DNA of 64,000 nucleotides from the NCBI GenBank assembly GCA_965219085.1, contig OZ244720.1, positions 1,792,001 through 1,856,000 on the forward strand, given 5' to 3'. Positions within the stretch are counted from its first letter, which is position 1, and each line of letters starts with the position of its first letter. Of the stretch, positions 1-64,000 are shown one piece after another. This DNA is from Dehalococcoidia bacterium. Its GTDB lineage: Bacteria; Chloroflexota; Dehalococcoidia; UBA2979. The position numbers and the translations under genes were made by a program. The notes below the pieces were generated by a model, which was given only the letters and a program-made list of their open reading frames with translations, had not been told where the DNA came from and searched no databases.

Positions 1-68
1 CCGGAGGATCGGACCGAGCGGAGGCCCGGTGCTGCGCCGCGGCGCTTCCCGCCTCACGCGCCCGGTCG

Positions 69-1940
69 TCACCGTTCGAGGAAGGCCAACTCTTCCTCCA
101 CCAGCGAGACGACCAGATCGTCGAGCTGTTCCACGGTGTAGCGGCTGACGTTGTGGGGCGTCGCGCCTCCCGCGCCGTACACGATGAAGATGAAGCGGCC
201 CATCGTGTGCTGGGCGATCTGGCGGAAGACGTACTCGCCCTGCTGATCCAGCCCGCTGGAGGCGATGGAGAAGATCTTGATGCCCCGCCGGTGGGCTTCG
301 ATCATCTCGTCGGCGTAGCTGTAGTCATCCTCGTAGTCCAGGTGGGGCGGGGCGTCGGCGATCAGGAAGATCAGCCGTATCGCGTCCCCCTGCCGCCACT
401 CGGGCTGGTGCACGGCCACATGCAGGGCCTCGTTGAGGGACTCGGGGTAGTCCCCTCCCCCCTCCGCGACCACGCCTCGAATCGTGTCGAGGAAGCGTTG
501 CGCGTCCGGCTCGAAGTCGTACACGCGGGTCACGAACGCATCGCCGCGGTCACGGTAGGCGACCATCCCGAAGCGCAGGTCGGGTTGCGACGGCAGTGCA
601 TTGATCCGTGACGAGATGGAAAGCAGGGTGTCCTTCACCTGCTCGATCTCGTCGGCCATGCTGCCCGTCGCGTCGAGCAGGAACAGGATGTCGAGCGGCA
701 CGCCGCCGTCGGCGACGGACTGTTCCGCGTCGAGCGTGACGTTCCAATGCCGCTCCCCTCCGCGGGCGAACTCAAGCTGCCGGCTGGCCTCGTCCTGCTC
801 GACGTGCAGGGTGAAGGACTCGGCGCCCTCGCTGCCGGCGAAGGCCAGGGGGAAGAAGAGCGTCTGGCCGTTCGCGTACGTGCGACTCTCGAACAGCGCG
901 GTTTCACCCGCGGAGACCCGGACCCGGGCGTTGTGCACGGGCTGGCCGGCTGCGTCGGTGACCGTGATCACGTATCGCTCCGAGACATCCACGTCATGGA
1001 CAGGGGCGCCCGAGTACTGCCGTCGATACAGCAGGTACTCGTCCCAGAGCTCGTTGTCGTTGACCTCGCCGGCGGAGAGGGCGGGCCGTCTGCTCTCGCG
1101 CCCACCGTCCGAGCGCGCGGAGGACGAACTGGACTCCGCGTCGTCGGCGTCCTCGGCGGCCATGCCGTCGTAGTCCGCCTCGTCGCTGTCGCCGCCCACG
1201 CCGACGCCGACGTCCGTCGCTTCGTACTCGGCGTCGTCGCCGCCCTTGCCGGTGCCGTCGTCCATCGCGTCGTAGTCGGCGTCGTCACCGCCCATGCCAT
1301 CGCCCTCGTCCGGGGCGTCGTAGGCCGAGTCGGCCTCGGCTGCCGCCTCGCCCTCGGGCGCCAAGGAAGCGCTGGAACTGGATGTCGCAGCGGTCGTGTC
1401 CGCGCGCGCGGGCTCGGGCTCGGGCACGGGCTCGGGCGTGGCGCTGTGCTCGGGCACGACGGCGGGCACCGGCGTCGCGGTGGGTGTGGGGAGCGGCACG
1501 GACGTTGCGGTGGGGCGGGCAGGCACAGGGGTCGCGGTGGCAATGGGCTCGGGTGTGGCGGTCGGCCGAGCAGTCGCCGGGGTCGCGGTCGCCGTAGCGG
1601 TCGGCTCGGGTGTTGAGGTGGGTGTCGCGGCCGTCGGGGTGGCCGTGGTGGTTGGCCTTGGTGTCGCGGTGGCCGTAGCCGTAGCCGTAGCCGTAGCCGT
1701 CGGGGTCGCGGTCGCGGTCGCGGTCGCGGTCGCGGTCGCGGTCGGGGTCGCGGTTGCGGTGGCGGTTGCGGTCGCGGTTGCGGTGGCAGTGGGCGCTGGC
1801 GGCGACGTGGCCGCGGTTTCTGCCACGACGGGCGTTGGATCGGCGTCGCCGTCCCGCTCATCGGCGCCGAAGCACGCGACCGCCGTCAGCGTGAGGAGCG
1901 GGATCGCGACGATCCACGCGAACGTGCGCCAGGTTCGCAT
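69..1940 (-). CDS. VWA (von Willebrand A) domain lipoprotein with long Pro/Thr/Ala and Asp-rich linkers
   Basis: Signal peptide ending LTAVAC; (TA)n/PT repeats; C-terminal MIDAS-like LLDATGSM, GGGDYPES and IADAPPH motifs. Start placed at the ATG before the signal peptide. Confidence 0.8.
   Translation of the reverse strand: MRTWRTFAWIVAIPLLTLTAVACFGADERDGDADPTPVVAETAATSPPAPTATATATATATATATPTATATATATATATPTATATATATATATPRPTTTATPTAATPTSTPEPTATATATPATARPTATPEPIATATPVPARPTATSVPLPTPTATPVPAVVPEHSATPEPVPEPEPARADTTAATSSSSASLAPEGEAAAEADSAYDAPDEGDGMGGDDADYDAMDDGTGKGGDDAEYEATDVGVGVGGDSDEADYDGMAAEDADDAESSSSSARSDGGRESRRPALSAGEVNDNELWDEYLLYRRQYSGAPVHDVDVSERYVITVTDAAGQPVHNARVRVSAGETALFESRTYANGQTLFFPLAFAGSEGAESFTLHVEQDEASRQLEFARGGERHWNVTLDAEQSVADGGVPLDILFLLDATGSMADEIEQVKDTLLSISSRINALPSQPDLRFGMVAYRDRGDAFVTRVYDFEPDAQRFLDTIRGVVAEGGGDYPESLNEALHVAVHQPEWRQGDAIRLIFLIADAPPHLDYEDDYSYADEMIEAHRRGIKIFSIASSGLDQQGEYVFRQIAQHTMGRFIFIVYGAGGATPHNVSRYTVEQLDDLVVSLVEEELAFLER
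1660..1790. repeat. Hexamer tandem repeats (GCGGTC/GCCGTA) encoding a Thr-Ala linker
   Basis: Directly visible tandem hexamers inside the VWA gene. Confidence 0.85.
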
Positions 1941-2301
1941 CGGTAGTGGCACGTGCGACTCCTTCGCCGTGAGGGTAGCGTCCAAGCCGTCCCACTGAGA
2001 GATACGCGCTTCCCGCCGGGATCGTTCCACAACTGCCGATGCTCATCACGGGCGCTCGGGTGCGCTCTCCTTTGTGAAGGTCTCGACAAACTCTCTTACG
2101 GTGCTCGCCTCGATCCCCGTCGGGGTGATCTCGGCGGTGCGACAGGACACGGGGATTGGAGCGTGAACATGTTCGGTGACGCGCTGCGCGATGTCCGGAC
2201 CCGAGGCCGCGGGGAGCCGGCACGAACTAGACTGCGAGGCGGAAGCCGCCTCGGGCGACCCGGGTGACCGTGGTGTGCGACGGTGCGCACGGGGAGGAGC
2301 C

Positions 2302-3492
2302 ATGACGAACGAGAACGGCGGCCTGCCGCTCGAGGGCATCCGCGTCTGCGACTTCACGTGGATCGTCGCCGGACCGCAGGCGACACGCATCCTCGCCGAC
2401 ATGGGCGCCGACGTGATCAAGGTGGAGAACGAGGGCATCGCCGACGCGCTGCGCGCCGTCCCCGGCCTGCACAGCAACTTCCACCGCAACAAGCGCTCGA
2501 TCAACGTCAACATCCACCACCCCGACGGCCGCGAGGTCGTCGACCGCCTCATCCGCTGTTCTGACATCGTGATTGAGAACTTCAGCACCGGCACGCTCAC
2601 GCGCATGGGCTACCCGTACGAGCGGATCCAGGAGCTGAACCCCAACGTCATCTACCTTTCCCTCTCCGGCTACGGGCAGATCGGCCGCGACGCGATGTAC
2701 GGCACGTGGGGCCCGACGGCCCAGGGCGCCTCGGGTCTGACGGCGATGTCGAGCCTGCCCGGGCAGCCGCCCGCCGGCTGGGGCTACTCCTACCTCGACC
2801 ACACGGGCGGGTTCTACGGCGCGATCGCCGCGCTGATGGCGCTCTGGCGCCGCTCCCAGACCGGCGAGGGCCAGCACATCGACATGTCGCAGGTCGAGAC
2901 CGGCATGGTGCTCGCGGGCCTGCCGATGATCGACTCGCAGGTCAACGGCCGCCCGTACGAGGCGATCGGGAACCGCTCGCGGTGGCCCGCGGTCGCGCCG
3001 CACGGCATCTACCGCTGTGCCCGCGACGACCGCTGGATCGCCATCGCCGCCGAGGACGACGCGCAGTGGGCCGCGCTCTGCGCGGTGCTCGGCCTCGACG
3101 CCGCCGACGCGCGCTTCGCCACCGCTGAGGCGCGCCTCGACGCGCAGGACGATCTCGACGCCGCCATCGAGGCGGTGACGCGCGGCCGCAGCGCCGAGGA
3201 GCTCGCGGCACAACTCGTCGAACGCGGCGTCCCGGCGGGCGTCTGCCAGACCGCCGAGGACCGCCTCGAACACGACCCGCAGCTCGCCGACCGCGGCTTC
3301 TACCCGCGCGCCGACCACCCGTCGCTCGGCGAACACCGTTTCGAGGGGCTGCCGATGCGCTTCGACGGCGAGCGGCCGGGGGTGCGCGCCGCCGGGCCGG
3401 ACCTCGGCGGCGACCGCGAGAGCGTGCTGCGCGACCTGCTCGGCTTCACCGACGACGAGATCGCGCGGATGCTCGCAGAGGCGGCGATCTGA
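2302..3492 (+). CDS. CaiB/BaiF family (class III) CoA-transferase
   Basis: PLEGIRVCDFTW-AGP, GADVIKVE, RNKRS, ENF, YLD motifs; RBS GGAGGAG before the ATG at 2302. Confidence 0.92.
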   Translation: MTNENGGLPLEGIRVCDFTWIVAGPQATRILADMGADVIKVENEGIADALRAVPGLHSNFHRNKRSINVNIHHPDGREVVDRLIRCSDIVIENFSTGTLTRMGYPYERIQELNPNVIYLSLSGYGQIGRDAMYGTWGPTAQGASGLTAMSSLPGQPPAGWGYSYLDHTGGFYGAIAALMALWRRSQTGEGQHIDMSQVETGMVLAGLPMIDSQVNGRPYEAIGNRSRWPAVAPHGIYRCARDDRWIAIAAEDDAQWAALCAVLGLDAADARFATAEARLDAQDDLDAAIEAVTRGRSAEELAAQLVERGVPAGVCQTAEDRLEHDPQLADRGFYPRADHPSLGEHRFEGLPMRFDGERPGVRAAGPDLGGDRESVLRDLLGFTDDEIARMLAEAAI

Positions 3493-4775
3493 TGCCCGGC
3501 CCCATGACCGGCGTGCGCGTCGTCGAGGTGGGCGACCTCGGCGAGGTGGCGGGCAAGCTGCTCGCCGACGCGGGCGCCGACGTGATCCGCGTCGAGCCGC
3601 CACGGGGGGCGCGCACGCGCCACACCGGCCCGTTCGTCGACGACCGCGCGGACCCGAACGCCTCCCTGCGCTACGCCTACCTCAACACCAACAAGCGCGG
3701 CGTCACGCCCGACCTCGCCGCGCCCGGCGCTGCCGACGTGTGGCGCCGGCTCATCGAGACCGCCGACGTGGTCATCGACGCGGCGGGGCCGGGCGTGCTC
3801 GATGCCCTCGGCGTGGGGCACGAGGCGGCCGGGGACCTGGAGCGGCTCGTGTGGTGCTCGATCACGCCGTTCGGGCTGACGGGGCCGTGGCGCGACCGAC
3901 CCACGAACGACCTCGTGAGCATCGCGCTTGGCGGCATCGCGATGATGAACGGCTACGACGACCACGAGCTGCCGCCCGTGCGACCCGACGGCGAGCACTC
4001 GCTCGCGATGGGCGGTGAGTACGCATCGATGGGCATCATCGCCGCGCTGCTCGAACGCGAGCGCACGGGCCGCGGCACGCACCTCGACGTCTCGATTCAC
4101 GAATGCGTGGCCGGGACGACCGAGGGCGCGTTCTGGAACTGGGAGTACAACGGGGTCAACCCGGAGCGGAAGACCGGACGCCACGCCGGCACGGTCGAGG
4201 AGTGGCAGATGGCCTCCGACGAGGGCGGCTACGTCGTCGTCTTCGGCGGTGGCGTGCCGCGCTCGCGCAACTCGCTGCGCGCTCTGCTCGCCTGGATGGA
4301 CGAGCACGACGCCGCCGGCGACCTGCACGACCCCCGGTACGAGGAGCTGCTGACCACTTCGCCGCTCGAGGCGGGCGAGCTGCGGGCGGAGTTCGGCCAG
4401 ACGGTGATGGCGTTCCTGCGCTCGCGCCCGGTGGACGAGGTCTACCGGCGCGGGCAGGCGATCGACATGGCTTGGGCGCCGGTGCGCGCACCCGAGGACA
4501 ACCTCGACGACCCGCACTGGGCGGACCGCGAGTTCTTCGTCGAGGGCGAGGCGCCCGGCTTCGACGGCACGATCCGCTACCCGCGCGCCGGTTACAAGTT
4601 CACGCGCACGCCGGTCGAGATGCGCCGTCGCGCGCCGCTGCTCGGTGAGCACAACAGCGAGGTGTTCGAGGGCGAACTCGGCCTGAGCGCCGCCGAGGTC
4701 GCCGCCGTCACGGGCCTCGCGGGAGACCAGGGGGGCGGCCCAGCACCGATCGGCTGCCCGGGAGGATCACCATGA
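3492..4775 (+). CDS. CaiB/BaiF family CoA-transferase (likely non-catalytic partner subunit)
   Basis: GVRVVE, GADVIRVEPP, NTNKRG motifs; coupled to the upstream gene; no Asp at the position of YLD in the upstream paralog. Confidence 0.88.
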   Translation: MPGPMTGVRVVEVGDLGEVAGKLLADAGADVIRVEPPRGARTRHTGPFVDDRADPNASLRYAYLNTNKRGVTPDLAAPGAADVWRRLIETADVVIDAAGPGVLDALGVGHEAAGDLERLVWCSITPFGLTGPWRDRPTNDLVSIALGGIAMMNGYDDHELPPVRPDGEHSLAMGGEYASMGIIAALLERERTGRGTHLDVSIHECVAGTTEGAFWNWEYNGVNPERKTGRHAGTVEEWQMASDEGGYVVVFGGGVPRSRNSLRALLAWMDEHDAAGDLHDPRYEELLTTSPLEAGELRAEFGQTVMAFLRSRPVDEVYRRGQAIDMAWAPVRAPEDNLDDPHWADREFFVEGEAPGFDGTIRYPRAGYKFTRTPVEMRRRAPLLGEHNSEVFEGELGLSAAEVAAVTGLAGDQGGGPAPIGCPGGSP

Positions 4776-7393
4776 CCAAGCGGCCACTCGAGGGCGTACG
4801 CGTACTGGACTTCACGTGGGTGCGCGCCGGGCCGTGGGCCACGCGCTGGCTGTCCGTGATGGGCGCCGAGGTGATCAAGGTCGAATGGCCGGACCCGCGG
4901 CTCGCCTTCACGGGCCGCACGGGCAGCCTCGGCGACGCGAGCGCGGGCCCGAACTCGAACGGCCACTTCAACGACCAGAACGCCGAGAAGCTGAGCATCA
5001 CCATCAACGTGCGCAGCCCGAAGGGCCTGCAGATCATCAAGGACCTGCTGCGCTCGACGGACATCGTGATCGAGAACTTCAGCGCCGGCGTGCTGCGCGA
5101 CTGGGGCCTCTCCTTCGACGAGATGCGCGCGATCAAGCCCGACCTCATCTACGTCTCGATGGCCGGCTTCGGCCAGACGGGGCCGCACGCGCACTACACG
5201 ACGTTCGGACCCTCGGCGCAGGCGCTGTCTGGCCTGACGTTCCTGTCGGGGCTGCCCGACGCGCCGCCCGCCGGGTGGGGCTGGTCGTACATGGACGACA
5301 CCGGCGGCATGCACGGCGCGATTGCCGCGCTGACCGCGCTTCACCACAGGCGCGCCACCGGCGAGGGCCAGCACGTCGACCTCTCGCAGGTCGCGACCGG
5401 CATGACGCTGACCGGCCCGGCGCTCCTCGACCTCAGCGCCAACGGGCGGGGGTCGAGGCGATCCGGCTACCCGCCGGGCAACCGCACGCACTGGCCGGGC
5501 AGCGAGCTGCTCAACAACTACCGCGGCCGCCACGCAGCGCCGCACAACGCCTACCGCACCCTGGGCGATGGACACCACGACTGGGCCGTCATCGCCTGCT
5601 TCTCCGACGAGGAGTGGCGCACCCTCGTCGACGTCATGGGCTCGCCCGAGTGGGCGACCGCCCCGCAGTTCGACACGCTGCGGGGTCGCCTCGCGCACCA
5701 GCTCGAGATCGACGAGGGCATCGCCGCGTGGGCGGCGACCATCGAGAAGTACGAGCTGGCCGACCGCTGCCAGGCGGCAGGCGTGCGCGCCGCGCCGGTG
5801 CAGAGCAACCAGGACCGCGTCGAGCACGACCCGCAGCTGCGCCACCGGGGGATGTTCGAGCCGGTGCTGCATCCTGTCATCGGCGAGCACGCGATGCAGC
5901 AGGCGCCGTTCAAGCTCTCAGCGACGCCGGTGCCGGTGGAGACGGGGGGGCCGCTGCTCGGAGCGGACAACGTCCCGATCCTCGGCGGCATGCTCGGCAT
6001 GACGTGGGACGAGATCGCCGGCGGTTACGAGGACGGCACGCTCTGGCCCGCGGGCCAGCCGGTCGAGCGCTACCTGCTGGAGCCGCCGGCGCAGATGCCG
6101 CCACCGCACGTCGAGGATCCACTCCCACCGGTGACGGTCGAGCGTCGCCACTCCGGCGGCGCCCTCGGCGACCTGCGCGTGATCGAGATTGGGGGCGAGA
6201 TCGGCGAGTGGGCCGCGAAGCTCATGGCCGACCAGGGCGCCGACGTGATCAAGATCGAGCCTCCCCGCGGCTCAGCCGAGCGCGAGATCGGCCCGTTCTA
6301 CGAGGACGTGCCGGACGCCGAGCGCAGCCTCCACTTCTGGCACTACAACACCAGCAAGCGCGGTATCACCCTGGACGTGACGACCGAGGACGGCCGCGCC
6401 CTGTTCCGCCGCCTCGTCGCCAGCGCGGACGTGCTCATCGACTCGCTGCCGCTCGGCGAGCTCGACTCGCTCGGGCTCGGGTACGAGGCGCTGAGCGCCG
6501 GCAACCCGGGCCTCATCATGTGCTCGATCACGCCGTTCGGGCAGAGCGGGCCGTGGACCGGCTGGCGCACCTCGGACCTCATCCAGCTCGCCGTAGGCGG
6601 GCAGATGGGGGAGTGTGGCTACGACGAGGTGGACGTGCCCGGACGCCCGCCGATCGCGCCCGGCGGCGGCAACGCCTGGCACATCGGCAGTCACTACGCC
6701 TACATCGCGATCATGGGCGCGGTGTTCCACCGCGGCGTCACCGGCGAGGGCCAGTTCATCGACGCCTCCGTCCACGATGCCTGCGCGCTCACGACCGAGG
6801 GCGGCGTGACGGAGTGGATCTACGGTCGGACGGTGCGCCAGCGACAGACCGGCCGCCACGCGTCGTCGAGGCCCACGCCGCCCTCGCAGTACCGCTGCGC
6901 CGACGGCATCTACGTGAACACGCTGGCGTTCCCGCTGCTCATGAACCCGGCGGGCATCCGCCGCCTCGCCGAGTGGTTCGACGCGCACGGCCTCGCCGAC
7001 GACCTGCTCGACGACAAGTACGCCGACCCGGAGGTCATCGCGGCGAACGAGCAGCACGTGAAGGACGTGCTGCGCGAGTTCATCGCCTCGCAGCCCTCGG
7101 AGACCGTCTACCACGAGGGCCAGAACCGCGGCTTCTCGATGGGCCCGGTGCGCGCACCCGAGGAGGTGATGGCGGACCAGCACTTCCACGAGCGCGGCTT
7201 CTTCGTCGAGGTCGACCACCCCGACATCGGCCGCACGCTCACGTACCCGGGCGCGCAGGCCGTCTACGGCGCGTCGCCGTGGCGCATCCAGCGCCGCGCG
7301 CCGCACATCGGCGAGCACAACGCCGAGGTCTACGGCGACCTCGGCCTCTCCACGCTGGAGCTGGCGGCGCTGCGCGAGGGCGGGGTGCTGTAG
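4772..7393 (+). CDS. Two-domain fused CaiB/BaiF CoA-transferase
   Basis: Two tandem class III CoA-transferase domains (PLEGVRVLDF...; ALGDLRVIE...NTSKRG). Confidence 0.92.
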   Translation: MTKRPLEGVRVLDFTWVRAGPWATRWLSVMGAEVIKVEWPDPRLAFTGRTGSLGDASAGPNSNGHFNDQNAEKLSITINVRSPKGLQIIKDLLRSTDIVIENFSAGVLRDWGLSFDEMRAIKPDLIYVSMAGFGQTGPHAHYTTFGPSAQALSGLTFLSGLPDAPPAGWGWSYMDDTGGMHGAIAALTALHHRRATGEGQHVDLSQVATGMTLTGPALLDLSANGRGSRRSGYPPGNRTHWPGSELLNNYRGRHAAPHNAYRTLGDGHHDWAVIACFSDEEWRTLVDVMGSPEWATAPQFDTLRGRLAHQLEIDEGIAAWAATIEKYELADRCQAAGVRAAPVQSNQDRVEHDPQLRHRGMFEPVLHPVIGEHAMQQAPFKLSATPVPVETGGPLLGADNVPILGGMLGMTWDEIAGGYEDGTLWPAGQPVERYLLEPPAQMPPPHVEDPLPPVTVERRHSGGALGDLRVIEIGGEIGEWAAKLMADQGADVIKIEPPRGSAEREIGPFYEDVPDAERSLHFWHYNTSKRGITLDVTTEDGRALFRRLVASADVLIDSLPLGELDSLGLGYEALSAGNPGLIMCSITPFGQSGPWTGWRTSDLIQLAVGGQMGECGYDEVDVPGRPPIAPGGGNAWHIGSHYAYIAIMGAVFHRGVTGEGQFIDASVHDACALTTEGGVTEWIYGRTVRQRQTGRHASSRPTPPSQYRCADGIYVNTLAFPLLMNPAGIRRLAEWFDAHGLADDLLDDKYADPEVIAANEQHVKDVLREFIASQPSETVYHEGQNRGFSMGPVRAPEEVMADQHFHERGFFVEVDHPDIGRTLTYPGAQAVYGASPWRIQRRAPHIGEHNAEVYGDLGLSTLELAALREGGVL

Positions 7394-8050
7394 CAGGGTG
7401 CTGAAAAAGGCGCGGCCATCTGGCAGGATAGCGAAGGCGGCGGGGGCGTAGCCTGGGAGGCAGCCCCGTGCGAGGCGACGCTGAGCGTCAGACCAACATG
7501 TTGCTGGCGGTGACGCCGGACTCCTTCATCCCGGACGACCACCCGATCCGACGCATCAAGCCGATCGTCGATGCAGCGCTGCAGCGGCTCTCGCCGCTCT
7601 TCGGCACGATGTACGCAACGAGCGGGCGGCCCTCGATCCCGCCCGAGCACCTGCTCAAGGCGAGCCTGCTGATCGCGCTCTACTCGATCCGCAGCGAGCG
7701 CCAGTTCTGCGAGCGGCTGCGCTACGACCTGCTCTTCAAGTGGTTCTTGGACCTCAACATCTCAGACGCGCCGTTCGACGCCTCGAGCTTCTCGAAGAAC
7801 CGCGAGCGCCTGCTCGCAGCCGATGTCGCGCGCGCCTTCTTCGCCGAGGTGGTGGCCGAGGCAAAGCGCCGCCGGCTGCTCTCGGCCGAGCACTTCACGG
7901 TGGACGGGACGCTGCTCGAGGCGTGGGCGTCGCTCAAGAGATGGCATGAGGGCCGGTCTCTTCCTCAAGGGGGATACTCGCCCCCGAAACAGCGGCCTCG
8001 ATGGGCCAGAACGGCTCTTTGCGGAGCTTTGACGAGGTAGGAGACCGGCC

Positions 8051-9139
8051 GTGCAGCAGGATACCGCAACGACGTGGAGCATTGAGGGCAAGGAAGGGTC
8101 AGGGGTCACCATCGGCCTCGACGTGGGCGACCGCTACACCCACGTCCACGCCCTCGGCGCCGGCGGGGAGGTGGTACGTGAGAGGCGCGTCCGCACCACG
8201 ACGGCAGCGCTGGGCATGGTGCTGACCGGCCTCCCCCCATCGCGGGTCGTGATCGAGGCGGGGCCGCGCTCGCCGTGGCTGAGCCGCCTCATGGCGGACC
8301 TCGGCCACGAGGTGGTCGTCGCCAACCCGCGCCAGGTCGCGCTGATCGCCGGCAGCCAGCGCAAGACCGACCGGCTCGACGCCGAGTGGCTGGCGCGGCT
8401 GGGGCGCTTCGACCCCCAGTTGCTCGCCCCGATCCGCCACCGCAGCGAGGCGAGCCAGCACGACCTCGCCGTGGTGCGCGCCCGCGACGCGCTGGTGCGC
8501 TCGCGGACGCTGCTCATCAACCACGTGCGCGGGGCCGTCAAGGCCTGCGGAGCCGCGTTGCCGTCGTGCACGGCCGAGGCGTTCCACCGCAAGACGGCGG
8601 ACCACATCCCCGACGGGCTGCGCCCGGCGCTGCTGCCGCTGGTGGAGGCGATCGGCGAGCTGACCGCGCGCATCGCGGCGGCCGGCCGCGAGATCGAGGC
8701 GTTGTGCGAGGCTCACTCCGAGACCGCGGCGCTGCGCCAGGTCACGGGCGTCGGGCCGATCACCGCGCTCACGTTCGTGCTGACGATCGAGGATCCTGGG
8801 CGCTTCCCGAAGAACCGCGAGGTCGGCGCCTACCTCGGGCTCGTGCCGAGGCAGCGCGACTCGGGCGAGCGCACGCCGCAACTCGGCATCGGCAAGAGCG
8901 GCGATCCGCACCTGCGGCGGCTGCTGGTGCAGGCCGCGCACTACATCCTCGGCCCCTTCGGGCCCGACACCGACCTGCGCCGCTGGGGTGAGCGCTACAC
9001 CGCTACGGGGGCCGGTAACGCGAAGAAGCGCGCCGTCGTGGGCGTCGCGAGGCGGCTGGCGGTGCTGCTGCTCGCGCTGTGGAAGACCGGCGAGGTCTAC
9101 GAGCCGTTGCGCGACGCCGCGGCGCAGGAGGCCGCGTAG
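8051..9139 (+). CDS. IS110/IS1111-family DEDD recombinase (transposase)
   Basis: IGLDVG, VIEAG, KTDRLDA (DEDD), GVGPIT, AYLGLVP..RDSG. Confidence 0.93.
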   Translation: MQQDTATTWSIEGKEGSGVTIGLDVGDRYTHVHALGAGGEVVRERRVRTTTAALGMVLTGLPPSRVVIEAGPRSPWLSRLMADLGHEVVVANPRQVALIAGSQRKTDRLDAEWLARLGRFDPQLLAPIRHRSEASQHDLAVVRARDALVRSRTLLINHVRGAVKACGAALPSCTAEAFHRKTADHIPDGLRPALLPLVEAIGELTARIAAAGREIEALCEAHSETAALRQVTGVGPITALTFVLTIEDPGRFPKNREVGAYLGLVPRQRDSGERTPQLGIGKSGDPHLRRLLVQAAHYILGPFGPDTDLRRWGERYTATGAGNAKKRAVVGVARRLAVLLLALWKTGEVYEPLRDAAAQEAA

Positions 9140-9199
9140 CAAGGCGCGGCGCCGAAGCAACCGACCAGGAGAGCGAGACTGAGACGGACCTGGGAGGAG

Positions 9200-9400
9200 G
9201 CCCAGCAAACCAACCACTGCACGTGATGCCGGGCAACGGGCGACTGCGAGGCGGTAGCGGTCCAACAAGGACGTTCAAGAGTTGGCAGCGCCCCCTGGAA
9301 GCAGGATGTGCCTTCATGCACCGGGCCCGATACGTGGCCCATCAAAGAGTGCGGATAGAAGCTCGGCACAGGCTCCGTCAGGGGACATCACGAGCGGATC
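9200..9400 (+). ncRNA. Putative seekRNA/bridge RNA of the IS1111-type element (ends approximate)
   Basis: 9250-9258 GGCGGTAGC is the reverse complement of the right target flank; 9272-9281 CGTTCAAGAG matches the left flank CGCTCAAGAG; 9355-9361 ATAGAAG matches the element end. Confidence 0.72.
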
Positions 9401-9631
9401 GGCCCCGATGTCGAGGAGCGCCACGCCCCGAGGAGGAGGCCGCCACGTCGGCCTTGCAGAAAGACCGTCCCTCATAGAAGCTACCGCCCGCGCGACGAGC
9501 AGGAGCCACCCCTGGGCGGACGCAACCCGGATGTCGACTTCCGCGGGCGGCGGCGCAGCCGCGATACGCATAGTTCCGGCACGGACCCGGAGGCGCGGCT
9601 GTACACGAAGACACCCCAGGACGCTAAGGGG

Positions 9632-10855
9632 TCAAGCAGCGAGGTCCTCGTGGGTGTAACGGTGTCCCCAGGCGGTCGTCTCGTCGTAGGGCAAGCGGCG
9701 CTTCAGGCAGCCATGTAGGTAGCCGACGAGACGGTTGCCGAGGGCGCGGAGCGCCTGGTGGTGGAGGTCGCCCGCGGCGCGCCGCCGATCGTAGAACTCG
9801 CGGCAGCCGGGGCTGGCCTGCAGGGAGCACAGCGCCCACTGGTCGACTGCGTCGTAGAGGCGCCGGTTGCGGACGAAGCGGGCTTTCACGGTGTGCTTGC
9901 GGCCGGATGCTACCGTCAGCGGCGACGTGCCGGCGTAGTTCCTGCGGGACTTCGCCGACTCGTAGCGTTCGGGGTCATCCCCGAACTCGCCAAGCACCCG
10001 GGCGCCGAGGACCACGCCGAGACCGGGCAGGGAACGGTAGATACCGGCGTCCGGGTGCTGCTCAAAATGGCTCGCGAGCTCGGCCTCGAGCTCCTTGATC
10101 TGACGGTTGATCTCGCCGATCACCCTCATTGCCGCACTGGTGCTCGCGGCGAATGCCTTGCTCACCGCGGGCGGAGCCTCGAGCTGCGGTGAGCGCAGCG
10201 CGTCGCGGACCTCGGCGGCGCGCCGCTCGATGTTGCGCCGGCGGCCGCCGCGGCGCAGCGCGGAGCGGATCTGGGTGATGCTCAGCCGCGCCGCCTCGCG
10301 CGGGCCAGGCGCTGTCGCCAGCACGCCCACCGCGTCGTCGTGCGCGAGGTCGGGGAAGGCCTCCAGCGCACCCGGAAAGTACTCCCTGAGCGCGTTGCGC
10401 AGCCGGTTGGTCTGGCGGACGCGGTCCCAGATCAACTGCTGGTGGGCGCGGGCGAGGATGCGCACCGCGGCGGCTTCGTCGCTGTCGCCGGCGACCTCCC
10501 GGTGGTTGTGCCGGTCGGTGCGGACGAGGTCGGCGAGCAGCTTCGCGTCGCCGGCGTCGGACTTGGCGCCGCCGACGTGGTGGCGGTCGCGGTAACGCGA
10601 CGCCGAGCGCGGGTTGATGGCGTAGACGTGGTAGCCGGCCGCGAGCAGTGCCGCGACCCAGGGGCCGCGGTCCGTCTCGATGCCGACGATCACCTCACCC
10701 GGTCCTGAGGCGTACCCGGCGACCAGTCCGTGCAGGGCAGTGATGCCCTCCACCCCTTCGGGCAGACGCCGGGCGGCGAGCCGCTCGCCCGCGTCGTTCA
10801 TGAGATGGACGTCGTGGTGGTCTTCGGACCAGTCATCGCCCAGGTACAAGGCCAT
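9632..10855 (-). CDS. IS110-family DEDD recombinase (transposase)
   Basis: LGDDWS, GIETD, KSDAGDA, SLPGLG, YAGTSP..ASG motifs. Confidence 0.93.
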   Translation of the reverse strand: MALYLGDDWSEDHHDVHLMNDAGERLAARRLPEGVEGITALHGLVAGYASGPGEVIVGIETDRGPWVAALLAAGYHVYAINPRSASRYRDRHHVGGAKSDAGDAKLLADLVRTDRHNHREVAGDSDEAAAVRILARAHQQLIWDRVRQTNRLRNALREYFPGALEAFPDLAHDDAVGVLATAPGPREAARLSITQIRSALRRGGRRRNIERRAAEVRDALRSPQLEAPPAVSKAFAASTSAAMRVIGEINRQIKELEAELASHFEQHPDAGIYRSLPGLGVVLGARVLGEFGDDPERYESAKSRRNYAGTSPLTVASGRKHTVKARFVRNRRLYDAVDQWALCSLQASPGCREFYDRRRAAGDLHHQALRALGNRLVGYLHGCLKRRLPYDETTAWGHRYTHEDLAA

Positions 10856-10879
10856 CGTGTTTCAGTTCCTCTCCCGCTT

Positions 10880-11100
10880 CGCGCTGCTCGGTGCGACCCG
10901 GCGGGTTGGTTCCTGCGACGGCCTAATGGATCAGTGCTCGATGGCACGACACCCCATGAGTGCTGCAGAACAACCCGGAATACCAGCAGGGGCTCGGTCT
11001 TCGTGAAGCGGTCCAGAAGCCGCAGGGATCAGCTGAGAGCTCACCGGCTGGGCAGGGTCCAGAACCAGTCTGCCAGAGAACCTCTGGCCGCTGGTCGGGC
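10880..11100 (-). ncRNA. Putative bridge RNA (ends approximate)
   Basis: Minus strand in order: CTGATCCCT (11032-11024), hairpin, CACGAAG (11005-10999), TGGGGTGTC (10956-10948), hairpin, CCATTAG (10929-10923); these match target-left, target-right, donor-left and donor-right. Confidence 0.8.
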
Positions 11101-11541
11101 CCCATTAGGGGTCGGGGCAGACGGCGAAGCTCAGCTACATGGGCCATCTGCTCACCGAGAACCGTCACGGTCTGGTGCTGGACGTGGAGTTGACCGAGGC
11201 GAACGGGTACGCCGAGCGCGAGGCGGCGGTCACGATGCTGGAGCGCAGCGTGAGCGGCTGCGGGACGCTGGGCGCCGACCGCGGCTACGACACGCGCGGC
11301 TTCGTGGCGGCGCTGCGCGCTCGCGGCGTGACGCCGCACGTGGCGCAGCACGACCGCGGCCGCCGCAGCGCCGTGGATGGGCGCACCACGCGGCATCGCG
11401 GCTACAGGCAGAGTCAGAAGCGGCGCAAGATCGTGGAGCAGGTCTTCGGCTGGATGAAGACCGTGGGCGGCGGGCGCAAGCTGCGTTTCGTGGGCCGCGA
11501 GCGCAACCGCTGTTGGCTGGAGCTCACCGCCGCCGCCTACA

Positions 11542-13176
11542 CCCGAATCCACCGATCGAAGCTTGACGGGGCGGGATGCCGGGCTGCCGGAGAGTTCGGC
11601 GGGCGTGCCGGTGTTCGCGGGGCGGGCCGGAGCCAGGAGCGGTCGCTCAGCGCAGCTCGGGGGCGCTGAGGGCGCGGGCGCAAGGCGTGCGCGGGCATGC
11701 TGGCGCGAGCCTCGGAGGGGGGCCGGCGCTGTGAGCGGTCGTCAGGCCGGGAGCGGTAACGCCCGTAGTCGCGCGAGCGCGGCTGCCAGCTGCCCGGCCC
11801 AGGGCCAGCGCCTGGGGAGGTGCAGGGTCCAGCGCCGGGCCGAGTGGGTGAGCCGTCCGGCGAGGGCGAAATAGCGCCGCCTGAGCGTCCTGGTGGTGAC
11901 GATTCCCTCGCCGAGCCCGAGCCGCGCCGTCCAGCGGGCGAGGTGTGCGCGATCACCTGCACCGCGAGCCATGCCGCGTTCGCGGCGAAGCGGCCCGAGG
12001 GGAGATGGTTGAGCCCGACGCCGTACTTGAGGTCGCGGATCGCGTTCTCGATCTCGGCGTGACGGCGATGGTCGGTCTCGAGCTCCAGCAGCTCCCCCGC
12101 GCGGTCGCTGATGAAGGCGTGGTAGCTGTACGTCGCGAAGAGCGCGAGCTGTGAGCCGGGCGTCGGCTGGACGCGCCGCACGATGAGCCGCACCGGGGTG
12201 GCGTCCTTCGCGTGCCGGAACGGGGTGTAGGTCGTCTCGGCGACAGCGGCGCCGCCCGGCAGCCAGTACGGGATCGGCGTCCAGTCCGCTTCCGGGATCG
12301 CCTCGATCAGCGTGCGTACGTTCGGTTGCTGGCGAATCGTGACCGAGAAGCGGACATCCAGCGCGCGGCAGACGGCGACGACAGCGTGGTTGTAGAAGCC
12401 GCTGTCGGCGCGCACCGTGAGCTGCCCGCTCGCCCCGGCGTCGCGCACCCGCGCCACCGTCTCACGCAGGAAGTGGGCGGCGCCGCGGGCAGTGTTGGCG
12501 CGGCCCTCGCGCAGCCGCGCCATCAGCACGTCACCCGTCCCGGCCGCAACGGCGAGCAGCGGGTGGTAGCCGTGCACGCCCGTGTAGCCGTGGTGGCGGG
12601 CGCCCTCCTTGGCCAGGCCGTAGGTCTCACAGATCGTCGAGTCGAGGTCGATCGTGAACGGCGCCGCGCCGGGTCCCGCCCCGGCCGCCCATGCGCGGGC
12701 GAGCAATGCGCGGCTGAGGCGGTCGAGCTGGCGGACGTGGCCCCAGCGGAAGCTGCGCAGGAAGGTCCCGAGGGTGGACGGCGCCTTGACCGTGCAACCC
12801 AGCACGCTCGCCGTCCCGCCGGCGCGCAACGCATCGGCGTCGTCGATGCAGTCACCGCCCGCGAGCGCCGAGGCGATGAGGGTCAGCAGCTTGTCGCCGG
12901 CGTTCGCCCGGCCCGGCGCGTCACCGAGGTCGACGCAGCTGTCGGCGAGCTCTTGCAGACCGAGATGCTGGGCGAGCGTGGCCGGGAGCAGCAGGCCCGC
13001 GTGGTCCACGAGGCGGTCGTCATCGAAGGCGATGTCTATCCGGTCGGGGTCGCTCGTTGGTAGCATCGAATGGGTGCTCCCTGTGGCTGTGACGTGATTC
13101 GGCAAAACCCATTGTCCCAGCTACAGCGGAGCACCCAACCGCAGCCGCTCGCACGCCCTTCTTCGGTGGATCAAGG
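11542..13176 (-). mobile_element. IS1380-family insertion sequence
   Basis: IRs CCCGAATCCACCGA / TCGGTGGATCAAGG; 5-bp target duplication CTACA (11537-41, 13177-81). Confidence 0.92.
11742..13066 (-). pseudogene. IS1380 transposase with a frameshift near 11945
   Basis: IDLDST, GYHPL, VRADSGF, HRRHAEIENAIRDLK motifs; the C-terminus (LARW...TLRRRYFALAGRLTHSARR) continues in another frame. Confidence 0.85.
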
Positions 13177-13508
13177 CTACAACCTCGTGCGCATGGCCAC
13201 GCTCGAGACCGCCGCGGCGTAGGCGCAGTGCGCCCTCCGCCCCGCCAGGGAGCCCTCAGAGGCCCCCGGGGGCCGGTCAGGAGGCCACGATCACGAACCC
13301 GGAGGCGGCTTGAAGCCGCCTCTCGCCACTCCGAGACCCCGGAAGGCGCTTCTTCAGCACCCTGCTAGCTCCGCCTGGCACGCCCCGTGCCGCCGTCATG
13401 TGGGGGCTCGTCGTCCCCGTCGCCGAGGTCAGGCAACCTCGATCGACGGCGATGCCTCGCGGCACGAAGGTGCGGGGGATCCGTCGCTCGGCGGCGACCG
13501 GTGGCGCC

Positions 13509-13690
13509 TCAGCCCCGAGCTTTGCGGGAGCGCGCGCCGTACATGATGCTCCCGTAGTAGCTGAATGACCGCCGTGCCTCGGCGTCCGCGAACGGATAGT
13601 CCGCGCCGAGCTGCCTCGCGGCGGCGAGCCCACTCACGAGGCAGGTTTCCTGACTGCTGATCAGCGTATGCGCGCCGCAGTGGGAGGTCG
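13509..13690 (-). pseudogene. Probable C-terminal remnant of an FAD-dependent oxidoreductase
   Basis: CGAHTLISSQETCLVSGLAAARQLGADYPF looks like a flavoprotein C-terminus; no N-terminal part present. Confidence 0.35.
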
Positions 13691-13795
13691 GCGATGAGGC
13701 GATTGCCGCGAGCGCTCGCGCGAGGCGCTCCCAGCCGCGAAGATGAAGCGACCACCGCGTACAGCCATCGCCACCGGAAGACCTCGCACCCACGC

Positions 13796-15748
13796 ATGAT
13801 CACGATCAACGACGTCACGATGCGCTTCGGCGGACAGCTCCTCTACGAGGGCGTCAACTGGCAGCTCCGGCCCGGCGGCCACTACGGCCTCGTCGGGGCG
13901 AACGGCTCCGGCAAGTCCACGCTGATTCGGCTCATGACCGGCGAACTCACACCGGACGCGGGCGCCATCGTCCAGCCGGCCGCGCTCCGCCTCGGCACGC
14001 TCGGCCAGGACCAGTTCCGGTTCAACGAGATGCGGCTGATCGACGTCGTGCTCATGGGCCGCCCCCAACTCTGGACCGCCATCGAGGAGCGGACGCGGCT
14101 GCTTGGCGCGTCCACGGAGACCCGGCCCGCGGAGACACTGACCGCCGAGGCCGGTGAGCGCCTCGCCGACCTCGAGCTGACGATCGCCGAGTTGCACGGG
14201 TACGAGGCGGAACCGCAGGCGGCCGCGCTGCTCGTCGGCCTCGGCATTGAACACGCGCGCCACGAGCGGCCGATGCGCGAGCTGTCGGGCGGCTTCCGGC
14301 TGCGCGTGCTGCTGGCGCAGGTGCTCTTCGGACAGCCCGACGTGCTGCTGCTCGACGAGCCGACGAACCACCTCGACATCGCCTCGATCCAGTGGCTCGA
14401 GGGCTACCTGCGCGAGTTCGCGGGCGCCTTCGTGGTCGTCTCGCACGACCGCCACTTCCTCAACGCCGTGTGCGACACGATCGCAGACCTCGACTACTCC
14501 GAGCTGCGGCTCTACACCGGCGACTACGACGCGTTCGAGCGCGCCAAGCACCTCACCGTCACCCAGAAGGACGCCGAGATCGCGCGCGCCGAGGGACGCA
14601 TCGAGGAGATGCAGCAGTTCATCGACCGCTTCCGCGCGAAGGCCACCAAGGCTCGCCAGGCATCCGCCCGCAAGAAGCAGGTCGAGAAGATCGAGATGCC
14701 CGAGGTCCGCCGCAGCTCGCGGCGCGCGCCCGGCTTCGCGTTCGGCCAGCGGCGCCCCTCGGGCCGCACGCCGCTGCGCGTCGCGGGCCTGGCGAAGAGC
14801 TACAACGGGCAGGCCGTGCTCGACGATGTCTCGTTCGAGTTGGAGCGCGGCGACCGGCTCGCGGTCGTCGGGCCCAACGGCGTCGGCAAGTCGACGCTGC
14901 TCAGGGTGGTCAGCGGCATCATCGAGGCCGACGGCGGTACGTCTGAGTTCGGCTACGAGACGCACCTCGGCTACTTCGCGCAGGATGTCGGCGACGAGTT
15001 GCACGGCGAGCAGCCCGTCCTCGACTGGCTGGGCGGCGCCAGCGGCGAGGCCGACCTCGGCAAGCTGCGCGCGGCCCTCGGCCGCGTGCTCTTCAGCGGC
15101 GACGACGTGCACAAGCGGATCGGGAGCCTCAGCGGCGGGGAAGCCGCGCGGCTACTGCTGGCCGCGCTGATGCTGCGCCGGCCGAACCTGCTCGTCCTCG
15201 ACGAGCCCACCAACCACCTCGACCTCGAGGGCCGCGAGGCGCTGATGCACGCGCTCCGCGACTACCCGGGCACGCTCGTCTTCGTCAGCCACGACCGTCA
15301 CTTCGTCTCCAACGTCGGGACCCGTGTGCTGGTGCTGCGCCCCGATGGCTTCGAGGACGTGGCGGGCGCCTACGAGGAGTACCTCGAACGCCGCGGCGGC
15401 GACTTCCTGTCGACCAGCATCGCCGCGCCGCGGACCCGGCGGAGCGGGAACGGCGCAGGCAAACAGCACGGCAGGCACGCTCGGGCCGCGAGCAAGGAGC
15501 AGCGCCGGCGCCAGGCGCGGCTCGCTCGCCGCGTCGAGGAGCTGGAGCGCGAGATCGCCGAGGTCGAGGCGCAACTGGCCCCGATCGCCGCGCGCTTCGC
15601 CAACAACGACTACTACTCGCGCGTCTCGCTCGACGAGATCCGCGCCGACGAGGGCCGCCAGATCGAGTTGCAGACCCGCCTCGACGCCGCGATGCAGGCG
15701 TGGGAGGCCGCGGCACACCAACTCGAAGCCACCGAGGCGCCGGTCTAA
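13796..15748 (+). CDS. ABC-F family ATP-binding protein (ribosome-associated)
   Basis: Two NBDs (GANGSGKST/LSGG/LLDEPTNHLD; GPNGVGKST/LSGGE/LDEPTNHLD), no TM segments, C-terminal coiled coil. Confidence 0.93.
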   Translation: MITINDVTMRFGGQLLYEGVNWQLRPGGHYGLVGANGSGKSTLIRLMTGELTPDAGAIVQPAALRLGTLGQDQFRFNEMRLIDVVLMGRPQLWTAIEERTRLLGASTETRPAETLTAEAGERLADLELTIAELHGYEAEPQAAALLVGLGIEHARHERPMRELSGGFRLRVLLAQVLFGQPDVLLLDEPTNHLDIASIQWLEGYLREFAGAFVVVSHDRHFLNAVCDTIADLDYSELRLYTGDYDAFERAKHLTVTQKDAEIARAEGRIEEMQQFIDRFRAKATKARQASARKKQVEKIEMPEVRRSSRRAPGFAFGQRRPSGRTPLRVAGLAKSYNGQAVLDDVSFELERGDRLAVVGPNGVGKSTLLRVVSGIIEADGGTSEFGYETHLGYFAQDVGDELHGEQPVLDWLGGASGEADLGKLRAALGRVLFSGDDVHKRIGSLSGGEAARLLLAALMLRRPNLLVLDEPTNHLDLEGREALMHALRDYPGTLVFVSHDRHFVSNVGTRVLVLRPDGFEDVAGAYEEYLERRGGDFLSTSIAAPRTRRSGNGAGKQHGRHARAASKEQRRRQARLARRVEELEREIAEVEAQLAPIAARFANNDYYSRVSLDEIRADEGRQIELQTRLDAAMQAWEAAAHQLEATEAPV

Positions 15749-15780
15749 CGTCCGGGGCGCCAGCAGCTCGCCCACGCCGG

Positions 15781-16305
15781 TTAGTCCCCTGGCCAGCGCT
15801 CCCCGTCAACCTCGAGGTACTTGATGCGGGCGACACCGTCCCGCGATACCGCGATGTGGACGTCCGGCGGCACCGGCAGCACGCCCGTGCCCTGGGGCAC
15901 GAAGTACTCGCCCAGATCGGGATACTCGACGCGGAGCGGCTCCTCGTGGACGACGCGCGCACGGATCGCGACTCGCCCGCGGTCCCACTCGTCCCGCGCT
16001 GGGTTCCGGGCGCCGAGGGCTGTCGGCTCCCAGTAGCGGCCCCGCTGCTCGAAGGTCACGTAGACCTCCTCGCCAACTCGCGGTCGGGCGCCGGGCAGGC
16101 CGTCCACTTCCTCGGCGCGGTAGCGGAGGATCACGTAGTCGCCGCGGAGCGGATCACGCGGGTCGACCGGGAGTGACTCGAGCACGATCTCGACGCCTGT
16201 CTGACGCCGTTCTTCGATGAAGATGACGCCGAGCACCAGCGCGACCTGCAGCCCGACAATCAGCGCGAAGATCGCGAGCCGGCGCCGGCCGATCAGCGCG
16301 CGCAT
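15781..16305 (-). CDS. GDYXXLXY domain membrane-anchored protein
   Basis: PVDPRDPLRGDYVILRY motif, N-terminal TM, YFVPQG. Confidence 0.88.
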   Translation of the reverse strand: MRALIGRRRLAIFALIVGLQVALVLGVIFIEERRQTGVEIVLESLPVDPRDPLRGDYVILRYRAEEVDGLPGARPRVGEEVYVTFEQRGRYWEPTALGARNPARDEWDRGRVAIRARVVHEEPLRVEYPDLGEYFVPQGTGVLPVPPDVHIAVSRDGVARIKYLEVDGERWPGD

Positions 16306-16306
16306 C

Positions 16307-17539
16307 TCAGCCACCCACCTGGGCGTCACCGGCCGGCGCACTTATGCGCCGGCTGAGCCGGCGTCGGCTCAGCTCGATCAGGAAGGCGAGCACGAGGAAG
16401 AGCAGACCGGCGCCCGCGAACACCGCTCCGGTCTGGGCGTAGTCGCTGAAGAGATCGAAGTACCTCGACAGGATGAACAGGCCGAGGAAGACCAGCGCGG
16501 CGTTGACCCACGACTCCCGCTGCAACGCGAGTCCAAGCCAGACGATCGAGCCGGCCAGCAGGCATGCCCCCAGCCAGTAGCCGATCGTCGTGAGGATGAA
16601 CTCCCCCTCCGCGTAGCCCCGGGGATAGAGCGCCGCCACGAGCGTCCAGATCAGCAGCAGCAGCAGCGTCAGCTGACCCAGCAACAGGGCCGGACGCAGC
16701 CGATCACCGACCGGCGGCCAGCCGAGACGCGCTTCGGCCCGCATGCCGGTCGCCAGCAGCGCCGGAACCACGAGGACCATCGGCGCAAGCAGGAGCAGGG
16801 CGGCGGGGACGAGGGACACCGCGCTCTCGATGTCGAAGTGGCGGTAGAAGCCGAGCAGGTAGACGGCGCCGGCGATCAAGATCCCGCCGACCAGTTCGGC
16901 GGGGGGCGAGAGTGGCGCGAATGCGCTGCGCCTCTGGAGCGCGGAGACGGCGACCAGCCACGCACCGGCCCCGAGCAGCAGCAGCAAGATCGTCTCGCTC
17001 GCGGCTTCGAGCGGGGAGCCGGCTCGCTGGCTCTCCGCGATCAGCCACGCCGCAAACAGCACGGCCGCGACGAAGGCGTGGCTGCGCGAGACGAAGAGGT
17101 AGGCGAACGCGATCGCCGAGCCGAGCACCGGCAACAGCAGCGGCGCGGGATTGAACGCGATGTGGTACTGCTGGCTGATCAGCGCGAGGTTGCCGAGGAG
17201 CACGCCGGTGCCGAGGAGCAGCAGCGCCTCGCCGGTGCGCACCAGCCCGAGCGGTCCGTTGCGTACCCAGTATCCGCCGGCGTTGCAGGCGATCAGCAGC
17301 GCGATCCCCGTGGCCAGCTTCGGCAGTGTCCCGATCTGGTCCCAGTTCTGCGAGATCACGAGCACGAGCCCGAGGACGACGAGTGCAGCCCCGAGCACCG
17401 CCAGGATGGTGACGAGGCGAGGCCCGCGGTCGGATGCCGCGGCTTCGAAGTCGAGGATCTGTTGACGCTGATCGGCCGAGACGATCCCGGCGTCTACCCA
17501 TCCCGCCGTCCGGCGCTCGAGTCCCCCGCGCAACGGCAT
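16307..17539 (-). CDS. DUF2157-type multi-pass membrane protein
   Basis: W..AGIVSADQ, ISQNW, LALISQQYH motifs; usual partner of GDYXXLXY proteins. Confidence 0.82.
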   Translation of the reverse strand: MPLRGGLERRTAGWVDAGIVSADQRQQILDFEAAASDRGPRLVTILAVLGAALVVLGLVLVISQNWDQIGTLPKLATGIALLIACNAGGYWVRNGPLGLVRTGEALLLLGTGVLLGNLALISQQYHIAFNPAPLLLPVLGSAIAFAYLFVSRSHAFVAAVLFAAWLIAESQRAGSPLEAASETILLLLLGAGAWLVAVSALQRRSAFAPLSPPAELVGGILIAGAVYLLGFYRHFDIESAVSLVPAALLLLAPMVLVVPALLATGMRAEARLGWPPVGDRLRPALLLGQLTLLLLLIWTLVAALYPRGYAEGEFILTTIGYWLGACLLAGSIVWLGLALQRESWVNAALVFLGLFILSRYFDLFSDYAQTGAVFAGAGLLFLVLAFLIELSRRRLSRRISAPAGDAQVGG

Positions 17540-17691
17540 GTCGCGTCTCCTCGCGCCCGGACAGCGGCGCACCGTGCGCTGATACCAGGCTCAGCATGCA
17601 CCGTACGCGGTCGTCGCGCCGCTGGGCGAGGCCGCGCCGGCGCCGCGGCACACATCAGTGGGGCGAGGGGGAGTGTGGATCGCTGCACGCT

Positions 17692-18290
17692 CTAGCGGCG
17701 GGAGGAGGGCGGGGTGAGCAGTGCGCCGCCGGCCTGGAACTCGTAACCCTCAGGCGGCCAGCGCGCGCCCGGCGTGATCTCGGTCGGGTCGACGTAGATG
17801 CCGCCGTCGCGAACCTCGACCGCGAGACGGTCGAGACCGCGCGGCGAGGGGCCGAAGACGCGCTGGCCCGCCATGTCGTAGGTCTCGCCGTGACAGGGGT
17901 TGCGGAACCATCCTGTCCTGCCGTCGAAGACGAAATCGGGACGGTACGCCACGGCGCAGCCAAGGTGGGGATCCTTGTCGAGGAGCGCCAGCAACTCGCC
18001 GTCGTCGAGACGAACGATGTGAAAGCCCGGGCGTCCGTCAAAGCCGCAGATGGCGGCGAAGGACGTGACCGTCCCCGGGGGGAACTGCTCGGCGCGGCCG
18101 GCATAGACGAGCCGATGCTCGTATACGGTCCACGGCCACGCGAAGTTCGCGGCCATCGCCACTCCGGCGGCGGCAAGCAGCGCCAGCAACGATACGAGGG
18201 CGAGCCGCTGCCGGCTGGGCGCGCTCCGCCTGCCCCGGTGCGTCCGCGACGGGGGCGGCAGACCGGTCTTCGGCGTCGGCGGTGCGTAGC
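17692..18290 (-). CDS. Membrane-anchored Rieske-like protein with non-canonical cluster boxes (start uncertain)
   Basis: TM helix, then DPHLGC...NPCHGETYD...G..VFGPSPRGL (Rieske fold signature); no clear in-frame ATG before the TM helix. Confidence 0.7.
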
Positions 18291-18392
18291 CATTCCCTAC
18301 ATAATACGCCGCACCATCGCGCGGAACCGCGACGTGGACGCGCTGTCCCCGGAGCCGCAGTGAGGCGGGTCGAGGCGCCTGGGAATGGCGGC

Positions 18393-19448
18393 TCAGGCCG
18401 CGCGCATCGACTCGAGCACACGGCCGGTGGCGGCGACCGCCGCGACGATGGCTGCGTCGTCGACGCCGAGGTGCGTGACCATCCGCAACCGCTGCGCGCC
18501 GGTCCCGCTGCACAGCACGCCCTCGGCGGCGAGGCGCTCGCGGAACTCGATCCCGTCCAGCGCGCCGTCGAGCTCGAAGAAGACGATGTTGGTGTCGGCG
18601 CCGGTGAGCTCCAGGGCGTTGCCCGCCAATCTCGAACTCGGGAGCGCGGCCAGCCCGTCGGCGAGGCGCGCCGCGCGCTCGTGATCCTCGGCGAGGCGCT
18701 CGACGTGGTGTTCGAGGGCGTGAAGCGCGCCGGCCGCGATCACGCCGGCCTGGCGCATCCCGCCGCCGAGCTGGCGGCGCAGCACGCGCGCACGGTCGAT
18801 GACCTCGCGAGGTCCCGTCAGCACGGAGCCGACGGGCGCGCCAAGGCCCTTGGAGAAGCAGAACGACACGGTGTCGGCGAGCGCGGCGATCGTGGCGGCG
18901 TCGGTCTCCAGCGCCAGCGCGGCGTTGAAGATGCGCGCGCCGTCGAGGTGCACGGCGGCGCCGGCGTCGCGCGCGACCTCGGCCACACCGCGCATGCTGT
19001 CGAGCGGTATGGCCGTGCCGCCGCAGCGGTTCTGCGTGTTCTCCAGGCACACCAGCGCGGTCCGAGGCGCCGAGCCGGGGGCGCGGATCAGCGGTCGCAG
19101 CTCGGCGGGCTCGATGCGGCCTCGGTCGTCATTGGGGACGCTGCGCAGGCTGATGCCGCCCAGCGCCGACGCGCCGACCGCCTCGTGGTGGAGGATGTGC
19201 GACTCCGAACCGACGACGGCTTCGTCGCCGCGGCCGCAGTGCACGAGCAGCGCGAGCAGGTTCGCCATCGTGCCGCTTGGCACGTAGAGCGCGGCCTCCT
19301 TCCCGACACGCTCGGCCGAGGCCTCCTCGAGGCGCTGCACCGTCGGGTCGTCGCCCAGCACGTCGTCACCGACCTCGGCGCGCGCCATCGCGTGGCGCAT
19401 CGCGTCGGTGGGCTGGGTGACCGTGTCGGATCGCAAGTCGATGACCAT
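18393..19448 (-). CDS. ltaE: Low-specificity L-threonine aldolase (PLP)
   Basis: [40 protein letters not shown]. Confidence 0.92.
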
Positions 19449-19523
19449 GCCGAGCCTCCTGTCGCCCTCGGGCCGGGCCATGATGACCCGCTCGTGCCCT
19501 CCGTGACAGGACACCCTCGGGCG

Positions 19524-20823
19524 CTACTCCCTCGCCACGGGGATCGCGCGCCGTGGTTCCGGCCGAAGCCGACGAAGAGCGCGTCGCCCATCTCGACGAG
19601 AGCACTGACATAGTCCGCGCTCCGCCAGCCGTACGCGTCCCGGACACCGCCCTCCCCATCGACGACGGCCAGGAGCAGGAGCGACTGGCCGTACTCCCAT
19701 GCAGACCAGGCCGTTGACCCGTCGCGGCGGGTCTGGGCTGGCGTCCACGTCCAATCCGTCAGCTCGGACAGCGCGGGCGGTGCGGGAGGGACCTCGTGCT
19801 CTCCCCAGACGGGCGCATCGCCGTCCCAGCCCGAGGGCCAGCCAGGCGCGCCGGCGCCGGGTGCGGGGAACACCGTGCCGGAGCGAATCCAGCGGACCTG
19901 AACCGCCGAGTCCCACGACGTGGTGTCGGTCCGCTCCCGGACGGACCCGTCGCGCCCCAGCTCACCCACGTACTGCCGCCGTCACGCGAGACCCAGACTT
20001 CCTGCTCGGCATCGTCACTGGCCTCGTCGACGCCGCCGCAGTCCCCCACCACGCAGAGCGAAGCCGCCATCAGCCTCCCGCTCTCGCTCACGTCGAAGCT
20101 GACGAGGTAACCGAGGTCGTCCAGGGGAGCCAATGGATCGTCCACCAGCAACTCGCCGTCCCGCTCACTGAAGACCGTCCGCGGGACACCAACCGACCCG
20201 GCATCGCAGCGCCAGAAGCAGCCGCGAGCGGCTGAAGAGCGCATAGCCGGCTGGCTGGTAGCGCGGCTCACCGAGAGGCAGGTCCGTGAACGCCAGGAAC
20301 GGCGGGGATGCCTGGCCGAGAGTATCGCCCCCCAGCAGACGACACTGGAGTCCGAGCGTTGCCCGCATGTGTAGTCGGCCCCTCCGGCAAGAGACGTGAA
20401 GCGCTCACCCGTGGGCGGCGATGCCTGGCCCTCGTTGTCTTTGCCCCAACAGATGGCGCTGCCATCTGCGCGCAGTCCGCAGCTGTGAAACGAGCCCGCG
20501 GCCAGGGCGATGAAGCGCTCACCCGCGGGTGGCGACGCCTGGCCCGAGTAGTTGTTGCCCCACCACACAGCCTCGCCGGTCTCGATCAGCCGGCAGCCGT
20601 GGTACGAGGTCGCCAGGACGATGAATCGCTCACCCTCGAGCGGCAACCCTGGACCGCCGGCACCCCAGCAGACCGCGCTGCCATCCTCACGCAGGCCGCA
20701 GGTGTAGGTGCTCCCCACGCTCAGAGAGACAAAGCGCTCAGGTTTGCTTCGGGGGACTCGCGAGCGCTGCACACTGCAAGCAGCGCCGCGGGCAGAACGA
20801 GGACGAGCCATTCTCTGACCATC
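19524..20823 (-). pseudogene. Frameshifted RCC1-repeat lipoprotein
   Basis: Signal/lipobox (LLAVCS) in one frame; RCC1-like repeats (AGSFHSCGLRADGSAICWG) in a second; further frame switches downstream. Confidence 0.65.
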
Positions 20824-20865
20824 CGTCGAGGCTCCGCGCAGCATGCGTCGCGCAGGCAGCGACGG

Positions 20866-21747
20866 TCAGGCGACCTCCAGCGGCAGCGACGGATCGGCGG
20901 CGTACTCCGACATCGAGGCGTCGTAGACCGCGACGTTCTCGTAGCCCAGCAGCGAGAGGACGAGGGCGTCGTTGGATGCGGCGATGCCGCCGCCGCAGTA
21001 CGTGACCACACGCTGCGCCCGCCCCGCGCCCGCCTCTTCGAAGAGCGACGCGAGTTCGTCCGCCGGCCGGTAGAGGCCGGTCTCGGGGTCGGTCAGCTCC
21101 ATCGACGGCACATTGGTCGCGCCGGGAATGTGCCCGGGACGCCCGTAGGCCCCTCCGCCGTCGGCGCCCGAGTGTTGTTCCCGACTCAAGGCGTTGATCA
21201 GACAGCTACCACCCGTCTCGCTCGCGTCGATGAACGCCCTGACCTCGCCGAGGTCGGCGAACCGGGCCGGATCACGAGCAGGCACGAACGTCGTGGGCTC
21301 GTACGTCCCTGTGTCCGTCGACACAGCCCGGCCCTCGGCGCTCCAGCGACGCCAGCCACCGTCGAGCACGGCCGCGCCTTCGCAGCCCATCGACCGGAAC
21401 ATCCACCACAGTCGCGCGGCCCACGCCGACCCCGAGCGGTCGTACAGGACCAGCTTCGACGACTCCGAGATGCCATGCCGTGCGGCCGCCTCGGCGAACG
21501 CCTCGGCCGAGGGCATCATGAAACGCAGGTTGTGGTCGTTGTCGGAGAAGTCGCCCTGCAGGTCGAGGAATCCCGCGCCGGGCACGTGTCCCGACTCGTA
21601 CTCCGCCCGTCCCGGCTCGACCTGAAAGCCGCCGCCGTCGCGGGGACGCAGGAAGACGGTCGTCTCGAAGACGCGGACGTCGTCATCCGCCAGATGCTCC
21701 GCCAGCCAATCGGTCGAAACGAGGAACTCCGGGTGCGCGAATGCCAT
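20866..21747 (-). CDS. Two-domain rhodanese/sulfurtransferase (SseA-like)
   Basis: LVSTDWL, GHVPGA, AARLWW, GHIPGA, YCGGG, VYDASMSE. Confidence 0.9.
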   Translation of the reverse strand: MAFAHPEFLVSTDWLAEHLADDDVRVFETTVFLRPRDGGGFQVEPGRAEYESGHVPGAGFLDLQGDFSDNDHNLRFMMPSAEAFAEAAARHGISESSKLVLYDRSGSAWAARLWWMFRSMGCEGAAVLDGGWRRWSAEGRAVSTDTGTYEPTTFVPARDPARFADLGEVRAFIDASETGGSCLINALSREQHSGADGGGAYGRPGHIPGATNVPSMELTDPETGLYRPADELASLFEEAGAGRAQRVVTYCGGGIAASNDALVLSLLGYENVAVYDASMSEYAADPSLPLEVA

Positions 21748-21949
21748 GATCTACTCCAGCCGATCTGAGCGTGCCTTGCGTGTGCCTGTTCGCGCCCCAG
21801 TATCCGCGCCCCGCGGATCGTTTGCGACTGGTTCCTCGATCGCCCGGCGTCGCCCGCGGGCCGATGGGCGATGCGGGATGCTCGACAGCGAGATGCCGGC
21901 GACGCAAGACTGCGCGGGACACCCGTGTGGCAGCAGAGTGGAGCAGAGC

Positions 21950-22378
21950 GTGACTCAGTACGTGCCGAGCCCAGCCGAGTGGGTCAGGAACCAGGTCGAG
22001 CTCTACGAGAGCACCGACGGCGCCGAGGGGTGGGAGTTGCGCGGGTTGCCGATCGTCATCGTGACGCACCGCGGGCGCAAGACGGGCGCGACCCGCAAGA
22101 CGCCACTGATGCGCGTCGCCGATGGTGACGGCTACGTGCTCGTGGGATCGCTGGGCGGTGCGCCGCGGAACCCCGTCTGGGTCTACAACCTCCTCGCCGA
22201 GCCAGACATCGAAGTGCGCGACCGCGCCGTGGTCCAGGCGATGCGCGCCCGGCTGGTCGAGGATCCCGACGAGCGCACGCGGCTCTGGAGCGTCGCCGTC
22301 GAGGCGTACCCGGACTACGCGGACTACCAGGAGCGCACCGAGCGCGTGATCCCGCTCTTCCGGGCCGAGCCCGTCTAG
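21950..22378 (+). CDS. Deazaflavin (F420)-dependent nitroreductase family protein
   Basis: GRKTG..RKTPL, SLGGAPRNPVWVYNL, YADYQERTERVIP. Confidence 0.9.
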   Translation: MTQYVPSPAEWVRNQVELYESTDGAEGWELRGLPIVIVTHRGRKTGATRKTPLMRVADGDGYVLVGSLGGAPRNPVWVYNLLAEPDIEVRDRAVVQAMRARLVEDPDERTRLWSVAVEAYPDYADYQERTERVIPLFRAEPV

Positions 22379-22595
22379 ACGGTCCTCTTCCTCGGTAGCC
22401 GGGTGGGACGCTGCTACGCCATCGATCCCACCGTTCGCGGTCGACGCACGCGAGTTGAGTGCAGGCAGTAGCGAGGAACCCCCCGCCCTCGCTGTTCTAC
22501 GATGCCCCCCATGGAGCGTCGCGCGAGCAGTGCGGCGTGCCCCGGCTGCTCGAATACCGAGTGCCGAGGGCCTGAGCCGACCGGACGAGGTGCGG

Positions 22596-25500
22596 ATGAG
22601 GACACGGCTGGCGATGCTACTGGCGGCGATCCTGCTCGCCGTGGCGGGCGCGCATCCCATCAGCGCCCAGGGCACGAGCGGCGATGGACCGGCCGTCGAG
22701 GTGCGGGTTGCGGCCCGGCGCCTCGCGAGCGGAAGTACCGAGTTCGCGCTCCAGCAGCGGAGCGCCGACGGAGCGTGGGACGAGCGCCAACTGCCGCGGT
22801 CGCGGTTCTTCCCGGCAACCACCGGGGTGGGGCGCTGGCTGGCGAGTTCACCGCTCACGGTGAGCGGGCCGACGGGGCGGGAGAGGCCGAGGTGCGCGTC
22901 GCCGCACGGTTGCTCGCCGACGGACGCATGGAGTTCGCGGCGCAGCAGCGCGGCGCGGATGGGGAGTGGGGCGAGCGGCTGCTCCCGCGGGCGCGCTTCT
23001 TCCCCGCGAACGCTACGGTCGGGCGCTGGTTGGCGAGCACGCCGCTCACGGTGACGTTGCCCGCCGCGAGTTCCGCGGCCTCAGACCGTGCCGCCCTCGT
23101 CGCCCTCTATCGGGCGACGGACGGCCCGAACTGGCGCGATAGCTGGAACTGGCTGACCGACCAGCCGCTCGGCGAGTGGTACGGGGTGCAGACCGACGAC
23201 GCGGGCCGAGTTGTGGCACTCAGCCTCTTGGCGAACGATCTGGCGGGGTCGCTCCCGCCCGAGCTGGGCAGGCTGACCGGCCTGCAGGAGCTCGAACTCG
23301 GGTACAACCTGCTGGAGGGCCCGCTCCCGCCTGCACTGGGTGAGCTCCCGAACCTCGAGCTCCTCGATCTCGCGGTCAACCCCCTGTTGGAGGGGCCAAT
23401 TCCTGCCGAATTGGGTCGCCTGACGAACCTTCGCGTCCTGGATCTGTCCTCGACCTATCTGGGCGGGCTGATCCCGGACGAGTTCGCGAACCTCACGAAT
23501 CTGGAAGCCCTCTACCTGGATCACGCCGGGTTGGTCGGGTGCGTCCCACCGAACCTGCGGGGCGTGCCCTACATAGACGTGCCCCAGCCCGGGCTGGCGT
23601 TCTGCCTGGTTGGCGTGCTCACCCCCAGCGCGGACCGGGCCGCGCTGGTCGCCCTCTAAGAAGCCACCGACGGGTCAAACTGGACCGACAACACGAACTG
23701 GCTGACCGAGAAGCCGGTCGGGCAGTGGTACGGCGTCCTCGCGGACGACGACGACCGGGTCGTGGGCCTGTATCTCTGGGAGAACGGGCTGGCGGGATCG
23801 CTCCCGGCTGAGTTGGGCAGCCTGATCCGTCTGAGGGAGCTGGCCCTCCCGGAGAACCAGATCGGTGGCGCGCTCCCGGCCGAACTGGGCGCCCTCGCCA
23901 GCCTGCGCACGCTGAGCCTTGGCTACAACCAGTTGACCGGGCCGATCCCGGCCGAACTGGGCGCTCTCGACAACCTGCGTGGCCTCGCGCTGTTCTACAA
24001 CCGCCTGAGCGGCCCCATCCCCGCCGAGCTGGGCAGCTTGCCCTACCTGGAAAGGCTGAGCCTGTAGTTCAACCAGCTGAGCGGTCCGATCCCGCCCGAG
24101 CTTGGCGGCCCTTCCAACCTGTCCCAGCTGTACCTGGCCGGCAACAACCTGAGCGGTCCGATTCCCGCAGAGCTCGGCAGGCTCGAGAGCCTCCGACGGC
24201 TCGAACTCGGGGGCAACGAGTGGAGCGGCTGCGTACCAGCGGAGCTCCAGCACGTCGAGGGCGGCGACCTCGACCGGCTCGGCCTGCCGTTCTGCGGTTC
24301 GCCGGGGGAAGCAGCAGTGCGCTCAGACCGAGCCGCGCCGGTCGCACTCTACGAGGCGACGGACGGGCCCAACTGGACGAACAGCACGAACTGGCGCACC
24401 GACAAGCCACTCGGCACATGGCACGGCGTCACCGTCGGTGGCGATGGCCGTGTCACCGAGCTGCAACTGCAGTCGAACCAGTTGAGCGGCCCGATCCCGG
24501 CCGAGCTGGGCAACCTCACCAGCCTGCGCCAGTTGTCGCTTGGCAAGAACCGGCTCAGTGGCCCTCTTCCAGCGGAGCTGGGTGAACTCGCCAGCCTGGA
24601 AATGCTGGTGCTCAACGATAATCAGTTGAGCGGGCCGCTACCGGCCGAGTTGGGCAAGCTCGTCAAGCTGGAACACCTGGGACTCGGATCCAACGGGTTG
24701 AGCGGGCCGGTCCCGGCCGAGCTGGGAGGCCTCACCAACCTCACCTACCTCAGCTTCTGGCGCAACGACCTGAGTGGGCACATCCCGGCCGAGCTTGGCG
24801 ACCTCTCGAGCCTCGAGTACCTCACCTTCAGGGACAACAACCTGAGCGGGCCAATCCCGGCGGAGCTGGGCCGTCTCGCCAACGTGCGAACACTGGATCT
24901 CGAGGGCAACGACTTGAGCGGGCCGATCCCGCCGGAGCTGGGGGGACTCACTAGCCTGTTCCAGTTGAATCTCGCCGAAAATGATCTCAGCGGGCCGATT
25001 CCGGCGGAACTCGGCGGCCTCACCGGCCTGTGGTGGCTGTACCTCTGGAGCAACGAGCTGAGCGGGCCGATCCCCGGGGAACTCGGCGGCCTCAGCGGCC
25101 TGCGCCGGCTGTACCTCGCCGACAACAACCCGGACGGGGGGATCCCCGGGGAACTGGGTCGGCTCGCCAACCTGACGACGCTCGACCTCTGGGCCAACCA
25201 GTTGAGCGGGCCGATCCCCGCGGAGCTGGGCAGCCTCACGCGGCTGGAGACGCTGAACCTGCACACCAACCAGTTGAGCGGCCCGATTCCGCCTGAGCTG
25301 AGCGGCCTGACCGGCTTGCAGACGCTCGTGCTCTCCACGAACGAGTTGAGCGGGCCCGTCCCGGCCTGGCTCGGCAGCCTCACCGAGTTGCAGGCGCTGC
25401 GCCTCAAGAACAACCAGTGGACCGGCTGCGTCCCCGACGAGCTGCGGCAGATATCGCAAAACGACGTTGCCGAGCTCGGCGTCCCGTTCTGCGAGGCGGG

Positions 25501-26329
25501 GGGCTCGGTGGCTTCTGACCGGGCGGCGCTGGTCGCGCTCTACGAGGCGACGGACGGCCCCAGCTGGAAGACCAGCACGAACTGGCTCACCGACAAGCCA
25601 CTCGGCGAATGGCACGGCGTGTGGACCGACCCGTTCGGCCGCGTCACACAACTGCTCCTCAATGACGAGGGGTTGAGCGGGCCGCTCCCGCCCGAGTTGG
25701 GGAACCTCACGAGCGTGAACTATCTGGCGATCCGCGGCAACAAGCTGACCGGGCCGATCCCGCCCGGACTGGGCAAGCTCGTTGACCTCACCCAGTTGTT
25801 ACTCGACAGAAACGAGTTGAGCGGGCCCATCCCCACCGAACTCAGCAAGCTCGTCCGGCTGTGGGTGCTCGACCTCTCGTCGAATGCGTTGAGCGGGCCC
25901 ATTCCGACGCAGCTGGCCGACATGCCTGTCTTGGGCTCGTTGTACCTCCGCGAGAACAACCTGAGTGGGCGGATCCCGCCTGAACCGGGCGCCCTCTCTC
26001 ACCTGACCTGGCTGGACCTCGGAGGTAATCAGTTGACCGGCCCGATCCCGGCCGAATTCGAGAGCCTCACCGGTCTGTACGTGCTGCATCTCTAGGGGAA
26101 CGAGTTGACGGGACCGATCCCGGCCTGGCTGGGCAGCATCGCCAGCCTGCAGTCCCTGCGTCTCCATGTAAACGACTTCAGCGGCCCGATCCCGGCGGAG
26201 CTGGGAAACCTCACCAACCTGACCGAGCTGCGGCTGTCCGGCAACGAGTTGAGCGGTTGCCTTCCGGCCGCGTGGCGAAACGTCCAGCACAACGACGTCG
26301 CGGACCTGGGCCTCCCCGACTGCGACTGA
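22596..26329 (+). pseudogene. Secreted plant-type leucine-rich-repeat protein, pseudogenised
   Basis: Signal peptide; four DRAALVALY-type capped blocks of LxLxxNxLSGPIPAELG repeats; in-frame stops at 23657, 24065, 26093; frameshifts near 22880 and 24310. Confidence 0.88.
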
Positions 26330-26364
26330 GCACCCGGGCGGGTCCTCGGGGGCAGCCGCCCGGC

Positions 26365-26811
26365 CTACGCGTCGGCGAAGACTGCCTGCATGTTCCTGGC
26401 GAAGTCACGGACCATCGCGTCGGCCTTGCGGCGGATCAGCGGCTGACCCAGCTCCGCGAGGCGTCCCGAGAACTGGACATCGGCCGTGACGCGCAACTCG
26501 CTATCGCCCGGACCCAGCGGCTCGACGCGCGCCTCGATCACGGCGTCCACGCCCGCGCCGATGCGCCGGTCGCGTCCGCCGCCGCGTGCGTGCAGCGTCC
26601 CGTCGTCGCCGCTGTGCACCTGCGCCTGGCCGGACAGCGAGAATCCGACGGGGCCGAGCCGCACCCGCAGCCGGCCCTCGTACTCGTCGTCGCCGACGAG
26701 GGTCACGCCCTCGACGCCCGGCACGCAGGCCGCGACGCTCGGCACGTCGGCCAGGAAGGCCGTGACGGCATCCGGCGTTGCGTCCACGGTGATGGTGTGC
26801 TCGAAGATCAT
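26365..26811 (-). CDS. CoxG/SRPBCC family protein
   Basis: ACVPG, RVRLGPV, SGRLAELGQPLI motifs; last gene of the operon. Confidence 0.85.
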   Translation of the reverse strand: MIFEHTITVDATPDAVTAFLADVPSVAACVPGVEGVTLVGDDEYEGRLRVRLGPVGFSLSGQAQVHSGDDGTLHARGGGRDRRIGAGVDAVIEARVEPLGPGDSELRVTADVQFSGRLAELGQPLIRRKADAMVRDFARNMQAVFADA

Positions 26812-27674
26812 GCATTCCCCGCCAGCAGCGTCCGCTCGAGGGCGCGGCGGGTGAAGACGACGGCCATCTCGCGCTTGTAGTCCGCCGAGCCGCGGAAGTC
26901 GTCCAGCGGATCGACGTGGTCTCGCACCGCCTCGGCTGCGAGCCGTACCGCCTCGGCGCTCACGGGCTGCCCCGTGAGCGCGCGCTCGACCTCGGTGGCG
27001 CGCACGGGTGTCGGGCCGGCCGCGATGAGCGCGACGCGCACGCTGGTGCACGTCGCGTTGTCGACCTCGCCTAGCGCCGCGACCGCGACCGTCGCGTAGT
27101 CGTCCTCGGTGCGCGGCAAGAACTTGAGGTATACCGAGCGCGCCCCCGCGGCCGGCCGCGGCACGGTGATCGACTCGATGACCTCGCCCGGGTCGAGGGC
27201 GCCCTCGTAGTAGTCGACGAACAGGTCCTCGACCGCGATGGTGCGGGCGCCGCGGCTCGACACGGCCCGCACGCTCGCGCCGAGCGCGATCAGGGCGGCG
27301 GGCGGATCCTGCGCCGGGTCGGCGTGTGCGAGGCCGCCACCGACGGTCGCCATGTTGCGGATCCGCACGGTCGCGACGCGTGCGTACGTCTCCGCGAGCA
27401 GCGGCGCCGCCTCGCGCACCAGCGGCGACGTCTCCACCTCGCGATGGCGCACGAGCGCGCCGATATGGAGCGCGCCGCCGTCCAGCCGGATCTCCGACAT
27501 CCCCTCGATGCGGTCGAGGCTGACGAGGTGCCCGGGGAGCGCGAGCGACTGCTTCATCAGCACGACCAGCGCCGTCCCCCCGGCGAACGGCCGGGCGTCC
27601 TCGCCGTGCTCGTCCAGGAGCGCGCACGCCTCCGGCAGTGTGCGGGGCCGGTGGAACGTGAAGTCGTGCAGCAC
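26808..27674 (-). CDS. Xanthine dehydrogenase family FAD-binding (medium) subunit
   Basis: AGGT, IRNMATVGG, ADP..D, DDFRGSADYK. Confidence 0.9.
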   Translation of the reverse strand: MLHDFTFHRPRTLPEACALLDEHGEDARPFAGGTALVVLMKQSLALPGHLVSLDRIEGMSEIRLDGGALHIGALVRHREVETSPLVREAAPLLAETYARVATVRIRNMATVGGGLAHADPAQDPPAALIALGASVRAVSSRGARTIAVEDLFVDYYEGALDPGEVIESITVPRPAAGARSVYLKFLPRTEDDYATVAVAALGEVDNATCTSVRVALIAAGPTPVRATEVERALTGQPVSAEAVRLAAEAVRDHVDPLDDFRGSADYKREMAVVFTRRALERTLLAGNA

Positions 27675-27675
27675 C

Positions 27676-28140
27676 CTACGCCTCGCCGTGCGAGGCGGCA
27701 TCGGCGATGGCCTCGAGGATCTGGTAGTAGCCCGTGCAGCGGCAGAGGTTGCCGGTCATCCAGCGCTTCGCCTCGTCCTCGGTGGGCGCCGGGTTCACGT
27801 CGAGCAACGCGCGCGCCGCGATCAGCTGGCCCGGCGTGCAGATCCCGCACTGCAGCCCGCCGCGCTCGAGGAAGCTCACCTGGATCGGGTCCAGGCGGTC
27901 ATCCTCCGCGAGGCCCTCGACGGTGACGACGTCGGCCCCGTCGGCCTGCGCCGCGAGCGTCAGGCATGACGCCACCATGCGGCCGTCGAGGAGCACCGTG
28001 CAGGCCCCGCACACGCCGACCGAGCACGCTTCTTTCGTGCCCGTCAGCCCGAAGCCTGCGCGCAGCAGGTCGATGAGCAACTCTCCGGCCGGGGGATCGG
28101 CCTCGACGGGCTGGCCGTTCACGGTCAGGCGCATGGTCAC
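27676..28140 (-). CDS. Xanthine dehydrogenase family 2x[2Fe-2S] (small) subunit
   Basis: CSVGVCGAC, QCGICTPG, CRCTGY. Confidence 0.93.
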   Translation of the reverse strand: MTMRLTVNGQPVEADPPAGELLIDLLRAGFGLTGTKEACSVGVCGACTVLLDGRMVASCLTLAAQADGADVVTVEGLAEDDRLDPIQVSFLERGGLQCGICTPGQLIAARALLDVNPAPTEDEAKRWMTGNLCRCTGYYQILEAIADAASHGEA

Positions 28141-30413
28141 CTCGTCGCTCCGCCCGGGCTGTCGGCGCGGCCGCCGCGGGACTCCTGGTCCCTCAGCGCG
28201 CGGTAGACCTTCTCCGAGGTGAGCGGGAGCTCGGCGATGCGTACGCCGGCCGCGTCCGCGACCGCGTTCGCGATCGCCGCGGCCACCGGCACGTTCGGCG
28301 TCTCGCCGATGCCCTTGACGGCGTAGGGACCGACCCCGGTGTCGGACTCCAGGAGCACCGTCCGCAGCTCGGGGATGTCGAGGCTGGTCGGGATCTTGTA
28401 GTCGCCGAACGACAGCGTCACGACACGCCCGTCCTCGACGGTGAGCTCCTCCATGAGTGCGTACCCGAGGCCCTGCACGACCCCGCCGTTGATCTGGCCC
28501 TGGTGTCCCACCGGGTTGAGCACGCGCCCCACGTCGTGGGCCGTGGTCAGCCCGAGGACGCGCAGTTCACCCGTCTCCGGGTCGACCTCGACCTCGGCGA
28601 TCTGCGCGACGAAGCCCGTCACGCGCACGGGCTCGGTGTCCTCGATGTAGGCGCGGCCGACGACGCGCTCTTCCCATTCGGCCAGCAGCTCGGGCCAGCG
28701 CAACGGCTCCTCGCGCCCCTCGACGCGGATCTCGTCGCCGTCCAGGGTGATCGTCGCCTCGGGCTCGCCGAGGCGCTCCGCGGCCAGCCGTACGAGGTTG
28801 CGACGCGCATCCTGTGCGGCCTCGTAGGCCACGGCGGTGTTCACGCGCGTGGCGCGGCTCCCGCCGATGCCAGAGTCGTCCACCGTGCCGTCCGTGTCCC
28901 ACACCTCGAGCCGGATGCGGTGCAGCGGCGTCCGCAGCTCCTCAGCCACCACTTGCTGGAGCGTGGTGTGGGTGCCGCTTCCCTGGTCAAAGATCGCCGT
29001 CCCCAGCACCACCGCGCCGCCCGGCTCCAGTGCGACCTCGGCGTTGCCGATCCCGCCGCCGGACCCGTGGTCGCCGATGGCGATGCCGCGGCCGACGAAG
29101 GGGCCCCTGGCCTCCGCGTAGCCGGCGGCGTCCGCGGCAGCCTCGAGGGTCTCCTTCACCCGTACGTGCTCGAAGCGCTGGCCCCACGCGGTCTCCTCGC
29201 CGTCCTCGATGAGGTTCCGCATCCGGAAGTCGAGCGGGTCGAGGCCGAGCCGGTGCGCAACCTCGTCGAGGTGGCTCTCCAGCGCGAAGACGGCCTGCGG
29301 GGATCCGGGAGCTCGCATGTGGCCTCCCGGCACGGTGTTGGTGTAGACGTGAATCGACTCGATGCGGGTGTTCGGCACCCGGTACGGCCCGGCCGCGCGC
29401 GGCGCGCCGCCGATCACGCCGGCCGGCTTGTACCCGGCGTACGCGCCGCTGTTTACGAAGAACTGCACGTGGTGCGCCCGGATCGAGCCGTCCCGCATCA
29501 CGCCCGTTCGCAGCCGGGTGCGCGTCGCGTGGCGCGGGCTGCCCGCCATGAACTCCTCGATGTAGTCGGCGACCATCCGGACCGGGCGGCCGGCGGCGCG
29601 GGCGAGGAAGTAGCAGACCGGCAGGTCCAGCGGCGTGCCTTTGCCGCCGAAGTCCCCGCCGATGTGCGAGTGATGCAGCACGATGTCGTCGCGCGAGAGG
29701 CCGACGGTGGCGGCCAGGTCGTCGCGGATGTTCTGGGGCACCTTCGTGTTGGTCCAGACGTGCGTGCGGCCGCCCTCGATCGACACCAGCGAAGCGTGCG
29801 GCTCCAGGTAGGCCTGGTGGTGGCGCTGCGTCTCGTACTCGCCCTCGACGATGATGTCGGCCTCGGCGAAGCCGGCGTCGAGGTCACCGCGTTCGTTCAC
29901 CGTCCACTGGTACGCGTTCGACGGCTCGCTCAGGGGTCGGGCCCCGGGGTACGCGTTGAAGCCGGGGTGCAGCAGCGGCGCATCCGGCTCGAGCGCGGCG
30001 TCCAGGTCGAGGACCGCGGGGAGATCCTCGTAGGTGACGTCGATCAGGTCGGCCGCGTGGCGGGCGATCTCCTCGGTCTCCGCGGCCACGGCGGCGACGC
30101 GCTCTCCCGAGTAGCGCACCACGCCACGCGCGAGCACCGGTATGTCCTTGATGCGACGCCCGTACAGGTACGCGCCGACGTCCTCGCCGGTGATCACCGC
30201 GTGGACACCCGGCAGGGCGCGCGCCGCGGCGGTATCGATGCCGAGGATGCGCGCGTGCGGGCGCGTGCTGTGGACGAGCCTGCCGGAGATCATGCCGGGG
30301 ATCGTCTGGTCGGCCACGTAGCGCGCGGTACCCGTGACCTTCGCCAGCCCGTCGACGCGCGGCGTTGGCCTCCCGAGCTCCACGTAGTCCGCCACGCGCC
30401 GATCCTCTCCCAC
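28137..30413 (-). CDS. Xanthine dehydrogenase family molybdopterin-binding (large) subunit
   Basis: KVTGTARY, GGDFGGK, MRAPG, GQINGG..QGLG, KGIGE; substrate unknown. Confidence 0.92.
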   Translation of the reverse strand: MGEDRRVADYVELGRPTPRVDGLAKVTGTARYVADQTIPGMISGRLVHSTRPHARILGIDTAAARALPGVHAVITGEDVGAYLYGRRIKDIPVLARGVVRYSGERVAAVAAETEEIARHAADLIDVTYEDLPAVLDLDAALEPDAPLLHPGFNAYPGARPLSEPSNAYQWTVNERGDLDAGFAEADIIVEGEYETQRHHQAYLEPHASLVSIEGGRTHVWTNTKVPQNIRDDLAATVGLSRDDIVLHHSHIGGDFGGKGTPLDLPVCYFLARAAGRPVRMVADYIEEFMAGSPRHATRTRLRTGVMRDGSIRAHHVQFFVNSGAYAGYKPAGVIGGAPRAAGPYRVPNTRIESIHVYTNTVPGGHMRAPGSPQAVFALESHLDEVAHRLGLDPLDFRMRNLIEDGEETAWGQRFEHVRVKETLEAAADAAGYAEARGPFVGRGIAIGDHGSGGGIGNAEVALEPGGAVVLGTAIFDQGSGTHTTLQQVVAEELRTPLHRIRLEVWDTDGTVDDSGIGGSRATRVNTAVAYEAAQDARRNLVRLAAERLGEPEATITLDGDEIRVEGREEPLRWPELLAEWEERVVGRAYIEDTEPVRVTGFVAQIAEVEVDPETGELRVLGLTTAHDVGRVLNPVGHQGQINGGVVQGLGYALMEELTVEDGRVVTLSFGDYKIPTSLDIPELRTVLLESDTGVGPYAVKGIGETPNVPVAAAIANAVADAAGVRIAELPLTSEKVYRALRDQESRGGRADSPGGATR

Positions 30414-30526
30414 GTCGCGACGCCGGCCGCATTATCGCACCCGCAAACGGGGAGCGCCGCGCGGCGAGACGCGGCGAGGTGACGGCGTTACGGGCTGTTC
30501 CCGGCCGCTCCGATCGGGGCCGTGCC

Positions 30527-31501
30527 CTACTCGCTGTCGAGCGCGCGCTCCATCGCGGCGTACTCGTCGCGCCGCCAGCGCCGCGAAAGCGGCGCGCCCG
30601 GGATCGAGCCGTGTGCGCCGTGAAACGCGCCCGGGTAGACGTGCAGTTCGACCGGAACTCCGGCGTGCGCCAACGCCTGTGCGTACTCGATGTCCTCGTC
30701 CAGGAAGAGGTCGAGCGTGCCGACGCTGATGTATGCGGGCGGCAGCCCTTCGAGGTTCGAGGCGCGAGCCGGGGCCGCGTACGGCGAGATGTCGTCTGCG
30801 CCCGCGCGCCCGTCGAGGTAAGCGCTCCAGCCCAGCTCGTTGAGCGCGCGGTTCCACAGCCGCGGGTCCGTGATCGCGTGGCTGCTCGGCGTGACGTTTC
30901 GATCGTCGAGCATCGGGAACACCAGCGTCTGGTAGCAAATGCTGACCTCGGCGCGGTCGCGGGCGAGCAGCGCGAGGCCGGCGGCCAGCCCGCCGCCGGC
31001 GCTCCCGCCGCGAATCGCGATGCGTTCGCGGTCGATGCCGAGCGCATCGGCCTGCTGCCAGAACCAGAGCAGGCCCGCGTAGCAGTCCTCGAGCGGGGCC
31101 GGGTAGGGATGCTCGGGCGCGAGCCGGTACTCGACCGACGCAACGAGCACGCCAAGGTTGGCGGCGTACGCCATGCAGTCGAGATCCGAGCCGGGGACGT
31201 CCCCGGCGATCATCCCGCCGCCGTGGACGTTGTAGACGGCTGCCGCCGGCTTTGGCAGCCCGTCCGGCTCGTACACGCGCACCAGCACCTCGGGGCCGCC
31301 GTCGGGTCCGGGTGCGAAGTGGTCCTCGAAGGTCACGCCCGCGCGGGGCGGGGTCGCAACGGCCGGCATCCCCGTATCGCGAAACGCCGTCACGGCGCCG
31401 TGGACGTCTGTCAAGTCGACCGTACGGGCGGGCATGGCCGCCAGCGCGTCGCGGTACGCGGGGTCGACCAGGGCGTCGATATCGAGACTTCCGGTTGCCA
31501 T
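30527..31501 (-). CDS. Alpha/beta hydrolase (HSL-family esterase)
   Basis: HGGG, YRLAPEHPYPA, GGSAGG, D..LDE, HG. Confidence 0.9.
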   Translation of the reverse strand: MATGSLDIDALVDPAYRDALAAMPARTVDLTDVHGAVTAFRDTGMPAVATPPRAGVTFEDHFAPGPDGGPEVLVRVYEPDGLPKPAAAVYNVHGGGMIAGDVPGSDLDCMAYAANLGVLVASVEYRLAPEHPYPAPLEDCYAGLLWFWQQADALGIDRERIAIRGGSAGGGLAAGLALLARDRAEVSICYQTLVFPMLDDRNVTPSSHAITDPRLWNRALNELGWSAYLDGRAGADDISPYAAPARASNLEGLPPAYISVGTLDLFLDEDIEYAQALAHAGVPVELHVYPGAFHGAHGSIPGAPLSRRWRRDEYAAMERALDSE

Positions 31502-31592
31502 CGAGGGCTCCTCTGCGTCGTTGGGCTACGTACGCGCGATGATACAAGCTGCGTGGGGCGGGCCCGGGCAGCGCCCGCCAGAGGAGGCCGGA

Positions 31593-32204
31593 ATGAAGCT
31601 CAACAGCGACGAGGTCGAAATCCCCGCAAGCGCTGTCAGCGTCTATGACGCGATCTTCCGCAGACGCAACGTCAAGGAGTTCACCGGCGACGCGGTTTCC
31701 CGAGAGACCCTGGATCGGCTGTTCTCCGCCGCGATCTGGGCGCCCAATCACCGGCTCACCGAGCCCACGCGATTCTTCGCGGTCCAGAAGGACGGTCCCA
31801 TGCGGACGAGCATCGCCGCAGCCGCATGGCAGGTGGCATACGACGAAGCGGTCAATCCGAGCCCGGAGCAGAAGCGCCGCGCGGCGGATGCCAGGCGGGA
31901 TCGCGTCCTGAACGCCCCCGCGATGGTCTACGTCTACAGCCTCGCCGGAGATACCGACGAGGTCACACGGGAGAACTACGCCACCTCCTGCTGCGCTATC
32001 CAGAACATGGCCCTCGCGGCGGTTGCCGAAGGTCTCTGCCTCGACTGGAGCACTGGGGGTCTCACGAGAATCCCCGGCCTGGCCCGGATGCTGGGTGCGG
32101 ACGCTGCCTGGACGATGGTGGGCGTGGTGTGCCTCGGTCAGGCTGCGGCGCTCCCCACCGCGCAGCGGTCGCCGCACTCAGAGGTCGTCACGTGGTTGGA
32201 GTGA
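31593..32204 (+). CDS. Nitroreductase family protein
   Basis: AIFRRRNVK, WAPNHRLTEP, AIQNMALAA..GL..W.TG. Confidence 0.87.
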   Translation: MKLNSDEVEIPASAVSVYDAIFRRRNVKEFTGDAVSRETLDRLFSAAIWAPNHRLTEPTRFFAVQKDGPMRTSIAAAAWQVAYDEAVNPSPEQKRRAADARRDRVLNAPAMVYVYSLAGDTDEVTRENYATSCCAIQNMALAAVAEGLCLDWSTGGLTRIPGLARMLGADAAWTMVGVVCLGQAAALPTAQRSPHSEVVTWLE

Positions 32205-32344
32205 TCTCCGTGTAGCCTCGCCGCGACGCTCCCGGCGGGACACAAGCTCTGCACGCGCCCGGCTTGCCCATCACAATCGACGCTCTCTTCGCTCGGAGGA
32301 AGGCCGGGGAGTCGCGGGTTATCCTCGCCACCGAGGGAGGCGAC

Positions 32345-33451
32345 GTGCCCGCATCGGACTTCATGACCGCCGCGCTCGCCGAGGCGCGGCACGCCCTCGG
32401 CTGGACCTCGCCGAACCCCGCGGTCGGCGCGGTCGTCGTGCGCGACGGTGAGATCGTCGGCGCGGGGCGCACGCAGCCGCCCGGCGGCAACCACGCCGAG
32501 GTCGAGGCGCTCGCCGACGCCGGCGACCGCGCGCGCGGCGCGACCGTGTTCGTCACCCTCGAGCCCTGCTCCCACCACGGCCGCACCCCGCCCTGCACCG
32601 ACGCGCTCATCGCGGCGGACGTCGTGGCCGTCCGCTACGCCATCGCCGACCCGGACCCAAACGTCTCGGGCGCCGGGCACCGCCAGCTCGTGGAGGCCGG
32701 CATCACCGTCGAGGCGGGCGATGGGACCGAGGAGTCCTCGCAGCTGCTCGAGGGCTACCTGCACCATCGCCGCACGGGACGGCCGTTCGTGATCGTGAAG
32801 TACGCCGCGTCGCTCGACGGGCGCATCGCGGCGGCCTCGGGCGACTCACGGTGGGTGTCCGGGCCCGAGACGCTCGAGTGGGCGCACCGCCACCGGCCAC
32901 ACCTCGACGCGATCGTCGTGGGCTCCAACACCGTCGTCGTGGACGACCCGCAGCTGACGGCGCGGCCGGGCGGCACGACCGAGGGGGTGCCGCAACCACT
33001 GCGCGTCGTGGCCGACTCGCGCGGGCGCGTGCCGGACACCGCGCGCGTGCTCGAAGGCCCCTCGCCCACACTGATCGCGACCACCGAGACCTCCGACGCA
33101 GCGTGGCGCGAGCGCATGGCGGCGCGTGGCGCGGAAGTCGCCGTCCTGTCCGCGGACGGCGGCCGCGTCGACCTCGGCGCACTGCTCGCGGCGCTCGAAG
33201 CGCGCGGGGTGCTGACGGTGCTGTTCGAGGGCGGCGGGGTGCTGCTCGGCTCGCTGTTCGACCGGCGCCTCGTCGACAAGTTGCACGCGGTGATCGCCCC
33301 GCTCGTGATCGGGGCGTTCGACGCCCCGGCAGCCGTCGCGGGTCGCGGCGTGGACCGCATGGCGCAGGCGCCGCGGCTGCGCGACGTGACGGTGGAGCGG
33401 CTGGGCGAGGACACGCTGATCACCGGCTACCCGGCCTGGCCTGAGGACTGA
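32345..33451 (+). CDS. ribD: Bifunctional pyrimidine deaminase/reductase RibD
   Basis: PNPAVG, HAE, TLEPCSHHGRTPPC, SLDG, EGGG. Confidence 0.95.
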   Translation: MPASDFMTAALAEARHALGWTSPNPAVGAVVVRDGEIVGAGRTQPPGGNHAEVEALADAGDRARGATVFVTLEPCSHHGRTPPCTDALIAADVVAVRYAIADPDPNVSGAGHRQLVEAGITVEAGDGTEESSQLLEGYLHHRRTGRPFVIVKYAASLDGRIAAASGDSRWVSGPETLEWAHRHRPHLDAIVVGSNTVVVDDPQLTARPGGTTEGVPQPLRVVADSRGRVPDTARVLEGPSPTLIATTETSDAAWRERMAARGAEVAVLSADGGRVDLGALLAALEARGVLTVLFEGGGVLLGSLFDRRLVDKLHAVIAPLVIGAFDAPAAVAGRGVDRMAQAPRLRDVTVERLGEDTLITGYPAWPED

Positions 33452-33511
33452 GCCGCGCACGATGGGGGCGAGTCGCAGTACGCTTGTCGGCACGGCGGCG
33501 GAGGGGCGCAC

Positions 33512-34108
33512 ATGTTCACTGGCATCATCGAAGAGGTCGGCACCGTACGTTCGCGCGAGGGCGGCGAACTCGTCATCGAGTGCGCGGTCATCAACGAGGA
33601 CACGCAGCTCGGCGACTCGATCGCCATCAACGGCGTCGACCTGACGGTACGCACGATGGCGGACGACGCGTTGACGTTCGACGTGATGCCGGAGACCTTC
33701 CGGCGCTCCAACCTCGGCGACTCCGAAGCGGGCGACCGCGTCAACCTCGAACGCTCCGTGCGGCCGATGGACCGCCTCTCCGGGCACATCGTGCGCGGCG
33801 TGGTGGAGACGCGGTGCGAGCTCGTGAGCCTGACGCCCGAAGGCGACGCGGTGATCGCGCGCTACCGCCCCGATCCCGACTACATGCAGTACGTGCTGAT
33901 GAAGGGCCCGGTCTGCCTCGACGGCGCATCGCTGACCGTCATGGAGAAGGACGACGACACGTTCTCCATCTCGCTCGTGCAGTACACGCAGGAGCACACG
34001 AACCTGACGAGCCGAATGCCGGGTGATAGCATCAACCTCGAGACCGACATCATCGCCCGGTATATCGAGCAGATCCTCGATGCCCGCTCGGGCGGGAGCG
34101 CCACGTGA
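33512..34108 (+). CDS. ribE: Riboflavin synthase (alpha chain)
   Basis: N-terminal MFTGII, VNLER, INLETD. Confidence 0.95.
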   Translation: MFTGIIEEVGTVRSREGGELVIECAVINEDTQLGDSIAINGVDLTVRTMADDALTFDVMPETFRRSNLGDSEAGDRVNLERSVRPMDRLSGHIVRGVVETRCELVSLTPEGDAVIARYRPDPDYMQYVLMKGPVCLDGASLTVMEKDDDTFSISLVQYTQEHTNLTSRMPGDSINLETDIIARYIEQILDARSGGSAT

Positions 34109-35376
34109 CCGATCAACCCGCCGTCCCGGCTGACCACACCACCGACGCCGCGACCCTCGGCGCACGCGACGTGGTCGAGGTTCCCGAGGCGATCGAGGAG
34201 TTCCGCCGCGGCCGCCCGATCATCATCGTCGACGACGAGGACCGCGAGAACGAGGGCGACGTCTGCTACCCGGCAGACGTCGTCGACGCCGACGCGATCA
34301 ACTTCATGGCCATGCACGCGCGCGGCCTGATCTGCATGGCGATGACCGGCGAGCGCCTCGACGCACTCGGGATCCCGCAGATGACGTCGGACAACACCGC
34401 GCCGCTCGGCACCGCATTCACGGTCAGCGTCGAGGCGGCCACGGGCGTGACGACGGGAATCTCGGCGGGTGACCGCGCGCGCACCGTGCAGGTGCTGGCC
34501 GACTCCACCTCGCGGCCCGAGGACCTGACGCAGCCGGGCCACATGTTCCCGCTGCGCGCGCGTGCGGGCGGCGTGCTGGTGCGCGCCGGGCAGACGGAAG
34601 CGTCGGTCGACCTGGCGAAGCTCGCGGGCCGCGTACCGGCATCGGTGATCTGCGAGGTCATGGCCGACGACGGCACGATGGCCCGCATGCCGACCCTGAT
34701 CGAGTTCGCGAGCAAGCACCAGCTGAAGATCGTCACGGTCAACGACCTCATCAAGTACCGCCTGCGCGTCGACTCACTCATCGAGCGCGCGAGCGAGACC
34801 GAGCTGCCGACCGCGCACGGCATGTTCCGTGCCATCCACTTCAGCACGCTCATCGACGAGAAGGTCCACGTCGCGCTCGTCATGGGCGATGTGGCGACGG
34901 AGGAGCCGGTCCTGGTACGCGTCCACGACCAGTGCGTGACCGGCGACGTGTTCGGCTCGCGGCGCTGCGACTGCGGCGAGCAGCTCGAAGAGGCGATCCG
35001 CCGCGTCGCCGCCGAGGGCCGGGGCATCGTGCTCTACATGGACCAGGAGGGCCGCGGCATCGGCCTCCACAACAAGATCCGCGCCTACCAGCTACAGGAC
35101 CGCGGCATGGACACCGTCGAGGCGAACGAGGCGCTGGGGCTGCCCGCCGACAACCGCGAATACGGGATCGGCATGCAGATCCTGGTGAACCTCGGGGTGC
35201 AGCAGATGCGGCTGATGACCAACAACCCGATCAAGCGCTCGGGCCTCGAAGGCTTCGGCCTGGAAATCGTCGAGCGCGTTCCGATCGAGGTGCCCCCCAA
35301 CCTGCACAACACCGGCTACCTGCGGACCAAGCGCCAGCGGATGGGGCACCTTCTCGAATCCGAGGAGTTGGACTAG
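34105..35376 (+). CDS. ribBA: Bifunctional DHBP synthase / GTP cyclohydrolase II
   Basis: DDEDRENEGD, TTGISA, CDCG, QEGRGIGL, TNNP. Confidence 0.95.
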   Translation: MTDQPAVPADHTTDAATLGARDVVEVPEAIEEFRRGRPIIIVDDEDRENEGDVCYPADVVDADAINFMAMHARGLICMAMTGERLDALGIPQMTSDNTAPLGTAFTVSVEAATGVTTGISAGDRARTVQVLADSTSRPEDLTQPGHMFPLRARAGGVLVRAGQTEASVDLAKLAGRVPASVICEVMADDGTMARMPTLIEFASKHQLKIVTVNDLIKYRLRVDSLIERASETELPTAHGMFRAIHFSTLIDEKVHVALVMGDVATEEPVLVRVHDQCVTGDVFGSRRCDCGEQLEEAIRRVAAEGRGIVLYMDQEGRGIGLHNKIRAYQLQDRGMDTVEANEALGLPADNREYGIGMQILVNLGVQQMRLMTNNPIKRSGLEGFGLEIVERVPIEVPPNLHNTGYLRTKRQRMGHLLESEELD

Positions 35377-35377
35377 C

Positions 35378-35851
35378 GTGCCGGAGATCACAGGCCGCCT
35401 CGACGGTTCCGGGCTGCGTCTCGCGGTCGCGGTCTCGCGCTTCAACGAGATCGTGACGGAGCCGCTGCTTGCCGGCGCCCGAGCCACCGCCAGGGACCTG
35501 GGCGTTGCCGACGACGCCCTGGACGTGGTGCGCGTGCCGGGCGCGTTCGAGCTCGGTCAGGCAGCGCGACGCCTCGCCGGCAACGGGGGGTACGACGCGA
35601 TCGTGCTGCTCGGCGCGGTGGTGCGGGGCGAGACGCCGCACTTTGATTACGTATGCAGTGAGGCGGCCCGCGGCGCTACACTGGTGGCGCAGGAGTTCAA
35701 CCTCCCGGTAGCCTTTGGCGTCCTGACCTGCGACACCATGGCGCAGGCGCGGGCCCGTTCCGGCGGCTCGGCCGGCAACAAGGGCGACGAGGCGATGCGA
35801 GCCGCCGTCGAGATGGCGAACCTGTTCCGCGCGCTCGAAGAGCGCGCCTGA
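35378..35851 (+). CDS. ribH: 6,7-dimethyl-8-ribityllumazine synthase
   Basis: SRFN, VPGAFE, RGETPHFDY, FGVLT, NKG. Confidence 0.95.
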   Translation: MPEITGRLDGSGLRLAVAVSRFNEIVTEPLLAGARATARDLGVADDALDVVRVPGAFELGQAARRLAGNGGYDAIVLLGAVVRGETPHFDYVCSEAARGATLVAQEFNLPVAFGVLTCDTMAQARARSGGSAGNKGDEAMRAAVEMANLFRALEERA

Positions 35852-35892
35852 GGGTAGGCCCACCCAGCCGGGCCGCAGCAGGGGCAAATACC

Positions 35893-36339
35893 GTGAACTT
35901 CATACCCGACGACCTCAAGCATCCCAGCGGAGGCGAACGCGTCACGAACACCGCCGGCGACGCGATCCGGCTGGCGCACAAGGCATTGGAGCGCTTCCCG
36001 GACGTGGTGCGTCGCCACAAGTTCATCGCCGGCGGCGCCGCGATTTCGACCTCGCTCGTCGCGCTCGCGGGCGTCGCCATCACGCAGCGCATGCGTAGCG
36101 GCCAGACCGAGGAGGAGGCGATCGCCTCGCTCACCGAGGACGAGCTGCACGGCCGCCGCGTCGAGCTCCCCGGCGAGCCGTCGACGAACGGCGCCGGCCC
36201 GACCGACGACGAGACCGGCGAGGACGAGGGCGTCACCGTCGAGGCGGTCGCGCAGGCCGGCGAGGAGCTGGCGCGCGCGGGCTCCGAGGGGGAGCCGACC
36301 GAAGGCAACGGCAGAGCACCGACGGACGCGGGCCAGTAG
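35893..36339 (+). CDS. Hypothetical protein (one hydrophobic segment, acidic tail)
   Basis: ORF with host-like GC3 codon usage, fits between ribH and the TA pair. Confidence 0.6.
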   Translation: MNFIPDDLKHPSGGERVTNTAGDAIRLAHKALERFPDVVRRHKFIAGGAAISTSLVALAGVAITQRMRSGQTEEEAIASLTEDELHGRRVELPGEPSTNGAGPTDDETGEDEGVTVEAVAQAGEELARAGSEGEPTEGNGRAPTDAGQ

Positions 36340-36352
36340 CGGCGGAAGCGCG

Positions 36353-36553
36353 ATGGTGAGCATCACGGACATCCAGGAAGCGATTCTCGACCTGCCTGAG
36401 ACCGAGTACACCGAGCTGCGGAAGTGGCTCAGCGACCTGGACTGGGACCGGTGGGACGAGCAGATCGAGGCCGATTCAGGGGCGGGCAAGCTCGACTCCC
36501 TGATCGCGGACGCTCGCGAGACCAGGGAGCACCGCGCGCTTGAAGACCTGTAG
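36353..36553 (+). CDS. Putative antitoxin
   Basis: 66-aa acidic protein (WDEQIEAD..AGKLD) abutting a RelE/ParE-like gene. Confidence 0.7.
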   Translation: MVSITDIQEAILDLPETEYTELRKWLSDLDWDRWDEQIEADSGAGKLDSLIADARETREHRALEDL

Positions 36554-36841
36554 GTGCACCGGGCGGCGCCGCGGTTCTGGAGACGGTTCGAACGGCTCCC
36601 TGAGCCCCTTCAGCGGGTCGCCAGACGGAACTTCCGGCTGCTGGCGGAGAATCCGGGTCACCCATCGCTTCGCTTCAAGAAGGTCGGCGCGTTCTGGTCG
36701 GCGCGAGTCGGGCGCGACTATCGAGCACTCGCCGTTGAAGACGGCAACGACTTCCTTTGGGTCTGGGTTGGCAATCACGACGAGTACCTTCCCGTACACT
36801 TGTTCCACGCGCGAGCCCTCCCCCACGGAGCGCCGGGATGA
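36554..36841 (+). CDS. RelE/ParE-like toxin
   Basis: Basic 95-aa protein with FW..F..LP, HPSLRFKKV, WSARVG..YRAL, W.W.G.H.EY. Confidence 0.75.
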   Translation: MHRAAPRFWRRFERLPEPLQRVARRNFRLLAENPGHPSLRFKKVGAFWSARVGRDYRALAVEDGNDFLWVWVGNHDEYLPVHLFHARALPHGAPG

Positions 36842-38061
36842 ACAACACATCCCCGACTCATGAGTCCGAGCGCCACGATCGCGACGCTGTGTCCCGGCTC
36901 GCGCCGACGCTGCCGAGGCGTATCGCCCACTTCGACCTCGACACCTTCTTCGTCTCGGTCGAGCGCACGCTCGACCCGTCGCTGATCGGCAAGCCGGTGC
37001 TTGTCGGCGGGACCGGCGGGCGGGGCGTCGTCGCGTCCGCCTCTTACGAGTCGAGGGCGTTCGGGTGCCACTCGGCGCAGCCGATGTCGCAGGCGCTGCG
37101 GTTGTGCCCGCAGGCCGTCGTCGTGCCGCCGCACTTCGACCGCTACCAGGAGTCCTCGCGCGCGTTCCACGCGATCCTGCGCGACGAGAGCCCGATCGTG
37201 GAGCCCGGTGGCATCGACGAGGCGTATGCCGACCTCACCGGCCTCGGCGAAGGCGGCACGGGCGCGCGCGCCGCTGCCGAGCGCGTGCGCACGCGGACGC
37301 GCGAAGAGCTGAGCCTCCCCGTCTCGGTCTGCATCGCCGGGTCGCGCACGACCGCGAAGGTCGGCAGCGACCGCGCGAAGCCCGACGGGCTGCTCGAGTT
37401 GCCCGTCGGCGAGGACGCGGCGTTCCTCGCGCCGCTGCCGTTGCGCGAGTTGCCGATGGTCGGGCCGCGCTTCGGCGAGCAGCTCGCGGCGCTCGGCGTG
37501 CGCAGCATCGGCGACGCTGCCGCGCTCGACGCGCGATGGCTGGAGCAGCGCTTCGGCCGCGCCGGCGTCGTGCTCTCCGAGCGCGCTCGAGGCCTCGACC
37601 CCGCGCCGGTGCGGGCGGGCGGGCGGGACGCGCGCTCGATCTCCCGCGAGGTGACGTTCGGCGAGGACGTGACGGACATCGAGGCGCTGCGTCGCACGCT
37701 GCGCGAGCACGCCGAGCGGGTCGGCGCCGACCTGCGCCGGCAGCAGCGGCGCGCGCGCACCGTCACGCTCAAGCTGCGCTGGGCGGACTTCACCACGCTC
37801 ACCCGCAGCCGCACCCTCGACCGCCCCGTGCAGGGCACCGACGACCTCGCGGCGTGGGGCCACGCGCTGCTCGACGAGCTGCTGGCGCGCGAGTCGCTGC
37901 GGCCGGTGCGGCTGATCGGCCTCGGCGCGACAAACCTCGTCGAGGACGCGGTGCAGCTCGGCTTCGATGACGCGTCGACGCGCCGCGCGGAGCAGATCGA
38001 CCGCACGGTCGACGCGATCCGGGGGCGCTACGGGGACGACTCGGTGACGCGAGGGCTGTAG
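36838..38061 (+). CDS. dinB: DNA polymerase IV (Y family)
   Basis: HFDLDTFFVSVE, SASYE.R.FG, IDEAY, KPDG. Confidence 0.93.
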   Translation: MNNTSPTHESERHDRDAVSRLAPTLPRRIAHFDLDTFFVSVERTLDPSLIGKPVLVGGTGGRGVVASASYESRAFGCHSAQPMSQALRLCPQAVVVPPHFDRYQESSRAFHAILRDESPIVEPGGIDEAYADLTGLGEGGTGARAAAERVRTRTREELSLPVSVCIAGSRTTAKVGSDRAKPDGLLELPVGEDAAFLAPLPLRELPMVGPRFGEQLAALGVRSIGDAAALDARWLEQRFGRAGVVLSERARGLDPAPVRAGGRDARSISREVTFGEDVTDIEALRRTLREHAERVGADLRRQQRRARTVTLKLRWADFTTLTRSRTLDRPVQGTDDLAAWGHALLDELLARESLRPVRLIGLGATNLVEDAVQLGFDDASTRRAEQIDRTVDAIRGRYGDDSVTRGL

Positions 38062-38120
38062 GCGGACGCAATTGTGCTACTCTCCGCGCTTCCCCTCCGG
38101 GGGTGGCGGAGGTCCACACC

Positions 38121-39263
38121 ATGAGCGCGACCCGCAATCGACTCCCGATGGTCGCCTCGCTCGTGATAGCGCTGCTGGCGGCCGTGGGGTCCGCCTGCAC
38201 CGATGCGCCGTCTACCCCGCTGCGCCCGACGGCTTCACCGCCGCCCAACCCGACGACGCTCACCGGCATCACCATATCGAGTACCGAACTCATACTCGCC
38301 GAGGATGAGACCGCCAGCATCGTCATCGCACTCGACTCGGACCCCGGCGAGGACATCGAGGTCTGGCTTCGACGGGGCAAGACAGGCGCCGATGACATCG
38401 CGTTCACACGTGACCGCGTCACCTGGGCGGCAGCCGATTGGCGGGAGCCGCGCAGACTCACTTTGACTGCCGTCGTGGATTACTTCGCCGAGCGATTCGA
38501 GGCACACGAGCTCCACGTCTGGACGTACCGTCGCGGTCAGATCGGCGCGGGCCAGCAAATCCTCCCGAAGGAGACGATCCATATCTGGGTCAAGGACGGA
38601 CGCGAGTTCAGGTCGTTCACGGGGGGTGGCGCAGGTGAGGTTGTCTTGGAGTGGCCGGGGTGGGGCGGGAACGGCATCCAGCGCTGGCAGTACCGGTACC
38701 GGATCGGCACCAGAACCGACTGGGGCGCGTGGGCCGATGTCCCGAACAGCGACGCCGACACCCGGAGCTACCGCGTCACGGGACTCTCGTCGCACGACCG
38801 CATCTATCGGTTCCAGCTACGACCGTGGAGCAGCACGGGCCCTGGAGCGATCTCTGCGGTGATCCCCGGCTACGTCGCCACGGTTGGCCCTGACGGCATC
38901 CCGCACGAGACGCCGGGGCCCTTGCTCGAACCTGGCCGCAGGTTCCGCCACGCCGACACCACCTTCGTTGTCCCTGACGGGATGATCCTGTCCACGGGCA
39001 GGGGAGGGAGCACAGAGACAAGGGAGACGTTCCTCTTCCTGTATGACGAGACGACGCTGACGCACATGGTGATTCGTTCGAGCACAGGAGAGACAGTTCA
39101 GAAGACGATCTGGGATCCCCCGACCAACTCGTACCAGGTCATCTGGACCGAGACCGGCGACATCGCCGAGAGCTGGAGCGGCGTCCCTCCACCGCCGGGT
39201 CATGATCCCGCGGCACGGTGGGAGCAGATCGAGCAGTCGATCCGGAAGGATCCCCTGCCGTAG
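38121..39263 (+). CDS. Hypothetical lipoprotein with an FN3-like segment
   Basis: Lipobox VGSAC; W..P...WQYRY...SYRVTGL...Y.FQLR pattern. Confidence 0.6.
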   Translation: MSATRNRLPMVASLVIALLAAVGSACTDAPSTPLRPTASPPPNPTTLTGITISSTELILAEDETASIVIALDSDPGEDIEVWLRRGKTGADDIAFTRDRVTWAAADWREPRRLTLTAVVDYFAERFEAHELHVWTYRRGQIGAGQQILPKETIHIWVKDGREFRSFTGGGAGEVVLEWPGWGGNGIQRWQYRYRIGTRTDWGAWADVPNSDADTRSYRVTGLSSHDRIYRFQLRPWSSTGPGAISAVIPGYVATVGPDGIPHETPGPLLEPGRRFRHADTTFVVPDGMILSTGRGGSTETRETFLFLYDETTLTHMVIRSSTGETVQKTIWDPPTNSYQVIWTETGDIAESWSGVPPPPGHDPAARWEQIEQSIRKDPLP

Positions 39264-39276
39264 GACCAGCGTGTGG

Positions 39277-39780
39277 TTACGTCCCAGGCTGGCCGACGCG
39301 GACCGTGGTGATGTCCGTGTCCTGGAACTGCTGGTGCTGCATGGACTGCGCGTAGTTGCGGAGCGGCGTGACGATGCGACGCACGAGGAACAGCCAGCGG
39401 GAGACCGCGAACTGCGTCACCGCCGCGACGACGAGGAGCGACGCGAGGGTCGCAGGCCCGCCGTCCCCTTCGAGCGCGTTGATGCAGAACGGGATGGCGA
39501 AGGCGGCTGTGAACATCGGCAGCACGGCGCCCGCGCCGACGGCGCCGATGCGGCGCACCTACAGCAGCGTCGAGACGCCGACGACGATGAGCGCGACGAA
39601 GATCATCCACGTCACGTAGTCGTCGCCGCGTCCCGAGGCGTTGGCGACGATGACGGGCGTGACGAGCAGCGTGGCGCCCGCGATCACGCTGAACTGCGCG
39701 CCAAGCGCGAGCGAGGTGAGGAGCGGAGGGTGCTCGTCGGCCTCGTAGCGGGGGTTCCGGGTGGCTGGGGCGGTCAGGGC
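39277..39780 (-). pseudogene. Truncated NCS2 (xanthine/uracil) permease fragment
   Basis: RYEADEHPPLLTSLALGAQF...STLL*VRRIGAVGAG resembles an NCS2 N-terminus; in-frame TAG near 39560; truncated after a few TM helices. Confidence 0.6.
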
Positions 39781-40103
39781 TGGCCTTCCGGAGTGGTGGA
39801 GCGGCAGGTTCCAAGCGACGGTGGCACGGTCGGCCGAAACTGCGCCAGCCGTGTCATGGCCGAACCCTAGTAGCGGCAGCCGGGCGTTTCAACCTCGCCG
39901 CGCCGCTTCGTGAACTCAGCAGGCAGGCAGGGGTCTCTATCCCGCCACTTCTTCCCAGCGACGACCGTCTTGGCCACTCCGGCTGCCGTGAGGCCGATCC
40001 GAGGTCGGGTCTCGCCTTCCGGGGTGCAGCGAGCGCGATCGCCGCCCGTGGCGCGCTGTAGTGCCGCGTTGCCTCCAACGTTGTAATCTGGTCACGAGTG
40101 TAG

Positions 40104-40862
40104 GTGAGTGCTCCTTGCGCTGCGGGGATCGGGGAGGCCGACTTGGACCAGTTGAACGACTTCAACGACGAGCGGACGAGGGGATGGTGCATACACTGCG
40201 GAAGTGACCTCGGCTCGGTGGAGAGAAGCCGAGACCATGTTCCGTCGAAGAGCCTGCTGAATGGATCACTCCCCAATAACATGCCCAAGGTGACGGTCTG
40301 CGCGACGTGCAATCACTCGTTTGCGCTGGACGAAGAGTATCTGAGCGCGCTCCTGGCGTCGGTGCTCTCAGGGAATACGGAGCCCGCTCCGATCCAGTTC
40401 TCTGTCGCGGCCGGGGCCTTGAGTCACAGCCCGGGGCTGCGCAAGCGCATCGAACAGGCCCGCCGGTTGCAGGGGACGCTCTGGGGAGAACCCGAGCTTC
40501 GTTGGGAAGCGGAGATCGACCGGGTGAATCGGGTCGTCGTAAAGAACGCCCGGGGCCACGCGCTCTATGAATTGAACGAAGCCGTGATGGGGCCTCCGTC
40601 GTCTGTCATTTGCTGCCCCCTCGTCTCTCTGACACCCGACCAGCGGCACGCATTCGAGGAGATACCCCAAGAGGCGGTCTGGCCAGAGGTCGGCAGCAGG
40701 ATGATGCAGCGCGTCGCGGGCGTCGCGCCACTCGTCAACGGCTGGGTGGATGTGCAGGAGTCCGTCTATCGCTACGCAATCGGTTGGCCCGGCGGAGAGG
40801 TAATCGTTAAGACTGTCTTGCGTGAGTACCTCGCGACTGAGGTCATCTGGAGCGCTGACTAG
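40104..40862 (+). CDS. HNH-type endonuclease-like protein
   Basis: CIHC...DHVP...CATCN zinc/HNH motif; codon usage less GC-biased than neighbours; start may be the TTG at 40143. Confidence 0.7.
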   Translation: MSAPCAAGIGEADLDQLNDFNDERTRGWCIHCGSDLGSVERSRDHVPSKSLLNGSLPNNMPKVTVCATCNHSFALDEEYLSALLASVLSGNTEPAPIQFSVAAGALSHSPGLRKRIEQARRLQGTLWGEPELRWEAEIDRVNRVVVKNARGHALYELNEAVMGPPSSVICCPLVSLTPDQRHAFEEIPQEAVWPEVGSRMMQRVAGVAPLVNGWVDVQESVYRYAIGWPGGEVIVKTVLREYLATEVIWSAD

Positions 40863-41017
40863 TCCAGCTTGTGATCCGGTGGCTGCGGGTCGCGAGTCGC
40901 GCGCAGTCGGAGGGCCGCCGTAGCCCGTTACGGCGGCGCGCGGCACAGTGTGCGGGCTTGGCGCGACGTCGCCGCCTGATGGGCGCGACGCGGGTACTCG
41001 CCACAATGCCAGGACGT

Positions 41018-41026
41018 TGGTAGAAT
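41018..41026 (+). promoter_or_regulatory. Putative extended -10 promoter for the regulator/hem operon
   Basis: TGgTAGAAT about 45 bp upstream of the 41071 start. Confidence 0.45.
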
Positions 41027-41070
41027 CCCCCCGAAATCTAGCACCACCCGTACAGAATTAGGTAGGTTTC

Positions 41071-41733
41071 GTGGCGAACAGCCGGTCCCGCACGACCCGC
41101 GCAGCTTCCCCCGCGCGCACTACTACCGACGCACCGCCCGCCGACAACCCGCGCTGGGTCAACCTCGGGCGTGCGTGCGAAATCCTCGGGGTGAACGAGT
41201 CGACCGTGAGGCGCTGGGCGGACTCGGGCGAGATTCGCTGCTTCCGCACGCCGGGCGGCCACCGCCGCTTCGCCGAGGAGGACCTGCTCACCCTCATCCG
41301 TGGCGACCGCGACCACGCGCTCGAGGCCGCCGCGGTGCGGCGCATCCGCCGCCGCCTCCACTCCGGCAGCAAGGACTCCGGCTGGTACGGCTCGCTCGAT
41401 GCCGATGAGCGCGAGGCGCTGCGGCCGCTCGGGCGGCGGCTCGTCGAGCTCGTGGGCGACTACATCTCGCGCCGCCGGGCGCACGCGGAGATCGAGGCGG
41501 AGGTCGACGAGATCGGCCACAGCTACGGCGATCTGCTTGTGAGCCGCGAGACGCCGCTGCTGCGCGCGATGGAGGCGTTCACCTTCTTCCGCCGCTCGCT
41601 CGACGAGACCGCGAAGCAGCTCGCCGAGCGCGACCAGATGGATGCCGAGCGGGCGGCGCTCGCGCGCGAGCAGATCGGCGGCCTCGCCGACCGCGTGCTG
41701 CTCGGCGTGACCGCCGCGTACGACGACCGCTAA
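41071..41733 (+). CDS. MerR/excisionase-type HTH DNA-binding protein with a helical C-terminal domain
   Basis: ACEILGVNESTVRRWADSG...RTPGGHRRF. Confidence 0.8.
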   Translation: MANSRSRTTRAASPARTTTDAPPADNPRWVNLGRACEILGVNESTVRRWADSGEIRCFRTPGGHRRFAEEDLLTLIRGDRDHALEAAAVRRIRRRLHSGSKDSGWYGSLDADEREALRPLGRRLVELVGDYISRRRAHAEIEAEVDEIGHSYGDLLVSRETPLLRAMEAFTFFRRSLDETAKQLAERDQMDAERAALAREQIGGLADRVLLGVTAAYDDR

Positions 41734-41757
41734 CGACCGCTGGCAAGAGGGGCGCTC

Positions 41758-42489
41758 GTGGGCTACTACCCGATCTTCGTTGAGATGCAGGCGCGGCGCG
41801 TGCTGCTCGTCGGCGGCGGCAACGTCGCCCACGAGAAGATCGGCAAGCTCGTCGACGCCTCGGCCGACGTCACCGTCGTCGCCCCCGAGCTCAGCGAGCC
41901 GGTGCGGGCGATCGTCGAGGAGCACGGCTGCGAGTGGCTCGCCCGGCCCTACGAGCCGGGCGATGTCGAGGGCTACGAGGTGGTGATGGTCGCCACCGAC
42001 GACGGCGCTGTGAACGCGCAGGTCGCCTCCGAGGCGCGCGCGCTCGGCATCTGGGTCAACGCCGCCGACGATGTCGCGAACTGCGACTTCATCCTGCCCT
42101 CGCTGGCGAAGCGCGGGCGCATCGCCCTCGCCGCCTCCACCGGCGGCGCGAGCCCCGCGCTCGCGCGCTGGCTGCGCGAGCGGCTCGAGGAGTTCCTGGA
42201 CGACGAGGTCGTCGCGCTCGGCGACCTGCTGGCCGAGGTGCGGGTGCTCGCGCGCCAGCGCGACCGCGAGTGCGCGGCGCAGTGCGACCGCACACGCACG
42301 CCGCCGCCGCTGCTGTGCGCGGAGTGCCCGAACCGCATCGCGACCGACACGTGGCAGGAGGCCATCGACGCCGACCTGCGGGCGCTGCTGCGCGCCGGGG
42401 AGTACGAGGCCGCCCGCGACCGCATCATCACGACCCTCGGACTCGACCAGCCCCGCGCGGTCCCCGAGTGGCAGGGGCAGCCGGCATGA
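41758..42489 (+). CDS. sirC: Precorrin-2 dehydrogenase / sirohydrochlorin ferrochelatase (SirC, CysG N-terminal type)
   Basis: YYPIF, VGGGNVA, ATDD..VN, VNAAD...CDFILP, STGGASP. Confidence 0.88.
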   Translation: MGYYPIFVEMQARRVLLVGGGNVAHEKIGKLVDASADVTVVAPELSEPVRAIVEEHGCEWLARPYEPGDVEGYEVVMVATDDGAVNAQVASEARALGIWVNAADDVANCDFILPSLAKRGRIALAASTGGASPALARWLRERLEEFLDDEVVALGDLLAEVRVLARQRDRECAAQCDRTRTPPPLLCAECPNRIATDTWQEAIDADLRALLRAGEYEAARDRIITTLGLDQPRAVPEWQGQPA

Positions 42490-43793
42490 CGGCCAGCGCC
42501 GGGCGAACCGAGCAGGCCTCGATGCTCACGATGGTCGGCCTCAGCCACCACAACGCGCCGCTCGCCGTGCGCGAGCGCTTCGCGATCCCGGCGGACGCCC
42601 TTCCGACCGTGCGTCACGAGGTCGCCGAGCGCTTCGGCGCGGGCGCGATCGTGGCGACCTGCAACCGCCTCGAACTCTACGTGCCGGGCGACCACGCGCA
42701 GGCGGAGCTGAGCGACTTCCTGTCCGGCGCCGCCGAGGTCGAGTCCTCGCTCGGCCAGCGCTACCTGCTGCCGCGCCGCGACGACGAGGCGGTGAGCCAC
42801 CTCTACGCGGTCGCCGCGGGCATCGACTCGATGGTTGTCGGCGAGTCCGAGATCCTCGGGCAGGTGCGCGGGGCGTTCTCGGCGACGGTCACGGCCGGGG
42901 CCGACACCGCGCTGCTCTCGCGGCTCTTCCACACCGCGATCCGCGTGGGCCGGCGCGCCCGCAGCGAGACCGCGATCGGGCACGGTGCGCTCTCGATCTC
43001 CTCGATCGCCGCGCAGCAGGCGCGCACGCTCGTCCCCGACCTGACGCGGGCGGCGGTGCTCGTCATCGGCGCCGGCGAGGCGGGACGGCTCGCCGCAGCC
43101 GCGCTCGTCGACCACGGCGTGGGCTCGATCGCCGTCAGCAACCGCACGGCGTCGCGCGCCGAGGCACTGGCCGAGGAGCTCGGCGGCCGCAGCGTGCCCT
43201 ACGAGACCGTCGGCGCCGCGCTGGCTGCCGCCGACGTGGTGATCGCCGCCACCGACGCGCCCGAGCCCCTGCTCAACGCCGGCCGCGTCGCGAGCGCCCT
43301 CGTGCGCCGCGAGGGCGGCCCGATGCTGATCGTCGACATCGGCGTGCCGCGCGCCGCCGACCCGGCCGTCGCCGCCGTGCCAGGCGTCACGTACCGCGAC
43401 ATCGACGACCTCCAGGAGGTCGCCGCGCGCCACGCGCAGGCCCGCGCCGCCGAGGTCGCCACCGTCGAGGCGTTGATCGAGACGGAGACCGCGGACTTCC
43501 TCGAGTGGTGGGCGCACCTGCGGATCGTGCCGACGATCAGCGCGCTGACCGAGCGCGCCGAGCGGATGCGGCAGACCGAACTCGACCGCACCCTGCGCCG
43601 CCTCGACGCCACGCCGGAGCAGCGCGACCAGCTCGACGCGATGACGCGGGCGCTGGTGCGCCGCATCCTGCACGACCCGATCACGACGCTGCGCGAGCGC
43701 GGCGACCGCGACGTGTACCTCGACGCCGTCCGCGAGCTGTTCCGGCTCGACGAGTCGGCCGGCCCGGCCGGCGACGCCGACGGCGCCGCGTAG
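42486..43793 (+). CDS. hemA: Glutamyl-tRNA reductase
   Basis: GLSH..AP..VRE, TCNRLE, GIDSMVVGESEILGQ, IGAGE, NRT. Confidence 0.95.
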   Translation: MTASAGRTEQASMLTMVGLSHHNAPLAVRERFAIPADALPTVRHEVAERFGAGAIVATCNRLELYVPGDHAQAELSDFLSGAAEVESSLGQRYLLPRRDDEAVSHLYAVAAGIDSMVVGESEILGQVRGAFSATVTAGADTALLSRLFHTAIRVGRRARSETAIGHGALSISSIAAQQARTLVPDLTRAAVLVIGAGEAGRLAAAALVDHGVGSIAVSNRTASRAEALAEELGGRSVPYETVGAALAAADVVIAATDAPEPLLNAGRVASALVRREGGPMLIVDIGVPRAADPAVAAVPGVTYRDIDDLQEVAARHAQARAAEVATVEALIETETADFLEWWAHLRIVPTISALTERAERMRQTELDRTLRRLDATPEQRDQLDAMTRALVRRILHDPITTLRERGDRDVYLDAVRELFRLDESAGPAGDADGAA

Positions 43794-43815
43794 CCCAGCG
43801 CCGGGGATACGAACG

Positions 43816-44727
43816 ATGACCTCGCTGCGGCTCGCAACTCGCGGCTCGCGCCTGGCGCGGGCGCAGAGCGACATCGCCGCCGACGAGCTGCGCGCCGCCG
43901 ACCCCGCGCTCGACATCGACTACGTGCTGGTGCGCACCGAGGGCGACGCCGACCGCACGTCGCCGCTGCACCAGATCGGCGGGCGCGGCGTGTTCGTGCG
44001 CGCCGTGGAGCTCGCGCTCCTCGACGGCCGCGCCGACATCGCGATGCACTCGCTCAAGGACGTACCGACCGCCCCCGTCGAGGGGCTGACGCTGGCCGCG
44101 ATCCTCACGCGCGGCGACCCGCGCGACGTGCTCGTGGCGTCCGGGGGCCGCCGCCTCGCCGAGCTGCCGGCCGGAGCGCGCGTCGGCACCAGCTCGGTGC
44201 GCCGCCGCCTGCTGCTGCAGGTGCTGCGCCCGGACATCGACGTCGTCGAGATCCGCGGCAACGTCGACACGCGTATGGCCAAGGTCGCGAGCGGCGAGTA
44301 CGACGCAGTGGTGCTCGCCGCCGCCGGGCTCGACCGCCTCGGCCGCATCGACGAGGCGACGCAGATCTTCGAGGCGCTCGAGTTCCTCCCGTCGCCCGGC
44401 CAGGGCGCGATCGCCGTGCAGTGCCGCGAGGACGACACCGACACCATCGAGCGGCTGCTCGCCATCGACGACGCCGGCACGCGCGCAGCGGTCGAGGCCG
44501 AGCGTGGCTTCCTCGCCGAACTCGGGGCGGGCTGCTCGCTGCCGGTGGGCGCGTACGCGCAGATCGACGGCGACCTCGTCGCCCTGCGAGCGATGCTCGG
44601 CGACGATGCTGCGGAGCACGCGCGGTTCGGCGACGCGGCGGGCCCGTCGGCAGACGGCGCCGACATTGGGCGCGGGCTGGCGCAGCAGTTGCTCGCCCCG
44701 CCCCCGGACGCGAACGGCACGCCATGA
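43816..44727 (+). CDS. hemC: Hydroxymethylbilane synthase
   Basis: TRGSRLA..Q, HSLKD, GTSSVRR, IRGNVDTR, GCSLP. Confidence 0.95.
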   Translation: MTSLRLATRGSRLARAQSDIAADELRAADPALDIDYVLVRTEGDADRTSPLHQIGGRGVFVRAVELALLDGRADIAMHSLKDVPTAPVEGLTLAAILTRGDPRDVLVASGGRRLAELPAGARVGTSSVRRRLLLQVLRPDIDVVEIRGNVDTRMAKVASGEYDAVVLAAAGLDRLGRIDEATQIFEALEFLPSPGQGAIAVQCREDDTDTIERLLAIDDAGTRAAVEAERGFLAELGAGCSLPVGAYAQIDGDLVALRAMLGDDAAEHARFGDAAGPSADGADIGRGLAQQLLAPPPDANGTP

Positions 44728-46271
44728 CCGAGGGCTCCGTGATCGGGGCCGCGCCGGGCCACGTCTGGCTCGTCGGCGCGGGGCCGGGCGATCCCGGCCT
44801 CGTCACTCAGGCCGGGCTGCGCACGCTGCGCGACGCCGAAGTCGTGCTCTACGACCGTCTCGCACCGCCTGAACTCCTCGACGCGTGTGCCGATGGCGCC
44901 GAGCGCATCGACGTCGGCAAGGCGCCGGGCCGCGCCGCGATGACGCAGGAGCAGATCAACGCCGCGCTCATCGAGCATGCGCGCGCCGGCAAGCGCGTCG
45001 TGCGGCTCAAGGGCGGCGACCCCTTCGTGTTCGGTCGCGGCGGCGAGGAGCTCGAGGCACTCGCCGCGGCGGGCCTCGAGGCGACGGTCGTGCCGGGGGT
45101 CACCTCGGCGATCGGCGGGCTCGCCGCCGCCGGCATCCCGGTCACGCACCGCGGCGTCGCGGCGAGCTTCGCCGTGGTCACGGGGCACGAGGACCCCACC
45201 AAGCCTGCCGCACAAGTCCGATGGGCCGAGCTGGCGACCGCGACCGACACGCTCGTCGTGCTGATGGGCGTGGGCCGCCTCGACGGCATCGCGCGCGCGC
45301 TCATCGACGGCGGACGCCCGCCGTCGACGCCGGCGGCGCTGGTCGTCGAGGCGACGACGCCGCGCCAGCGTGTGGTCGAGGCCCCGCTCGGCGGCATCGC
45401 CGAGGCGGCGCGCGAGGCGCGCGTCGAGCCGCCCGCGCTGCTCGTCGTCGGCGATGTGGTTTCGGTACGCGAGCGCGTCGCGCCGGCGCTGCGCCGCCCG
45501 CTCGCGGGCTGGCGCGTGCTGGTCACGCGCACGCGACAGCAGGCCTCGACGCTCGCCGAGGCGCTGACCGCCGAGGGCGCGCAGCCCGTCCTGCTCCCCG
45601 CCATCGAGATCGCCCGCCGCGCCGACCCCGGCGCCGTCCGCGCCGCCATCAAGACACTGCGAGCAGGCGCCTATGACTGGGTCGCGTTCACCTCCGCGAA
45701 CGCCGTCGAGGCCTGGTTCGACCTCGTGCGCGAGGCGGGCGAGGACGCGCGGGTCTTCGCCGGTGCGGGCCTCGCCGCCGTCGGCGCGGCGACGGCGCGC
45801 GCGCTCGAAGCGCGCGGGCTGTCGGCTGACCTCGTGCCGACGCGCGCGAGCGGCGACGGCGTCGCCGATGCGCTCATCGAGCGCGGCGTCGAGGGCGCAC
45901 GCGTCCTCGTCCCGCGCGCCGAACGCGCCGACCCGGCGCTCGTCGAGCGCCTGCGCGCCGCCGGCGCGACGGTCGACGAGGTCACGCTCTACCTCGCGGC
46001 CCCGCCCGCCGCCCCACCGCCCGAGGTGCTCGACGCCGTGCGCGCCGGCGAGATCGACGCGGTGACGTTCACCTCGTCCTCGACGGTGCGGAACCTCGCC
46101 ACCCTCCTCGGCGGCGACCTCGACGCGCTGCGCGAAGCGGTGGTGGCGTGCATCGGCCCGCAGACGGCGGCAGCGGCCATCGAGGCGGGGTTGCCGCCGC
46201 AGGTGGTGTCGGAGCAGCCCTCGGTCGACGCGTTGGTGGGGGCGCTGCGAAGATACGCGGCGGAGGCGTGA
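44724..46271 (+). CDS. cobA: Uroporphyrinogen-III C-methyltransferase / uroporphyrinogen-III synthase fusion (CobA-HemD)
   Basis: VGAGPGDP, RLKGGDPFVFGRGGEE, then VLVTR, FTSANAV, FTSSSTV. Confidence 0.93.
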   Translation: MTEGSVIGAAPGHVWLVGAGPGDPGLVTQAGLRTLRDAEVVLYDRLAPPELLDACADGAERIDVGKAPGRAAMTQEQINAALIEHARAGKRVVRLKGGDPFVFGRGGEELEALAAAGLEATVVPGVTSAIGGLAAAGIPVTHRGVAASFAVVTGHEDPTKPAAQVRWAELATATDTLVVLMGVGRLDGIARALIDGGRPPSTPAALVVEATTPRQRVVEAPLGGIAEAAREARVEPPALLVVGDVVSVRERVAPALRRPLAGWRVLVTRTRQQASTLAEALTAEGAQPVLLPAIEIARRADPGAVRAAIKTLRAGAYDWVAFTSANAVEAWFDLVREAGEDARVFAGAGLAAVGAATARALEARGLSADLVPTRASGDGVADALIERGVEGARVLVPRAERADPALVERLRAAGATVDEVTLYLAAPPAAPPPEVLDAVRAGEIDAVTFTSSSTVRNLATLLGGDLDALREAVVACIGPQTAAAAIEAGLPPQVVSEQPSVDALVGALRRYAAEA

Positions 46272-46284
46272 TGGCAGCGTCGAC

Positions 46285-46788
46285 CTACGCTGCCTCCGTC
46301 CTCAGCCGCGCGAGCTCCTCCGCCTCACGAATGATCTCGTCCATGAACGGCATGCGGTCGTGGGGGACGGAGTAGCGGGCCGTCTCGTTACCGCTGGCGT
46401 CGAAATCGTGGCGGTGGAGCGTGTTCACATCCTCGCGGTAGTTGTCGTAGCGGAACAGCGGGACGCTCGCGCCGACGCTCGGCTGCCACATCGCCTGGTA
46501 GCGATACGCGACGGTGCGGCCGCGCGGGTTGGCCTCGTCTATGCGGCCGACCGGACGCAAGCTCTTGCGCACATCCAGCACACCGCCGCTTCGTGTGCGG
46601 ACTCGTCCGATCAATCGAAATCGGTCCGTACGCCGAACGAACCGAAGCGTGTCGGAAACTACGATTCCTTCGCTGCGGAGGGCGTCCATCTTGCGGTCGT
46701 GGACGAGTCGGTAGTTCCAGAACCGCTGAGGGTTGCGTACGCGTCGCTCGCCAGGATCCGCTGGAGGTCGTGGTAGTCCATCATCCAC
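46285..46788 (-). CDS. Putative toxin, TumE/DUF6516-like (start uncertain)
   Basis: YRYQ...LFRYDN...H.H motif; overlaps the 3' end of the upstream acidic gene. Confidence 0.55.
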   Translation of the reverse strand: MDDGLPRPPADPGERRVRNPQRFWNYRLVHDRKMDALRSEGIVVSDTLRFVRRTDRFRLIGRVRTRSGGVLDVRKSLRPVGRIDEANPRGRTVAYRYQAMWQPSVGASVPLFRYDNYREDVNTLHRHDFDASGNETARYSVPHDRMPFMDEIIREAEELARLRTEAA

Positions 46789-47237
46789 AGGCAGATTTCA
46801 TCCGTCTCGCGCTCGGTTCCGGCAAGCATCGCGTTCCACATGTACTCGGACGAGCACTCGTAGCGGAACTCCATCTTCGCGATGTTCGCCCGTAGCTCTT
46901 CGAGCTCCTCCTCCAGCGTGACAACCTTCGTCTGAGCAAGCAGGACGCGCACGTATTCGGCGCGCGAGGCCAGGGCGGCCGCGTCGTCCGCGGGGTTGTC
47001 GGGAGGGATGAGGCCTTCGTACAAGGGGTTGACGAGGATGTCGCGCAGCAAGCGCCAGTGCATCATCCAGTCGAAGACCTCTTCCTGCCCGGCTTCGTCC
47101 TCGGGTTCGTCGCCGTCTTGCCAGCGATTCCACATCTCCTCGGACGTGCAGCCGTAACGGCGCTCCATGGGTCGCACGTGCGCGCGCGTTTCCCTGACCG
47201 TCGCCGCCACCCACTGGCCCCGCTCGGCAGTGTCCAT
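46659..47237 (-). CDS. Putative antitoxin with a tandemly duplicated TumA-like domain
   Basis: Two copies of ME.RY.C.SE.MW....G...(D/E)....WMM. Confidence 0.6.
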   Translation of the reverse strand: MDTAERGQWVAATVRETRAHVRPMERRYGCTSEEMWNRWQDGDEPEDEAGQEEVFDWMMHWRLLRDILVNPLYEGLIPPDNPADDAAALASRAEYVRVLLAQTKVVTLEEELEELRANIAKMEFRYECSSEYMWNAMLAGTERETDEICLWMMDYHDLQRILASDAYATLSGSGTTDSSTTARWTPSAAKES

Positions 47238-47324
47238 CGTCGCGCCTTCCGCTGACCCTGACGTTGACTATCATACCCACGACGCCCTCGCCGCCGCTGC
47301 AAGCTCGAACGAGGAGGCCACGCC

Positions 47325-48323
47325 ATGACCATCGCCACACGACGGGCGACCACGTTCACCCGCACCCGACGCCTGCGCGCCAGCGAGGCGCTGCGAGGAC
47401 TCGTGCGGGAGACGCGCATCGACCCGGCGTCGTTCATCTACCCACTGTTCGTCGTCGAGGGACGCGGGGTGCGCGAGCCGATCGGGTCGATGCCGGGGCA
47501 GTTCCGGCTCTCGACCGACATGCTCGCCGCCGAGGCTGCCGAGCTGCGTGACCTCGGCGTGCGCGCGGTGCTGCTGTTCGGCGTGCCCGACCACAAGGAC
47601 GCCGAGGGGACCGGGGCGTGGATCGCCGAAGGCATCACGCAGCGCGCCGTCGACGCGCTCAAGCAGGCCGACCCCTCGCTCGCCGTCGTCGCCGACGTCT
47701 GCCTCTGCGAGTACACCGACCACGGTCACTGCGGCCCGCTCAACGCGCGCGGCGAGGTCGAGAACGACGCCGCGATCGAGTTGCTCGCGCGCACCTCGGT
47801 CTCGCTGGCCGCGGCGGGCGTGGACATGGTGGCGCCCTCGGACATGATGGACGGGCGCGTCGGCGCCATCCGCGGGGCGCTCGATGAGTCCGGCTACGCG
47901 CAGCTGCCGATCATGGCCTACAGCGCGAAGTACGCCTCGGCGTTCTACGGGCCGTTCCGCGAGGCCGCCGGCTCGGCGCCGCAGTTCGGCGACCGGCGCG
48001 GCTACCAGATGGACCCGCCGAACGTGCGCGAGGCGATCCGCGAGGTCACGATCGACATCGAAGAGCAGGCCGACATCGTGATGGTGAAGCCCGCCCTCGC
48101 CTACCTCGACGTGGTGCGCGCGGTGCGCGACTCGACCGAACTGCCGGTGGCGGCGTACAACGTGTCGGGCGAGTACGCGATGCTGAAGGCCGCGGCCGCC
48201 CAGGGGTGGATCGACGAGGAGCGCGTGATGATGGAGACGCTGACCGGCATCCGCCGCGCCGGCGCCGACATCGTCATCACGTACCACGCGAAGGAGGCGG
48301 CACGCTGGCTTCGTCAAGCTTGA
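47325..48323 (+). CDS. hemB: Porphobilinogen synthase (Zn-type)
   Basis: [45 protein letters not shown]. Confidence 0.96.
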
Positions 48324-49141
48324 CCGACGTCCCGCTCGACCCGGAACCGTTCGACCCCGGCGCGATCCGCGCCGTGGCGTTCGACGCCTACGGCACGCTC
48401 CTCTACTGGGACTTCCGCGAAGTCCTCGAGCAGGCGCTCAACGACCAGGGACTCGCGGTCGACGACATCACGGCCGCGGCAAGGAGCTTCGAGTCAGCGT
48501 GGAACCACGTCAGCCCGTGGGCCACGAGCGAGGACGGCAAGCTGGACCGCGACGCCATGTTCGCCGGACCCGCGCCCGAGTTCATCACCACGTGGGAGAT
48601 CTGGCGTCGCCAGTTCACGGGGCTCTTCGAGGACAGCGAACTCGACGGCGACCCGACGCTCGGCGCGAACCTCTTCCGCGAGGTGCTCAGCCACGCGCCG
48701 GCCTTCGACGACGCGCACGACGTGGTTGAGGCGCTCCACCTCGCGGGGTACCGCCTCGGCCTGCTCTCGAACGCCGACGAGGACTTCCTGCAGAGCGCGG
48801 TCTCGCACAATCGGCTGCGCTTCTCCGTGATCCAGTCGTCGGAGTCGCTGCGGGTCTACAAGCCGAACCGCGCCGCCTTCCTCGAACTGTGCCACCGCCT
48901 CGGCTGCCGGCCCGACGAGGTGCTCTACGTCGGGGACTCGGCGCAGGCGGACGTCGCCGGTGCGCGCCACGCCGGGCTCCGCGTCGCGTGGCTCAGCGAG
49001 CGCGCCGGCCACGAGCTGCCCGACGGCTACCCACGCCCCGACTTCACCGTCGACTCGCTGACCGGCGCCGCCGCGCTCCTCGGCGTCACCGTGCCCGCGG
49101 CCCCTGCGGGGTATCCCGGCGTGCAGAGCAGTTCGAGCTGA
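48320..49141 (+). CDS. HAD-superfamily hydrolase
   Basis: [22 protein letters not shown]. Confidence 0.88.
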
Positions 49142-49146
49142 CGCCG

Positions 49147-50460
49147 ATGACCGACGCGCCCGCTCGCAGCTACGAGCGCTCGCACGCCGTGATGGAGCGT
49201 GCACGAGACGTGCTGCCCGGCGGCGTGAACTCACCGGCGCGCGCCTACCGGGCCGTGGGCGGCGACCCGGTCGTGATCGCACACGGCGTCGGCGCGACCC
49301 TCACCGACGTCGATGGCAACGAGTACATCGACTACCTCGGCTCGTTCGGGCCGCTCATCCTCGGCAGCGCGCATCCCGACGTCGTCGCCGCCGTGCAGGC
49401 CGCAGCCGCCGGCGGTACGTCGTTCGGCGCGCCGACGGAGGCCGAGGCCGAGCTCGCCGAGCTCGTGACCGGCGCGCTGCCGTCGGTCGAGATGGTGCGC
49501 TTCGTCAACTCGGGCACCGAGGCGACGATGAGCGCGCTGCGGCTCGCGCGCGCGGCCACCAGCCGCGACCTGATCGTGAAGTTCGACGGCTGCTACCACG
49601 GCCACGCGGACGGGCTGCTCGCCTCGGCCGGCTCGGGCGTCGCGACGCTCGGGCTGCCGGACTCGCCGGGCGTGCCCGCCGTCTTCGCCGCACAGACCAT
49701 CGTCGTGCCGTTCAACGATGCTGCTGCGGTCGCCGCGACGTTCGAAGCGCACCCCGGCATCGCGGCTGTGGTGGTCGAGCCCGTCGCCGGCAACATGGGC
49801 GTCGTGCCCCCCGCACCCGGCTTCCTCGAAGCCCTGCGCGATCTCTGCGACGCGCACGGCGCGCTGCTCGTGTTCGACGAGGTGATGACGGGGTTCCGCG
49901 TCGCGTGGGACGGGGCGCAGGGCCGCTACGGCGTGCGGCCGGACATCACGGCGCTCGGCAAGGTCGTCGGCGGCGGGTTGCCTGTCGGCGCCTACGGCGG
50001 ACCGCGCGCGCTGCTCGAGCGCATGGCGCCGGCCGGCGACGTCTACCAGGCCGGGACACTCTCCGGGAACCCGCTCGCGATGGCCGCCGGGCTCGCCACG
50101 CTGCGCGCGCTCCGCGCCGACGAGGGCGCGTTCGACCGGCTCGAGTCGCTCGCGTCGCGACTCGAAGCGGGGCTGCGGGAGGCGGCCGAGCAGGCCGGCG
50201 CGACGATCGCCATCGGCCGCGTCGGCTCGATGCTGACCGTGTTCTTCCGCGATGAGCCGCCCACCGACTACGCCGAGGCGGCCACCAGCGACACCGCCCG
50301 CTTCGCGCGCTTCCACCGTGCGCTGCTCGACCGCGGCGTGATGCTGCCGCCCTCGCAGTTCGAGGCGTGGTTCGTCTCACTCGCCCACGACGAGGCGCTC
50401 ATCGACCGCACGGTCGAGGCCGTCGGCGAGGCGCTGGAGGCGAGCGCCGCCCGGGCATAG
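49147..50460 (+). CDS. hemL: Glutamate-1-semialdehyde 2,1-aminomutase
   Basis: PGGVNSP, NSGTEA, YHGH, FDEVMTGFR, GKVVGGG, PSQFE. Confidence 0.96.
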   Translation: MTDAPARSYERSHAVMERARDVLPGGVNSPARAYRAVGGDPVVIAHGVGATLTDVDGNEYIDYLGSFGPLILGSAHPDVVAAVQAAAAGGTSFGAPTEAEAELAELVTGALPSVEMVRFVNSGTEATMSALRLARAATSRDLIVKFDGCYHGHADGLLASAGSGVATLGLPDSPGVPAVFAAQTIVVPFNDAAAVAATFEAHPGIAAVVVEPVAGNMGVVPPAPGFLEALRDLCDAHGALLVFDEVMTGFRVAWDGAQGRYGVRPDITALGKVVGGGLPVGAYGGPRALLERMAPAGDVYQAGTLSGNPLAMAAGLATLRALRADEGAFDRLESLASRLEAGLREAAEQAGATIAIGRVGSMLTVFFRDEPPTDYAEAATSDTARFARFHRALLDRGVMLPPSQFEAWFVSLAHDEALIDRTVEAVGEALEASAARA

Positions 50461-50567
50461 CACGAGCGGGCCAGCCCTCCTGAGCGCGCGCATCACATGC
50501 GCAACCTTGACGCGGGCACCATCACCGCCCAGGACTCTCCGCTCGGTACAGCGACCGGAGGCACGAA

Positions 50568-51833
50568 ATGGCGCGCTCGGCCCTGGCCATGCTGGTACTC
50601 GCAGTCGTCGTCGGGTGCACGAGCGACGGCGAGCCGACGCTTCCCGCACACAACTCCGCCGCCGGAGGCGATTCCGCCCAGACTGCTACCCCACCCACCG
50701 GCGGGCGTAGCGCGGACGCGACTGCTGACTCAGCCGCCGAACGCAGCGCCGCTCCCAGCCCTTCGCCAACCCCCGGACGCGGCGCGGACACCACCCCCAC
50801 GCCAGCCGCTGCGGGCAGCACTGCCGCGACTGACGGCGCCCGCGGCGACCAACCTCGGAGCACCCTCGATGACGTGACCGCGCGCGGCACGCTCAGGTGT
50901 GCGTTGCGGCACGAACGGCCTCTGTCAGGTTTCGACGGGTTCAACGGCGGAGCGATTCGCTTCGATATAGATGTCTGCAGGGCGATAGCGGCCGCCGTGC
51001 TGGGCGACGCAACCGGGATCGAGTTCGTGAATGCACGAGACCACGAGACACGCGCCGAGTTGCTCGCGAATGGCGCGATCGACGTGCACACCGCCACCGC
51101 CACCGCCGCGCCTGCCGCAAGCTCCGGGATGGATTTTGCTCGACCGACCTTCTACACGGGCCAGGCGTTCGCAGTGCGCACGGACTCGGGAATCGAATCG
51201 ACCGCCGACATGGACGGCGCCACGATCTGCGTGGTGGCGGAGTGGGCCCCCCAGGTGGTCGTTGCCGACCACTTCACCGCTATCGGCGTCCGATCCCTCC
51301 CGAAAGCCGGTGGGCACTGGGCGGTAGCGGAGGCGTTCTTCTCGGGTCGCTGCGAGGTGCTGACCGCGTACGCGTCTGATCTCGCTATGTGGATCGGCGC
51401 ACGCGATGACCGCGACGACTACACCATCCTGCCGCAGATCATCTCGAGAGAGGCGCTCGCGCCCGCCGTACGGCAGGACGACTCCCGGTGGCGCGACATC
51501 GTGAACTGGGTCGTGCACGGCTTGATCCGCGCCGAGGAGATGGGCATCACCCAGGAGAACGTGGCCGGTATGGCCTCGAATCCGCCGAGCGTCGCCGTCG
51601 CTACGCTGCTCGGCGTCCCCTACGAGGGGGGTGTGCCCGACCTCGGCTTCGGTGTCGGCCCGCAATTCATCCAGCGGGCGATCGCCGCCGTCGGCAACTA
51701 CGGCGAGATCTACGCCCGCACCATCGGCGATACGATTCCGCGCCCTTGCACGCCGAACGCGCTGGCTATCGACGACTCGGTCGACTGTCCCGCCGGCAGT
51801 GGCGGCATCCTGTACGCGCTGCCATACCGCTAG
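50568..51833 (+). CDS. Amino-acid ABC transporter substrate-binding lipoprotein (AapJ-like); no permease nearby
   Basis: Lipobox VVGC; FDIDVCRAIAAA, ISRE.LAP.VR, GNYGEIY. Confidence 0.8.
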   Translation: MARSALAMLVLAVVVGCTSDGEPTLPAHNSAAGGDSAQTATPPTGGRSADATADSAAERSAAPSPSPTPGRGADTTPTPAAAGSTAATDGARGDQPRSTLDDVTARGTLRCALRHERPLSGFDGFNGGAIRFDIDVCRAIAAAVLGDATGIEFVNARDHETRAELLANGAIDVHTATATAAPAASSGMDFARPTFYTGQAFAVRTDSGIESTADMDGATICVVAEWAPQVVVADHFTAIGVRSLPKAGGHWAVAEAFFSGRCEVLTAYASDLAMWIGARDDRDDYTILPQIISREALAPAVRQDDSRWRDIVNWVVHGLIRAEEMGITQENVAGMASNPPSVAVATLLGVPYEGGVPDLGFGVGPQFIQRAIAAVGNYGEIYARTIGDTIPRPCTPNALAIDDSVDCPAGSGGILYALPYR

Positions 51834-51862
51834 CCCGGCGGTGTCCCGCGACGCCGTGAACA

Positions 51863-51892
51863 TTGCCCACGGCGCAAGCGGGCTCGTATACT
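51863..51892 (+). promoter_or_regulatory. Putative sigma70 promoter of dnaN
   Basis: TTGCCC-18 bp-TATACT upstream of dnaN. Confidence 0.45.
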
Positions 51893-51951
51893 CGCGACGG
51901 TTGGGGGCTCAAAAGCGCAGCGCTTGAGCGATTTCTGCTTTGGGGGCCACC

Positions 51952-53082
51952 GTGCAGCTGACCGTGCAACAAGAGGACCTGAATCGAGGCCTCAGTGCCG
52001 TCGCGCGCGCCGTCCCAACCCGCTCCACGCTGCCAATCACGAACAACATCCTGCTCGAAGCCGACGACGACCAACTCACACTCTCAGCCACCGACGCCGA
52101 GACGATCGCGATCACCTACCGGATCGCGTCGGGCATCACCGAGGCGGGCACCATCACGCTGCCCTCGCGGCTGCTATCGGACTTCGTCGCCACGCTGCCG
52201 CCCCAGCCGATCGAAATCTCGCTCGCCGAGCGATCCCGGCAGGTCAGCCTCTCGTGCGCGCGCAACGAGGCGTCCATCGGCGGGCAGGCCGCCGACGAGT
52301 TCCCGCCGATCCCTCCGGTCGAGGACGGCGACACGATTCGCATCGACGCCGCCGCACTCCGCCGCTCCATCAACCAGGTCGCGTTCGCGGCCGCCACGGA
52401 CGACTCGCGGCCCGTGCTCACGGGCGTGCACTTCGCGCTGCGCGACGGCTCGCTGCGGCTCGCCGCGGCCGACGGGTTCCGCCTCGCCGTGAACACCATC
52501 GAGGTTGGCGAGGACAGCGCGGACCGCGAGGCGATTGTGCCGGCGCGCGCCCTGAACGAACTGGCGCGGCTGCTCCCGGAGGTGAGCGAGCAGATCTCGG
52601 TCACCTTCAACCCGGCAAGCACGCAGGTGTTGTTTGACCTCGGTCACGCCACGCTCGTCGCGCAGCTCATCCAGGGCACGTTCCCGAACTACGAGCAGCT
52701 GATTCCCAGCAGCCACGCCACGAGCACCGAGGTGAGCGTCGGCGAATTCATGCGCGAGACGCGCATCGCCTCCATCTTCGCGCGCGACGGATCGGGCATC
52801 GTGCGGCTCATCGCCAGCCCCGGCGAGGACTCGACGGGCCGGCTGACGGTGACGGCGCGCGCGGAAGAGGTGGGCAACAACGAGGGCGAGATCGACGCGC
52901 TGGTGGAGGGCGAGGAGGCCCGCATCGCCTTCAACAGCCGCTACCTGATCGAGGTCCTCGGCGCCCTCGACACGGACCGCGTGGCGATCGAGACAAGCTC
53001 GCCCTCAAGCCCCGGCGTCATCCGCCCCGTCGGCAACGACGATTACGTCCACGTCGTCATGCCGATGTTCGTTCAATGGTAG
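51952..53082 (+). CDS. dnaN: DNA polymerase III beta sliding clamp
   Basis: LSATD, SRPVLTGV, AADGFRLA, FPNY, IAFNSRYL, VVMPM. Confidence 0.96.
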   Translation: MQLTVQQEDLNRGLSAVARAVPTRSTLPITNNILLEADDDQLTLSATDAETIAITYRIASGITEAGTITLPSRLLSDFVATLPPQPIEISLAERSRQVSLSCARNEASIGGQAADEFPPIPPVEDGDTIRIDAAALRRSINQVAFAAATDDSRPVLTGVHFALRDGSLRLAAADGFRLAVNTIEVGEDSADREAIVPARALNELARLLPEVSEQISVTFNPASTQVLFDLGHATLVAQLIQGTFPNYEQLIPSSHATSTEVSVGEFMRETRIASIFARDGSGIVRLIASPGEDSTGRLTVTARAEEVGNNEGEIDALVEGEEARIAFNSRYLIEVLGALDTDRVAIETSSPSSPGVIRPVGNDDYVHVVMPMFVQW

Positions 53083-54607
53083 CAAAATCCTTTGCCTCCA
53101 CTCCCTCGATCATCGGCACCTCGACGCGTACATCGGCCTCATCAGGAGCGACGTTCACTCGCACCTCGAGGGCCTGAAGCAGCAGCGCCAACTCGTCCCC
53201 GTCTGCCTCCCTCACCCACTCGCGGATGAACTCAAGCGCTTCCGGCATGCGCTCCCGCAGCAACTCTGGATCGGGGCCGGGCTCGCATTCTGAGCGGAGC
53301 TGTGCCTGCTCGCGCTCCAGCGCAGCCCGACGCCTCGTCAGTCGCTCCTTCTTCTCCTGGAAGGCGTCCCTGGCGATCTCACCCTCCGTGTAGAGGTCGA
53401 CGAGCCGGTCTTCGCTCTCGTCGAGGTGGCTGAGCTCCCGTGTGAGCTCGGTCAGCCGGGCAGCGTGGTCCGTCCCGCCCCGCAGCCGCTCGGCCATGCC
53501 GATCGCGAGCTCCGGGTTCGCCAAGACGTCCCCGATCGTGTCGCGGACGGCCGACTCAAGGACTTCCTTCCGAACCAGGCGGCTCGCGCAGCGCTTGTCC
53601 TCGCGGGAGAGGTACAGACGGTTGCAGCGATAGTAGAGGTAGCGCCCGCGGTTGACGGACTGCCCGACCATGCCCGCACCGCAATCCCGGCAGCGGAGCC
53701 GCCCGCTCAAGGGGTACGTGCGCGACGGAGCCCGCGCGTTGCGACGCTCGGGGTCTTCGAAGCGGGCCTGAGCGCTGGCGTACAACTCGGGGGAAACGAT
53801 CTGCGGCGACGCCCCATCGATCACGATGTGTTCGCTCGGATCCTGCTCGACCACGCGCCGCTTCCGACTACGGCCACCGGATTGTCGGATCATCTCAGCC
53901 TTGGTGCGCCGGTAGACGGTGCGGCCGGTGTAGGTCTCGTTGCGCAGGATCCGGTGGACCGTCACCGGGTACCACTGCTTGCCGGTTAACGTCGGGATGC
54001 CGTCGGCGTTGAGCTCGGTCGCGATGCGGTTAACGGCCTTGCCCGAGGCGAACCCCTCGAAGATGCGCCCAACGACGGGCGACTGCTGGGGATTCAGCAC
54101 GCGCTGTCCTGTCTCGCGGACGTAGATGTACCCGTAGCACCCCGCGCCGGTGCCCTGAGCGAGCTGGCCATTGCGGGCGCGCTCGGCCTTGCCGCGCATC
54201 GTGCGCTCGGCGATCTTCTCGCGCTCGACCTCGGCAATGAGCGCACGCGCGGCCACGATGAACTTCCCGATCGCGGTGTCCTCGAAGTCCTCGGTCGCGA
54301 AATCGAGGCGCACGCCGCTGGTCTCGGCCTCGTCGAAGAGCACGCCGATGTGATTCTGACTCCTCGATACGCGGTCGAGCGCGAAGGCGAGCAGCACGTC
54401 GCACTCGCCGTCGCGCATCATGCGACGCACTTCGGCCATCCCCGGCCGCTCGAGCGACGACCCGCTCGCAGTGTCGCGGATCGTGCGGATGACCGTGTAG
54501 CCGGCCGCTCCCGCGTACTCCAGGCTGGCGCGCTCCTGCGTGTCGAGTGAGGTGCCCTCATCCGCTTGCGCGTCGGTCGACACCCTCGAGTAGACAATCG
54601 TTCGCAT
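53057..54607 (-). CDS. Large serine recombinase (integrase)
   Basis: YSRVST catalytic Ser, DRVSR, recombinase domain, Zn ribbon CRDC...YYRC...C, coiled coil. Confidence 0.93.
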   Translation of the reverse strand: MRTIVYSRVSTDAQADEGTSLDTQERASLEYAGAAGYTVIRTIRDTASGSSLERPGMAEVRRMMRDGECDVLLAFALDRVSRSQNHIGVLFDEAETSGVRLDFATEDFEDTAIGKFIVAARALIAEVEREKIAERTMRGKAERARNGQLAQGTGAGCYGYIYVRETGQRVLNPQQSPVVGRIFEGFASGKAVNRIATELNADGIPTLTGKQWYPVTVHRILRNETYTGRTVYRRTKAEMIRQSGGRSRKRRVVEQDPSEHIVIDGASPQIVSPELYASAQARFEDPERRNARAPSRTYPLSGRLRCRDCGAGMVGQSVNRGRYLYYRCNRLYLSREDKRCASRLVRKEVLESAVRDTIGDVLANPELAIGMAERLRGGTDHAARLTELTRELSHLDESEDRLVDLYTEGEIARDAFQEKKERLTRRRAALEREQAQLRSECEPGPDPELLRERMPEALEFIREWVREADGDELALLLQALEVRVNVAPDEADVRVEVPMIEGVEAKDFATIERTSA

Positions 54608-54610
54608 GTT

Positions 54611-54856
54611 CTACCCCCGTTGCATTCTACCGCGTGAGACGCCCTGCACTGCGGTCTTCGTCGTTGTCTCGACTTCGTCTTCCCGCGTCGCGCCAGCAGC
54701 TGCTGCGTGCGCGATCGTCAACTCAGTGAGGATCCGGCCCCAGAGGTCATTCCATGCCTTCACAGGCTCGTCTCCATACACGTCGACCTCGAGCCGCGCG
54801 CGAACTTTGCGCGACCCTCCCGTCTGCTTTGTGTCGCTCCTGCTGTCTCCACTCAT
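54611..54856 (-). CDS. Small hypothetical protein directly upstream of the recombinase
   Basis: 81 aa, stop 3 bp before the recombinase ATG, GGAG-like RBS. Confidence 0.6.
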   Translation of the reverse strand: MSGDSRSDTKQTGGSRKVRARLEVDVYGDEPVKAWNDLWGRILTELTIAHAAAAGATREDEVETTTKTAVQGVSRGRMQRG

Positions 54857-55308
54857 CCCACTCCACCCGGCGACTTGGCCGCGACTGAGACATGCTCATC
54901 ACGGCGGCTTGTTGCTCGCCGCCGTTGGGTTCGCGCCGGCGGCGGGCGCAAGGCCCCCCGAAGGGGGCCGGGCACGGCCAAGCCGCACGCCCGACGTGGG
55001 AGAGGCCACCCGGGAGCGGTCAGTCGCGAGAGCGGAGCAGGATGGGCGGTGTGGAGCGGGCTTGGTCGGTCTGAGGGCTCGGACTGCGAGGTGGAGCGTC
55101 AGGCCTCAGGGACAACGGACTGGAGATCCCGCCTCACCGGGGATCCCGAACACTGGCTGGATAAGGGGAGGAAGAATCGCAATCGTTGGGGAAGTTCAGG
55201 AGGAAGGTGGTCTGGGGGAGGTGGTCGATTTCAGTACCGTCAGTGGGTGGGACACATTGGCGCGCACGCGCCGGACGGAGCCAGCGTTGCCGTCACCCCC
55301 CACGCACG

Positions 55309-55330
55309 AAAAACCCGCCTCGCGGCAGGT
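55309..55330 (-). terminator. Putative intrinsic terminator
   Basis: Minus-strand hairpin ACCTGCC-GCGA-GGCGGGT followed by a T-run, downstream of the 55362 ORF. Confidence 0.55.
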
Positions 55331-55361
55331 CTCCGTACGGCAGGACGCAGGGCAGGGAGCG

Positions 55362-55691
55362 TTACGGGGTGACTGTCCCGTCGATGACCGGTTGCCCGAC
55401 CTCGACGATCCGTACAGCCGTGCCGGCCGACAAGTCGACCAGCTTCCCGTACAGCAGCCACTGGCCGGCGCCCAGAATGGCGAACCCGGCCAGCACGACG
55501 CTCAGGACCGCACCTGCGGCCCAGCGCATCTCCCCGCGAAGCGTGGCAACGTCACTCCGTAGTGACGCCAGCTCCGCCTGAATGACGGCGAGGTTGGCGG
55601 TCGCAGCGGCTTGCACTGTTTCCACCTCCCTCTGCGCAACTGAGACCGCTTCAACACGGTCCTCCAGTCGCTCCATCCTGGCTAACACCAT
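55362..55691 (-). CDS. Small coiled-coil protein with a C-terminal TM helix
   Basis: RBS AAGGAG; heptad pattern, then WAAGAVLSVVLAGFAILG. Confidence 0.65.
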   Translation of the reverse strand: MVLARMERLEDRVEAVSVAQREVETVQAAATANLAVIQAELASLRSDVATLRGEMRWAAGAVLSVVLAGFAILGAGQWLLYGKLVDLSAGTAVRIVEVGQPVIDGTVTP

Positions 55692-55881
55692 AGCGGACTC
55701 CTTCGAGCCCTGCACCGCCAGACCCTCTGGCGGTGACGACGCCTGGCCGAGCCCCGCGAAGGGCCATGGCCGCGCGTCGTCGAGGTGTCGCACTGGTGAG
55801 TGTTGCTAGCTGCCGTGACCGCAGCCGGCCTCGCCACCGCCCGCTCATGGCGGCGATGGCGACGAGCAAGGGCAGCGTCTT

Positions 55882-56444
55882 CTAGGCCACGGGCGCTTGC
55901 CCGAACGGCGATGCGACTCGGGCGCGCTCGTCCCGCGACAGCGCCATGTACCTGTGTATGCGAGCGCCGTGCTGACGCGCGATCTCCACGCTCTGCTCGT
56001 CATGGTCGCGCGTATGCGGGCCATCGAGCCAAGCGACCACCGACTCCGCGACGCCACGCGTGAGCCCCGCCGCGCCGTCCGTTTGGAACAGCGGCTGCCA
56101 GGGGTAGAAATCGTCCTCGTCGTCGACGACGGCGTAACGACTCAGCCCCGGGTTCCGATGGAGCCACAACGCGACTTCGTCGCCGCGGAGCGCCTCGGCG
56201 GGCAGCGTGTCGGTGCACGCGTGTATCACCACGCGGCCGCTCACTCCCGCAGCAGGTCGGCGTACTTGCGCCACGAGCTCGCGAGCACGGTGTAGACCGG
56301 GACGACCGACGCCACGATGAAATCGAAGTTCGCCGCAAGCGATTCTTCAATCGAACCCATCGCCGCATCTCGACGGTGCCGGTTCAGCACCCCGTCCACG
56401 TCCAGGAACACACCATGTCGTCCCCGCGTTGTCTGTCCATCCAT
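55882..56444 (-). pseudogene. HAD phosphatase of the Swiss-army-knife RNA-repair type (HAD_SAK_2-like), frameshifted near 56243
   Basis: FLDVDGVLN...SSWR in one frame; RGDEV..WL...YAVVDD...TD...GLT in the next. Confidence 0.72.
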
Positions 56445-56981
56445 GAGCCTCTCCTCGTGTACGGCCCGCCGAATGGCGTGGTGCTCGCTAGCTGTTGTGA
56501 ATGCAGCCGACCTCGCGGTCGCTCGCCGCCTCGGTCATGGCGACGAGCTCATCGCGATGCTGCCCGTCGCCGGTCCACGCCGGGGCGAACCCCTCCGCCA
56601 CCATCACGGCGTCGATGGAGACTCCCTCCAGCGTGTAGACGTAGCGCAGCGTGCGGCCGTGCTTGTCCGCCTCCCGCGGGCCAGGCTCGACCAGGACCGC
56701 CTCACCGACGAGCTCGCGCAGCCGGTTGGTGGCCTCCATGTAGCAGGCTTCGCCGCGCTCACGTGTGTCGATACCGTAGAAGCGGATGCGGCGACCGTCG
56801 GCGATGTCGAAGGTGTCGCCGTCAACGACCGCGACGACCTCGACGCGTTCGGTTGGCTCCCGTGGCGTGACGGCCGAGACGTCGGCCAGTCGCGTTGTCG
56901 CTGTGACCCGACCCCTTGAAACGGGACCACCGTTGATGAGAGTCCTCTGGCCCATGAAAGTGGGTGGAGGAGGACATCACG

Positions 56982-57260
56982 GTGAAACGACGCAGGCACA
57001 CGCCCGAGCAGATCGTGCGGAAGCTGCGGGAGGTGGAGCGGCTGCTCGGTGAGGGGCAGACGATCGCCGAGGCGGCGAAGCAGGTCGAGATCTCGGAGCA
57101 GACCTACCACCGCTGGCGCAACCAGTACGGCGGGATGAAGGCCGACGACGCCAAACGGCTGCGCGAGCTGGAGCGCGAGAACGCCCGGCTGAAGCGGATC
57201 GTCGCCGACAAGGAACTCGAGATCGACGCGCTCAAGGAGATCGCCCGGGGAAACTGGTAA
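56982..57260 (+). CDS. IS3 transposase OrfA
   Basis: HTPEQIVRKL, TYHRWR..YGGM, LERENARLK; GGGAAAC slippery site at the end. Confidence 0.9.
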   Translation: MKRRRHTPEQIVRKLREVERLLGEGQTIAEAAKQVEISEQTYHRWRNQYGGMKADDAKRLRELERENARLKRIVADKELEIDALKEIARGNW

Positions 57261-58113
57261 GCCCGTCGCGCCGGCGCGAGGCAGTCTGCATGTTGCAGGA
57301 CCGCCTCGAGTTGTCGGAACGGCGGGCATGCCGGGTCACCGGCCAGCACCGCTCCACACAGCGCCGCCTCCCGACGCGCGGCCGCGGCGACGACGCGCTG
57401 CGCGCGGAACTCCACGCCTTCTCGCGTGGCCACCCCCGCTGGGGGTACCGCCGGGTCTGGGCGACCTTACGCGAGGAGGGCTGGGGCGTGAATCGCAAGC
57501 GGGTGCAACGGCTCTGGCGTGAGGAAGGGCTGCGCGTCCCGGTGAAACGGCGCAAGCGTCAGCGCCTGGGGGACTCGGCGGTGCCCGCCGCCAGGCTGCG
57601 CGCTGAGCGGCCGAACCACGTCTGGGCGCTGGACTTCCTGTTCGACCAGACCGCGGACGGGCGGGTCCTGAAGCTGCTCAACATCGTCGACGAGCACACA
57701 CGGGAGGCGCTGGCGATCGTGGCCGCAGGAGCATCAACGCCGACGCCACGGCCTCAACGCTCGAGGGGATCGTCGCCCGGCGCGGGACGGCGCCTGGGTA
57801 CATCCGCTGCGACAACGGTCCAGAGCTCACGGCCAACGCGCTGCGCGACTGGTGCCGGTTCTCCGGCACGGGCAGCAGCTACATCGAGCCCGGTGCGCCG
57901 TGGGAGAACCCGTACGTGGAGTCGTTCAACGGCCGGCTGCGCGACGAGTTCCTGGCCGTCGAGCAGTTCGACAGCCTGCTCGAGGCGCAGGTGCTGCTTG
58001 AGGACTGGCGGATCGAGTACAACACGAAGCGCCCGCATAGCAGCCTGGGCTGGCTCGCCCCGGCTGCCTACGCCGAGCGCTGGGAGGCTCAGCAGCACGC
58101 TGGACTCTCATAA
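57257..58113 (+). pseudogene. IS3 transposase OrfB with an extra frameshift near 57727
   Basis: WGYRR, WALDF, IVDEHTRE; then CDNGPE, PWENPYVESFNG, YN..RPHSSLG in another frame. Confidence 0.85.
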
Positions 58114-58510
58114 GCGGTGGTCTCGCGAAGGGGGTCCGGTCAGCTGCACCGGCGCCCTCGGGGGTGGCGTTCTGCGCGTCGCCGGCCATGTCCAGCAACG
58201 TCTCGCCCCCGGAGTACATGAGCATGGTGAAGAAGCTCCCCACCACAATGCCGACCAGCGCCCGGATGATGAACCGTATGAGCTGTGTGTCTTTCTGGTG
58301 CTGAGCACCGAAAACGCCGGCAGCGCCGGCGTGAGTGAGTTGGTTGCCGATACCGAGGCCCCTATTGGGCGGCGACGACGCGCCCGCGACGAGCACAGCA
58401 AGAAGCCCTCCTGTTGAAGGAGGGCGTCTGCTGTGCCGAGTGCGCTTGCGAGGCAGCGCCGCCTGTTCACGGCAGTCCAGGGTCGCCGGAATTACGACGC
58501 CCCGGCGAGT

Positions 58511-58599
58511 CGCTGGGTTGATGAGGATTCGCGGCATCGGACTGCGGGCATCGAAAAACCCGCCGGATGGCGGGCTGTCGATGTGCGCAGGAGAGCGAT
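58511..58599. repeat. 89-bp direct repeat, copy 1 (contains a minus-strand terminator hairpin at 58559-58574)
   Basis: Aligns without gaps to 59126-59214. Confidence 0.9.
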
Positions 58600-58995
58600 C
58601 TAGCGATCGCGGAGGGCCTCGGCTAGCGAATCCCCGATCTCGATGGTGACTGCGCCGTCGCCACCGAGTACAACCGCGAGTGTGACAGCGATTGCAGCCA
58701 CTGCAATGACCAGGCCAAGCAGATTCAGGCTCGTCTTCAGCGAGTCCATCCTGCCGTCGAGCGAACCGATCTTGGTGTTGAGGTCGGAGCGGACCGAGTC
58801 GATCTTGGTGTCGAGCGAGTCCATCTTGGATTCGAGCGACGACAAGGCGGACGCGATCGTCTTCGCCGTCGCTTCCATGTTGTTCTCGACTGCTTCCATC
58901 TTCGTGTCCTGCGCAGCCAGTCGCGTGTCGGACGCGGCTATGGCCACACTTACTGCTGCGCGATCCTCAGCAGCTGGGTTCTCTACCGATGCCAC
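58600..58995 (-). CDS. Coiled-coil protein with Bdr/KID-like repeats and a C-terminal TM helix
   Basis: SKMDSLDTKIDSVRSDLNTKI repeats, then LLGLVIAVAAIAVTLAVVL; RBS AAGGGG. Confidence 0.65.
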   Translation of the reverse strand: MASVENPAAEDRAAVSVAIAASDTRLAAQDTKMEAVENNMEATAKTIASALSSLESKMDSLDTKIDSVRSDLNTKIGSLDGRMDSLKTSLNLLGLVIAVAAIAVTLAVVLGGDGAVTIEIGDSLAEALRDR

Positions 58996-59125
58996 CTGTT
59001 TCCCCCTTGGAGTGTACATCCGCCGCCGGAGCCGTGCGCTCTGGCGCGCTCGTCCGTTGCCGAGTCGTGGTGACTCGGCAACGGACGAGCGAAGCGGCGG
59101 CAGGTGATGCCGCCACTTCGGTCGC

Positions 59126-59214
59126 CGCTGGGTTGATGAGGACTCGCGGCATCGGGTCGCGGGCATCAAAAAACCCGCCATCCGGCGGGTTGTCGATGTG
59201 CGCTGGAGAACGAT
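59126..59214. repeat. 89-bp direct repeat, copy 2 (terminator hairpin at 59174-59189)
   Basis: Aligns without gaps to 58511-58599. Confidence 0.9.
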
Positions 59215-59542
59215 TCGCCGAGTAGGCCCGGTCAGCCGCTAGATGTACTGACCACACAGGTGTGAGACACGGCCGACGGGCGGGAGGCCGCCGAGCGAGC
59301 CGTGGGGACGGTGCCTGTTGTACCACCTGAGCCACCCTGCGAGGGCTCTCGCGCGGTTCGCACTGGACGGGTAGGCGAAGGCGTATGCCCAGCTCCGCAG
59401 CAGCATCTGGATGAAGCGCTCCGCCTTGCCGTTGGTGCGCGGCGTGTAGGGCCGCGTCCGCAGGTGGCGCAGCCCCAGCTCGTCGCAGCGAGCCCGCCAG
59501 GCGTGCGATGCGTACGCGGGCCCGTTGAGTTCCTAACGGATG

Positions 59543-60943
59543 TCAAGCTCCGGCGAGGGGTTGTAGCGTAGGCAGCGGACGGGCCGGCGCCGGAGCGCTC
59601 TGCGACTCCTGACCGCGGCGGCCCGTCCCCTTGCGCGAGCCCGCGCGGGGGCCGAGTCGCTGGCGGCGCACCTCGGCTGGGACGCTGTAGCGCTCGGCGA
59701 CGATGCTCCGCCCCTCGGCCACGGAGACGGGCTGGCCGTCGCAGTCGCGGATGACGTAGCGCTCGCCGCGCCGCCAGCAGGCGACGACGCGCGTGAGCAG
59801 CGTGGTGGCGATATGGCAGAGCGCCGAGTTGTGGTGCTTGCCGGCGGCGACCATGAGCCGCTGGTAACGGGCGGCGAGCGTGGGGTCGATGCGCCGCGCA
59901 TGGTCGGCGGCGATGAAGATCGCCTCGCGCAGGGCGGCGTCGCCGCGGCGGGTCGGACGGCCGTGGCGGCCGCTCACGCCGGAGGCGTTGAGCGAGGGCA
60001 CGAGCCCGCTGAAGGAGCGCACCCCGGCGAGGGAGCGGAAGCGGTTGGGATCGCCGAGGCGGGCGAGGATCTGGGGACCGGTGACGGGACCGATGCCCGG
60101 CGCCGAGGTGAGGATCGCCTCGGGGTCGGCCTCCTCGAAGAGGAGCGCGATGCGCTCGTCGAGCGCGGCGACCTCGTCTGTGAGGATGAGGGCGAGCCTG
60201 GCCTCGACGGCGATGTCCTCGGCGAGCTGGTCGAAGTCGAAGGCGTCCTCCCAGAGCGCGAGCGTCTCCTCCGCGGCGTCCAGCAGCGCCGCAGCGTGCT
60301 CCGGGCCCCAATGGCCGCGCGAGTGGCGATACAGGAAGCGCCCGAGGCGCGCCCGGCCGAGCCGTTCCACCGTGTCGGGACAGGCGTAGCCGGCTGCAAG
60401 GAACCGCAGCGGGGTCTTGTTGGCGAGGTCGGCGCGGAAGGCCTCCAGCCACTTCGGCCCGAGCAGCTCCAGCAGCGCGTCGAGCCGCGCCAGCGACTTC
60501 GTGCGCCGCTGCACCAGGCTCTGACGCAGCCGCGTCGCGCGCCGCAGCGGGTCGCCCGGCCCGAGGCCGTGCTCGTCGTGCAGCCCCTCGGGGTGCAGCA
60601 GCGGGAGCCGCGCCAGCAGACGCGAGTCGAGCCGGTCGCTCTTGGTGTGCTTATGGTAGTAGTCGCGCAGGTCCGCCGAGCGCTCCGGCGGCACCAGCAC
60701 GACGCGTGCGCCGCGACGGCGGAACCAGGCGGCGAGCGCCACCCAGGCGTTGCGCGTGGGCTCCAGGATCACCAGCACCTCGGTGTCTGTTCCTCGCTCG
60801 GGCAGCATCGCCCACAGCCGCTCGAGGTCTTCGGCCCCGGTGCGGAAGCGGTGTCCGCTCCAGAGGAAGCGCCCGCTCTCGTCGGCGAGGCTCGCCTGGT
60901 GGGCGGCCCGGGACGCGACGTCGATTCCCAACCACAGCTGCAT
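59543..60943 (-). CDS. IS110-family DEDD recombinase (transposase)
   Basis: LGIDVA, ILEPT, KSDRLDS, SAPGIG, FSGLVP..NASG. Confidence 0.93.
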   Translation of the reverse strand: MQLWLGIDVASRAAHQASLADESGRFLWSGHRFRTGAEDLERLWAMLPERGTDTEVLVILEPTRNAWVALAAWFRRRGARVVLVPPERSADLRDYYHKHTKSDRLDSRLLARLPLLHPEGLHDEHGLGPGDPLRRATRLRQSLVQRRTKSLARLDALLELLGPKWLEAFRADLANKTPLRFLAAGYACPDTVERLGRARLGRFLYRHSRGHWGPEHAAALLDAAEETLALWEDAFDFDQLAEDIAVEARLALILTDEVAALDERIALLFEEADPEAILTSAPGIGPVTGPQILARLGDPNRFRSLAGVRSFSGLVPSLNASGVSGRHGRPTRRGDAALREAIFIAADHARRIDPTLAARYQRLMVAAGKHHNSALCHIATTLLTRVVACWRRGERYVIRDCDGQPVSVAEGRSIVAERYSVPAEVRRQRLGPRAGSRKGTGRRGQESQSAPAPARPLPTLQPLAGA

Positions 60944-60969
60944 ACAGTCGCTCCGTTCCTGCACCCCCG

Positions 60970-61225
60970 CGCTCACTCGGTCCGCGCTGGCCACCGGAGA
61001 GGGACGTCGTACCGGACATTCGCTAACAGGGATCCGGGCGCCACCGCCCGGTCACCGGGTTCCCAACAGGACGCTTCGTCCCCGGCGGTGGCCCCGCCCG
61101 CCTCGTGGTCAACAGGCCAGGAGTCGCGTTGCGCTCCGATCGGTCAATCAACGACGGCGGACAGGCGCCGGACCCTCTGATCCTGAGGCCGGCCGGCCGG
61201 TCCGGCCAGCATCCGGAGGGCAGAT
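60970..61225 (-). ncRNA. Putative bridge RNA (ends approximate)
   Basis: Minus strand in order: TGACCGATC (61146-38), hairpin, GGCCTGTTG (61118-10), TTGGGAACCC (about 61066-57), GAATG (61021-17); partial matches to target and donor junctions. Confidence 0.62.
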
Positions 61226-62061
61226 CCAGATTGAATGTCCGTCATCACCGCTTCGACCGTGATGCCCTGTTCAGCGAACCAGTCGAGCGTCCGCTCGAGG
61301 AACGCGAGGGCATCGTGGCGGCGGTCCGTGGGGAGCACCTCGGCGTAGGCCAGCCGCGAGTGGTCGTCGACGGCGACGTGCACGTGCTGCCAGCCCGCGC
61401 GCGGGCTGCGCGTGACCCCGTCGCCCAGGATGCGCTTACCGACGTGCCAGAAGCGCCCCAGCTTCTTGGTGTCTATGTGCAGCAGCTCCCCCGGGCGCTC
61501 GCGCTCGTAGCGCACCACCGGGGGTCGCGGCTCGCGCGGCAGCCGCGCGGCCCAGCCGCCGCAGCACCTTGCCCACGGTCGAGGCGGGGCGGCCGAGCAT
61601 CGCGCCCAGGGTGAGCGGGCCGGCCCCGCTGCGCTCGCGCGCGGCCACGATCTCGGCCTCCTCGGCCGGGGAGAGGCGGCGCGGCTGGTGCTTCGGGGTG
61701 GAGGGACGCTCGCGCAGTCCCGCCCAGCCGCCGGCCCGGTAGCGCGCGAGCCAACGGTAGCCCGTGGCACGGCTCGCGCCGACGCTGGCGGCGGCCTTGG
61801 CGGGGCTCATGCCCGCGAGCATCGCGGAGATGGCGCGGCAGCGCGCCTCGAACGAATAGAGCATCCGCTCGGGCCTGTTGGTGGCATCATGCATCGGGAC
61901 CTCCTTCGGAACCTGGGTCGTGTTCAACCCCAAGTCTCGTCGGAGGCCCCTTTGCGATCAGGTGTCTCGCAGGTGTGTAGTCAGTACAGCTAGAGGCTTC
62001 GTGCCCCCAACGGTAGTACGCGAGTCCCGCGAGGATCGTCACCTTGCCGATAGCGAGGTCT

Positions 62062-62529
62062 CTACCGGGCGGCGACGCCCGCGCGCTCACCGTCGATGCG
62101 CGGGTCCCTGTCGAGCCACAGGTCCTCATCGCCGTGGCGGGCCGCCGTGCGAGCGGACGCCACCTGGGCCTCGGCGGCATTGGCGGCGGCGCGAGCGCTG
62201 AAGAGCATGTCGAGCGCGCGGTCGCCCGACTTCAGGGCGCGCCAGCGGGCCTCCCTCGCGTACGTCGGGCCGCGTGTCGCGAGGCGAGTTGCGTCCGCGG
62301 GGCGTTCCTGTTCGGTCAGCGCGAGGTGGTACATCTGCCCGGCGTGCGCGTGCTGTAGTTGGGCCTGCTCCGTCGCCTTCGGGTCGCCGAGGTGACGCGT
62401 ATCCCGCACCGCGGCTGCTGCGCGTCGTACCTCTCCGAGCGTGGAGTCCGCGAACCTCTTGGCCCTCGCCGCGTGCGTCGCGGTCGCCTGCTGGTCGGTC
62501 AGTTCGCTTGTCGCCTGGTTGGTCGTCAT
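62062..62529 (-). CDS. Hypothetical helical protein
   Basis: RBS AGGAG before the ATG; 155 aa. Confidence 0.55.
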   Translation of the reverse strand: MTTNQATSELTDQQATATHAARAKRFADSTLGEVRRAAAAVRDTRHLGDPKATEQAQLQHAHAGQMYHLALTEQERPADATRLATRGPTYAREARWRALKSGDRALDMLFSARAAANAAEAQVASARTAARHGDEDLWLDRDPRIDGERAGVAAR

Positions 62530-63171
62530 CGGGACAGTCTCCTAATGGGTCTTCCGGGAGCACTACGCCGCCGACATCGTGTCGTGCGGCAAGACGGACC
62601 CCCTGTGTTGACGGGAGTCCGCGATTGACCTCGAGGGGTGGGGTGTCACCTGTACGCGCGCACGTAGGAAGCACAGCCACACGCAGAGTCCCGGCGCAGG
62701 GCGCAGGAATCCCCGTGGGGCGATCGTCGAGGTGGCGGGTGAGTGACGAGACACCATGCTGCAGCGAGTGCTGCATGGTGAGCCCTGGGCGCGGATCGAG
62801 GTCGGTCCGCGAGCAGGTGTCCGCTTACACAACTCCGCCCACCGAAGAATGGTGGTCAGCGTTGCGCAGGTGGCCGGAGGTCGTCAGCGTGAGGTGCCGG
62901 GATCTCCTGCGCGCTTGGTTGTTCGCGAGTCCGCAAGCGGAGTCGGGAGCATCGTGCGCGAACGATGTCTAAGCAAGCTCATCCGAAGATGTGCGAGCTG
63001 CTGGCTGGATGGTTGTACGAGGCCGGCGGATGAGAGCGAGTGTCCTCGTCTGCTATCTGCCGCAACTGCTTCGTCCAGTCTCGTGTTTTGGATGAATCCT
63101 GGCTCACGAGTGCAGCGCTGTATTGAGGGCGGTAGTGTCCCCGTCCCGCGACCAGCCAGTCAAGGGGGTTA

Positions 63172-63576
63172 AGCGTCCGTGGACAGACTTTCTCTGTCCG
63201 CAGCGTCCGTGGACACTTTTTCCGCCTCGTCCGCAGCGTCCGTGGACACCTGTCCGCCTCGTCCGCAGCGTCCACGAGGCTCAAGCGCTGCCCACGCACA
63301 GGCCCAGGACGAGCGTCCGCAGCGTCCGCGAGGCTCAAGCGCGGCCCCACGGACAGGCCCAGGACGAGCGTCCGCAGCGTCCGCGAGGCTCAAGCGCGGC
63401 CCCACGGACAGGCCCAGGACGAGCGTCCGCAGCGTCCGCGAGGCTCAAGCGCGGCCCCACGGACAGGCCCAGGACGAGCGTCCGCAGCGTCCACGAGGCT
63501 CAAGCGCGGCCCCACGGACAGGCCCAGGACGAGCGTCCGCAGCGTCCACGAGGCTCAAGCGCGGCCCACGGACAGC
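63172..63576. repeat. Tandem array: about 5.7 copies of a 55-bp unit preceded by three shorter related units
   Basis: Unit GCGTCCGCAGCGTCC(G/A)CGAGGCTCAAGCGCGGCCCCACGGACAGGCCCAGGACGA at 63313, 63368, 63423, 63478, 63533 (partial), with a degenerate copy at 63259. Confidence 0.95.
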
Positions 63577-64000
63577 CCGGAGCAAGGCGCACATGAGTCG
63601 CCAGGGCGCCCTCCGCGCGCCGACAGCGCCGCATGAGGGGGCCATGACCGCCAAAAGTGTCCGTGAGACGTGTCCACGGACAGAATCCATGCACGTTAAC
63701 TATAGATCTCTCTCATTAAGTTTCTTTTCTTGTCTCTCGTCCTCCGCCTCTTCCCGCTCCCCACTCCTCATTCCTCGCTCCTCGCCTCTCGCTTCTCGAC
63801 ACCCCATCCGCATCACCATTCCCCGCCCCATCCTTCCCCGTGCCTTCCACGCTTCTCCACGACCCATCCACTTCCACCCCTCCTGCTCCGTGCCACCTCT
63901 GCTCCTGGCTCATCCACTCTTGCTCCTTCACGCTCCACCCCGGCTCGCCCTGCTCTCCTGGCCCCGGCCACGTCACGGGGATCGCTTCCACCGCGTAGCC

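Follow-up and report, generated by a model that had tools for sequence, protein, structure and literature searches.

IS110-family elements inserted within IS5 and IS481 transposase genes of a Dehalococcoidia genome carry predicted guide segments matching their insertion sites

The window analyzed here (64,000 nt in full) contains three IS110-family elements, termed A (core AG), B (core CT), and C (core CA). The span 7939–61237 is a bracket around these three separate elements and no single feature. A profile search of the window placed the IS110 DEDD domain (PF01548) at 8111–8542 on the forward strand and at 10373–10840 and 60458–60931 on the reverse strand. Element A, of the IS1111 type, occupies 7939–9478 (+), with boundaries taken from occupied versus empty IS5 copies and its core (7939–7940) repeated at 9479–9480, and encodes a 362 a.a. 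recombinase (8051–9139, +; PF01548, 1e-18; PF02371, 3.8e-20). Elements B and C are of the IS110 type and were delimited by their junctions. B lies at 9611–11108 (−; core read as AG on the forward strand at 11107–11108 and 9609–9610) with a 407 a.a. recombinase (9632–10855, −; PF01548, 2.7e-37; PF02371, 4.1e-11), and the single-copy C lies at 59528–61237 (−; core read as TG on the forward strand at 61236–61237 and 59526–59527) with a 466 a.a. recombinase (59543–60943, −; PF01548, 4.4e-21; PF02371, 1.4e-20). Both domains exceed the curated cut-offs in all three recombinases, which are ~28% identical to one another, and also in those of two further elements, D and E. A is present in five copies (at least 99.8% identical) and B in six (at least 99.87% identical).

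All three insertions are scarless, with the 2-nt core at both junctions, as expected of the family. With a slash marking the insertion point in the protein, the junctions of A (CTCAAG-AG-ATGGCATG ... CATAGA-AG-CTACCGC) fall in an IS5 transposase gene at WASLK/SY, where the empty site of intact IS5 copies equals the left flank, AG, and the right flank. Those of B (− strand, CCGACCC-CT-AATGGGG ... GGGGTGT-CT-TCGTGTA) fall in IS5 at LYTK/GSG, and those of C (− strand, GACGGA-CA-TTCAAT ... GGAACT-CA-ACGGGC) in IS481 at MTD/NG. A sequence-only reading of the window had already proposed IS110 elements with these cores inside IS5, IS5, and IS481 transposase genes and held that they disable their hosts; the junctions and Pfam domains bear out the former, and the reading frames are indeed split at all three sites. 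The assignment of A to IS1111 follows from its 12-bp sub-terminal inverted repeats (GAGGGCCGGTCT at 7948–7959, +, and AGACCGTCCCTC at 9462–9473; 11 of 12 bases complementary), a 339-nt 3′ non-coding region, and a right target guide (RTG) that precedes the left (LTG). The hallmarks described for IS1111 are sub-terminal inverted repeats of 11–13 bp, a downstream non-coding region, and reversed target-matching segments (PMC11187229). The long non-coding ends of B and C instead lie upstream of the gene (~250 nt, with 20 nt downstream, in B; ~290 nt, with 15 nt downstream, in C), and no sub-terminal repeats were seen in these ends on reading by eye.

The IS5-family host element spans 7391–13372 (+; ends and ~14 genome copies determined by BLAST), and A and B split one and the same transposase gene in it. 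An intact copy displays DUF772 and DDE_Tnp_1 domains via Pfam, and its homologs are labelled IS5 family transposase by their sources. The gene is also interrupted by element X, an IS1380-type element (PF13701) inserted where this IS5 copy has its 3′ end (11542–13176, −; Pfam and copy comparison), which itself contains an empty target of the A2 sub-lineage between 11842 and 11843. The IS481-family host of C (59244–61988, −) was recognized by its terminal repeats and by HTH, LZ_Tnp_IS481, rve, and rve_3 domains; BLAST found no second copy, and a further break in its reading frame separates the HTH part from the catalytic part. A 16-mer search also located an empty target of the A4 sub-lineage, CCCGCAT-AG-CAGCCTG (KRPH/SSL), in an IS3-type copy (58032–58047, +), within an ORF showing HTH_21 and a weak rve match under the Pfam cut-off.

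The long non-coding end of each element carries guide-like matches to both flanks of its own site. In A, the predicted target-guide module (9250–9281, +) lies in the 3′ non-coding region and consists of the RTG GGCGGTAGC (9250–9258), a hairpin (GTCC..GGAC), and the LTG GTTCAAGAG (9273–9281). The putative bridge-RNA guide region of B (10923–11032, −) comprises the LTG CUGAUCCCU (11032–11024), the RTG CACGAAG (11005–10999), and the donor guides LDG UGGGGUGUC (10956–10948) and RDG CCAUUAG (10929–10923). That of C (61016–61146, −) comprises the LTG UGACCGAUC (61146–61138), the RTG GGCCUGUUG (61118–61110), the LDG UUGGGAAC (61066–61059), and the RDG GAAUG (61020–61016). The order is thus LTG-RTG-LDG-RDG in B and reversed in A, a reversal described for IS1111 (PMC11187229). 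In its consensus fold the B family forms two domains, in each of which an internal loop surrounds a hairpin, and 8 of the pairs are compensatory; the two stretches searched gave no match to the Rfam 15 bridge-RNA families.

We scored each real target against 2000 genomic sites drawn at random that have the core in question. Sites doing as well as the real target or better numbered 1 for A, 5 for B, and 96 for C; for the B donor the figure was 21. Under the IS621 model no donor guide was found for A (1025/2000), and the LTG of C has one mismatch and one wobble within 9 positions; these points, and the 96 of C, count against the guided reading preferred below. The donor guides of C comprise a good LDG and an RDG of 5 nt only. 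By the random-site test alone the predicted guides of C are weak, and it is the ortholog comparison given below that confirms them. The sequence-only reading had pointed to wobble pairing and third codon positions, and all four LTG differences are in fact third-position (GGA for GGG and TCA for TCG in B; ACC for ACG and GAT for GAC in C). Of these, three can be read as U:G wobbles, the ACC/ACG difference of C being a true C:C mismatch.

Comparison across paralogs and orthologs, a check which that reading had called for, shows that the guides covary with the flanks. In the A family, the LTG matches its own flank at 8 or more of 9 positions in 8 of 17 distinct loci, against 5 of 248 cross-pairings, and RTG matches are seen in 6 of 16, against 2 of 236; both segments change together with the flanks in paralogs. 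The RTG of the A4 sub-lineage predicted its right half-site, and the 16-mer then proved to have 10 exact matches genome-wide, in IS3-type copies. Against this, the occupied site mismatches the element's own guides in three of the 17 A-family loci (G_340, L093, and L111). In the B family, GGGAGAG stands in the RTG column of 12 of 13 sister-genome loci, nine of which are flanked by CT/CTCCC; among the B loci compared, the CACGAAG RTG is exclusive to the window lineage, where it is paired with the CT/TCGTG of IS5. An ortholog of C (L070, 90%) sits in a different rve gene at ETVMTD/NGSEF with its guides re-fitted accordingly (LTG UGACCGACC vs. TGACCGAC; RTG CCAUUG vs. CAATGG). Two more relatives of C (L076 and L087) adjoin the NG... 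of rve_3 ORFs; in all, C-lineage elements of three other genomes lie at the D/NG of at least three otherwise dissimilar rve-type transposases. For the window elements, flank matches and covariation bear out the earlier view of guides complementary to coding sequence of transposases and not of host genes.

We consider it likely (probability roughly 80%) that A, B, and C, as intact members of the IS110 family, choose their site through base pairing of their own RNA into multicopy mobile DNA. Their anatomy, guide–target complementarity, covariation, and repeated same-site occupancy are direct observations. In the proposed mechanism, a non-coding RNA (a bridge RNA from the 5′ end in B and C, a seekRNA from the 3′ end in A) would carry target-binding guides that, in this lineage, have drifted or been reprogrammed onto sequences within other mobile elements. 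The targets in the window would be two sites in the IS5 transposase gene and the second catalytic-Asp motif (TD/NG) of the IS481 gene. Being multicopy and harmless to the host, such targets would offer many safe landing pads; inactivation of the host element's transposase gene would be a side effect, and the inserted element could be carried along whenever its host element is mobilized in trans. From the sequences, we infer RNA expression, current activity, hitchhiking, and this selective reason. Among the joints listed, which derive from assembled contigs of public runs only, none was a circle junction; the lack of such a direct sign of activity counts against our reading.

Genome-wide, 22 of 27 IS110-family copies were placed within other mobile elements, in a tally that we pieced together from several separate comparisons: 16 in transposase coding sequences and 6 in other parts of mobile elements, with 3 of the remaining copies in unique DNA and 2 unplaced. 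Such nesting might arise from survival bias only, with insertion occurring roughly anywhere and persisting only in dispensable IS DNA. Repeated DNA makes up ~20% of the genome, so chance nesting would not be rare, and unique DNA holds one copy of B (at 166284) and two of E. We nonetheless regard this account as highly improbable. Junctions are base-identical among IS5 copies with differences at other positions, guides and sites show complementarity as well as covariation, all seven exact empty A targets in the genome (7/7) lie within IS5, and the C relatives share one codon boundary across different genes and genomes.

A second alternative is that gene conversion, homologous recombination, or transposition of loaded IS5 copies spread a single ancestral insertion each of A and B. 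Three IS5::A::B composites are nearly identical, with an IS5 middle segment 100% alike among them and unlike that of other copies, and have different outside flanks, so at least the composites were copied as a unit. These are probably one event copied twice; their non-independence counts against the preferred reading, and the different flanks fit a composite that is probably hitchhiking on IS5. Sub-lineages are mixed as a mosaic in the A-family copy at 340394, showing that copies do recombine. As a general account, however, this alternative appears improbable. A occupies one site in 6 of 14 IS5 copies (five plus one hybrid copy) that are 90–100% alike and keep their own SNPs 10–20 nt from the junction, including copies whose left segment is 93–97% like that of the window. 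B is found in IS5 in five of its six copies, from at least three IS5 lineages. The sixth, the copy at 166284 in unique DNA, has a right half-site (TCGTG) that matches the RTG, which fits an off-target insertion on a half match of the kind reported for IS621 (bioRxiv 10.64898/2026.08.31.748434). Nor would copying account for C relatives in unrelated transposases.

The sequence-only reading went further and saw guides aimed at conserved transposase codons. This holds for A, whose site ranks in the top 6% for conservation among 6-residue windows of the IS5 transposase, and for C; it fails for B, whose site is among the most variable IS5 windows (97th percentile), which also counts against our reading. 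As to aim, the same sites are hit repeatedly, yet close B relatives in sister genomes target REP-like palindromes, and the targets of A relatives are the region of a group II intron, a gene of the host, IS ends, and the guide region of another IS110 element. Given these other targets, transposase targeting is one outcome of guide reprogramming, in line with the family's known preference for repeated DNA, and no dedicated programme; being aimed at transposases is no fixed trait, a point that likewise counts against the preferred reading.

Could the elements nevertheless be under selection for an anti-transposon role, limiting IS expansion by knocking out DDE transposases and each other's guides, to the advantage of the host or of the element community? 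In eight of the 14 IS5 copies the transposase gene has taken one or more IS110-family insertions, A and C land where their target genes are most conserved, D lies in the guide-bearing 3′ region of E, and one A relative lies in a B-family bridge-RNA gene. Against such a role, six IS5 copies are free of A or B, eight exact or near-exact A targets are left empty (which also counts against guided insertion), the genome is still ~20% repeats, loaded IS5 copies having seemingly kept moving, and the targets of relatives are neutral REP-like repeats or, at times, host genes. We judge selection of this kind unlikely. A further reading, also of low probability, is a layered hyperparasite community in which guides would be kept on the most conserved DDE codons and on each other's guide genes as a brake on transposons. 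In such a community one guide could hit diverged families across genomes (through the TD/NG of rve or the DGTLLEAWASLKSY block of IS5); guides may also be shared in trans between sibling elements.

The IS110 family is known to land in repeated DNA, and IS621, ISPpu9/ISPpu10, and other IS110-group elements are guided to REP sequences by a bridge RNA. B and C have in common with these a two-domain DEDD recombinase, a long non-coding 5′ end, a core of 2 nt, and the LTG-RTG-LDG-RDG order in two loop domains; B relatives target REP-like palindromes too. The window guides differ from this type in that they match no extragenic palindromes but coding sequence from unrelated DDE transposases, with C and three relatives matching catalytic-motif codons in different genes. 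The strand rules of B and C are those described in PMC11208160. Element E homes at the termini of a second IS5-family element, and A carries the IS1111 hallmarks of sub-terminal repeats, a 3′ non-coding region, and reversed guides. In both respects they resemble IS110-family elements that reportedly home specifically into another mobile element. Unlike those precedents, A, B, and C insert inside a transposase gene and break it, and in this one genome a single family has spread onto four or more IS families. The IS1111-attC group is said to target integron attC sites, a similarly sequence-specific use of a repeated site of another mobile system, although attC is a recombination site rather than a stretch that encodes a catalytic motif.

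Bridge- and seekRNA recombinases are under development as programmable genome writers, and to our knowledge little is in print on how guides evolve in nature. This genome and its sisters hold a natural series of re-aimed guides in elements 85–90% alike, with more than ten target classes; among these are coding sequences from four families of transposase, a catalytic motif that unrelated transposases share, and guide regions belonging to other IS110 elements. With this series, tests become possible of guide reprogramming, wobble tolerance at synonymous sites, in-trans use of guides from sibling elements, and transposon–transposon conflict. The findings also bear on annotation: in genomes rich in IS elements, many of the transposase genes that look 'broken' may represent occupied targets. 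The findings extend the family's habit of landing in repeated DNA to guides complementary to transposase genes, and the layered community, if true, would constitute a natural, heritable, RNA-programmed brake on transposon expansion.

The genome is assembled as one contig of 3.3 Mb, and the window has a G+C content of about 67–77%. PF01548 has 27 matches genome-wide, three of them within the window; the three elements concerned (A, B, and C) encode both PF01548 and PF02371 in proteins with a mutual identity of about 28%. Element limits were set by sequence reading and by comparing occupied with empty copies. The IS1111-type element A lies at 7939–9478 on the forward strand (core AG; gene 8051–9139), with a 339 nt 3′ non-coding region and 12 bp sub-terminal inverted repeats. 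The two IS110-type elements are on the reverse strand, B at 9611–11108 (core CT; gene 10855 to 9632; 5′ non-coding end of about 250 nt) and C at 59528–61237 (core CA; gene 60943 to 59543; 5′ non-coding end of about 290 nt). A and B share one IS5-family host (7391–13372; an intact copy encodes DUF772 and DDE_Tnp_1), where they interrupt the transposase at WASLK|SY and LYTK|GSG, respectively (the bar marks the insertion point), and the same copy also holds X, an IS1380-type element (11542–13176). C is inserted at MTD|NG in a single-copy IS481-family element (59244–61988). On all points that could be checked by sequence reading, copy comparison, and Pfam, the sequence-only reading had described the three elements correctly. 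We also noted that the HTH and catalytic parts of the IS481-family gene are in different frames (61201–61957, reverse strand); this gene is already broken, or frameshift-dependent, independently of C.

In passages of PMC11208160, the left target guide (LTG) of the bridge RNA is described as the sense strand of the left target plus the core, and the right target guide (RTG) as the reverse complement of the core plus the right target. All four guides are present in B, in canonical order: its LTG (CUGAUCCCU) pairs with the target CCGACCCCT with two U:G wobbles, its RTG (CACGAAG) pairs with CTTCGTG, and its left (LDG, UGGGGUGUC) and right (RDG, CCAUUAG) donor guides are complementary to the donor ends. 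In A, the RTG (GGCGGUAGC) is followed by a small hairpin and then the LTG (GUUCAAGAG), a reversed order reported for IS1111 elements in parts of PMC11187229. Guide-target scores at the real site were compared with those at 2000 randomly drawn genomic sites sharing its core, of which 1 (A), 5 (B), and 96 (C) equaled or bettered the real target; for the B donor, 21 of 2000 did so. An IS621-style donor guide was found neither for A (1025/2000) nor, by blind scan, for C (1081/2000), these values not being significant in the IS621-style model, and one candidate reading for C was dropped, having shown no change following the target change in the C ortholog L070. The proposal that guide mismatches are largely U:G wobbles or third-position differences was borne out in the LTGs of B and C, where all four differences fall at third codon positions and three are U:G wobbles, the ACC/ACG difference in the C LTG being a true mismatch.

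MFE folding of each of the three non-coding ends as a single sequence was uninformative for such GC-rich RNA, and a consensus fold was used in its place; for the B family (11 sequences) it has 50 base pairs (8 compensatory) in two domains, each with an internal loop surrounding a hairpin. A search of two stretches against Rfam 15 returned no bridge RNA or seekRNA family. Its sole above-threshold match, Ms_AS-4 (9950–10031, forward strand; 63.9 bits, over the gathering score), lies antisense within the B recombinase gene and is thus uninformative on guide RNA; the Ms_AS-4 family may itself be nothing more than antisense sequence of IS110 transposases. The non-coding end of C also carries GCGAAUGUCCGG (61011–61022, reverse strand), within which the core GAAUGUCCG shows 9-nt complementarity to the left junction of C, CGGACATTC (left target, core, and left end). 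Kept in L070, this segment might have a bearing on excision.

Covariation of guides with their targets, proposed in the sequence-only reading as a check, was seen in the A family (by cross-pairing counts), in the B family, and between C and L070. The eleven A-family copies in this genome form sub-lineages 86–100% alike, in which two guide segments vary, each fitting its own flanks: A1 targets the IS5 coding sequence, A2 the antisense strand of the coding sequence of X (GRLTH|SARRW), A3 a position 76 bp past an IS256-type ORF, and A4 an IS3-type orfB at KRPH|SSL. With sister-genome loci included (17 distinct combinations among 21 found), the LTG matched at least 8 of 9 positions of its own flank in 8/17 cases versus 5/248 cross-pairings, and the RTG matched its own flank in 6/16 versus 2/236. 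Tandem copies of the A4 right end mask its true right flank; the RTG of A4 predicts CAGCCTG, and the full 16-mer occurs exactly 10 times in the genome, once within the window at 58032. For the B family, 15 sister-genome loci were aligned and the 13 with an intact left end retained (two with a different 5′ part were excluded). None of the 13 lies in IS5; GGGAGAG stands in the RTG column of 12, nine of which have the flank CT|CTCCC beside GGGAGAGGG-type palindromes, and in the B-family locus L040 AAUGAAG pairs with the flank CT|TCATGG. L070, a 90% ortholog of C in a congeneric genome (the same place as L075), lies within another rve-type gene, at ETVMTD|NGSEF, with both guides altered to fit the new target (LTG, UGACCGACC for the target TGACCGAC; RTG, CCAUUG for the target CAATGG). 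Guide complementarity to the occupied sites, together with its covariation, excludes pure survival bias as the account of the nesting.

Repeated DNA makes up about 20% of the genome (651,889 bp in 339 merged intervals), and the 27 recombinase matches fall into six clusters. By a tally compiled by hand from several analyses, the copies of which are not independent, 16 of the 27 IS110-family copies lie in the transposase coding sequence of another IS (five A1, a hybrid at 340394, three A2, A4, five B, and C). Six more are elsewhere in mobile elements, namely A3 near an IS256-type end, E_756 and E_3084 at the two termini of a second IS5-family element, E_1081 in X, and two copies of D in the 3′ non-coding region of E, D and E being further family members. 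Three are in unique DNA (B at 166284, E_751, and E_3172), and two are truncated or without an assigned location. D is IS110-type with core CG (1083100–1084605, which is L032:2101–3606, and 3174362–3175867); its 5′ end holds candidate LTG, RTG, LDG, and RDG segments in canonical order, fitting its site in E, an IS1111-type element that is itself in or beside other IS.

A occupies 6 of 14 IS5 copies, and its site is empty in eight (seven exact, one with one mismatch); every exact match is in IS5, where there are no other close 16-mer matches. No exact empty B site is left in the genome, the remaining IS5 copies differing at three site positions. Contigs assembled from public runs (Logan) show that other samples contain IS5 forms lacking A and forms lacking B; one form has a near-exact empty B site with a different core. 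No circle junction was seen among the joints listed in these assembled contigs (18 more joints exist), which speaks neither for nor against activity, and one public RNA run gave small pieces only, no proof of transcription.

Part of the copy number is accounted for by gene conversion, or by the copying of IS5 elements that were already loaded; three IS5 copies carrying both A and B are near-identical, with differing outer flanks. Against it as a full account, the A-loaded IS5 copies retain their own SNPs 10–20 nt from the junction, the B copy in unique DNA matches by its right half-site alone, as in the comparable half-match insertion of IS621 discussed in part of bioRxiv 10.64898/2026.08.31.748434, and C has relatives at other targets of their own. 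Because A sits at the identical base in diverged, SNP-bearing IS5 copies (left segments 93%, 97%, and about 100% like that of the window) and B is found in three IS5 lineages, the sequences clearly point to independent insertion events of both into IS5.

The proposal that the guides address conserved transposase codons stood for A but not for B. When the IS5 transposase was aligned with the 120 listed homologs of highest score (72–93% identical), the A site (SLK|SYR, block FTVDGTLLEAWASLKSYRPRD) fell within the 6% most conserved six-residue windows, whereas the B site (YTK|GAG) ranked with the most variable, at the 97th percentile. The C site is a TDNG motif, which we take to be the second catalytic Asp motif of retroviral-type integrases. 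A right flank reading NG in frame with an rve_3 ORF was found in four C-lineage elements: the window copy, L070, L076 (88% identical to C, its IS481 85% like that of the window), and L087 (from another phylum, 59% identical). In L070 and L087, the surrounding proteins are otherwise dissimilar to those of the window. TD|NG targeting as a clade-wide trait was rejected. The C homologs at the Actinoplanes loci and at three Acidimicrobiales loci (47–60% identity) sit elsewhere, the former at GGGGTACGA-CA sites in host DNA and the latter with flanks that give no NG reading, and such targeting is therefore not universal in the clade.

Relatives of A in sister genomes have varied targets. Four loci in G013 share a right flank upstream of the rve domain of another transposase, with an LTG-matching left flank in one of the four, and three loci in G075 lie upstream of a reverse-transcriptase ORF, probably that of a group II intron. 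One copy (L102) is inside a host surface-protein gene, and some sister-genome members are in REP-like palindromes. In the sister genome G012, an A-family element (L104) interrupts a B-family bridge-RNA gene in the region of the donor-binding loop, just 5′ of the donor guide UGGGGUGUC, and the RTG of L104 matches that sequence. A palindromic repeat, GTCACTTCCTTCATGGAAGGACAGATTCG, is an A-family target in the genome of L094 and a B-family target in that of L040, at adjacent positions.

Several A-family copies are followed at their right end by tandem partial repeats, about 120–260 bp per unit, of their own 3′ non-coding end (2850069–2850738, which is L030:2970–3639, and the right flanks at 1259819 and 891783), so that the true right target is hidden; one-sided reactions and tandem duplication at IS110 ends are discussed in parts of 10.64898/2026.08.14.744561. 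In two A copies from different IS5 lineages, the right sub-terminal repeat is interrupted by an identical 926-bp insert (1859038–1859963, L033:3038–3963; 1972909–1973834, L034:2410–3335), and A and the insert seem to have travelled together, as one composite, to the IS5 site normally used. Three copies, L036 (340394–341911) and, in IS5 terminal repeats of a sister genome, L093 and L111, have guides without a match to the sites they occupy; one of the three occupies the A1 site in a diverged IS5, yet has A2-type guides. Either a sibling guide acted in trans or guide regions were swapped by recombination between copies. In a dense IS graveyard (L031; 894621–895938 and 893433–894622), next to an A-family copy and an IS256-type gene, an IS5 copy adjoins, at the IS5 terminus, a truncated B-like element 83% identical to B, and here the nesting seems to run the opposite way.

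The sequence-only reading had cast the three elements as candidate anti-transposon hyperparasites. A selected function of this kind is possible but unsupported, as many targets are empty and the genome is still IS-rich. As precedents, the IS110-family members IS4321/IS5075 and IS1383 reportedly target ends of other mobile elements. In the literature searched, we found no report of IS110 guides on transposase coding sequences or catalytic motifs, of IS110 hyperparasites, of within-genome spread onto several IS families, or of IS110 elements targeting one another's guide regions; such targets may be listed among the supplements of PMC11208160 (Supplementary Data 2, Supplementary Table 1) or in the target logos of PMC11187229.

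The best reading is that the guides direct homing into mobile-element DNA present in many copies. The IS110 family is known to prefer repeated sequences, as stated in sections of PMC11208160, and homing of this kind would extend that preference from REP sequences and terminal repeats to the interior of transposase genes. Disruption of the host transposase gene is a direct consequence of insertion, and the three composites suggest that A and B may hitchhike on IS5.

Follow-up and report, generated by a model that had tools for sequence, protein, structure and literature searches.

In the window (the whole 64,000-nucleotide stretch of DNA analysed here), an IS5-family transposase gene is interrupted by a 1540-bp mobile element that carries a single long open reading frame and, downstream of it, a non-coding region holding short matches to the DNA on either side of the element. 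The anatomy and exact boundaries of the element are directly observed and comprise the following features:

7468-7940, + strand: 5' portion of the target, an interrupted IS5-family transposase gene (Pfam DUF772), ending in CGCTCAAG and the core AG (7939-7940)
7941-9480, + strand: whole IS1111-type element, 1540 bp, delimited from host-genome copies, empty sites and a joint that skips 1540 bases
7946-7959, + strand: left subterminal inverted repeat ATGAGGGCCGGTCT, with ATGGC, a terminal extension of 5 nt, ahead of it
8051-9139, + strand: DEDD transposase/recombinase gene, 362 aa from a GTG start, the sole long ORF in the element
9462-9475, + strand: right subterminal inverted repeat AGACCGTCCCTCAT, with AGAAG (terminal extension and core) behind it
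9481-9610, + strand: continuation of the IS5 gene, opening with the right target half CTACCGCC and running to the next nested IS110-family element

The protein encoded at 8051-9139 matches the Pfam families PF01548 (68 bits, cut-off 29) and PF02371 (72.5 bits, cut-off 21.3) as well as the NCBIfam model NF033542, "IS110 family RNA-guided transposase" (240.3 bits, cut-off 140). The latter match begins at residue 20 of the ORF, making a protein of ~343 aa possible; transposases of the IS1111 group measure 330-350 aa. A DEDD_Tnp_IS110 N-terminal domain, a Transposase_20 C-terminal domain, a core dinucleotide common to donor and target and the lack of a target-site duplication are all found here, as in members of the IS110 family. 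Within this family, the IS1111 group was recognized by inverted repeats of 7-17 bp that lie some way in from the termini and by a long non-coding region downstream of the transposase gene. The repeats at 7946-7959 and 9462-9475 are 14 nt long, complementary at 13 of 14 positions (93%) and placed 5 nt in from either end, and the transposase gene is flanked by 341 nt of non-coding DNA downstream and 110 nt upstream. In addition, the translation contains GLVPRQRDSG, which fits the GL-P----S(T)G motif given by Siddiquee et al. (2024, PMC11187229) as the C-terminal motif of IS1111-type transposases. Set-back repeats, downstream region and motif together support the assignment of 7941-9480 to the IS1111 group of the IS110 family and bear out the original prediction, which had made this placement from the subterminal repeats. 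The host genome (3.3 Mb, single contig, 70% G+C) contains five copies of the element at at least 99.8% identity and six variants at 85-88%. Protein relatives borne on plasmids in the plasmid collection are at most ~35% identical and are mostly named just "IS110 family transposase"; they gave no pointer to the subgroup.

The target of the element was reconstructed as CGCTCAAG-AG-CTACCGCC, in keeping with the original prediction of an interrupted IS5 site with an AG core. The corresponding empty site, CGCTCAAGAGCTACCGCC, occurs in the host genome in six exact copies, or eight if up to one mismatch is allowed; every one of them lies within an IS5-like copy and has one AG, and an intact copy of the target gene (L057:490-1566) scores 254 bits against the IS5-family model NF033581 (cut-off 140). 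Likewise, in a metagenome DNA contig and in an RNA-library contig, both assembled from public runs, position 7938 is joined to 9479, such that 1540 bases are skipped and two letters are shared; this joint is the same empty IS5 site. Since the empty sites have a single AG, the AG at 7939-40 and that at 9479-80 represent a shared core and the insertion generated no target duplication. AG is the insertion point for all seven guide types described below.

The region downstream of the transposase gene contains, in its first part, two segments that match the two halves of this target and are held in a predicted stem-loop:

9238-9248, + strand: 5' arm GGGCGACTGCG of the target-loop base stem, pairing with 9285-9293 (GCAGCGCCC)
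9250-9258, + strand: 5' target guide GGCGGTAGC, complementary to the core G plus CTACCGCC (right target half) on the top strand
9260-9272, + strand: apical hairpin of the target loop, GTCC-AACAA-GGAC, which folds
9273-9281, + strand: 3' target guide GTTCAAGAG, pairing with the bottom strand and equal to GCTCAAGAG (left target half plus core) bar one U-G wobble position

The coordinates of the four segments named earlier (9250-9258, 9272-9281, 9355-9361 and 9339-9343) were all confirmed. As had been claimed, 9250-58 is the exact complement of the right side of the target, a GTCC-AACAA-GGAC hairpin separates the two guides, and CGTTCAAGAG (9272-9281) is identical to CGCTCAAGAG, the left side plus core, at 9 of 10 positions, the lone mismatch being a guide U opposite a bottom-strand G. 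When 9140-9480 was subjected to 20000 dinucleotide shuffles, the 9-mer GGCGGTAGC appeared in 31 of them and CGCTCAAGAG, at one mismatch or less, in 532, while both target matches occurred no more than 60 nt apart in a single shuffle. The matches of 9250-58 and 9273-81 to the element's own target are thus confirmed as a real observation. The base stem GGGCGACTGCG/GCAGCGCCC is invariant in 9 of 9 distinct sequences and is kept in relatives whose transposases are 52-69% identical.

The strongest evidence that these segments are target guides is their natural reprogramming across variants of the element. Aligning and folding the downstream regions of homologs, as the original prediction had proposed, revealed variable guide blocks in a fixed scaffold: among the host-genome copies, two short variable blocks coincide with the 9250-58 and 9272-81 segments, and the stems, the hairpin and the remainder of the downstream region are nearly invariant. 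The blocks of three host-genome variants match their own, different flanks as follows:

Variant B (L006, L007 and L011): 3' block GGCAGAG, left flank ending in GGGCAGAG; 5' block CACCCACT, complementary to AG and the TGGGTG that follows it
Variant C (L008): 3' block CCACCAG, left flank ending in CCCACCAG; 5' block CGAGCTGCT, complementary to AG and the CAGCTCG that follows it
Variant D (L010): 3' block CCGCATAG, left flank ending in CCGCATAG; 5' block CAGGCTGCT, complementary to AG and the CAGCCTG that follows it

The true right flanks of L007, L008 and L010 are hidden behind tandem right-end remnants, yet match the guides. The joined site of variant D, CCGCATAG followed directly by CAGCCTG, is present in ten empty copies in an IS3-like gene, and the site of variant B lies within another repeated element.

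A locus scan covering one genome per species added 27 loci in seven metagenome-assembled genomes (MAGs) labelled Dehalococcoidia, Tepidiformaceae or, for one of them, Candidatus Acidiferrum. Of 38 loci from six genomes, namely the host and five related Chloroflexota MAGs, 35 fitted a strict scaffold pattern and yielded ten distinct guide pairs. A scaffold pattern run against 401 genomes of the phylum in a sample evidently devoid of the seven MAGs, matched the host genome alone (12 sites). Each guide pair was then scored against each insertion by adding two contiguous matches: the identity of the 3' block to the left flank as far as AG, and the complementarity of the 5' block to AG and the right flank. 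The resulting matrix sets seven guide types against 15 insertions, both flanks being present for 15 out of 23 distinct insertions (the other eight are without a flank); the right flank of L005, which is not an IS5 half-site, was excluded by hand. In homologs with known targets the matches are present, cognate scores falling at 10-17 in 13 of the 15 insertions, as against 3-8 in 89 of 90 non-cognate pairings. The cognate exceptions are L009 (score 6) and L026 (score 4), and the single high non-cognate score, 13, pairs an A-type guide with the site that L009 occupies. Guide types differ from one another by one base in the register of the guides with respect to the hairpin. We note that L001, L002 and L003 have nested flanks in common over ~1.9 kb and are probably one insertion copied three times along with its surroundings, and that L004 and L005 have a 911-bp insertion in common; the number of independent A-type events is therefore about three.

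These data also bear on the simplest alternative, namely that the matches are chance similarities in a G+C-rich non-coding region. Two findings agree with it: the pentamer CCATC at 9339-43, taken by itself, is at chance level, being found in 6623 of the 20000 shuffles, and the folding energy of the 341 nt at 9140-9480 is no better than that of shuffled sequences (z = 0.14). Against this stand the single shuffle in 20000 that contained both target matches together and the diagonal of the cognate/non-cognate matrix, which refute chance as an explanation; we give it practically no credence.

More distant relatives retain the same design. L036, whose transposase is 69% identical, has the same scaffold with a left match of 7 nt and a right match of 9 nt: the 3' block, TTCTGAG, agrees with the left flank ACTTCTGAG, and the 5' block complements G followed by ACAGTCTC. 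L038, at 52% transposase identity, has 7 nt of left match and 5 contiguous nt of right match. A metagenome scan returned 80 loci at 50-71% identity, 63 of them with a recognisable first loop. Across these relatives the contiguous match on the left averages 4.7 for cognate pairs (n=41) vs 2.7 for non-cognate pairs (n=2473), and that on the right 5.6 (n=48) vs 2.6 (n=2939); several loci have matches of 7-10 on both sides, and the block complementary to the top strand comes first in every case.

Two peculiarities of the family were observed alongside. Firstly, in L007, L008, L010 (four units) and L036 the full element is succeeded by partial repeats of its right end, with every junction following an internal AG; the junction in L036 is the AG of the 3' guide's own DNA, and one of the repeat units of L010 holds a second complete RNA gene. 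These repeats resemble the "half-match" recombination of IS621 as outlined in 10.64898/2026.08.31.748434 and recall the modular ISPpu9 circles described in PMC12288879. Secondly, L009, whose guides are of the B type, occupies an IS5 site suited to A-type guides; its sequence is 100% B-type from about nt 300 on, and its left 150 nt are nearest to D. L009 may have arisen either from an A-type RNA inserting a B-type circle, which is conceivable because donor loop and ends are shared, or from recombination between copies.

The two target guides form the first part of a longer predicted RNA:

9219-9394, + strand: predicted bridge RNA/seekRNA body, with an outer stem formed by 9219-9231 and 9386-9394, from the alignment consensus and a single-sequence fold
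9294-9305, + strand: connector hairpin CCTG-GAAG-CAGG between the two loops, which folds

The consensus fold, computed from an alignment of nine distinct sequences with a mean column identity of 89%, consists of the outer stem, the first loop with its hairpin, the connector hairpin and a hairpin in the second loop. Three of its 52 predicted pairs show compensatory changes, two in the second-loop hairpin and one in the outer stem; most of the predicted stems are invariant and so silent on structure, and what mainly supports the fold is therefore the alternation of variable loops with a fixed scaffold. The folding energy of the 185-nt core is modestly better than that of shuffled sequences (z = -1.84), 8 of 200 of which fold equally well. 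An Rfam search of 7400-10000 at E values up to 10 gave three weak matches, none of them inside 9140-9480, and a scan of 7900-9520 found no sigma-70-like promoter or intrinsic terminator. The one metatranscriptome run with part of the element, which contained 5% of the sampled words, had contigs that fell within the transposase gene and on the empty IS5 joint but none over 9110-9384, which is not evidence of absence. By analogy with its relatives, 9219-9394 would act as an RNA.

Could the matches instead operate at the level of DNA, either as captured copies of half-sites or as DNA-DNA guides of the kind known from IS200/IS605, with no RNA guide involved? The guide-coding DNA does itself recombine, as the partial right-end repeat of L036 begins exactly past the AG of the 3' guide and an internal AG precedes each of the 5 distinct junctions inside L007, L008 and L010, and our analysis yielded no RNA evidence. 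Several observations nonetheless speak against a DNA-level explanation. The 5' guide is the complement of the target rather than a copy of it, which capture cannot produce; both guides sit within a conserved scaffold whose hairpins show compensatory changes; and the dependence on RNA was demonstrated experimentally for relatives of the element, as reported in PMC11187229 and PMC11208160. Moreover, the first left-side mismatch in guide types A, C and H is in each case a guide T opposite a target C, as expected of a U-G wobble in RNA-DNA pairing, which hints at an RNA-DNA duplex. We consider a purely DNA-based explanation very improbable and return to an RNA guide as the preferred reading.

The second loop of the predicted RNA may play the corresponding part for the ends of the element:

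9308-9369, + strand: donor loop, with base stem GTGCC (9308-12)/GGCAC (9365-69), apical stem GCAC (9318-21)/GTGC (9349-52) and hairpin 9323-9340
9310-9316, + strand: candidate 5' donor segment GCCTTCA, complementary at 5 of 7 positions to the core and left-end bases 1-5 and overlapping the base stem
9353-9361, + strand: 3' donor guide GGATAGAAG, in which ATAGAAG (9355-9361) equals the last seven bases of the element, core included

RNAalifold proposed another structure for this loop, two local hairpins (GTGC...GCAC). We consider this less likely than the GTGCC/GGCAC base stem, which is favoured, though not proven, because L036 and L058 keep the long-range stem by means of changed bases and lose the local one.

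The 3' donor guide is laid out like the 3' target guide: an apical stem, 9 nt ending in AG, 3 nt and the base stem. ATAGAAG by itself turned up in 212 of the 20000 shuffles of 9140-9480. Positions 9353-9361 are invariant in the close family, and evidence of covariation therefore had to come from distant relatives. There, the loop 7-mer is identical to the right-end 7-mer in 46 of the 55 metagenome loci with a right-end candidate (45 with ATGGAAG, one with ATGGTAG), and eight of the nine non-matching loci resolved to ATGGAAG under a stricter right-end pattern; ATAGAAG is found in both loop and right end in the family of 7941-9480, in L036 and in L038. The earlier proposal that ATAGAAG matches the right end plus core is thus upheld, and the observed covariation of loop and right end as ATAGAAG, ATGGAAG or ATGGTAG supports this segment as a genuine right-end (left-donor) guide.

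The left end is a different matter. The original prediction had CCATC (9339-43) as the complement of the left end, a proposal that we reject: apart from its chance-level frequency, the segment changes to CCACC, CCACA or CCACG among variants that all keep the left end constant, and it lies within and just past the 3' arm of the donor-loop hairpin. TCATGC (9314-19), the complement of left-end bases 4-9, was also discarded, being present in 1040 of the 20000 shuffles and with an apparent compensation in L036 that lies in a different register. The candidate that we retain is GCCTTCA, at whose position a 7-mer in fixed register is complementary to the core and left-end bases 1-5 at 5-6 of 7 positions in 25 of 29 distinct relatives; its covariation with left-end base 5 is weak (A with T in 1 of 6, T with A in 0 of 2). 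Recognition of the left end may fall to the long subterminal repeat in place of a 5' donor guide.

This asymmetry bears on a further alternative, in which the RNA is a short seekRNA directed at the target alone, the protein recognises the ends through the long subterminal repeats and the second loop holds no donor guide. The 5' strand of the second loop is without convincing pairing, given its weak covariation and its overlap with the base stem, and Siddiquee et al. describe a short seekRNA of 82-96 nt as the abundant species and emphasise that IS1111 elements may recognise their ends differently (PMC11187229). The 3' strand of the loop is harder to accommodate under this alternative: it shares its geometry with the 3' target guide, changes in step with the right end through the three states given above, and is kept down to 52% transposase identity, where the remaining region has diverged. 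A target-only RNA accordingly appears to us unlikely, if clearly more plausible than DNA-level matching, and we favour an RNA with two guide-bearing loops.

Side observations from the neighbourhood concern other members of the IS110 family. One such element is inserted between GGATAG and AAGCTC inside the donor loop at four loci in three genomes. Within the window itself, a second element (9611-11107, - strand) has CACGAAG, the complement of its core plus right flank, at left-end position 103 and a 7-mer equal to its left flank at position 9, with no loop structure emerging; the transposase gene of a third lies at 59762-60934 on the - strand.

Taken together, the element is very probably an insertion sequence of the IS1111 group whose downstream two-loop bridge RNA (seekRNA) guides its insertion into an IS5 site. 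In the mechanism that we propose, a ~340-nt non-coding region 3' of the recombinase gene would encode a bridge RNA of ~175 nt, roughly 9219-9394, with two internal loops. The guides of the first loop would pair with the target, both including the AG core at which strands would be exchanged, and in the second loop GGAUAGAAG would pair in like manner with the right end of the element and the core. The excised element would form a circle in which the right end is joined to the left end; the RNA would bring the junction of this circle together with CGCTCAAG-AG-CTACCGCC in resident IS5-family transposase genes, and the recombinase would insert the element with no target duplication. The AG core, the covariation of guides with flanks and that of the 3' donor guide with the right end are observed; the action of the RNA, its binding by the recombinase and the passage of the element through a circle we infer from experiments on IS621, ISEc11, ISPa11 and ISKpn4.

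A broader and more tentative reading, which we think possible rather than probable, is that the family is not a single element but a swarm of guide variants on one scaffold that preys on other mobile elements. The sites identified lie in other insertion sequences (type A in an IS5 gene and type D in an IS3-like one) or, for type B, in repeated sequence. If the swarm reading holds, the common donor loop would let the RNA of one variant insert the circle of another, which would explain L009; half-site recombination at AG sites, including those in guide-coding DNA, would release modules consisting of the right end only, one of them, in L010, with an RNA gene; and a different IS110-family element would be aimed at the donor-loop DNA of the 7941-9480 family. 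Such a situation would amount to natural RNA-guided conflict and satellite formation among insertion sequences.

The value of the family lies in a clean natural data set: ten guide pairs on an almost invariant scaffold of ~175 nt, with known targets and with empty sites in the same genomes, to which is added a donor guide that covaries with the right end. It could help to define donor recognition in the IS1111 branch, where it is poorly described, provide engineers of bridge recombinases with a new, distant orthologue from the Chloroflexota, and illustrate the natural outcome of off-target (half-site) and trans events.

Comparison with characterized systems places the element close to ISEc11, ISPa11, ISKpn4 and ISPst6 as these are described in PMC11187229. 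Like them, it has subterminal inverted repeats with short terminal extensions, a downstream non-coding region, the GL-P----SG motif, no target duplication and close relatives that have been redirected naturally. It differs from them in its Chloroflexota host (Dehalococcoidia/Tepidiformaceae-like) and in targeting an IS5-family gene, the likeness being one of descriptions. With IS621, as presented in PMC11208160 and in structures such as 8WT6, it has in common two internal loops, one for the target and a proposed one for the donor, that would each pair with both strands including a 2-nt core and, following PMC11208160, an RNA of ~175 nt (a predicted length in the present case) and a DEDD recombinase with a Transposase_20 domain. 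Unlike in IS621, the predicted RNA lies in the right end rather than the left, the core is AG rather than CT, long subterminal repeats are present, and the loop would pair through its 5' strand with the top strand and through its 3' strand with the bottom one, which is the opposite of the arrangement described for IS621. The similarity of the 8051-9139 protein to the recombinases of IS621 and ISCro4 is confined to the C-terminal domain (E ~1e-7). ISEc21, according to PMC11187229, also aims at a conserved stretch in the transposase gene of another insertion sequence, of the IS3 family in its case and IS3-like in that of our variant D; unlike the present element, it is placed there in the IS110 subgroup, where the RNA lies upstream and the guides come in the opposite order.

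Guide order is the point on which the original prediction needs qualification. It had described the order as reversed, and the order itself stands: the top-strand match (9250-58) is located 5' of the bottom-strand match (9273-81), and the same holds for all guide types and for the relatives examined. The arrangement is not peculiar, however, as it corresponds to the one published for all IS1111 members tested by Siddiquee et al. (2024, PMC11187229), in which the top-strand match likewise comes first, on the 5' side of the bottom-strand match, the reverse of the IS110 type, and which is given in the same way in Table 1 of a review (2026, PMC13604230). The seekRNAs of IS1111 elements were reported to co-purify with the transposase and to be required for transposition (PMC11187229), and the survey of Durrant et al. 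(2024, PMC11208160) gave a predicted right-end bridge RNA for 93% of IS1111 elements. The guide arrangement of 7941-9480 is the IS1111 design published in 2024, found in a new host lineage, and not a new arrangement.

The window holds three matches to the IS110-family profile; beyond the IS1111-type element itself, these include:
window 9611-11107 (minus strand), a second IS110-family element, of IS110 type, encoding a 407-aa transposase;
window 59762-60934 (minus strand), the third profile match.
The second element lies in the same IS5 copy as the IS1111-type element, about 130 bp downstream, and likewise has AG on either side when the + strand is read, which becomes CT in the element's own reading direction. 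It carries in its left end the motif CACGAAG, the complement of its core plus right flank. Six copies of it occur genome-wide. A search of the whole 3.3-Mb genome with the same profile returned 30 matches, 26 of them above the cut-off; many of the 30 are nested inside other insertion sequences.

An 83%-identical variant of this second element is found directly downstream of L008, the C-type copy of the IS1111-type family (right flank, own genome C1:893398-894622). The single target of the C-type guides may therefore be situated in the left end of that variant.

Two family members, L009 and L026, carry guides that do not match the site they occupy:
own genome C1:340399-341913, L009, a copy with B-type guides in an IS5-like site.
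The L009 site fits A-type guides, with 13 contiguous matches summed over the two flanks; the element is 100% B-type from about nucleotide 300 to its end, its first 150 nucleotides being nearest to D-type. L026 has G-type guides and occupies a palindromic site resembling that of the E-type elements. These mismatches would stem either from mobilisation in trans by the RNA of another variant or from recombination between copies.

Partial copies of the right end were also observed in tandem, downstream of the complete element, in four loci:
L010, locus positions 3031-3765, tandem partial right-end copies;
L007, locus positions 3016-3074, tandem partial right-end copies;
L008, locus positions 3038-3113, tandem partial right-end copies;
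L036, locus positions 2569-2799, tandem partial right-end copies.
Without exception, the unit junctions join a sequence ending in CATAGAAG to an internal position following an AG, which in L036 is the AG in the DNA of the 3' target guide itself. The first unit of L010 contains a second complete predicted RNA gene. The arrays look like products of half-site recombination yielding modules made of the right end only.

Another tandem arrangement is seen in a 52%-identity relative from a Candidatus Acidiferrum MAG:
L038, locus positions 2287-2540, two tandem first (predicted target) loops.
The guides of the two loops differ at one position each, and the left flank fits the first loop better than the second (7 vs 6 nt).

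Several copies are themselves altered. Seven loci from two genomes (L018, L020-L024 and L025) begin with CT in place of AT, and their left ends adjoin one common sequence of at least 140 nt, probably another mobile element inserted there. Two A-type copies share an identical 911-bp insertion in the right end, between CAGAAAG and ACCGTCCCTCATAGAAG, which has no further occurrence in the genome:
own genome, from C1:1971386, L004;
own genome, from C1:1857515, L005, whose right flank (TGACCGCTG...) differs from the IS5 half-site.

Finally, four loci with four different guide types, from three genomes (L017, L025, L031 and L037), are interrupted at one common point inside the donor loop, between GGATAG and AAGCTC, some 100 nt past the first loop. 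The inserted sequence encodes, on the opposite strand, the C-terminus of an IS110-family transposase; this would be an RNA-guided insertion sequence targeting the guide-RNA gene of another.

What the first reader, a model, noticed from the sequence alone, without database searches (positions are those of the whole stretch)
10856..11108. Complete four-guide bridge RNA readable in IS110 #2
Minus-strand target is CCGACCC-CT-TCGTG and the circle junction is TGGGGTGT-CT-AATGG. The left end reads in order: CTGATCCCT (left target; 2 differences, both U:G-compatible), GCGG..CCGC hairpin, CACGAAG (exact complement of core plus right target), TGGGGTGTC (exact left donor), GTGC..GCAC hairpin, CCATTAG (exact complement of core plus right donor). 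This is the target-loop then donor-loop layout known for IS110-group bridge RNAs, so it is a candidate programmable recombinase ortholog.
Basis: partly seen in the sequence, partly recalled or inferred. Interest (0 to 1): 0.85.

Follow-up and report, generated by a model that had tools for sequence, protein, structure and literature searches.

The report
Bridge RNA in an IS110 element
This is a mobile DNA element of the IS110 family whose left end encodes a guide ("bridge") RNA of the already described type, so it is a well-supported but ordinary new example of a known RNA-guided recombinase system.

Summary
Window 9609-11108 (minus strand) is a 1.5-kb IS110-group insertion sequence bounded by a duplicated CT. 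It has six near-identical copies in this genome. In 20000 shuffles the donor guides were rare (16 and 49 shuffles) and the right target guide fairly rare (466). The left target guide taken alone is not significant (10836). Relatives provide the decisive evidence. Across 19 distinct guide sets from 69 loci with both ends located, each element's target-loop guides match its own insertion site (9.95 of 12 positions) far better than other elements' sites (4.88 of 12; 0 of 20000 permutations). The stems covary, the donor loop is conserved, and a -35/-10 promoter would form only at the circle junction. The 407-aa protein carries the DEDD and Ser catalytic residues of IS621. Transcription and activity are not shown. 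This is a new member of a known kind: bridge RNAs had already been predicted in 85.7% of IS110-group elements. Extra points are a 7-nt right target guide, rU:dG wobbles, handshake positions, and an IS5-family transposase gene as the natural target. Interest is modest.

The parts
9609..11108 (-). Complete IS110-group insertion sequence, including the CT at both ends (1498 bp plus one CT).
   Evidence: Six copies in the genome at about 100% identity. Ends and flanks were read. Empty paralogous sites are shown.
10856..11108 (-). Left end (253 nt), non-coding. This is the finding's interval.
   Evidence: It is much longer than the right end of about 22 nt, as in the IS110 group.
10904..11097 (-). 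Predicted bridge RNA. Its extent is the covariance-model match. The true 5' and 3' ends are not determined.
   Evidence: Model R1 scores 161.9 bits here. The five other copies score 168.5 bits.
11063..11096 (-). 5' stem-loop.
   Evidence: Consensus helices mapped onto the window copy.
10975..11061 (-). Target-binding loop module. An outer stem (11061-11037 with 10995-10975) encloses the LTG, the inner hairpin and the RTG.
   Evidence: In helix 5, 4 of 15 pairs show changes on both sides and 96.9% of cells are paired.
11024..11032 (-). Left target guide CUGAUCC-CU. It has the same sense as left target plus core, so it pairs with the bottom strand. Two positions are rU:dG wobbles.
   Evidence: Not significant on its own.
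11008..11023 (-). Inner hairpin of the target loop (GCGG..CCGC).
   Evidence: In helix 6, 4 of 6 pairs show changes on both sides.
10999..11005 (-). Right target guide CACGA-AG, the exact complement of CT-TCGTG on the top strand.
   Evidence: found in 466 of 20000 shuffles.
10997..10998 (-). Candidate handshake guide of the target loop (AC). It is complementary to donor positions 6-7 (GT).
   Evidence: AC in 71 and AU in 7 of 78 sequences. The concept comes from PMC11208158.
10904..10974 (-). Donor-binding loop module. An outer stem (10974-10965 with 10916-10904) encloses the LDG, the hairpin and the RDG.
   Evidence: Helices 7-8 (4 of 9 pairs change on both sides).
10948..10956 (-). Left donor guide UGGGGUGU-C. 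It has the same sense as the right-end terminus plus the first core base.
   Evidence: conserved in relatives. Found in 16 of 20000 shuffles.
10934..10947 (-). Inner hairpin of the donor loop (GUGCC..GAGCAC).
   Evidence: Invariant in all 26 aligned sequences. It therefore gives no covariation evidence.
10923..10929 (-). Right donor guide CCAUU-AG, the exact complement of CT-AATGG at the left-end terminus.
   Evidence: Found in 49 of 20000 shuffles.
10921..10922 (-). Candidate handshake guide of the donor loop. The first base, G, is complementary to target position 7 (C).
   Evidence: Watson-Crick in 74 of 76 loci and wobble in the other 2. It switches to C where the target has G, in L127 and L128.
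9632..10855 (-). Recombinase gene, 407 aa (DEDD RuvC-like domain plus Tnp domain).
   Evidence: PF01548 E 2.7e-37 and PF02371 E 4.1e-11. NF033542 'IS110 family RNA-guided transposase' scores 191.6 bits against a cut-off of 140. The only PDB match is IS621.
9609..9635 (-). Right end. It holds the -35-like TTGACC (9635-9630, overlapping the stop codon), the left donor TGGGGTGT (9618-9611) and the core CT (9610-9609).
11109..11115 (-). Left target CCGACCC in the interrupted IS5-family transposase gene.
9604..9608 (-). Right target TCGTG in the interrupted IS5-family transposase gene.

Best explanation
Window 9609-11108 (minus strand) is an intact IS110-group insertion sequence. Its left end encodes a bridge RNA of about 190-195 nt, made of a 5' stem-loop, a target-binding loop and a donor-binding loop.

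Proposed mechanism, inferred by analogy with IS621:
- The element excises as a circle. [quoted passage not shown] This promoter would drive the RNA and the recombinase gene.
- The donor loop holds the junction. [quoted passage not shown]
- The target loop holds a 14-bp site, CCGACCC-CT-TCGTG. CUGAUCCCU pairs with the bottom strand, using two rU:dG wobbles. CACGAAG pairs with the top strand.
- The DEDD/Ser recombinase exchanges strands at the CT core. The bases just 3' of each right-hand guide can act as handshake guides.

Shown here: the anatomy, the conservation, the structural covariation and the guide-target covariation. Inferred: transcription, circle formation and catalysis.
For: - Ends and copies. 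There are six copies at about 100% identity. Single-CT empty sites define the ends precisely.
- Protein. PF01548 and PF02371 match. NF033542 scores 191.6 bits against a cut-off of 140. The only PDB match is the IS621 transposase, E 5.6e-8. In that alignment D8, D100, D103 and S317-G318 align with IS621 D11, D102, D105 and S241-G242. E60 (GIE) sits two residues from IS621 CIE E60; that last pairing is my reading. The residue roles come from PMC11208158.
- Layout. The four guides lie in the published positions and on the published strands. All four together occurred in 0 of 20000 shuffles.
- Relatives. 80 loci at 66-86% aa identity were fetched. The target loop is hypervariable exactly at the guide columns, while the donor loop is nearly constant.
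- Guide-target covariation. 69 loci had both ends located, giving 51 distinct guide/target combinations and 19 distinct guide pairs. A guide pair matches its own site at 9.95 of 12 non-core positions and other elements' sites at 4.88 of 12. No permutation of 20000 reached this. The own target ranks first, alone or tied, for 15 of 19 guide pairs. Examples: L102 and L126 match 9 of 9 in the LTG. L051 (85% aa identity) has the same inner hairpin as the window copy but different guides that match its own site.
- Structure (26 sequences, 50 pairs). 92.8% of cells are paired, against 30.1-47.1% when the partners are slid. 17 pairs change on both sides, against a shuffled mean of 11.0 (0 of 500 shuffles reached 17).
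- Mismatch asymmetry. Of 84 LTG mismatches, 41 have a guide U opposite a target C, which is a possible rU:dG wobble. Only 4 are the reverse type.
- Junction promoter. TTGAC-N lies 17-18 bp before the junction-spanning TCTAAT in 23 of 24 distinct right ends.
- Handshake position. It is complementary to the target in 74 of 76 loci and covaries in L127 and L128.
- Natural specificity. All 5 IS5-family copies with the exact 14-bp site are occupied. The 8 variant sites, each with a true mismatch, are empty.
Against: - No transcript, 5' end or circle junction was observed. The only RNA-library data are assembled contigs of relatives, which cannot show transcription.
- Folding the single sequence gives no support. 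The z-score is -0.30. The consensus structure scores -30.8 kcal/mol against an MFE of -72.7 kcal/mol.
- The LTG match alone is at chance level, appearing in 10836 of 20000 shuffles.
- The structure tested was derived from the same alignment. The relatives are close kin from about 20 genome records, so the counts overstate independence.
- The donor-loop hairpin never varies, so it gives no covariation evidence.
- The window copy has a private 1-nt insertion in the base of the target-loop stem. It scores 161.9 bits against 168.5 for the other copies, and 5 of its 50 consensus pairs are non-standard.
- Three of the five occupied IS5 sites are copies of one composite. Independent insertions number about four, not six.
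- No Rfam family matched the left end.
Confidence: 0.9

Rival explanations
1. The element family has a bridge RNA, but this particular copy, or the family in this genome, is no longer active. On this reading it is a decaying relic whose RNA is impaired by the 1-nt insertion and which has no target left.
For: - The window copy has a private extra C near 11050-11052 and a lower model score of 161.9 against 168.5 bits.
- No exact, perfect or wobble-tolerant target site remains in the genome, 0 in each class.
- Three of the occupied sites are duplicates of one composite.
Against: - All six copies keep a full open frame.
- They differ by only 3 internal positions, which points to recent spread.
- All catalytic residues are present.
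- The extra C lies in a C-run and is absent from contigs of two DNA runs (table 4). It may be an assembly error.
- Insertions sit in at least three different flank variants plus one unrelated site.
Confidence: 0.12
2. The internal copies of the end sequences are DNA-level subterminal repeats bound by the transposase. No guide RNA would be involved.
For: The LDG and RDG are copies or complements of the termini and are invariant among relatives. That pattern would also fit protein-binding repeats.
Against: - This does not explain why the hypervariable first loop tracks each element's insertion site.
- It does not explain the compensatory changes in the stems around the loops.
- It does not explain the excess of 41 U-versus-C over 4 C-versus-T mismatches, which is typical of RNA wobble.
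- The homologous IS621 system needs the RNA in vitro (PMC11208160).
Confidence: 0.03
3. The guide matches are chance complementarity in a GC-rich 5' untranslated region.
For: The LTG match alone is at chance level, 10836 of 20000 shuffles. The single-sequence fold is unremarkable, z -0.30.
Against: All four guides together occurred in 0 of 20000 shuffles. The same columns covary with the targets in the relatives, with 0 of 20000 permutations reaching the observed value.
Confidence: 0.01

Closest known systems
IS621 bridge RNA and recombinase of Escherichia coli (IS110 group). Sources: Durrant et al. 2024, PMC11208160, passages read. Hiraizumi et al. 2024, PMC11208158, passages and section 7 read.
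   Same: - The RNA lies in a long left end.
- It has a 5' stem-loop followed by a target loop and a donor loop, each built as stem, left guide, stem-loop, right guide.
- Left guides pair with the bottom strand and right guides with the top strand, core included.
- The core is CT.
- The catalytic residues are DEDD plus Ser.
[quoted passage not shown]
- The donor loop is more conserved than the target loop.
- Handshake positions lie next to the right-hand guides.
   Different: - The protein is 407 aa against 326 aa. Similarity is weak (35.9 bits, E 5.6e-8).
- The RTG is 7 nt, of which 5 are non-core. The native IS621 RTG is described as only 4 bp long (bioRxiv 10.64898/2026.08.31.748434, section 8).
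- The natural target is an IS5-family transposase gene.
- The closest relatives sit in MAGs labelled Dehalococcoidia.
- Nothing here has been tested experimentally.
Sister elements in metagenome-assembled genomes labelled Dehalococcoidia, and a few labelled Actinomycetota (loci L051-L130).
   Same: They share the RNA scaffold. Model R1 matches in 80 of 80 loci, 26 of which were used to build it. The donor guides are the same or nearly so. The recombinases are 66-86% identical.
   Different: They carry different target guides and different insertion sites. For example, L051 has the same inner hairpin but different guides: its LTG is TTACTTCCC and the reverse complement of its RTG stretch is CTTCATTTT. 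The window element also has 2 extra nt in the 5' linker of the target loop, which are absent from the other 25 aligned sequences.
IS1111-group elements with the guide RNA in the right end, as described in PMC11208160 (passages read).
   Same: They belong to the same DEDD recombinase family and use RNA-guided choice of target and donor.
   Different: There the RNA lies in a long right end and there are long subterminal inverted repeats. Here the left end is 253 nt, the right end is about 22 nt, and the RNA is in the left end.

Membership tests
IS110-group bridge recombinase / bridge RNA system | A recombinase with an N-terminal DEDD RuvC-like domain and a C-terminal Tnp domain carrying a catalytic Ser. 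| tested here: met
   PF01548 and PF02371 match. NF033542 scores 191.6 bits against a cut-off of 140. D8, D100, D103 and S317 align with IS621 D11, D102, D105 and S241. E60 is offset by 2 in the HMMER alignment and was matched by eye.
IS110-group bridge recombinase / bridge RNA system | A long non-coding left end and a short right end, which is the IS110-group layout as opposed to IS1111. | tested here: met
   The left end is 253 nt and the right end is about 22 nt after the stop codon.
IS110-group bridge recombinase / bridge RNA system | A core dinucleotide shared by donor and target and present at both junctions. | tested here: met
   CT is present at both ends of all 6 copies. Empty sites carry a single CT.
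IS110-group bridge recombinase / bridge RNA system | An RNA with two internal loops, each closed by an outer stem and enclosing a stem-loop. | tested here: met
   RNAalifold recovers the target-loop stems. The named structure has 92.8% of cells paired and 17 of 50 pairs changed on both sides, against 30-47% paired in slid controls. Caveat: the structure was derived from the same alignment.
IS110-group bridge recombinase / bridge RNA system | [quoted passage not shown] The 3' side matches the top strand over 4-7 nt, core included. | tested here: met
   LTG is 9 nt (7 exact plus 2 wobble). RTG is 7 nt, LDG 9 nt and RDG 7 nt. The criterion is from PMC11208160.
IS110-group bridge recombinase / bridge RNA system | Target-loop guides covary with insertion sites across orthologues. 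| tested here: met
   Own sites match at 9.95 of 12 positions and other elements' sites at 4.88 of 12, over 19 guide pairs. No permutation of 20000 reached this.
IS110-group bridge recombinase / bridge RNA system | The donor loop is more conserved than the target loop. | tested here: met
   The LDG and RDG are nearly invariant, while the LTG and RTG columns are hypervariable.
IS110-group bridge recombinase / bridge RNA system | [quoted passage not shown] | tested here: inconclusive
   By sequence only, TTGACC lies 18 bp from the junction-spanning TCTAAT. The -35 element is kept in 23 of 24 distinct right ends. No promoter-like site was found in the integrated copy. Function was not tested and no circle was seen.
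IS110-group bridge recombinase / bridge RNA system | The RNA is actually transcribed. | tested here: inconclusive
   Only contigs from two RNA libraries, 90-95% alike, overlap the left end. Contigs cannot show transcription, strand or ends.
IS110-group bridge recombinase / bridge RNA system | Recombination depends on the RNA and can be reprogrammed through the guides. | not testable with these tools
   This needs a reconstituted assay.
Curated RNA family (Rfam 15) | A match to a curated bridge RNA covariance model. | tested here: inconclusive
   No family matched the left end at E up to 10. I could not establish whether Rfam 15 holds a bridge RNA family at all.
IS1111 group | The guide RNA lies in a long right end, with long subterminal inverted repeats. 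| tested here: not met
   The right end is about 22 nt and the RNA lies in the left end.

The most novel reading that the evidence does not exclude
The target guide may be naturally degenerate, and the element may specialise in hitting another IS.

- The two U residues of the LTG read C in the main target by rU:dG wobble. They read T in the one unrelated insertion site (L006).
- That L006 site matches the right arm 7 of 7 but the left arm only 4 of 7. It would be a natural 'half-match' insertion of the kind recently described for IS621.
- With its 5-nt non-core RTG, this Dehalococcoidia-associated clade would give a natural series of closely related scaffolds carrying many different guide sets. 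Such a series could be used to learn the rules of wobble tolerance, arm dominance and specificity.
- It may also yield a more specific editing ortholog than IS621.
Probability: 0.25. Interest if true: 0.45.

Novelty: new member of a known kind. Interest (0 to 1): 0.3.

Why it matters
- Tool value. The locus adds a fully annotated bridge recombinase ortholog with a 14-bp natural recognition site: 7 left, CT, 5 right. Its close relatives share one scaffold but carry at least 19 different guide pairs. That is a useful natural data set for guide-design rules and for choosing orthologs to test as genome-editing tools.
- Biology. It shows RNA-guided, sequence-specific insertion of one IS into the transposase gene of another. 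Every exact site in the genome has been used.
- Limits. It opens no new question. The system, its layout and its wide distribution are in print (PMC11208160, PMC11208158).

Tried and rejected
- Rfam scan of 9000-12000. No family matched the left end. The only hit above its gathering score was Ms_AS-4, inside the recombinase gene on the opposite strand.
- Single-sequence folding. It was uninformative: z -0.30, and the MFE pairs the loops with each other.
- RNAalifold on the whole left end. It paired the terminal CTAATGG with the RDG. This is a trivial consequence of RDG-RD complementarity, and that part of the structure was dropped. The terminus probably lies upstream of the transcription start.
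- Promoter and terminator scan of the integrated copy. Nothing was found.
- Sequencing runs. 22 runs were listed and 4 were laid. All are assembled contigs. Contigs from two RNA libraries, 90-95% alike, overlap 10915-11083 and 10942-11109. One of them runs on into an unrelated flank. They come from relatives and cannot show transcription, strand or ends. No go-back (circle) joint was listed. One DNA contig joins the two flanks across the element, as an empty-site variant with 39 replaced letters. Parts without RNA cover are not interpreted.
- Class-wide scan with model R1. It matched in 1 of 151 genomes, which was G000 itself. Only 17 candidates per genome were scored, under stricter filters. 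The result is 'not found in those searched', not absence.
- Model R1 on other elements. It found nothing in the other IS110-family loci of this genome that I gave it (L007, L030, L031, L034, L035, L043). Elsewhere in the window it found only the one site.
- I first took the DDE_Tnp_1_4 gene (11537-13105) for the interrupted host gene. One search showed that the host is an IS5-family element and that the DDE_Tnp_1_4 element is a third insertion into it.
- Literature. 'bridge RNA' together with 'Dehalococcoidia' gave 0 papers. A looser five-term search listed only Chloroflexota papers that do not mention bridge RNA. Durrant et al.'s supplementary tables of predicted orthologues could not be seen because supplements are closed. 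They may already list this clade.
- Not done: a search of public collections for IS5 variants carrying the perfectly matched site. It would have required typing a joined and altered pattern.
Full report
**What is there.** On the minus strand a 407-aa open frame (9632-10855) follows a 253-nt non-coding stretch (10856-11108). The protein has the two IS110 domains, PF01548 (E 2.7e-37) and PF02371 (E 4.1e-11). It passes NCBI's model 'IS110 family RNA-guided transposase' with 191.6 bits against a cut-off of 140. Its only relative among solved structures is the IS621 transposase (8wt6, E 5.6e-8). In that alignment D8, D100, D103 and S317-G318 fall on IS621 D11, D102, D105 and S241-G242. The PDB chain carries a 2-residue N-terminal offset. 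E60 in GIE lies two residues from where HMMER placed IS621's CIE glutamate, and that pairing is my reading. The roles of these residues are taken from PMC11208158 (passages).

**Ends, copies and target.**
- A search of the window's own genome with the element plus 50-nt flanks found six copies at about 100% identity. It also found places where the two flanks are contiguous.
- All six copies start CT-AATGGGG. Four end GGGGTGT-CT, and L002 and L003 carry one extra G in that G-run.
- Five copies sit at CCGACCC-CT-TCGTG. One (L006) sits in an unrelated place at GGGATCT-CT-TCGTG.
- The element is therefore 1498 bp plus a duplicated CT, at window 9609-11108.
- Internally the six copies differ at only three positions. 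The window copy has a private extra C in a C-run near 11050-11052. It also has a private synonymous change in codon 51, GGA instead of GGG. L002 and L003 have the extra G in the right-end G-run.
- The interrupted gene is an IS5-family transposase (NF033581, 253.1 bits), with DUF772 and DDE_Tnp_1 domains.
- Aligning an uninterrupted copy (L008) to the window shows one IS5-family element cut into four pieces by three insertions: 7391-7940, 9468-9610, 11107-11541 and 13177-13368.
- The three insertions are another IS110-family element (about 7941-9467), the element studied here, and a DDE_Tnp_1_4 element (about 11542-13176).
- Three of the five occupied IS5 sites (window, L002, L003) share this composite arrangement at identical spacing. 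They are copies of one event.
- L004 and L005 lie in different flank variants.
- I therefore count about four independent insertions.

**The observation.** Coordinates are in the parts list. The two LTG differences from the target are both a guide U opposite a top-strand C. That means a U facing G on the bottom strand, so the claim 'U:G-compatible' is right.

In 20000 dinucleotide-preserving shuffles of the left end:
- the exact LDG occurred in 16;
- the exact RDG in 49;
- the exact RTG in 466;
- all four together in 0;
- a 9-mer within two mismatches of the left target in 10836.

The real sequence also has a second such 9-mer at element position 112. So three of the four guides stand on their own statistically, and the LTG does not.

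**Relatives.** A scan of one genome per species found 251 stretches encoding a relative, and the best 80 were kept. They are 66-86% identical at the protein level. Most lie in a dozen MAGs labelled Dehalococcoidia. A few are labelled Actinomycetota, Actinomycetes or Smaragdicoccus.

Aligning the 300 nt upstream of each gene (79 loci plus the window, 78 distinct sequences) gave the pattern expected of bridge RNAs:
- The second loop is almost constant. TGGGGTGTC, or TGGGATGTC/TGGGGTGGC in a few, is followed by a GTGCC..GAGCAC hairpin and then CATTAG.
- The first loop is hypervariable exactly at the two guide stretches, between conserved stems.

PMC11208160 reports the same contrast (extended-data legend).

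**Guide-target covariation.** I located both ends of each relative by the conserved termini and read off its flanks. I then took as LTG the 9 nt before the inner hairpin, and as RTG the 9 nt before the 3' outer stem.
- Dropped rows: loci with a missing end, and L078 and L092, whose left ends are interrupted.
- That left 69 loci, 51 distinct guide/target combinations and 19 distinct guide pairs.
- Counting only non-core positions, a guide pair matches its own commonest site at 9.95 of 12 positions. It matches the sites of other guide pairs at 4.88 of 12. None of 20000 permutations reached the observed value.
- The own site ranks first, alone or tied, for 15 of 19 guide pairs. It ranks fifth for 3 and second for 1. 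Those four belong to the group of elements that share a C-rich repeat target, or to L095, whose register is unclear.
- L102 and L126 match 9 of 9 in the LTG. L117 and L125 match 8 of 9.
- L051 shares the window element's inner hairpin letter for letter. Its guides differ and match its own site.
- L099-L101 are off by one column in my extraction. Read in register they match 8 of 9, which is my reading.

Among 84 LTG mismatches in 336 non-core cells, 41 are a guide U opposite a target C and 6 a guide G opposite a target A. Both types are wobble-compatible. The reverse C-versus-T type occurs 4 times. Mismatches cluster at positions 1-5 and are rare at positions 6-7 next to the core. These cells are not independent events, and the targets are C-rich, so this is supporting evidence only. 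The 14 RTG mismatches in 240 cells include no wobble type.

**Structure.**
- RNAalifold on 26 distinct left ends recovered the outer and inner stems of the first loop with compensatory changes.
- A trimmed alignment also gave a 5' stem-loop and the outer stem of the second loop.
- The named structure has 50 pairs in 9 helices, with loop-internal pairs removed.
- In it, 92.8% of cells are paired, against 30.1-47.1% when partners are slid by 1-3 columns.
- 17 pairs change on both sides. The shuffled mean is 11.0, and 0 of 500 shuffles reached 17.
- The structure was derived from this same alignment, which favours it.
- The donor-loop hairpin never varies and so says nothing either way.
- In the window copy 45 of the 50 pairs are standard pairs.
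- The module sizes are about 87 nt for the first and 71 nt for the second (the outer-stem spans in the parts list). Their order fits the IS621 description of stem, left guide, stem-loop and right guide (section 7 of PMC11208158).
- An AGCAC-U motif precedes both left guides in most relatives. This echoes the pseudo-symmetry described in that section.
- Single-sequence thermodynamics give no support. The z-score is -0.30. The consensus fold scores -30.8 against an MFE of -72.7 kcal/mol.

**Covariance model.** A model built from 26 sequences (190 positions, 48 pairs) finds exactly the six copies in the own genome. Five score 168.5 bits and the window copy 161.9. It matches in all 80 relative loci, 26 of which were used to build it and the rest of which are close kin. 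It finds nothing in six other IS110-family loci of this genome.

1. *Junction promoter.* TTGACC (9635-9630, overlapping the stop codon) lies 18 bp upstream of TCT at the right-end terminus. Together with AAT of the left end this would make TCTAAT only in a circle. A hexamer matching TTGACA in at least 5 of 6 letters sits at 17-18 bp in 23 of 24 distinct right ends. The integrated copy has no promoter-like site. IS621 does the same (PMC11208158). Here it is sequence inference only.
2. *Handshake positions.* The two bases after the RTG are AC, complementary to donor positions 6-7 (GT). They are AC in 71 and AU in 7 of 78 sequences. The base after the RDG is complementary to target position 7 in 74 of 76 loci and wobble in the other 2. 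It is C instead of G precisely in L127 and L128, whose targets have G there.

**Natural specificity.** No unoccupied copy of the exact site, of the perfectly matched site or of a wobble-tolerant version remains in the genome, 0 in each class. Seven IS5-family copies carry CCGCTCC-CT-TTGTG and one carries CCGAACC-CT-TCTTG. All eight are empty. Each has at least one true mismatch to the guides. The L006 site matches the right arm and core 7 of 7 but the left arm only 4 of 7. This resembles the one-arm 'half-match' insertions reported for IS621 (bioRxiv 10.64898/2026.08.31.748434, abstract and section 8). That link is a lead, not a test.

**What is missing.** I have no evidence of a transcript, its ends, a circle or activity. 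The public runs that hold the element are assembled contigs. Two RNA libraries contain contigs 90-95% alike over part of the left end, which cannot show transcription.

**Comparison and verdict.** This works like, and by every testable criterion belongs to, the IS110-group bridge RNA systems defined on IS621. It differs in four ways:
- a larger and distantly related recombinase;
- a longer RTG;
- two extra linker bases in the target loop, unique among the 26 aligned sequences;
- its host lineage and its target.

Bridge RNAs were predicted in 85.7% of IS110-group elements in ISfinder (PMC11208160). The finding is therefore a new member of a known kind. I found no paper that mentions bridge RNA together with Dehalococcoidia (0 papers), but the supplementary orthologue lists could not be read. 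Confidence that the left end encodes a genuine bridge RNA is 0.9. Interest is 0.3.

Noticed in passing
window 7391-13368 (+): One IS5-family element is split into four pieces (7391-7940, 9468-9610, 11107-11541, 13177-13368) by three different insertions. These are an IS110-family element, the element studied here, and a DDE_Tnp_1_4 element. The same composite occurs three times in the genome.
   Followed up: partly
window 7941-9467 (gene 8051-9139, +): A second IS110-family element (362 aa, PF01548 and PF02371) is inserted about 140 bp from the studied one in the same IS5 gene. Model R1 does not match it. Its own guide RNA, if it has one, was not examined.
   Followed up: no
window 11542-13176 (gene 11537-13105, -): A DDE_Tnp_1_4 transposase (522 aa, PF13701 E 5.5e-45) forms a third insertion into the same IS5-family copy.
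   Followed up: no
window 9950-10031 (+): An Rfam match to Ms_AS-4 (RF02464) scores 63.9 bits against a gathering score of 50, E 8.4e-9. It lies antisense inside the Tnp-domain part of the recombinase gene. It may only reflect conserved coding sequence of IS110 transposases.
   Followed up: no
window about 11050-11052 and 10703: The window copy has a private extra C in a C-run and a private synonymous base. The other five genomic copies and contigs of two DNA runs (tables 3 and 4) lack both. This is either a recent mutation or a homopolymer assembly error.
   Followed up: partly
L002 and L003 (own genome), right-end terminus: These two copies carry one extra G in the GGGG run of the left donor. 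This would mismatch only the outermost LDG position and would lengthen the junction promoter spacer to 19 bp.
   Followed up: no
own genome G000, whole: There are 27 matches to the IS110 DEDD domain in a 3.3-Mb genome. They fall into several distinct clades judged by score and frame length. A third IS110-family gene lies in the window at about 60458-60931 (-).
   Followed up: no
L078 and L092: In these two relatives the bridge RNA region is split or displaced by about 1.2-1.5 kb from the recombinase gene (model hits at L092 1087-1270, and at L078 737-891 plus 2393-2445). Something has apparently inserted into the left end.
   Followed up: no
L056-L062, L073-L075, L079-L091, L105-L112 and others: Many sister elements insert at a recurring C-rich site, roughly CCCCGCC-CT-CTCCCGC followed by a partial palindrome. 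It looks like a dispersed genomic repeat.
   Followed up: no
L055 and L109: Two model matches lie in the same orientation about 1.6-1.7 kb apart. Two copies of the element therefore sit almost back to back.
   Followed up: no

Follow-up and report, generated by a model that had tools for sequence, protein, structure and literature searches.

What has brought a large serine recombinase gene to end antisense to the last codons of dnaN, the gene of the beta sliding clamp, and what does this position mean for both genes? dnaN is essential, and the C-terminal residues of the clamp matter for its function. The window, that is, the whole 64,000-nucleotide stretch of a Dehalococcoidia chromosome analysed here, very probably holds the left junction (attL) of an element inserted by a large serine integrase into the last dnaN codons, with the former dnaN tail displaced and attP lying inside the integrase ORF. 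The two genes would meet tail-to-tail because the element inserted there.

The convergent ends of dnaN and the recombinase gene

The dnaN gene (51940–53082, + strand) encodes a 380 aa protein with all three DNA_pol3_beta domains (PF00712, PF02767 and PF02768, Pfam) and is single-copy in the 3.31-Mb genome (tblastn). The protein ends ...HVVMPMFVQW, with the stop codon TAG at 53080–53082; the gene end in the window reads GTTCAATGGTAG. On the opposite strand, the recombinase (integrase, 'group A'; 53057–54607, − strand; 516 aa in its integrated, attL form) ends ...DFATIERTSA, with the stop codon TGA at 53057–53059. The 26-bp antisense overlap of the two ORF ends (53057–53082), pointed out in a preliminary description of this DNA, was verified in its coordinates and both stops. 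The same description regarded the codons GTT CAA near the dnaN end as a departure from the GC3-rich pattern of the gene. The signal is real: 32 of the 380 codons carry A or T at the third position, GTT encodes 2 of 31 valines and CAA 4 of 14 glutamines, and codons 378–379 are one of three places where two neighbouring codons both end in A or T (the other two are codons 10–11 and 15–16). Taken alone it is weak, and the comparative data carry the weight. The arrangement is not due to chance, because the same dnaN codons are overlapped by convergent recombinases in 9 of 16 relatives of the same genus. A promoter and terminator scan of 52800–55000 found none.

The recombinase has the domain set of large serine recombinases, comprising Resolvase (PF00239, residues 4–148, E 2e-28), Recombinase (PF07508, residues 173–284) and Zn_ribbon_recom (PF13408, residues 299–357) domains. 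The catalytic domains of gamma-delta resolvase and the TP901-1 integrase match it, and R8, V9, S10, T11 and Q14 of its motif RVSTDAQ are nearly invariant in 20 homologues. Full-length serine-integrase structures could be aligned over residues 3–434 (9iu2) and 47–400 (9dxh, YokA), and a model of the homologue P0017 contains, at moderate confidence, a pair of long helices (H316–344 and H350–377) corresponding to the coiled-coil region. A Pfam search near either junction gave no candidate directionality factor. TIE(R/Q)TSA endings, a survey of which had been proposed earlier, are frequent: among the 20 homologues fetched, 15 have a C-terminus of the form TIE(R/Q)T(S/W)A or a near variant such as TTEQTSA, which is what the dnaN tail encodes in antisense, and five continue into arm-type sequence. 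Recombinase groups A, B and C each read the dnaN tail in a frame of their own, so the amino acids that the tail itself contributes to them are incidental.

Junctions, displaced tail and crossover

A second dnaN tail (a copy of ATGTTCGTNCARTGG), which the preliminary description had suggested seeking beyond the window, is present 133.8 kb downstream at G000:C1:1978896. At this far junction, an exact ATGTTCGTGCAATGG followed by TGA stands behind an arm that is not dnaN, and is followed in turn by an antisense remnant of a different recombinase type, 86% identical in DNA to the dnaN-linked recombinase of the relative G014. The 15-base tail pattern has only two exact matches in the whole genome. 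A short-word BLAST of 53000–53140 against the genome scored the true displaced tail at only 15/16; other matches (17/17 at 2959794 and 17/18 at 1228769) lie inside other reading frames and were judged to be chance. A weak third tail candidate, with two mismatches and then TGA, is located at 1983888.

The left junction (53040–53100) and the far junction (G000:C1:1978762–1978913) have only CCSATGTTCGT in common, a short shared core as in att sites. Within the genome, attL and attR differ to the left of ATG and from the ninth base onward, while in G017 and G087 the difference appears already at the sixth base (TTT vs TTC). This comparison narrows the crossover to eight bases, CCGATGTT (53062–53069); together with the displaced tail and the empty sites described below, it bears out the proposal that the att crossover lies in the dnaN 3′ end. 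With a crossover in CCGATGTT, the element would therefore supply the last three dnaN codons and the stop (at minimum 53070–53082, + strand: the wobble base of Phe377, then Val-Gln-Trp-stop), and the host would supply the last two codons and the stop of the integrase, which lie in the host DNA to the left of the interval (53057–53064).

Events at this locus can thus be pictured as follows. Strand exchange would take place within CCGATGTT; the integrase-side arm of the element would bring its own copy of the dnaN end (...MPMF, then VQW and the stop), so that the clamp stays whole, and the old tail would be pushed to the far junction, behind the other arm of the element. In the free element, the integrase ORF would cross the crossover into that other arm and gain about 30 residues (SLFRxDKIERVPxVV, then a basic end); after integration, only two codons from the host (Ser-Ala) and a stop would follow the crossover. 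Many unrelated elements in the genus and the class would use the same target, with conjugative elements, islands and a tailed prophage stacked behind dnaN and a displaced tail left by each.

Public-run contigs show a summed depth peak at 53028–53121 (357, 593, 43 and 238 vs mostly 7–20 in the other bins) and a smaller peak at 53874–53967. Contigs break at 53053 and 53072, and loose ends at 53080–53083 continue into many different sequences. This pattern fits many elements sharing the tail. Neither an excised circle nor a restored attB was seen for this genome, but contigs cannot show rare forms and are silent on excision.

Filled, empty and stacked sites in relatives

Among 16 same-genus dnaN 3′ ends, nine adjoin a convergent recombinase (counted with at least 390 residues aligned), two adjoin C-terminal recombinase remnants of 51 and 109 aa, and five have none within 1.5 kb of dnaN. 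The nine recombinases are 43–52% identical to that of the window, whereas the dnaN genes are 76–96% identical. The tail codons and the DNA downstream form at least four groups that track the recombinase rather than the host clade. Two group D hosts, whose dnaN genes are 95% and 77% identical to that of the window, differ at two codons immediately before the tail and agree in 70 of 70 bases downstream. Since the tail codons follow the recombinase group across host clades, the earlier suggestion that the element provides a replacement clamp tail is supported.

Empty sites, the second comparison proposed in advance, were also found. The dnaN end of G015, together with 51 flanking bases, recurs in G001 at 3212904 as a displaced tail with its flank (66 identical bases), and the flank of dnaN in G009 matches the same sequence. 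The DNA that directly follows dnaN in G015 and G009 thus lies 196.5 kb downstream of dnaN in G001, behind an element arm. A query of arm plus tail finds matches in 13 of 19 genomes of the genus, often several per genome; in the genomes checked (G015, G001, G004, G010 and G009), they lie downstream of dnaN and on its strand. Co-oriented displaced tails behind arms form tandem arrays, with three in G015, three in G001, three on contig 4 of G013 and two in G004; the genome analysed here has one, followed by the second recombinase remnant. Where a group-A integrase or its remnant stands at dnaN, the next junction carries the same arm type in four of four cases examined (this genome, G017, G004 and G087).

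The elements differ in cargo. VirB4/TraC, coupling protein and relaxase-like genes occur in relatives; a 10.8-kb block is common to the dnaN-linked elements of G014 and G018, and the copy of this block in the genome analysed here carries the same three kinds of gene. Another contig has tail-tube and tape-measure genes adjoining a 552-aa integrase that reads through the tail. A scan of viral contigs yielded one close recombinase relative, with 51% identity, from a linear fragment that is 22% complete and may be an array junction. In a search for synteny downstream of dnaN, the relatives showed conservation of neither DNA nor gene order; the matches were confined to IS and paralogous families.

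Across the class, 134 of 201 genomes contain the tail pattern (0 with the reversed control), and 15 have at least two copies of it. Eight of these 15 were followed up: G087 and G191 have a related recombinase at the tail, and the stretches fetched from the other six are without one. In G136, G166 and G203, the duplications of the dnaN end are longer and lie 0.6–1.7 kb apart, and the fetched stretch of G114 has one tail copy only. A scan of species-representative genomes with the integrase returned only three loci, from metagenome bins labelled Gemmatimonadetes, Dehalococcoidia and Gammaproteobacteria; each is made up of an integrase, the tail and a foreign arm, and none adjoins a whole dnaN.

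These data bear on two explanations that dispense with insertion into dnaN. A crossover downstream of the dnaN stop, with a tail made entirely of host DNA and an overlap due to tight convergent packing, would agree with the fact that MPMFVQW before the stop is a common clamp end across the class, even with no recombinase nearby (loci L023–L033). However, displaced copies start at ATGTT, inside the ORF, and the tail codons track the element group across hosts; moreover, one element group adds a residue to give VQWS, and native-type tails read GTCGCCTGG (VAW), with native-type genus ends of VAWS or VAWG before the stop. Such a crossover is very improbable. Still harder to credit is a recombinase domesticated as a host gene, for example as an invertase or regulator, and fixed beside dnaN. 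That numerous species of the genus have one at this position would suit that origin, but the divergence of the copies beside much more similar dnaN genes, the four or more sequence groups, the five relatives without a recombinase and two with decayed remnants, and the group D downstream DNA shared by hosts differing just upstream in dnaN all argue against it. The preliminary description had named two outcomes that would tell against an insertion, namely the lack of a displaced tail at the far boundary and a recombinase fixed here without cargo; the tail is displaced, and the recombinases are far more diverged than dnaN.

The 134-kb island

The left 10.9 kb of the inserted island occupies 53083–64000 of the window, and the island continues past it to G000:C1:1978895 (window-equivalent 186895). 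This part includes a Staphylococcal-nuclease-like gene (56488–56955, − strand; PF00565, E 5.8e-8), a transposase-like ORF with HTH_21 and a partial rve core (57290–58417, + strand; Pfam) and an IS110-family transposase gene (59543–60994, − strand; PF01548 and PF02371). The 133.8 kb between the junctions does not form a recognisable element; it has many IS and also carries regulators, defence-like genes and genes for giant fn3/cadherin proteins. In a Pfam scan of 66 ORFs between the junctions, with an 8471-aa ORF left out, none of the ORFs that had a match was a gene for conjugation or for phage structure; the hallmarks of an ICE (type IV secretion ATPase, coupling protein and relaxase) were likewise absent from these matches and from the part in the window. 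The island is an IS-rich 134-kb mosaic rather than a tidy element.

A second site of the far-junction type, with a native-type tail, lies at 867939 on the other strand, about 977 kb away. The region has been rearranged, so it is uncertain which arm belongs to this integrase. A search for inverted repeats of at least 150 bases between 860–905 kb and 1975–2000 kb, sought as an explanation of this junction, gave none.

The present copy could accordingly be a fossil, in which the integrase is intact but the 134-kb stretch is an immobile heap of old, rearranged insertions, with the arm at 1978.8 kb coming from an older element. The mosaic content without transfer or phage genes, the same type of arm with a native-type tail at 867.9 kb and the decay to remnants of 51 and 109 aa in relatives are in favour of this, whereas the full-length integrase ORF with its catalytic motif, the conserved core and arm kept at both junctions and the pairing of this arm type with group-A integrases in four of four cases speak against it. 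The fossil state is rated a little below an even chance, as is, on its own account, the ability of this 134-kb island still to excise.

The integrase C-terminus and attP

The preliminary description placed attP inside the integrase ORF and expected the C-terminus to differ between the integrated and excised states. The arms beside displaced tails support both points. Translated in the integrase frame, seventeen distinct arms, one per junction, give RT[SW][AV]SLFR[NST]DKIERVP[VL]VV, and the 57 nt tested are free of stop codons. The column entropy at the three codon positions is 0.41/0.41/0.66. Of the codon differences that involve a single base, a share of 0.51 is synonymous in the integrase frame vs 0.16–0.41 in the other five. 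The far-arm frame is therefore conserved as protein, and the excised integrase should be about 30 residues longer than the integrated form, which ends two codons after the crossover; the ORF thus spans attP, and the excised form is deduced from the open frame. Long ORFs that read through the tail do exist (P0017, P0024, P0029 and loci L084 and L096), but they may stem from junctions in tandem arrays and are therefore no proof of the excised form. An AlphaFold2 model of the natural long homologue P0017 (20 sequences) has a mean pLDDT of 62, and residues 433–483, covering tail and extension, reach 22–30; the model thus lends no structural support to a role for this part.

Whether the exchange of C-termini has any effect is a separate matter. 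It may be a by-product without regulatory consequence, attP simply lying where the integrase gene ends and the free form having no need of its additional residues; the chances of this appear evenly balanced. Each of the three recombinase groups crosses the dnaN tail in a different frame, the model shows a disordered extension, and in other large serine recombinases of this genome the last conserved motif (DEDFVSIAKPEP, cf. ADFVTIERT) stops at the matching place, which suggests that the folded protein ends at the crossover. Against this, protein-level conservation of the extension reaches over about 20 codons in the 17 junctions, beyond the approximately 25 bp expected of an attP half-site, and synonymous changes are enriched in the integrase frame only, so something selects on those residues. 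That the exchange alters the activity, stability or direction of the integrase is a tentative proposal, more doubtful than probable.

A stronger version, in which integration acts as a covalent switch for a serine integrase at a dnaN landing pad reached by unrelated elements across the class, is rather unlikely. The longer integrase of the free element would then have a conserved, basic and probably disordered tail that is needed for, or tunes, the integrative reaction. Insertion would swap this tail for two host-encoded residues. Until excision restored the gene, the activity, stability or direction of the resident enzyme would be locked or biased; convergent transcription from dnaN may add antisense silencing. 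Unrelated conjugative, phage and island elements would have converged on one clamp-gene landing pad throughout the class.

Comparison with known systems

Large serine integrases of phages and conjugative elements, such as Bxb1, phiC31, A118 and SPbeta SprA, integrate into protein-coding genes. The enzyme of the window resembles them in its domain set (Resolvase, Recombinase and zinc ribbon with a coiled-coil region), in the short shared core, in the single integrase at the element edge and in having a protein-coding gene as the target. It differs in landing in the final codons of an essential gene, dnaN, which stays whole through the replacement that the element brings, in having attP inside the integrase ORF and in sharing one target with several divergent integrase groups. 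In SCCmec, Ccr serine recombinases insert at the last bases of rlmH/orfX, the element restores the gene end, and elements of this type stack in tandem with repeated site copies. The dnaN site is likewise the 3′ end of a housekeeping gene, restored by the element and occupied by tandem arrays, but it is served by one integrase where SCCmec uses the CcrAB pair, the gene targeted is an essential one, and the integrase ORF spans the site.

In the integration-dependent immunity of mycobacteriophages, which use tyrosine integrases, attP is located inside the repressor gene, and integration removes a C-terminal tail and alters the behaviour of the repressor. The position of attP inside an ORF and the loss of a C-terminal tail on integration are alike here, except that the truncated gene is that of the serine integrase itself and any effect is putative. 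The attB sites of myxophage Mx8 are tRNA-linked. As described in a review (PMC6070905), attP of Mx8 lies within the integrase coding sequence (IntP/IntX), integration gives the gene a new 3′ end, and the altered integrase is still active, with changed specificity. The layout at dnaN is alike, since the integrase ORF spans attP, but the system is not a member of that group: Mx8 has a tyrosine integrase, whereas the enzyme here is a serine recombinase, not a tyrosine integrase, and its new end consists of two residues encoded antisense to dnaN.

A literature search, with supplements outside its scope, found no publication on dnaN as an attachment site, and a listing-level search found nothing in print on a serine integrase regulated by rewriting its own gene end. 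With the tyrosine integrase of Mx8 as a precedent, the layout described here allows the question of such regulation to be asked for serine integrases. In this genome, dnaN is a hot spot, and about 4% of the chromosome lies behind it. An element landing inside dnaN must bring a working replacement, and several unrelated integrase lineages do so; as the clamp ends in VQW with the element and in VAWS or VAWG in native form in the genus, mobile DNA therefore edits a core replication protein. As a natural landing pad that is conserved, the dnaN tail offers many integrase/site pairs for mining.

The dnaN–integrase junction

The dnaN gene (51940–53082, plus strand) encodes a 380-aa protein with the end ...HVVMPMFVQW and a TAG stop at 53080–53082; its product contains three beta-clamp domains (Pfam). 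The convergent ORF (53057–54607, minus strand) encodes a 516-aa protein with the end ...DFATIERTSA and a TGA stop at 53057–53059. Its Pfam domains are Resolvase, Recombinase and Zn_ribbon_recom, the combination typical of large serine integrases, and its residues 3–434 and 47–400 align with the solved full-length integrases 9iu2 and 9dxh, respectively. The ORF coordinates place the two genes tail-to-tail with 26 bp in common, confirming the overlap and both stops of the preliminary description. The remark that the last dnaN codons depart from the GC3-rich pattern of the gene holds but is weak by itself: 32 of 380 codons end in A or T, and GTT-CAA (codons 378–379) is one of three adjacent pairs of such codons.

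The genome is a single contig of 3.31 Mb with 69.8% G+C, in which dnaN is single-copy; the window corresponds to G000:C1:1792001–1856000. The dnaN gene (1843940) is separated by 400 kb from dnaA (G000:C1:1443985, G000 being the genome itself); its immediate upstream neighbours encode a solute-binding protein and a class-III aminotransferase, dnaA being absent there. At 45000–46250 of the window, G+C rises to 0.78 across about 1.2 kb, compared with 0.66–0.72 around dnaN and the island.

The displaced dnaN tail and the crossover site

The sequence ATGTTYGTNCARTGG has exactly two matches in the genome, both on the same strand: the dnaN end and G000:C1:1978896, 133.8 kb downstream of it. The latter is the second tail copy envisaged outside the window. 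The far junction reads ...TTCTGAACAGTGATACCC-ATGTTCGTGCAATGG-TGAGAAAAATCC...; the DNA to the left of the tail has no relation to dnaN, and its right-hand neighbour is the 3′ portion, in antisense, of a recombinase of a second type. This partial gene has the zinc-ribbon domain only and shows 86% DNA identity across 917 bases with the recombinase abutting dnaN in a relative, G014. This picture would be expected if the element in the window had entered a dnaN end already holding an older element, the later insertion displacing the older tail and the older integrase outward.

Agreement between the dnaN junction and the far junction is limited to CCS-ATGTTCGT. In G017 (a 12.3-kb element) and in G087, from a different genus of the same family (a 16.2-kb element), the two junctions show a difference as early as the sixth base, TTT versus TTC. 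These comparisons narrow the crossover, earlier assigned to the dnaN 3′ end, to CCGATGTT at 53062–53069, provided that no later mutation occurred, and the dyad TGA-N13-TCA centred on ATG can be read as consistent with this position. With a crossover there, the element would give dnaN at least the Phe wobble base, Val-Gln-Trp and the stop, in keeping with the proposed replacement clamp tail, and the last two codons and the stop of the integrase would come from host DNA.

A second site of the far-junction type is found at G000:C1:867920–868073 (minus strand), about 977 kb from dnaN and on the opposite strand. Its 134-base arm (element DNA beside a displaced tail) is 82% identical to the 1978.8-kb arm and is joined to ATGTTCGTCGCATGGGGCTAG, encoding MFVAWG*, a dnaN tail of native type. 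Halfway between this site and the dnaN island are dnaA (1.444 Mb) and, close by, the GC-skew minimum (1.38 Mb), so the two places may be parts of an old array that was divided by an inversion centred on the origin; no flanking inverted repeats of 150 bases or more were found between 860–905 kb and 1975–2000 kb.

The integrase frame in the free element

Across 17 distinct far-junction arms, the integrase frame reads RT[SW][AV]SLFR[NST]DKIERVP[VL]VV..., then a basic stretch, with a stop after 25–37 codons and zero stops in the 57 nt tested. Variation is mostly at third codon positions (entropy 0.41, 0.41 and 0.66 for positions 1, 2 and 3), Arg being encoded by AGA, CGA or CGG. Among single-base codon differences, the synonymous fraction is 0.51 for the integrase frame versus 0.16–0.41 for the other five, a comparison of mutually related sequences and not a formal test. 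An attP half-site is about 25 bp long; these substitution patterns plainly show conservation of the arm at the coding level past this length. This agrees with the suggestion that attP lies inside the integrase ORF, and the integrase is predicted to be longer in the free state than when integrated.

Downstream DNA at dnaN ends falls into at least four groups (A–D), and the window integrase belongs to group A. Where dnaN is met by a group-A integrase or a remnant of one, the next junction has the arm type described above in 4/4 cases examined (this genome, G017, G004 and G087); there are at least three other arm types. A database search with the C-terminal half of the integrase gave 30 homologues. 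Among the 20 fetched, 15 end in TIE(R/Q)T(S/W)A or in a near match to it (TTEQTSA), which corresponds to MP(CCG/CCC)MFVQW read in antisense, and five continue into arm-type sequence. These long read-through forms, like three metagenome-bin loci and one viral contig, may represent either free elements or junctions within arrays.

dnaN ends of relatives

DnaN was searched for in 30 relatives, and the resulting loci were scanned with both DnaN and the recombinase. Sixteen same-genus dnaN 3′ ends were readable: nine have a convergent recombinase (at least 390 residues aligned, 43–52% identity to that of the window), two have C-terminal remnants alone (51 and 109 aa) and five have no recombinase within 1.5 kb. 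For dnaN itself, identity is 76–96%. At ten dnaN loci from other families, no recombinase was found. The form of the last dnaN codons tracks the downstream-DNA group rather than the host clade: the group B tail is always GTGCAGTGGTGA, that of group C is TTTGTTCAATGGTGATAAA and that of group D is TTTGTTCAATGGTCTTAA, with one extra serine. Two group D hosts have identical DNA over the following 70 bases; their dnaN genes differ at two codons shortly before the tail and are 95% and 77% identical to that of the window.

The G015 dnaN ends in ATGTTCGTCGCCTGGTCCTGA (VAWS*), and its 66 bases of tail and flank recur at position 3212904 of G001, where they follow an element arm and are 196.5 kb downstream of the G001 dnaN; the G009 dnaN passes straight into the same flank. 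G015 and G009 thus provide the empty sites for comparison with the filled site of G001.

Extra dnaN C-terminal fragments are present at G003:C4:3125–3406 (residues 288–380, 72% identity) and G026:C131:4546–4626 (residues 354–380, some 500 bp past the gene). At some insertions, the displaced piece of dnaN is larger. The G006 dnaN (C1:928616–929911, L034) aligns in two parts because some 100 additional bases separate residues 205 and 214; the open frame is a single one of 544 aa, and this clamp may carry an in-frame insertion.

Tandem arrays

With the far arm and the tail as a joint query, 13 of the 19 genomes of the genus gave matches, frequently more than one each (G015 and G001, three each; G004, two; G013 contig 4, three). 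In the genomes checked, the matches lie downstream of dnaN on its strand, and the DNA past the arm-linked tails is either native-type flank or the end of a recombinase from group A, B or C. Elements thus accumulate in tandem behind dnaN; SCCmec-type arrays are a parallel.

In the class, ATGCCSATGTTYGTNCARTGGTRR is present in 134/201 genomes (reversed control, 0/201), with at least two copies in 15, several of them same-strand and 0.6–44 kb apart. Eight of these 15 were fetched, and a related recombinase was found at a tail in two, G087 and G191. In three genomes from other families (G136:C27, G166:C3 and G203:C74; L088–L090), the last 30–54 dnaN bases are duplicated 0.6–1.7 kb downstream; no recombinase related to that of the window was found between the duplicated ends, which may represent small insertions or scars from a different kind of element. 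On G191:C251 (L094, 14673–17740), a displaced dnaN tail is flanked by two serine recombinase genes that point toward each other, one of them reading toward the site from the far side of the element; a dnaN-proximal integrase is therefore not universal among dnaN-targeting elements.

Cargo

A 10.8-kb block common to the dnaN-linked elements of G014 and G018 has 80% identity to two places in the present genome, the copies of a conjugative element at G000:C1:730579–746869 and about 2627497–2641868, with its own serine recombinase. One of these places encodes VirB4/TraC-like, coupling-protein and relaxase-like genes, and the G014 and G018 elements are conjugative. In the copy examined, 730579–746869, the recombinase is convergent with a gene whose product contains an aminoacyl-tRNA-synthetase anticodon domain, the tail-to-tail layout again, at a different housekeeping gene. 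On the viral contig, tail-tube and tape-measure genes adjoin a 552-aa integrase.

The 133.8-kb island contains giant fn3/cadherin ORFs (1732, 1947, 2106, 2915, 3627 and 8471 aa), numerous IS, and HEPN/nucleotidyltransferase, KAP NTPase and ThiF genes; an HTH-ImmA/IrrE gene and a PemK/MazF gene neighbour the far arm. The giant ORFs, one of 8471 aa and five of 1732–3627 aa, lie at G000:C1:1867596–1893011 and nearby, within the island and beyond the window. The five scanned (the 8471-aa ORF left out) have fn3, cadherin, Big_9, subtilase, sulfatase and glucose/sorbosone dehydrogenase domains, and related repeats occur at many sites in the genome. Among 66 island ORFs scanned, again leaving out the 8471-aa ORF, no transfer or virion genes were found. 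The stretch is a mosaic island, unlike the conjugative G014/G018 elements or the viral contig, and may still be mobile.

Possible consequences of the tail exchange

Literature searches on dnaN as an attachment site found nothing. The earlier structural reading of the junction is supported, and the junctions show the insertion anatomy and the change in ORF length. The specific tail residues may have no role in the integrase: groups A, B and C each read through the tail in a different frame, the last conserved motif of other recombinases in the genome stops at the matching point, and the extension is modelled as disordered. Conservation of the extension at the protein level argues against this reading.

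No terminator-like site was found after dnaN, so transcription of dnaN could possibly continue through the integrase gene in the antisense direction. Integration-dependent immunity is a parallel to an integrase altered by integration. In phage Mx8, as outlined in PMC6070905, attP likewise lies inside the integrase gene, which acquires a new 3′ end upon integration and then encodes an enzyme of altered specificity; the Mx8 enzyme is of the tyrosine type, whereas that of the window is of the serine type. We hypothesise that the tail exchange might act as a switch, the changed C-terminus altering the activity, stability or direction of the integrase upon integration.
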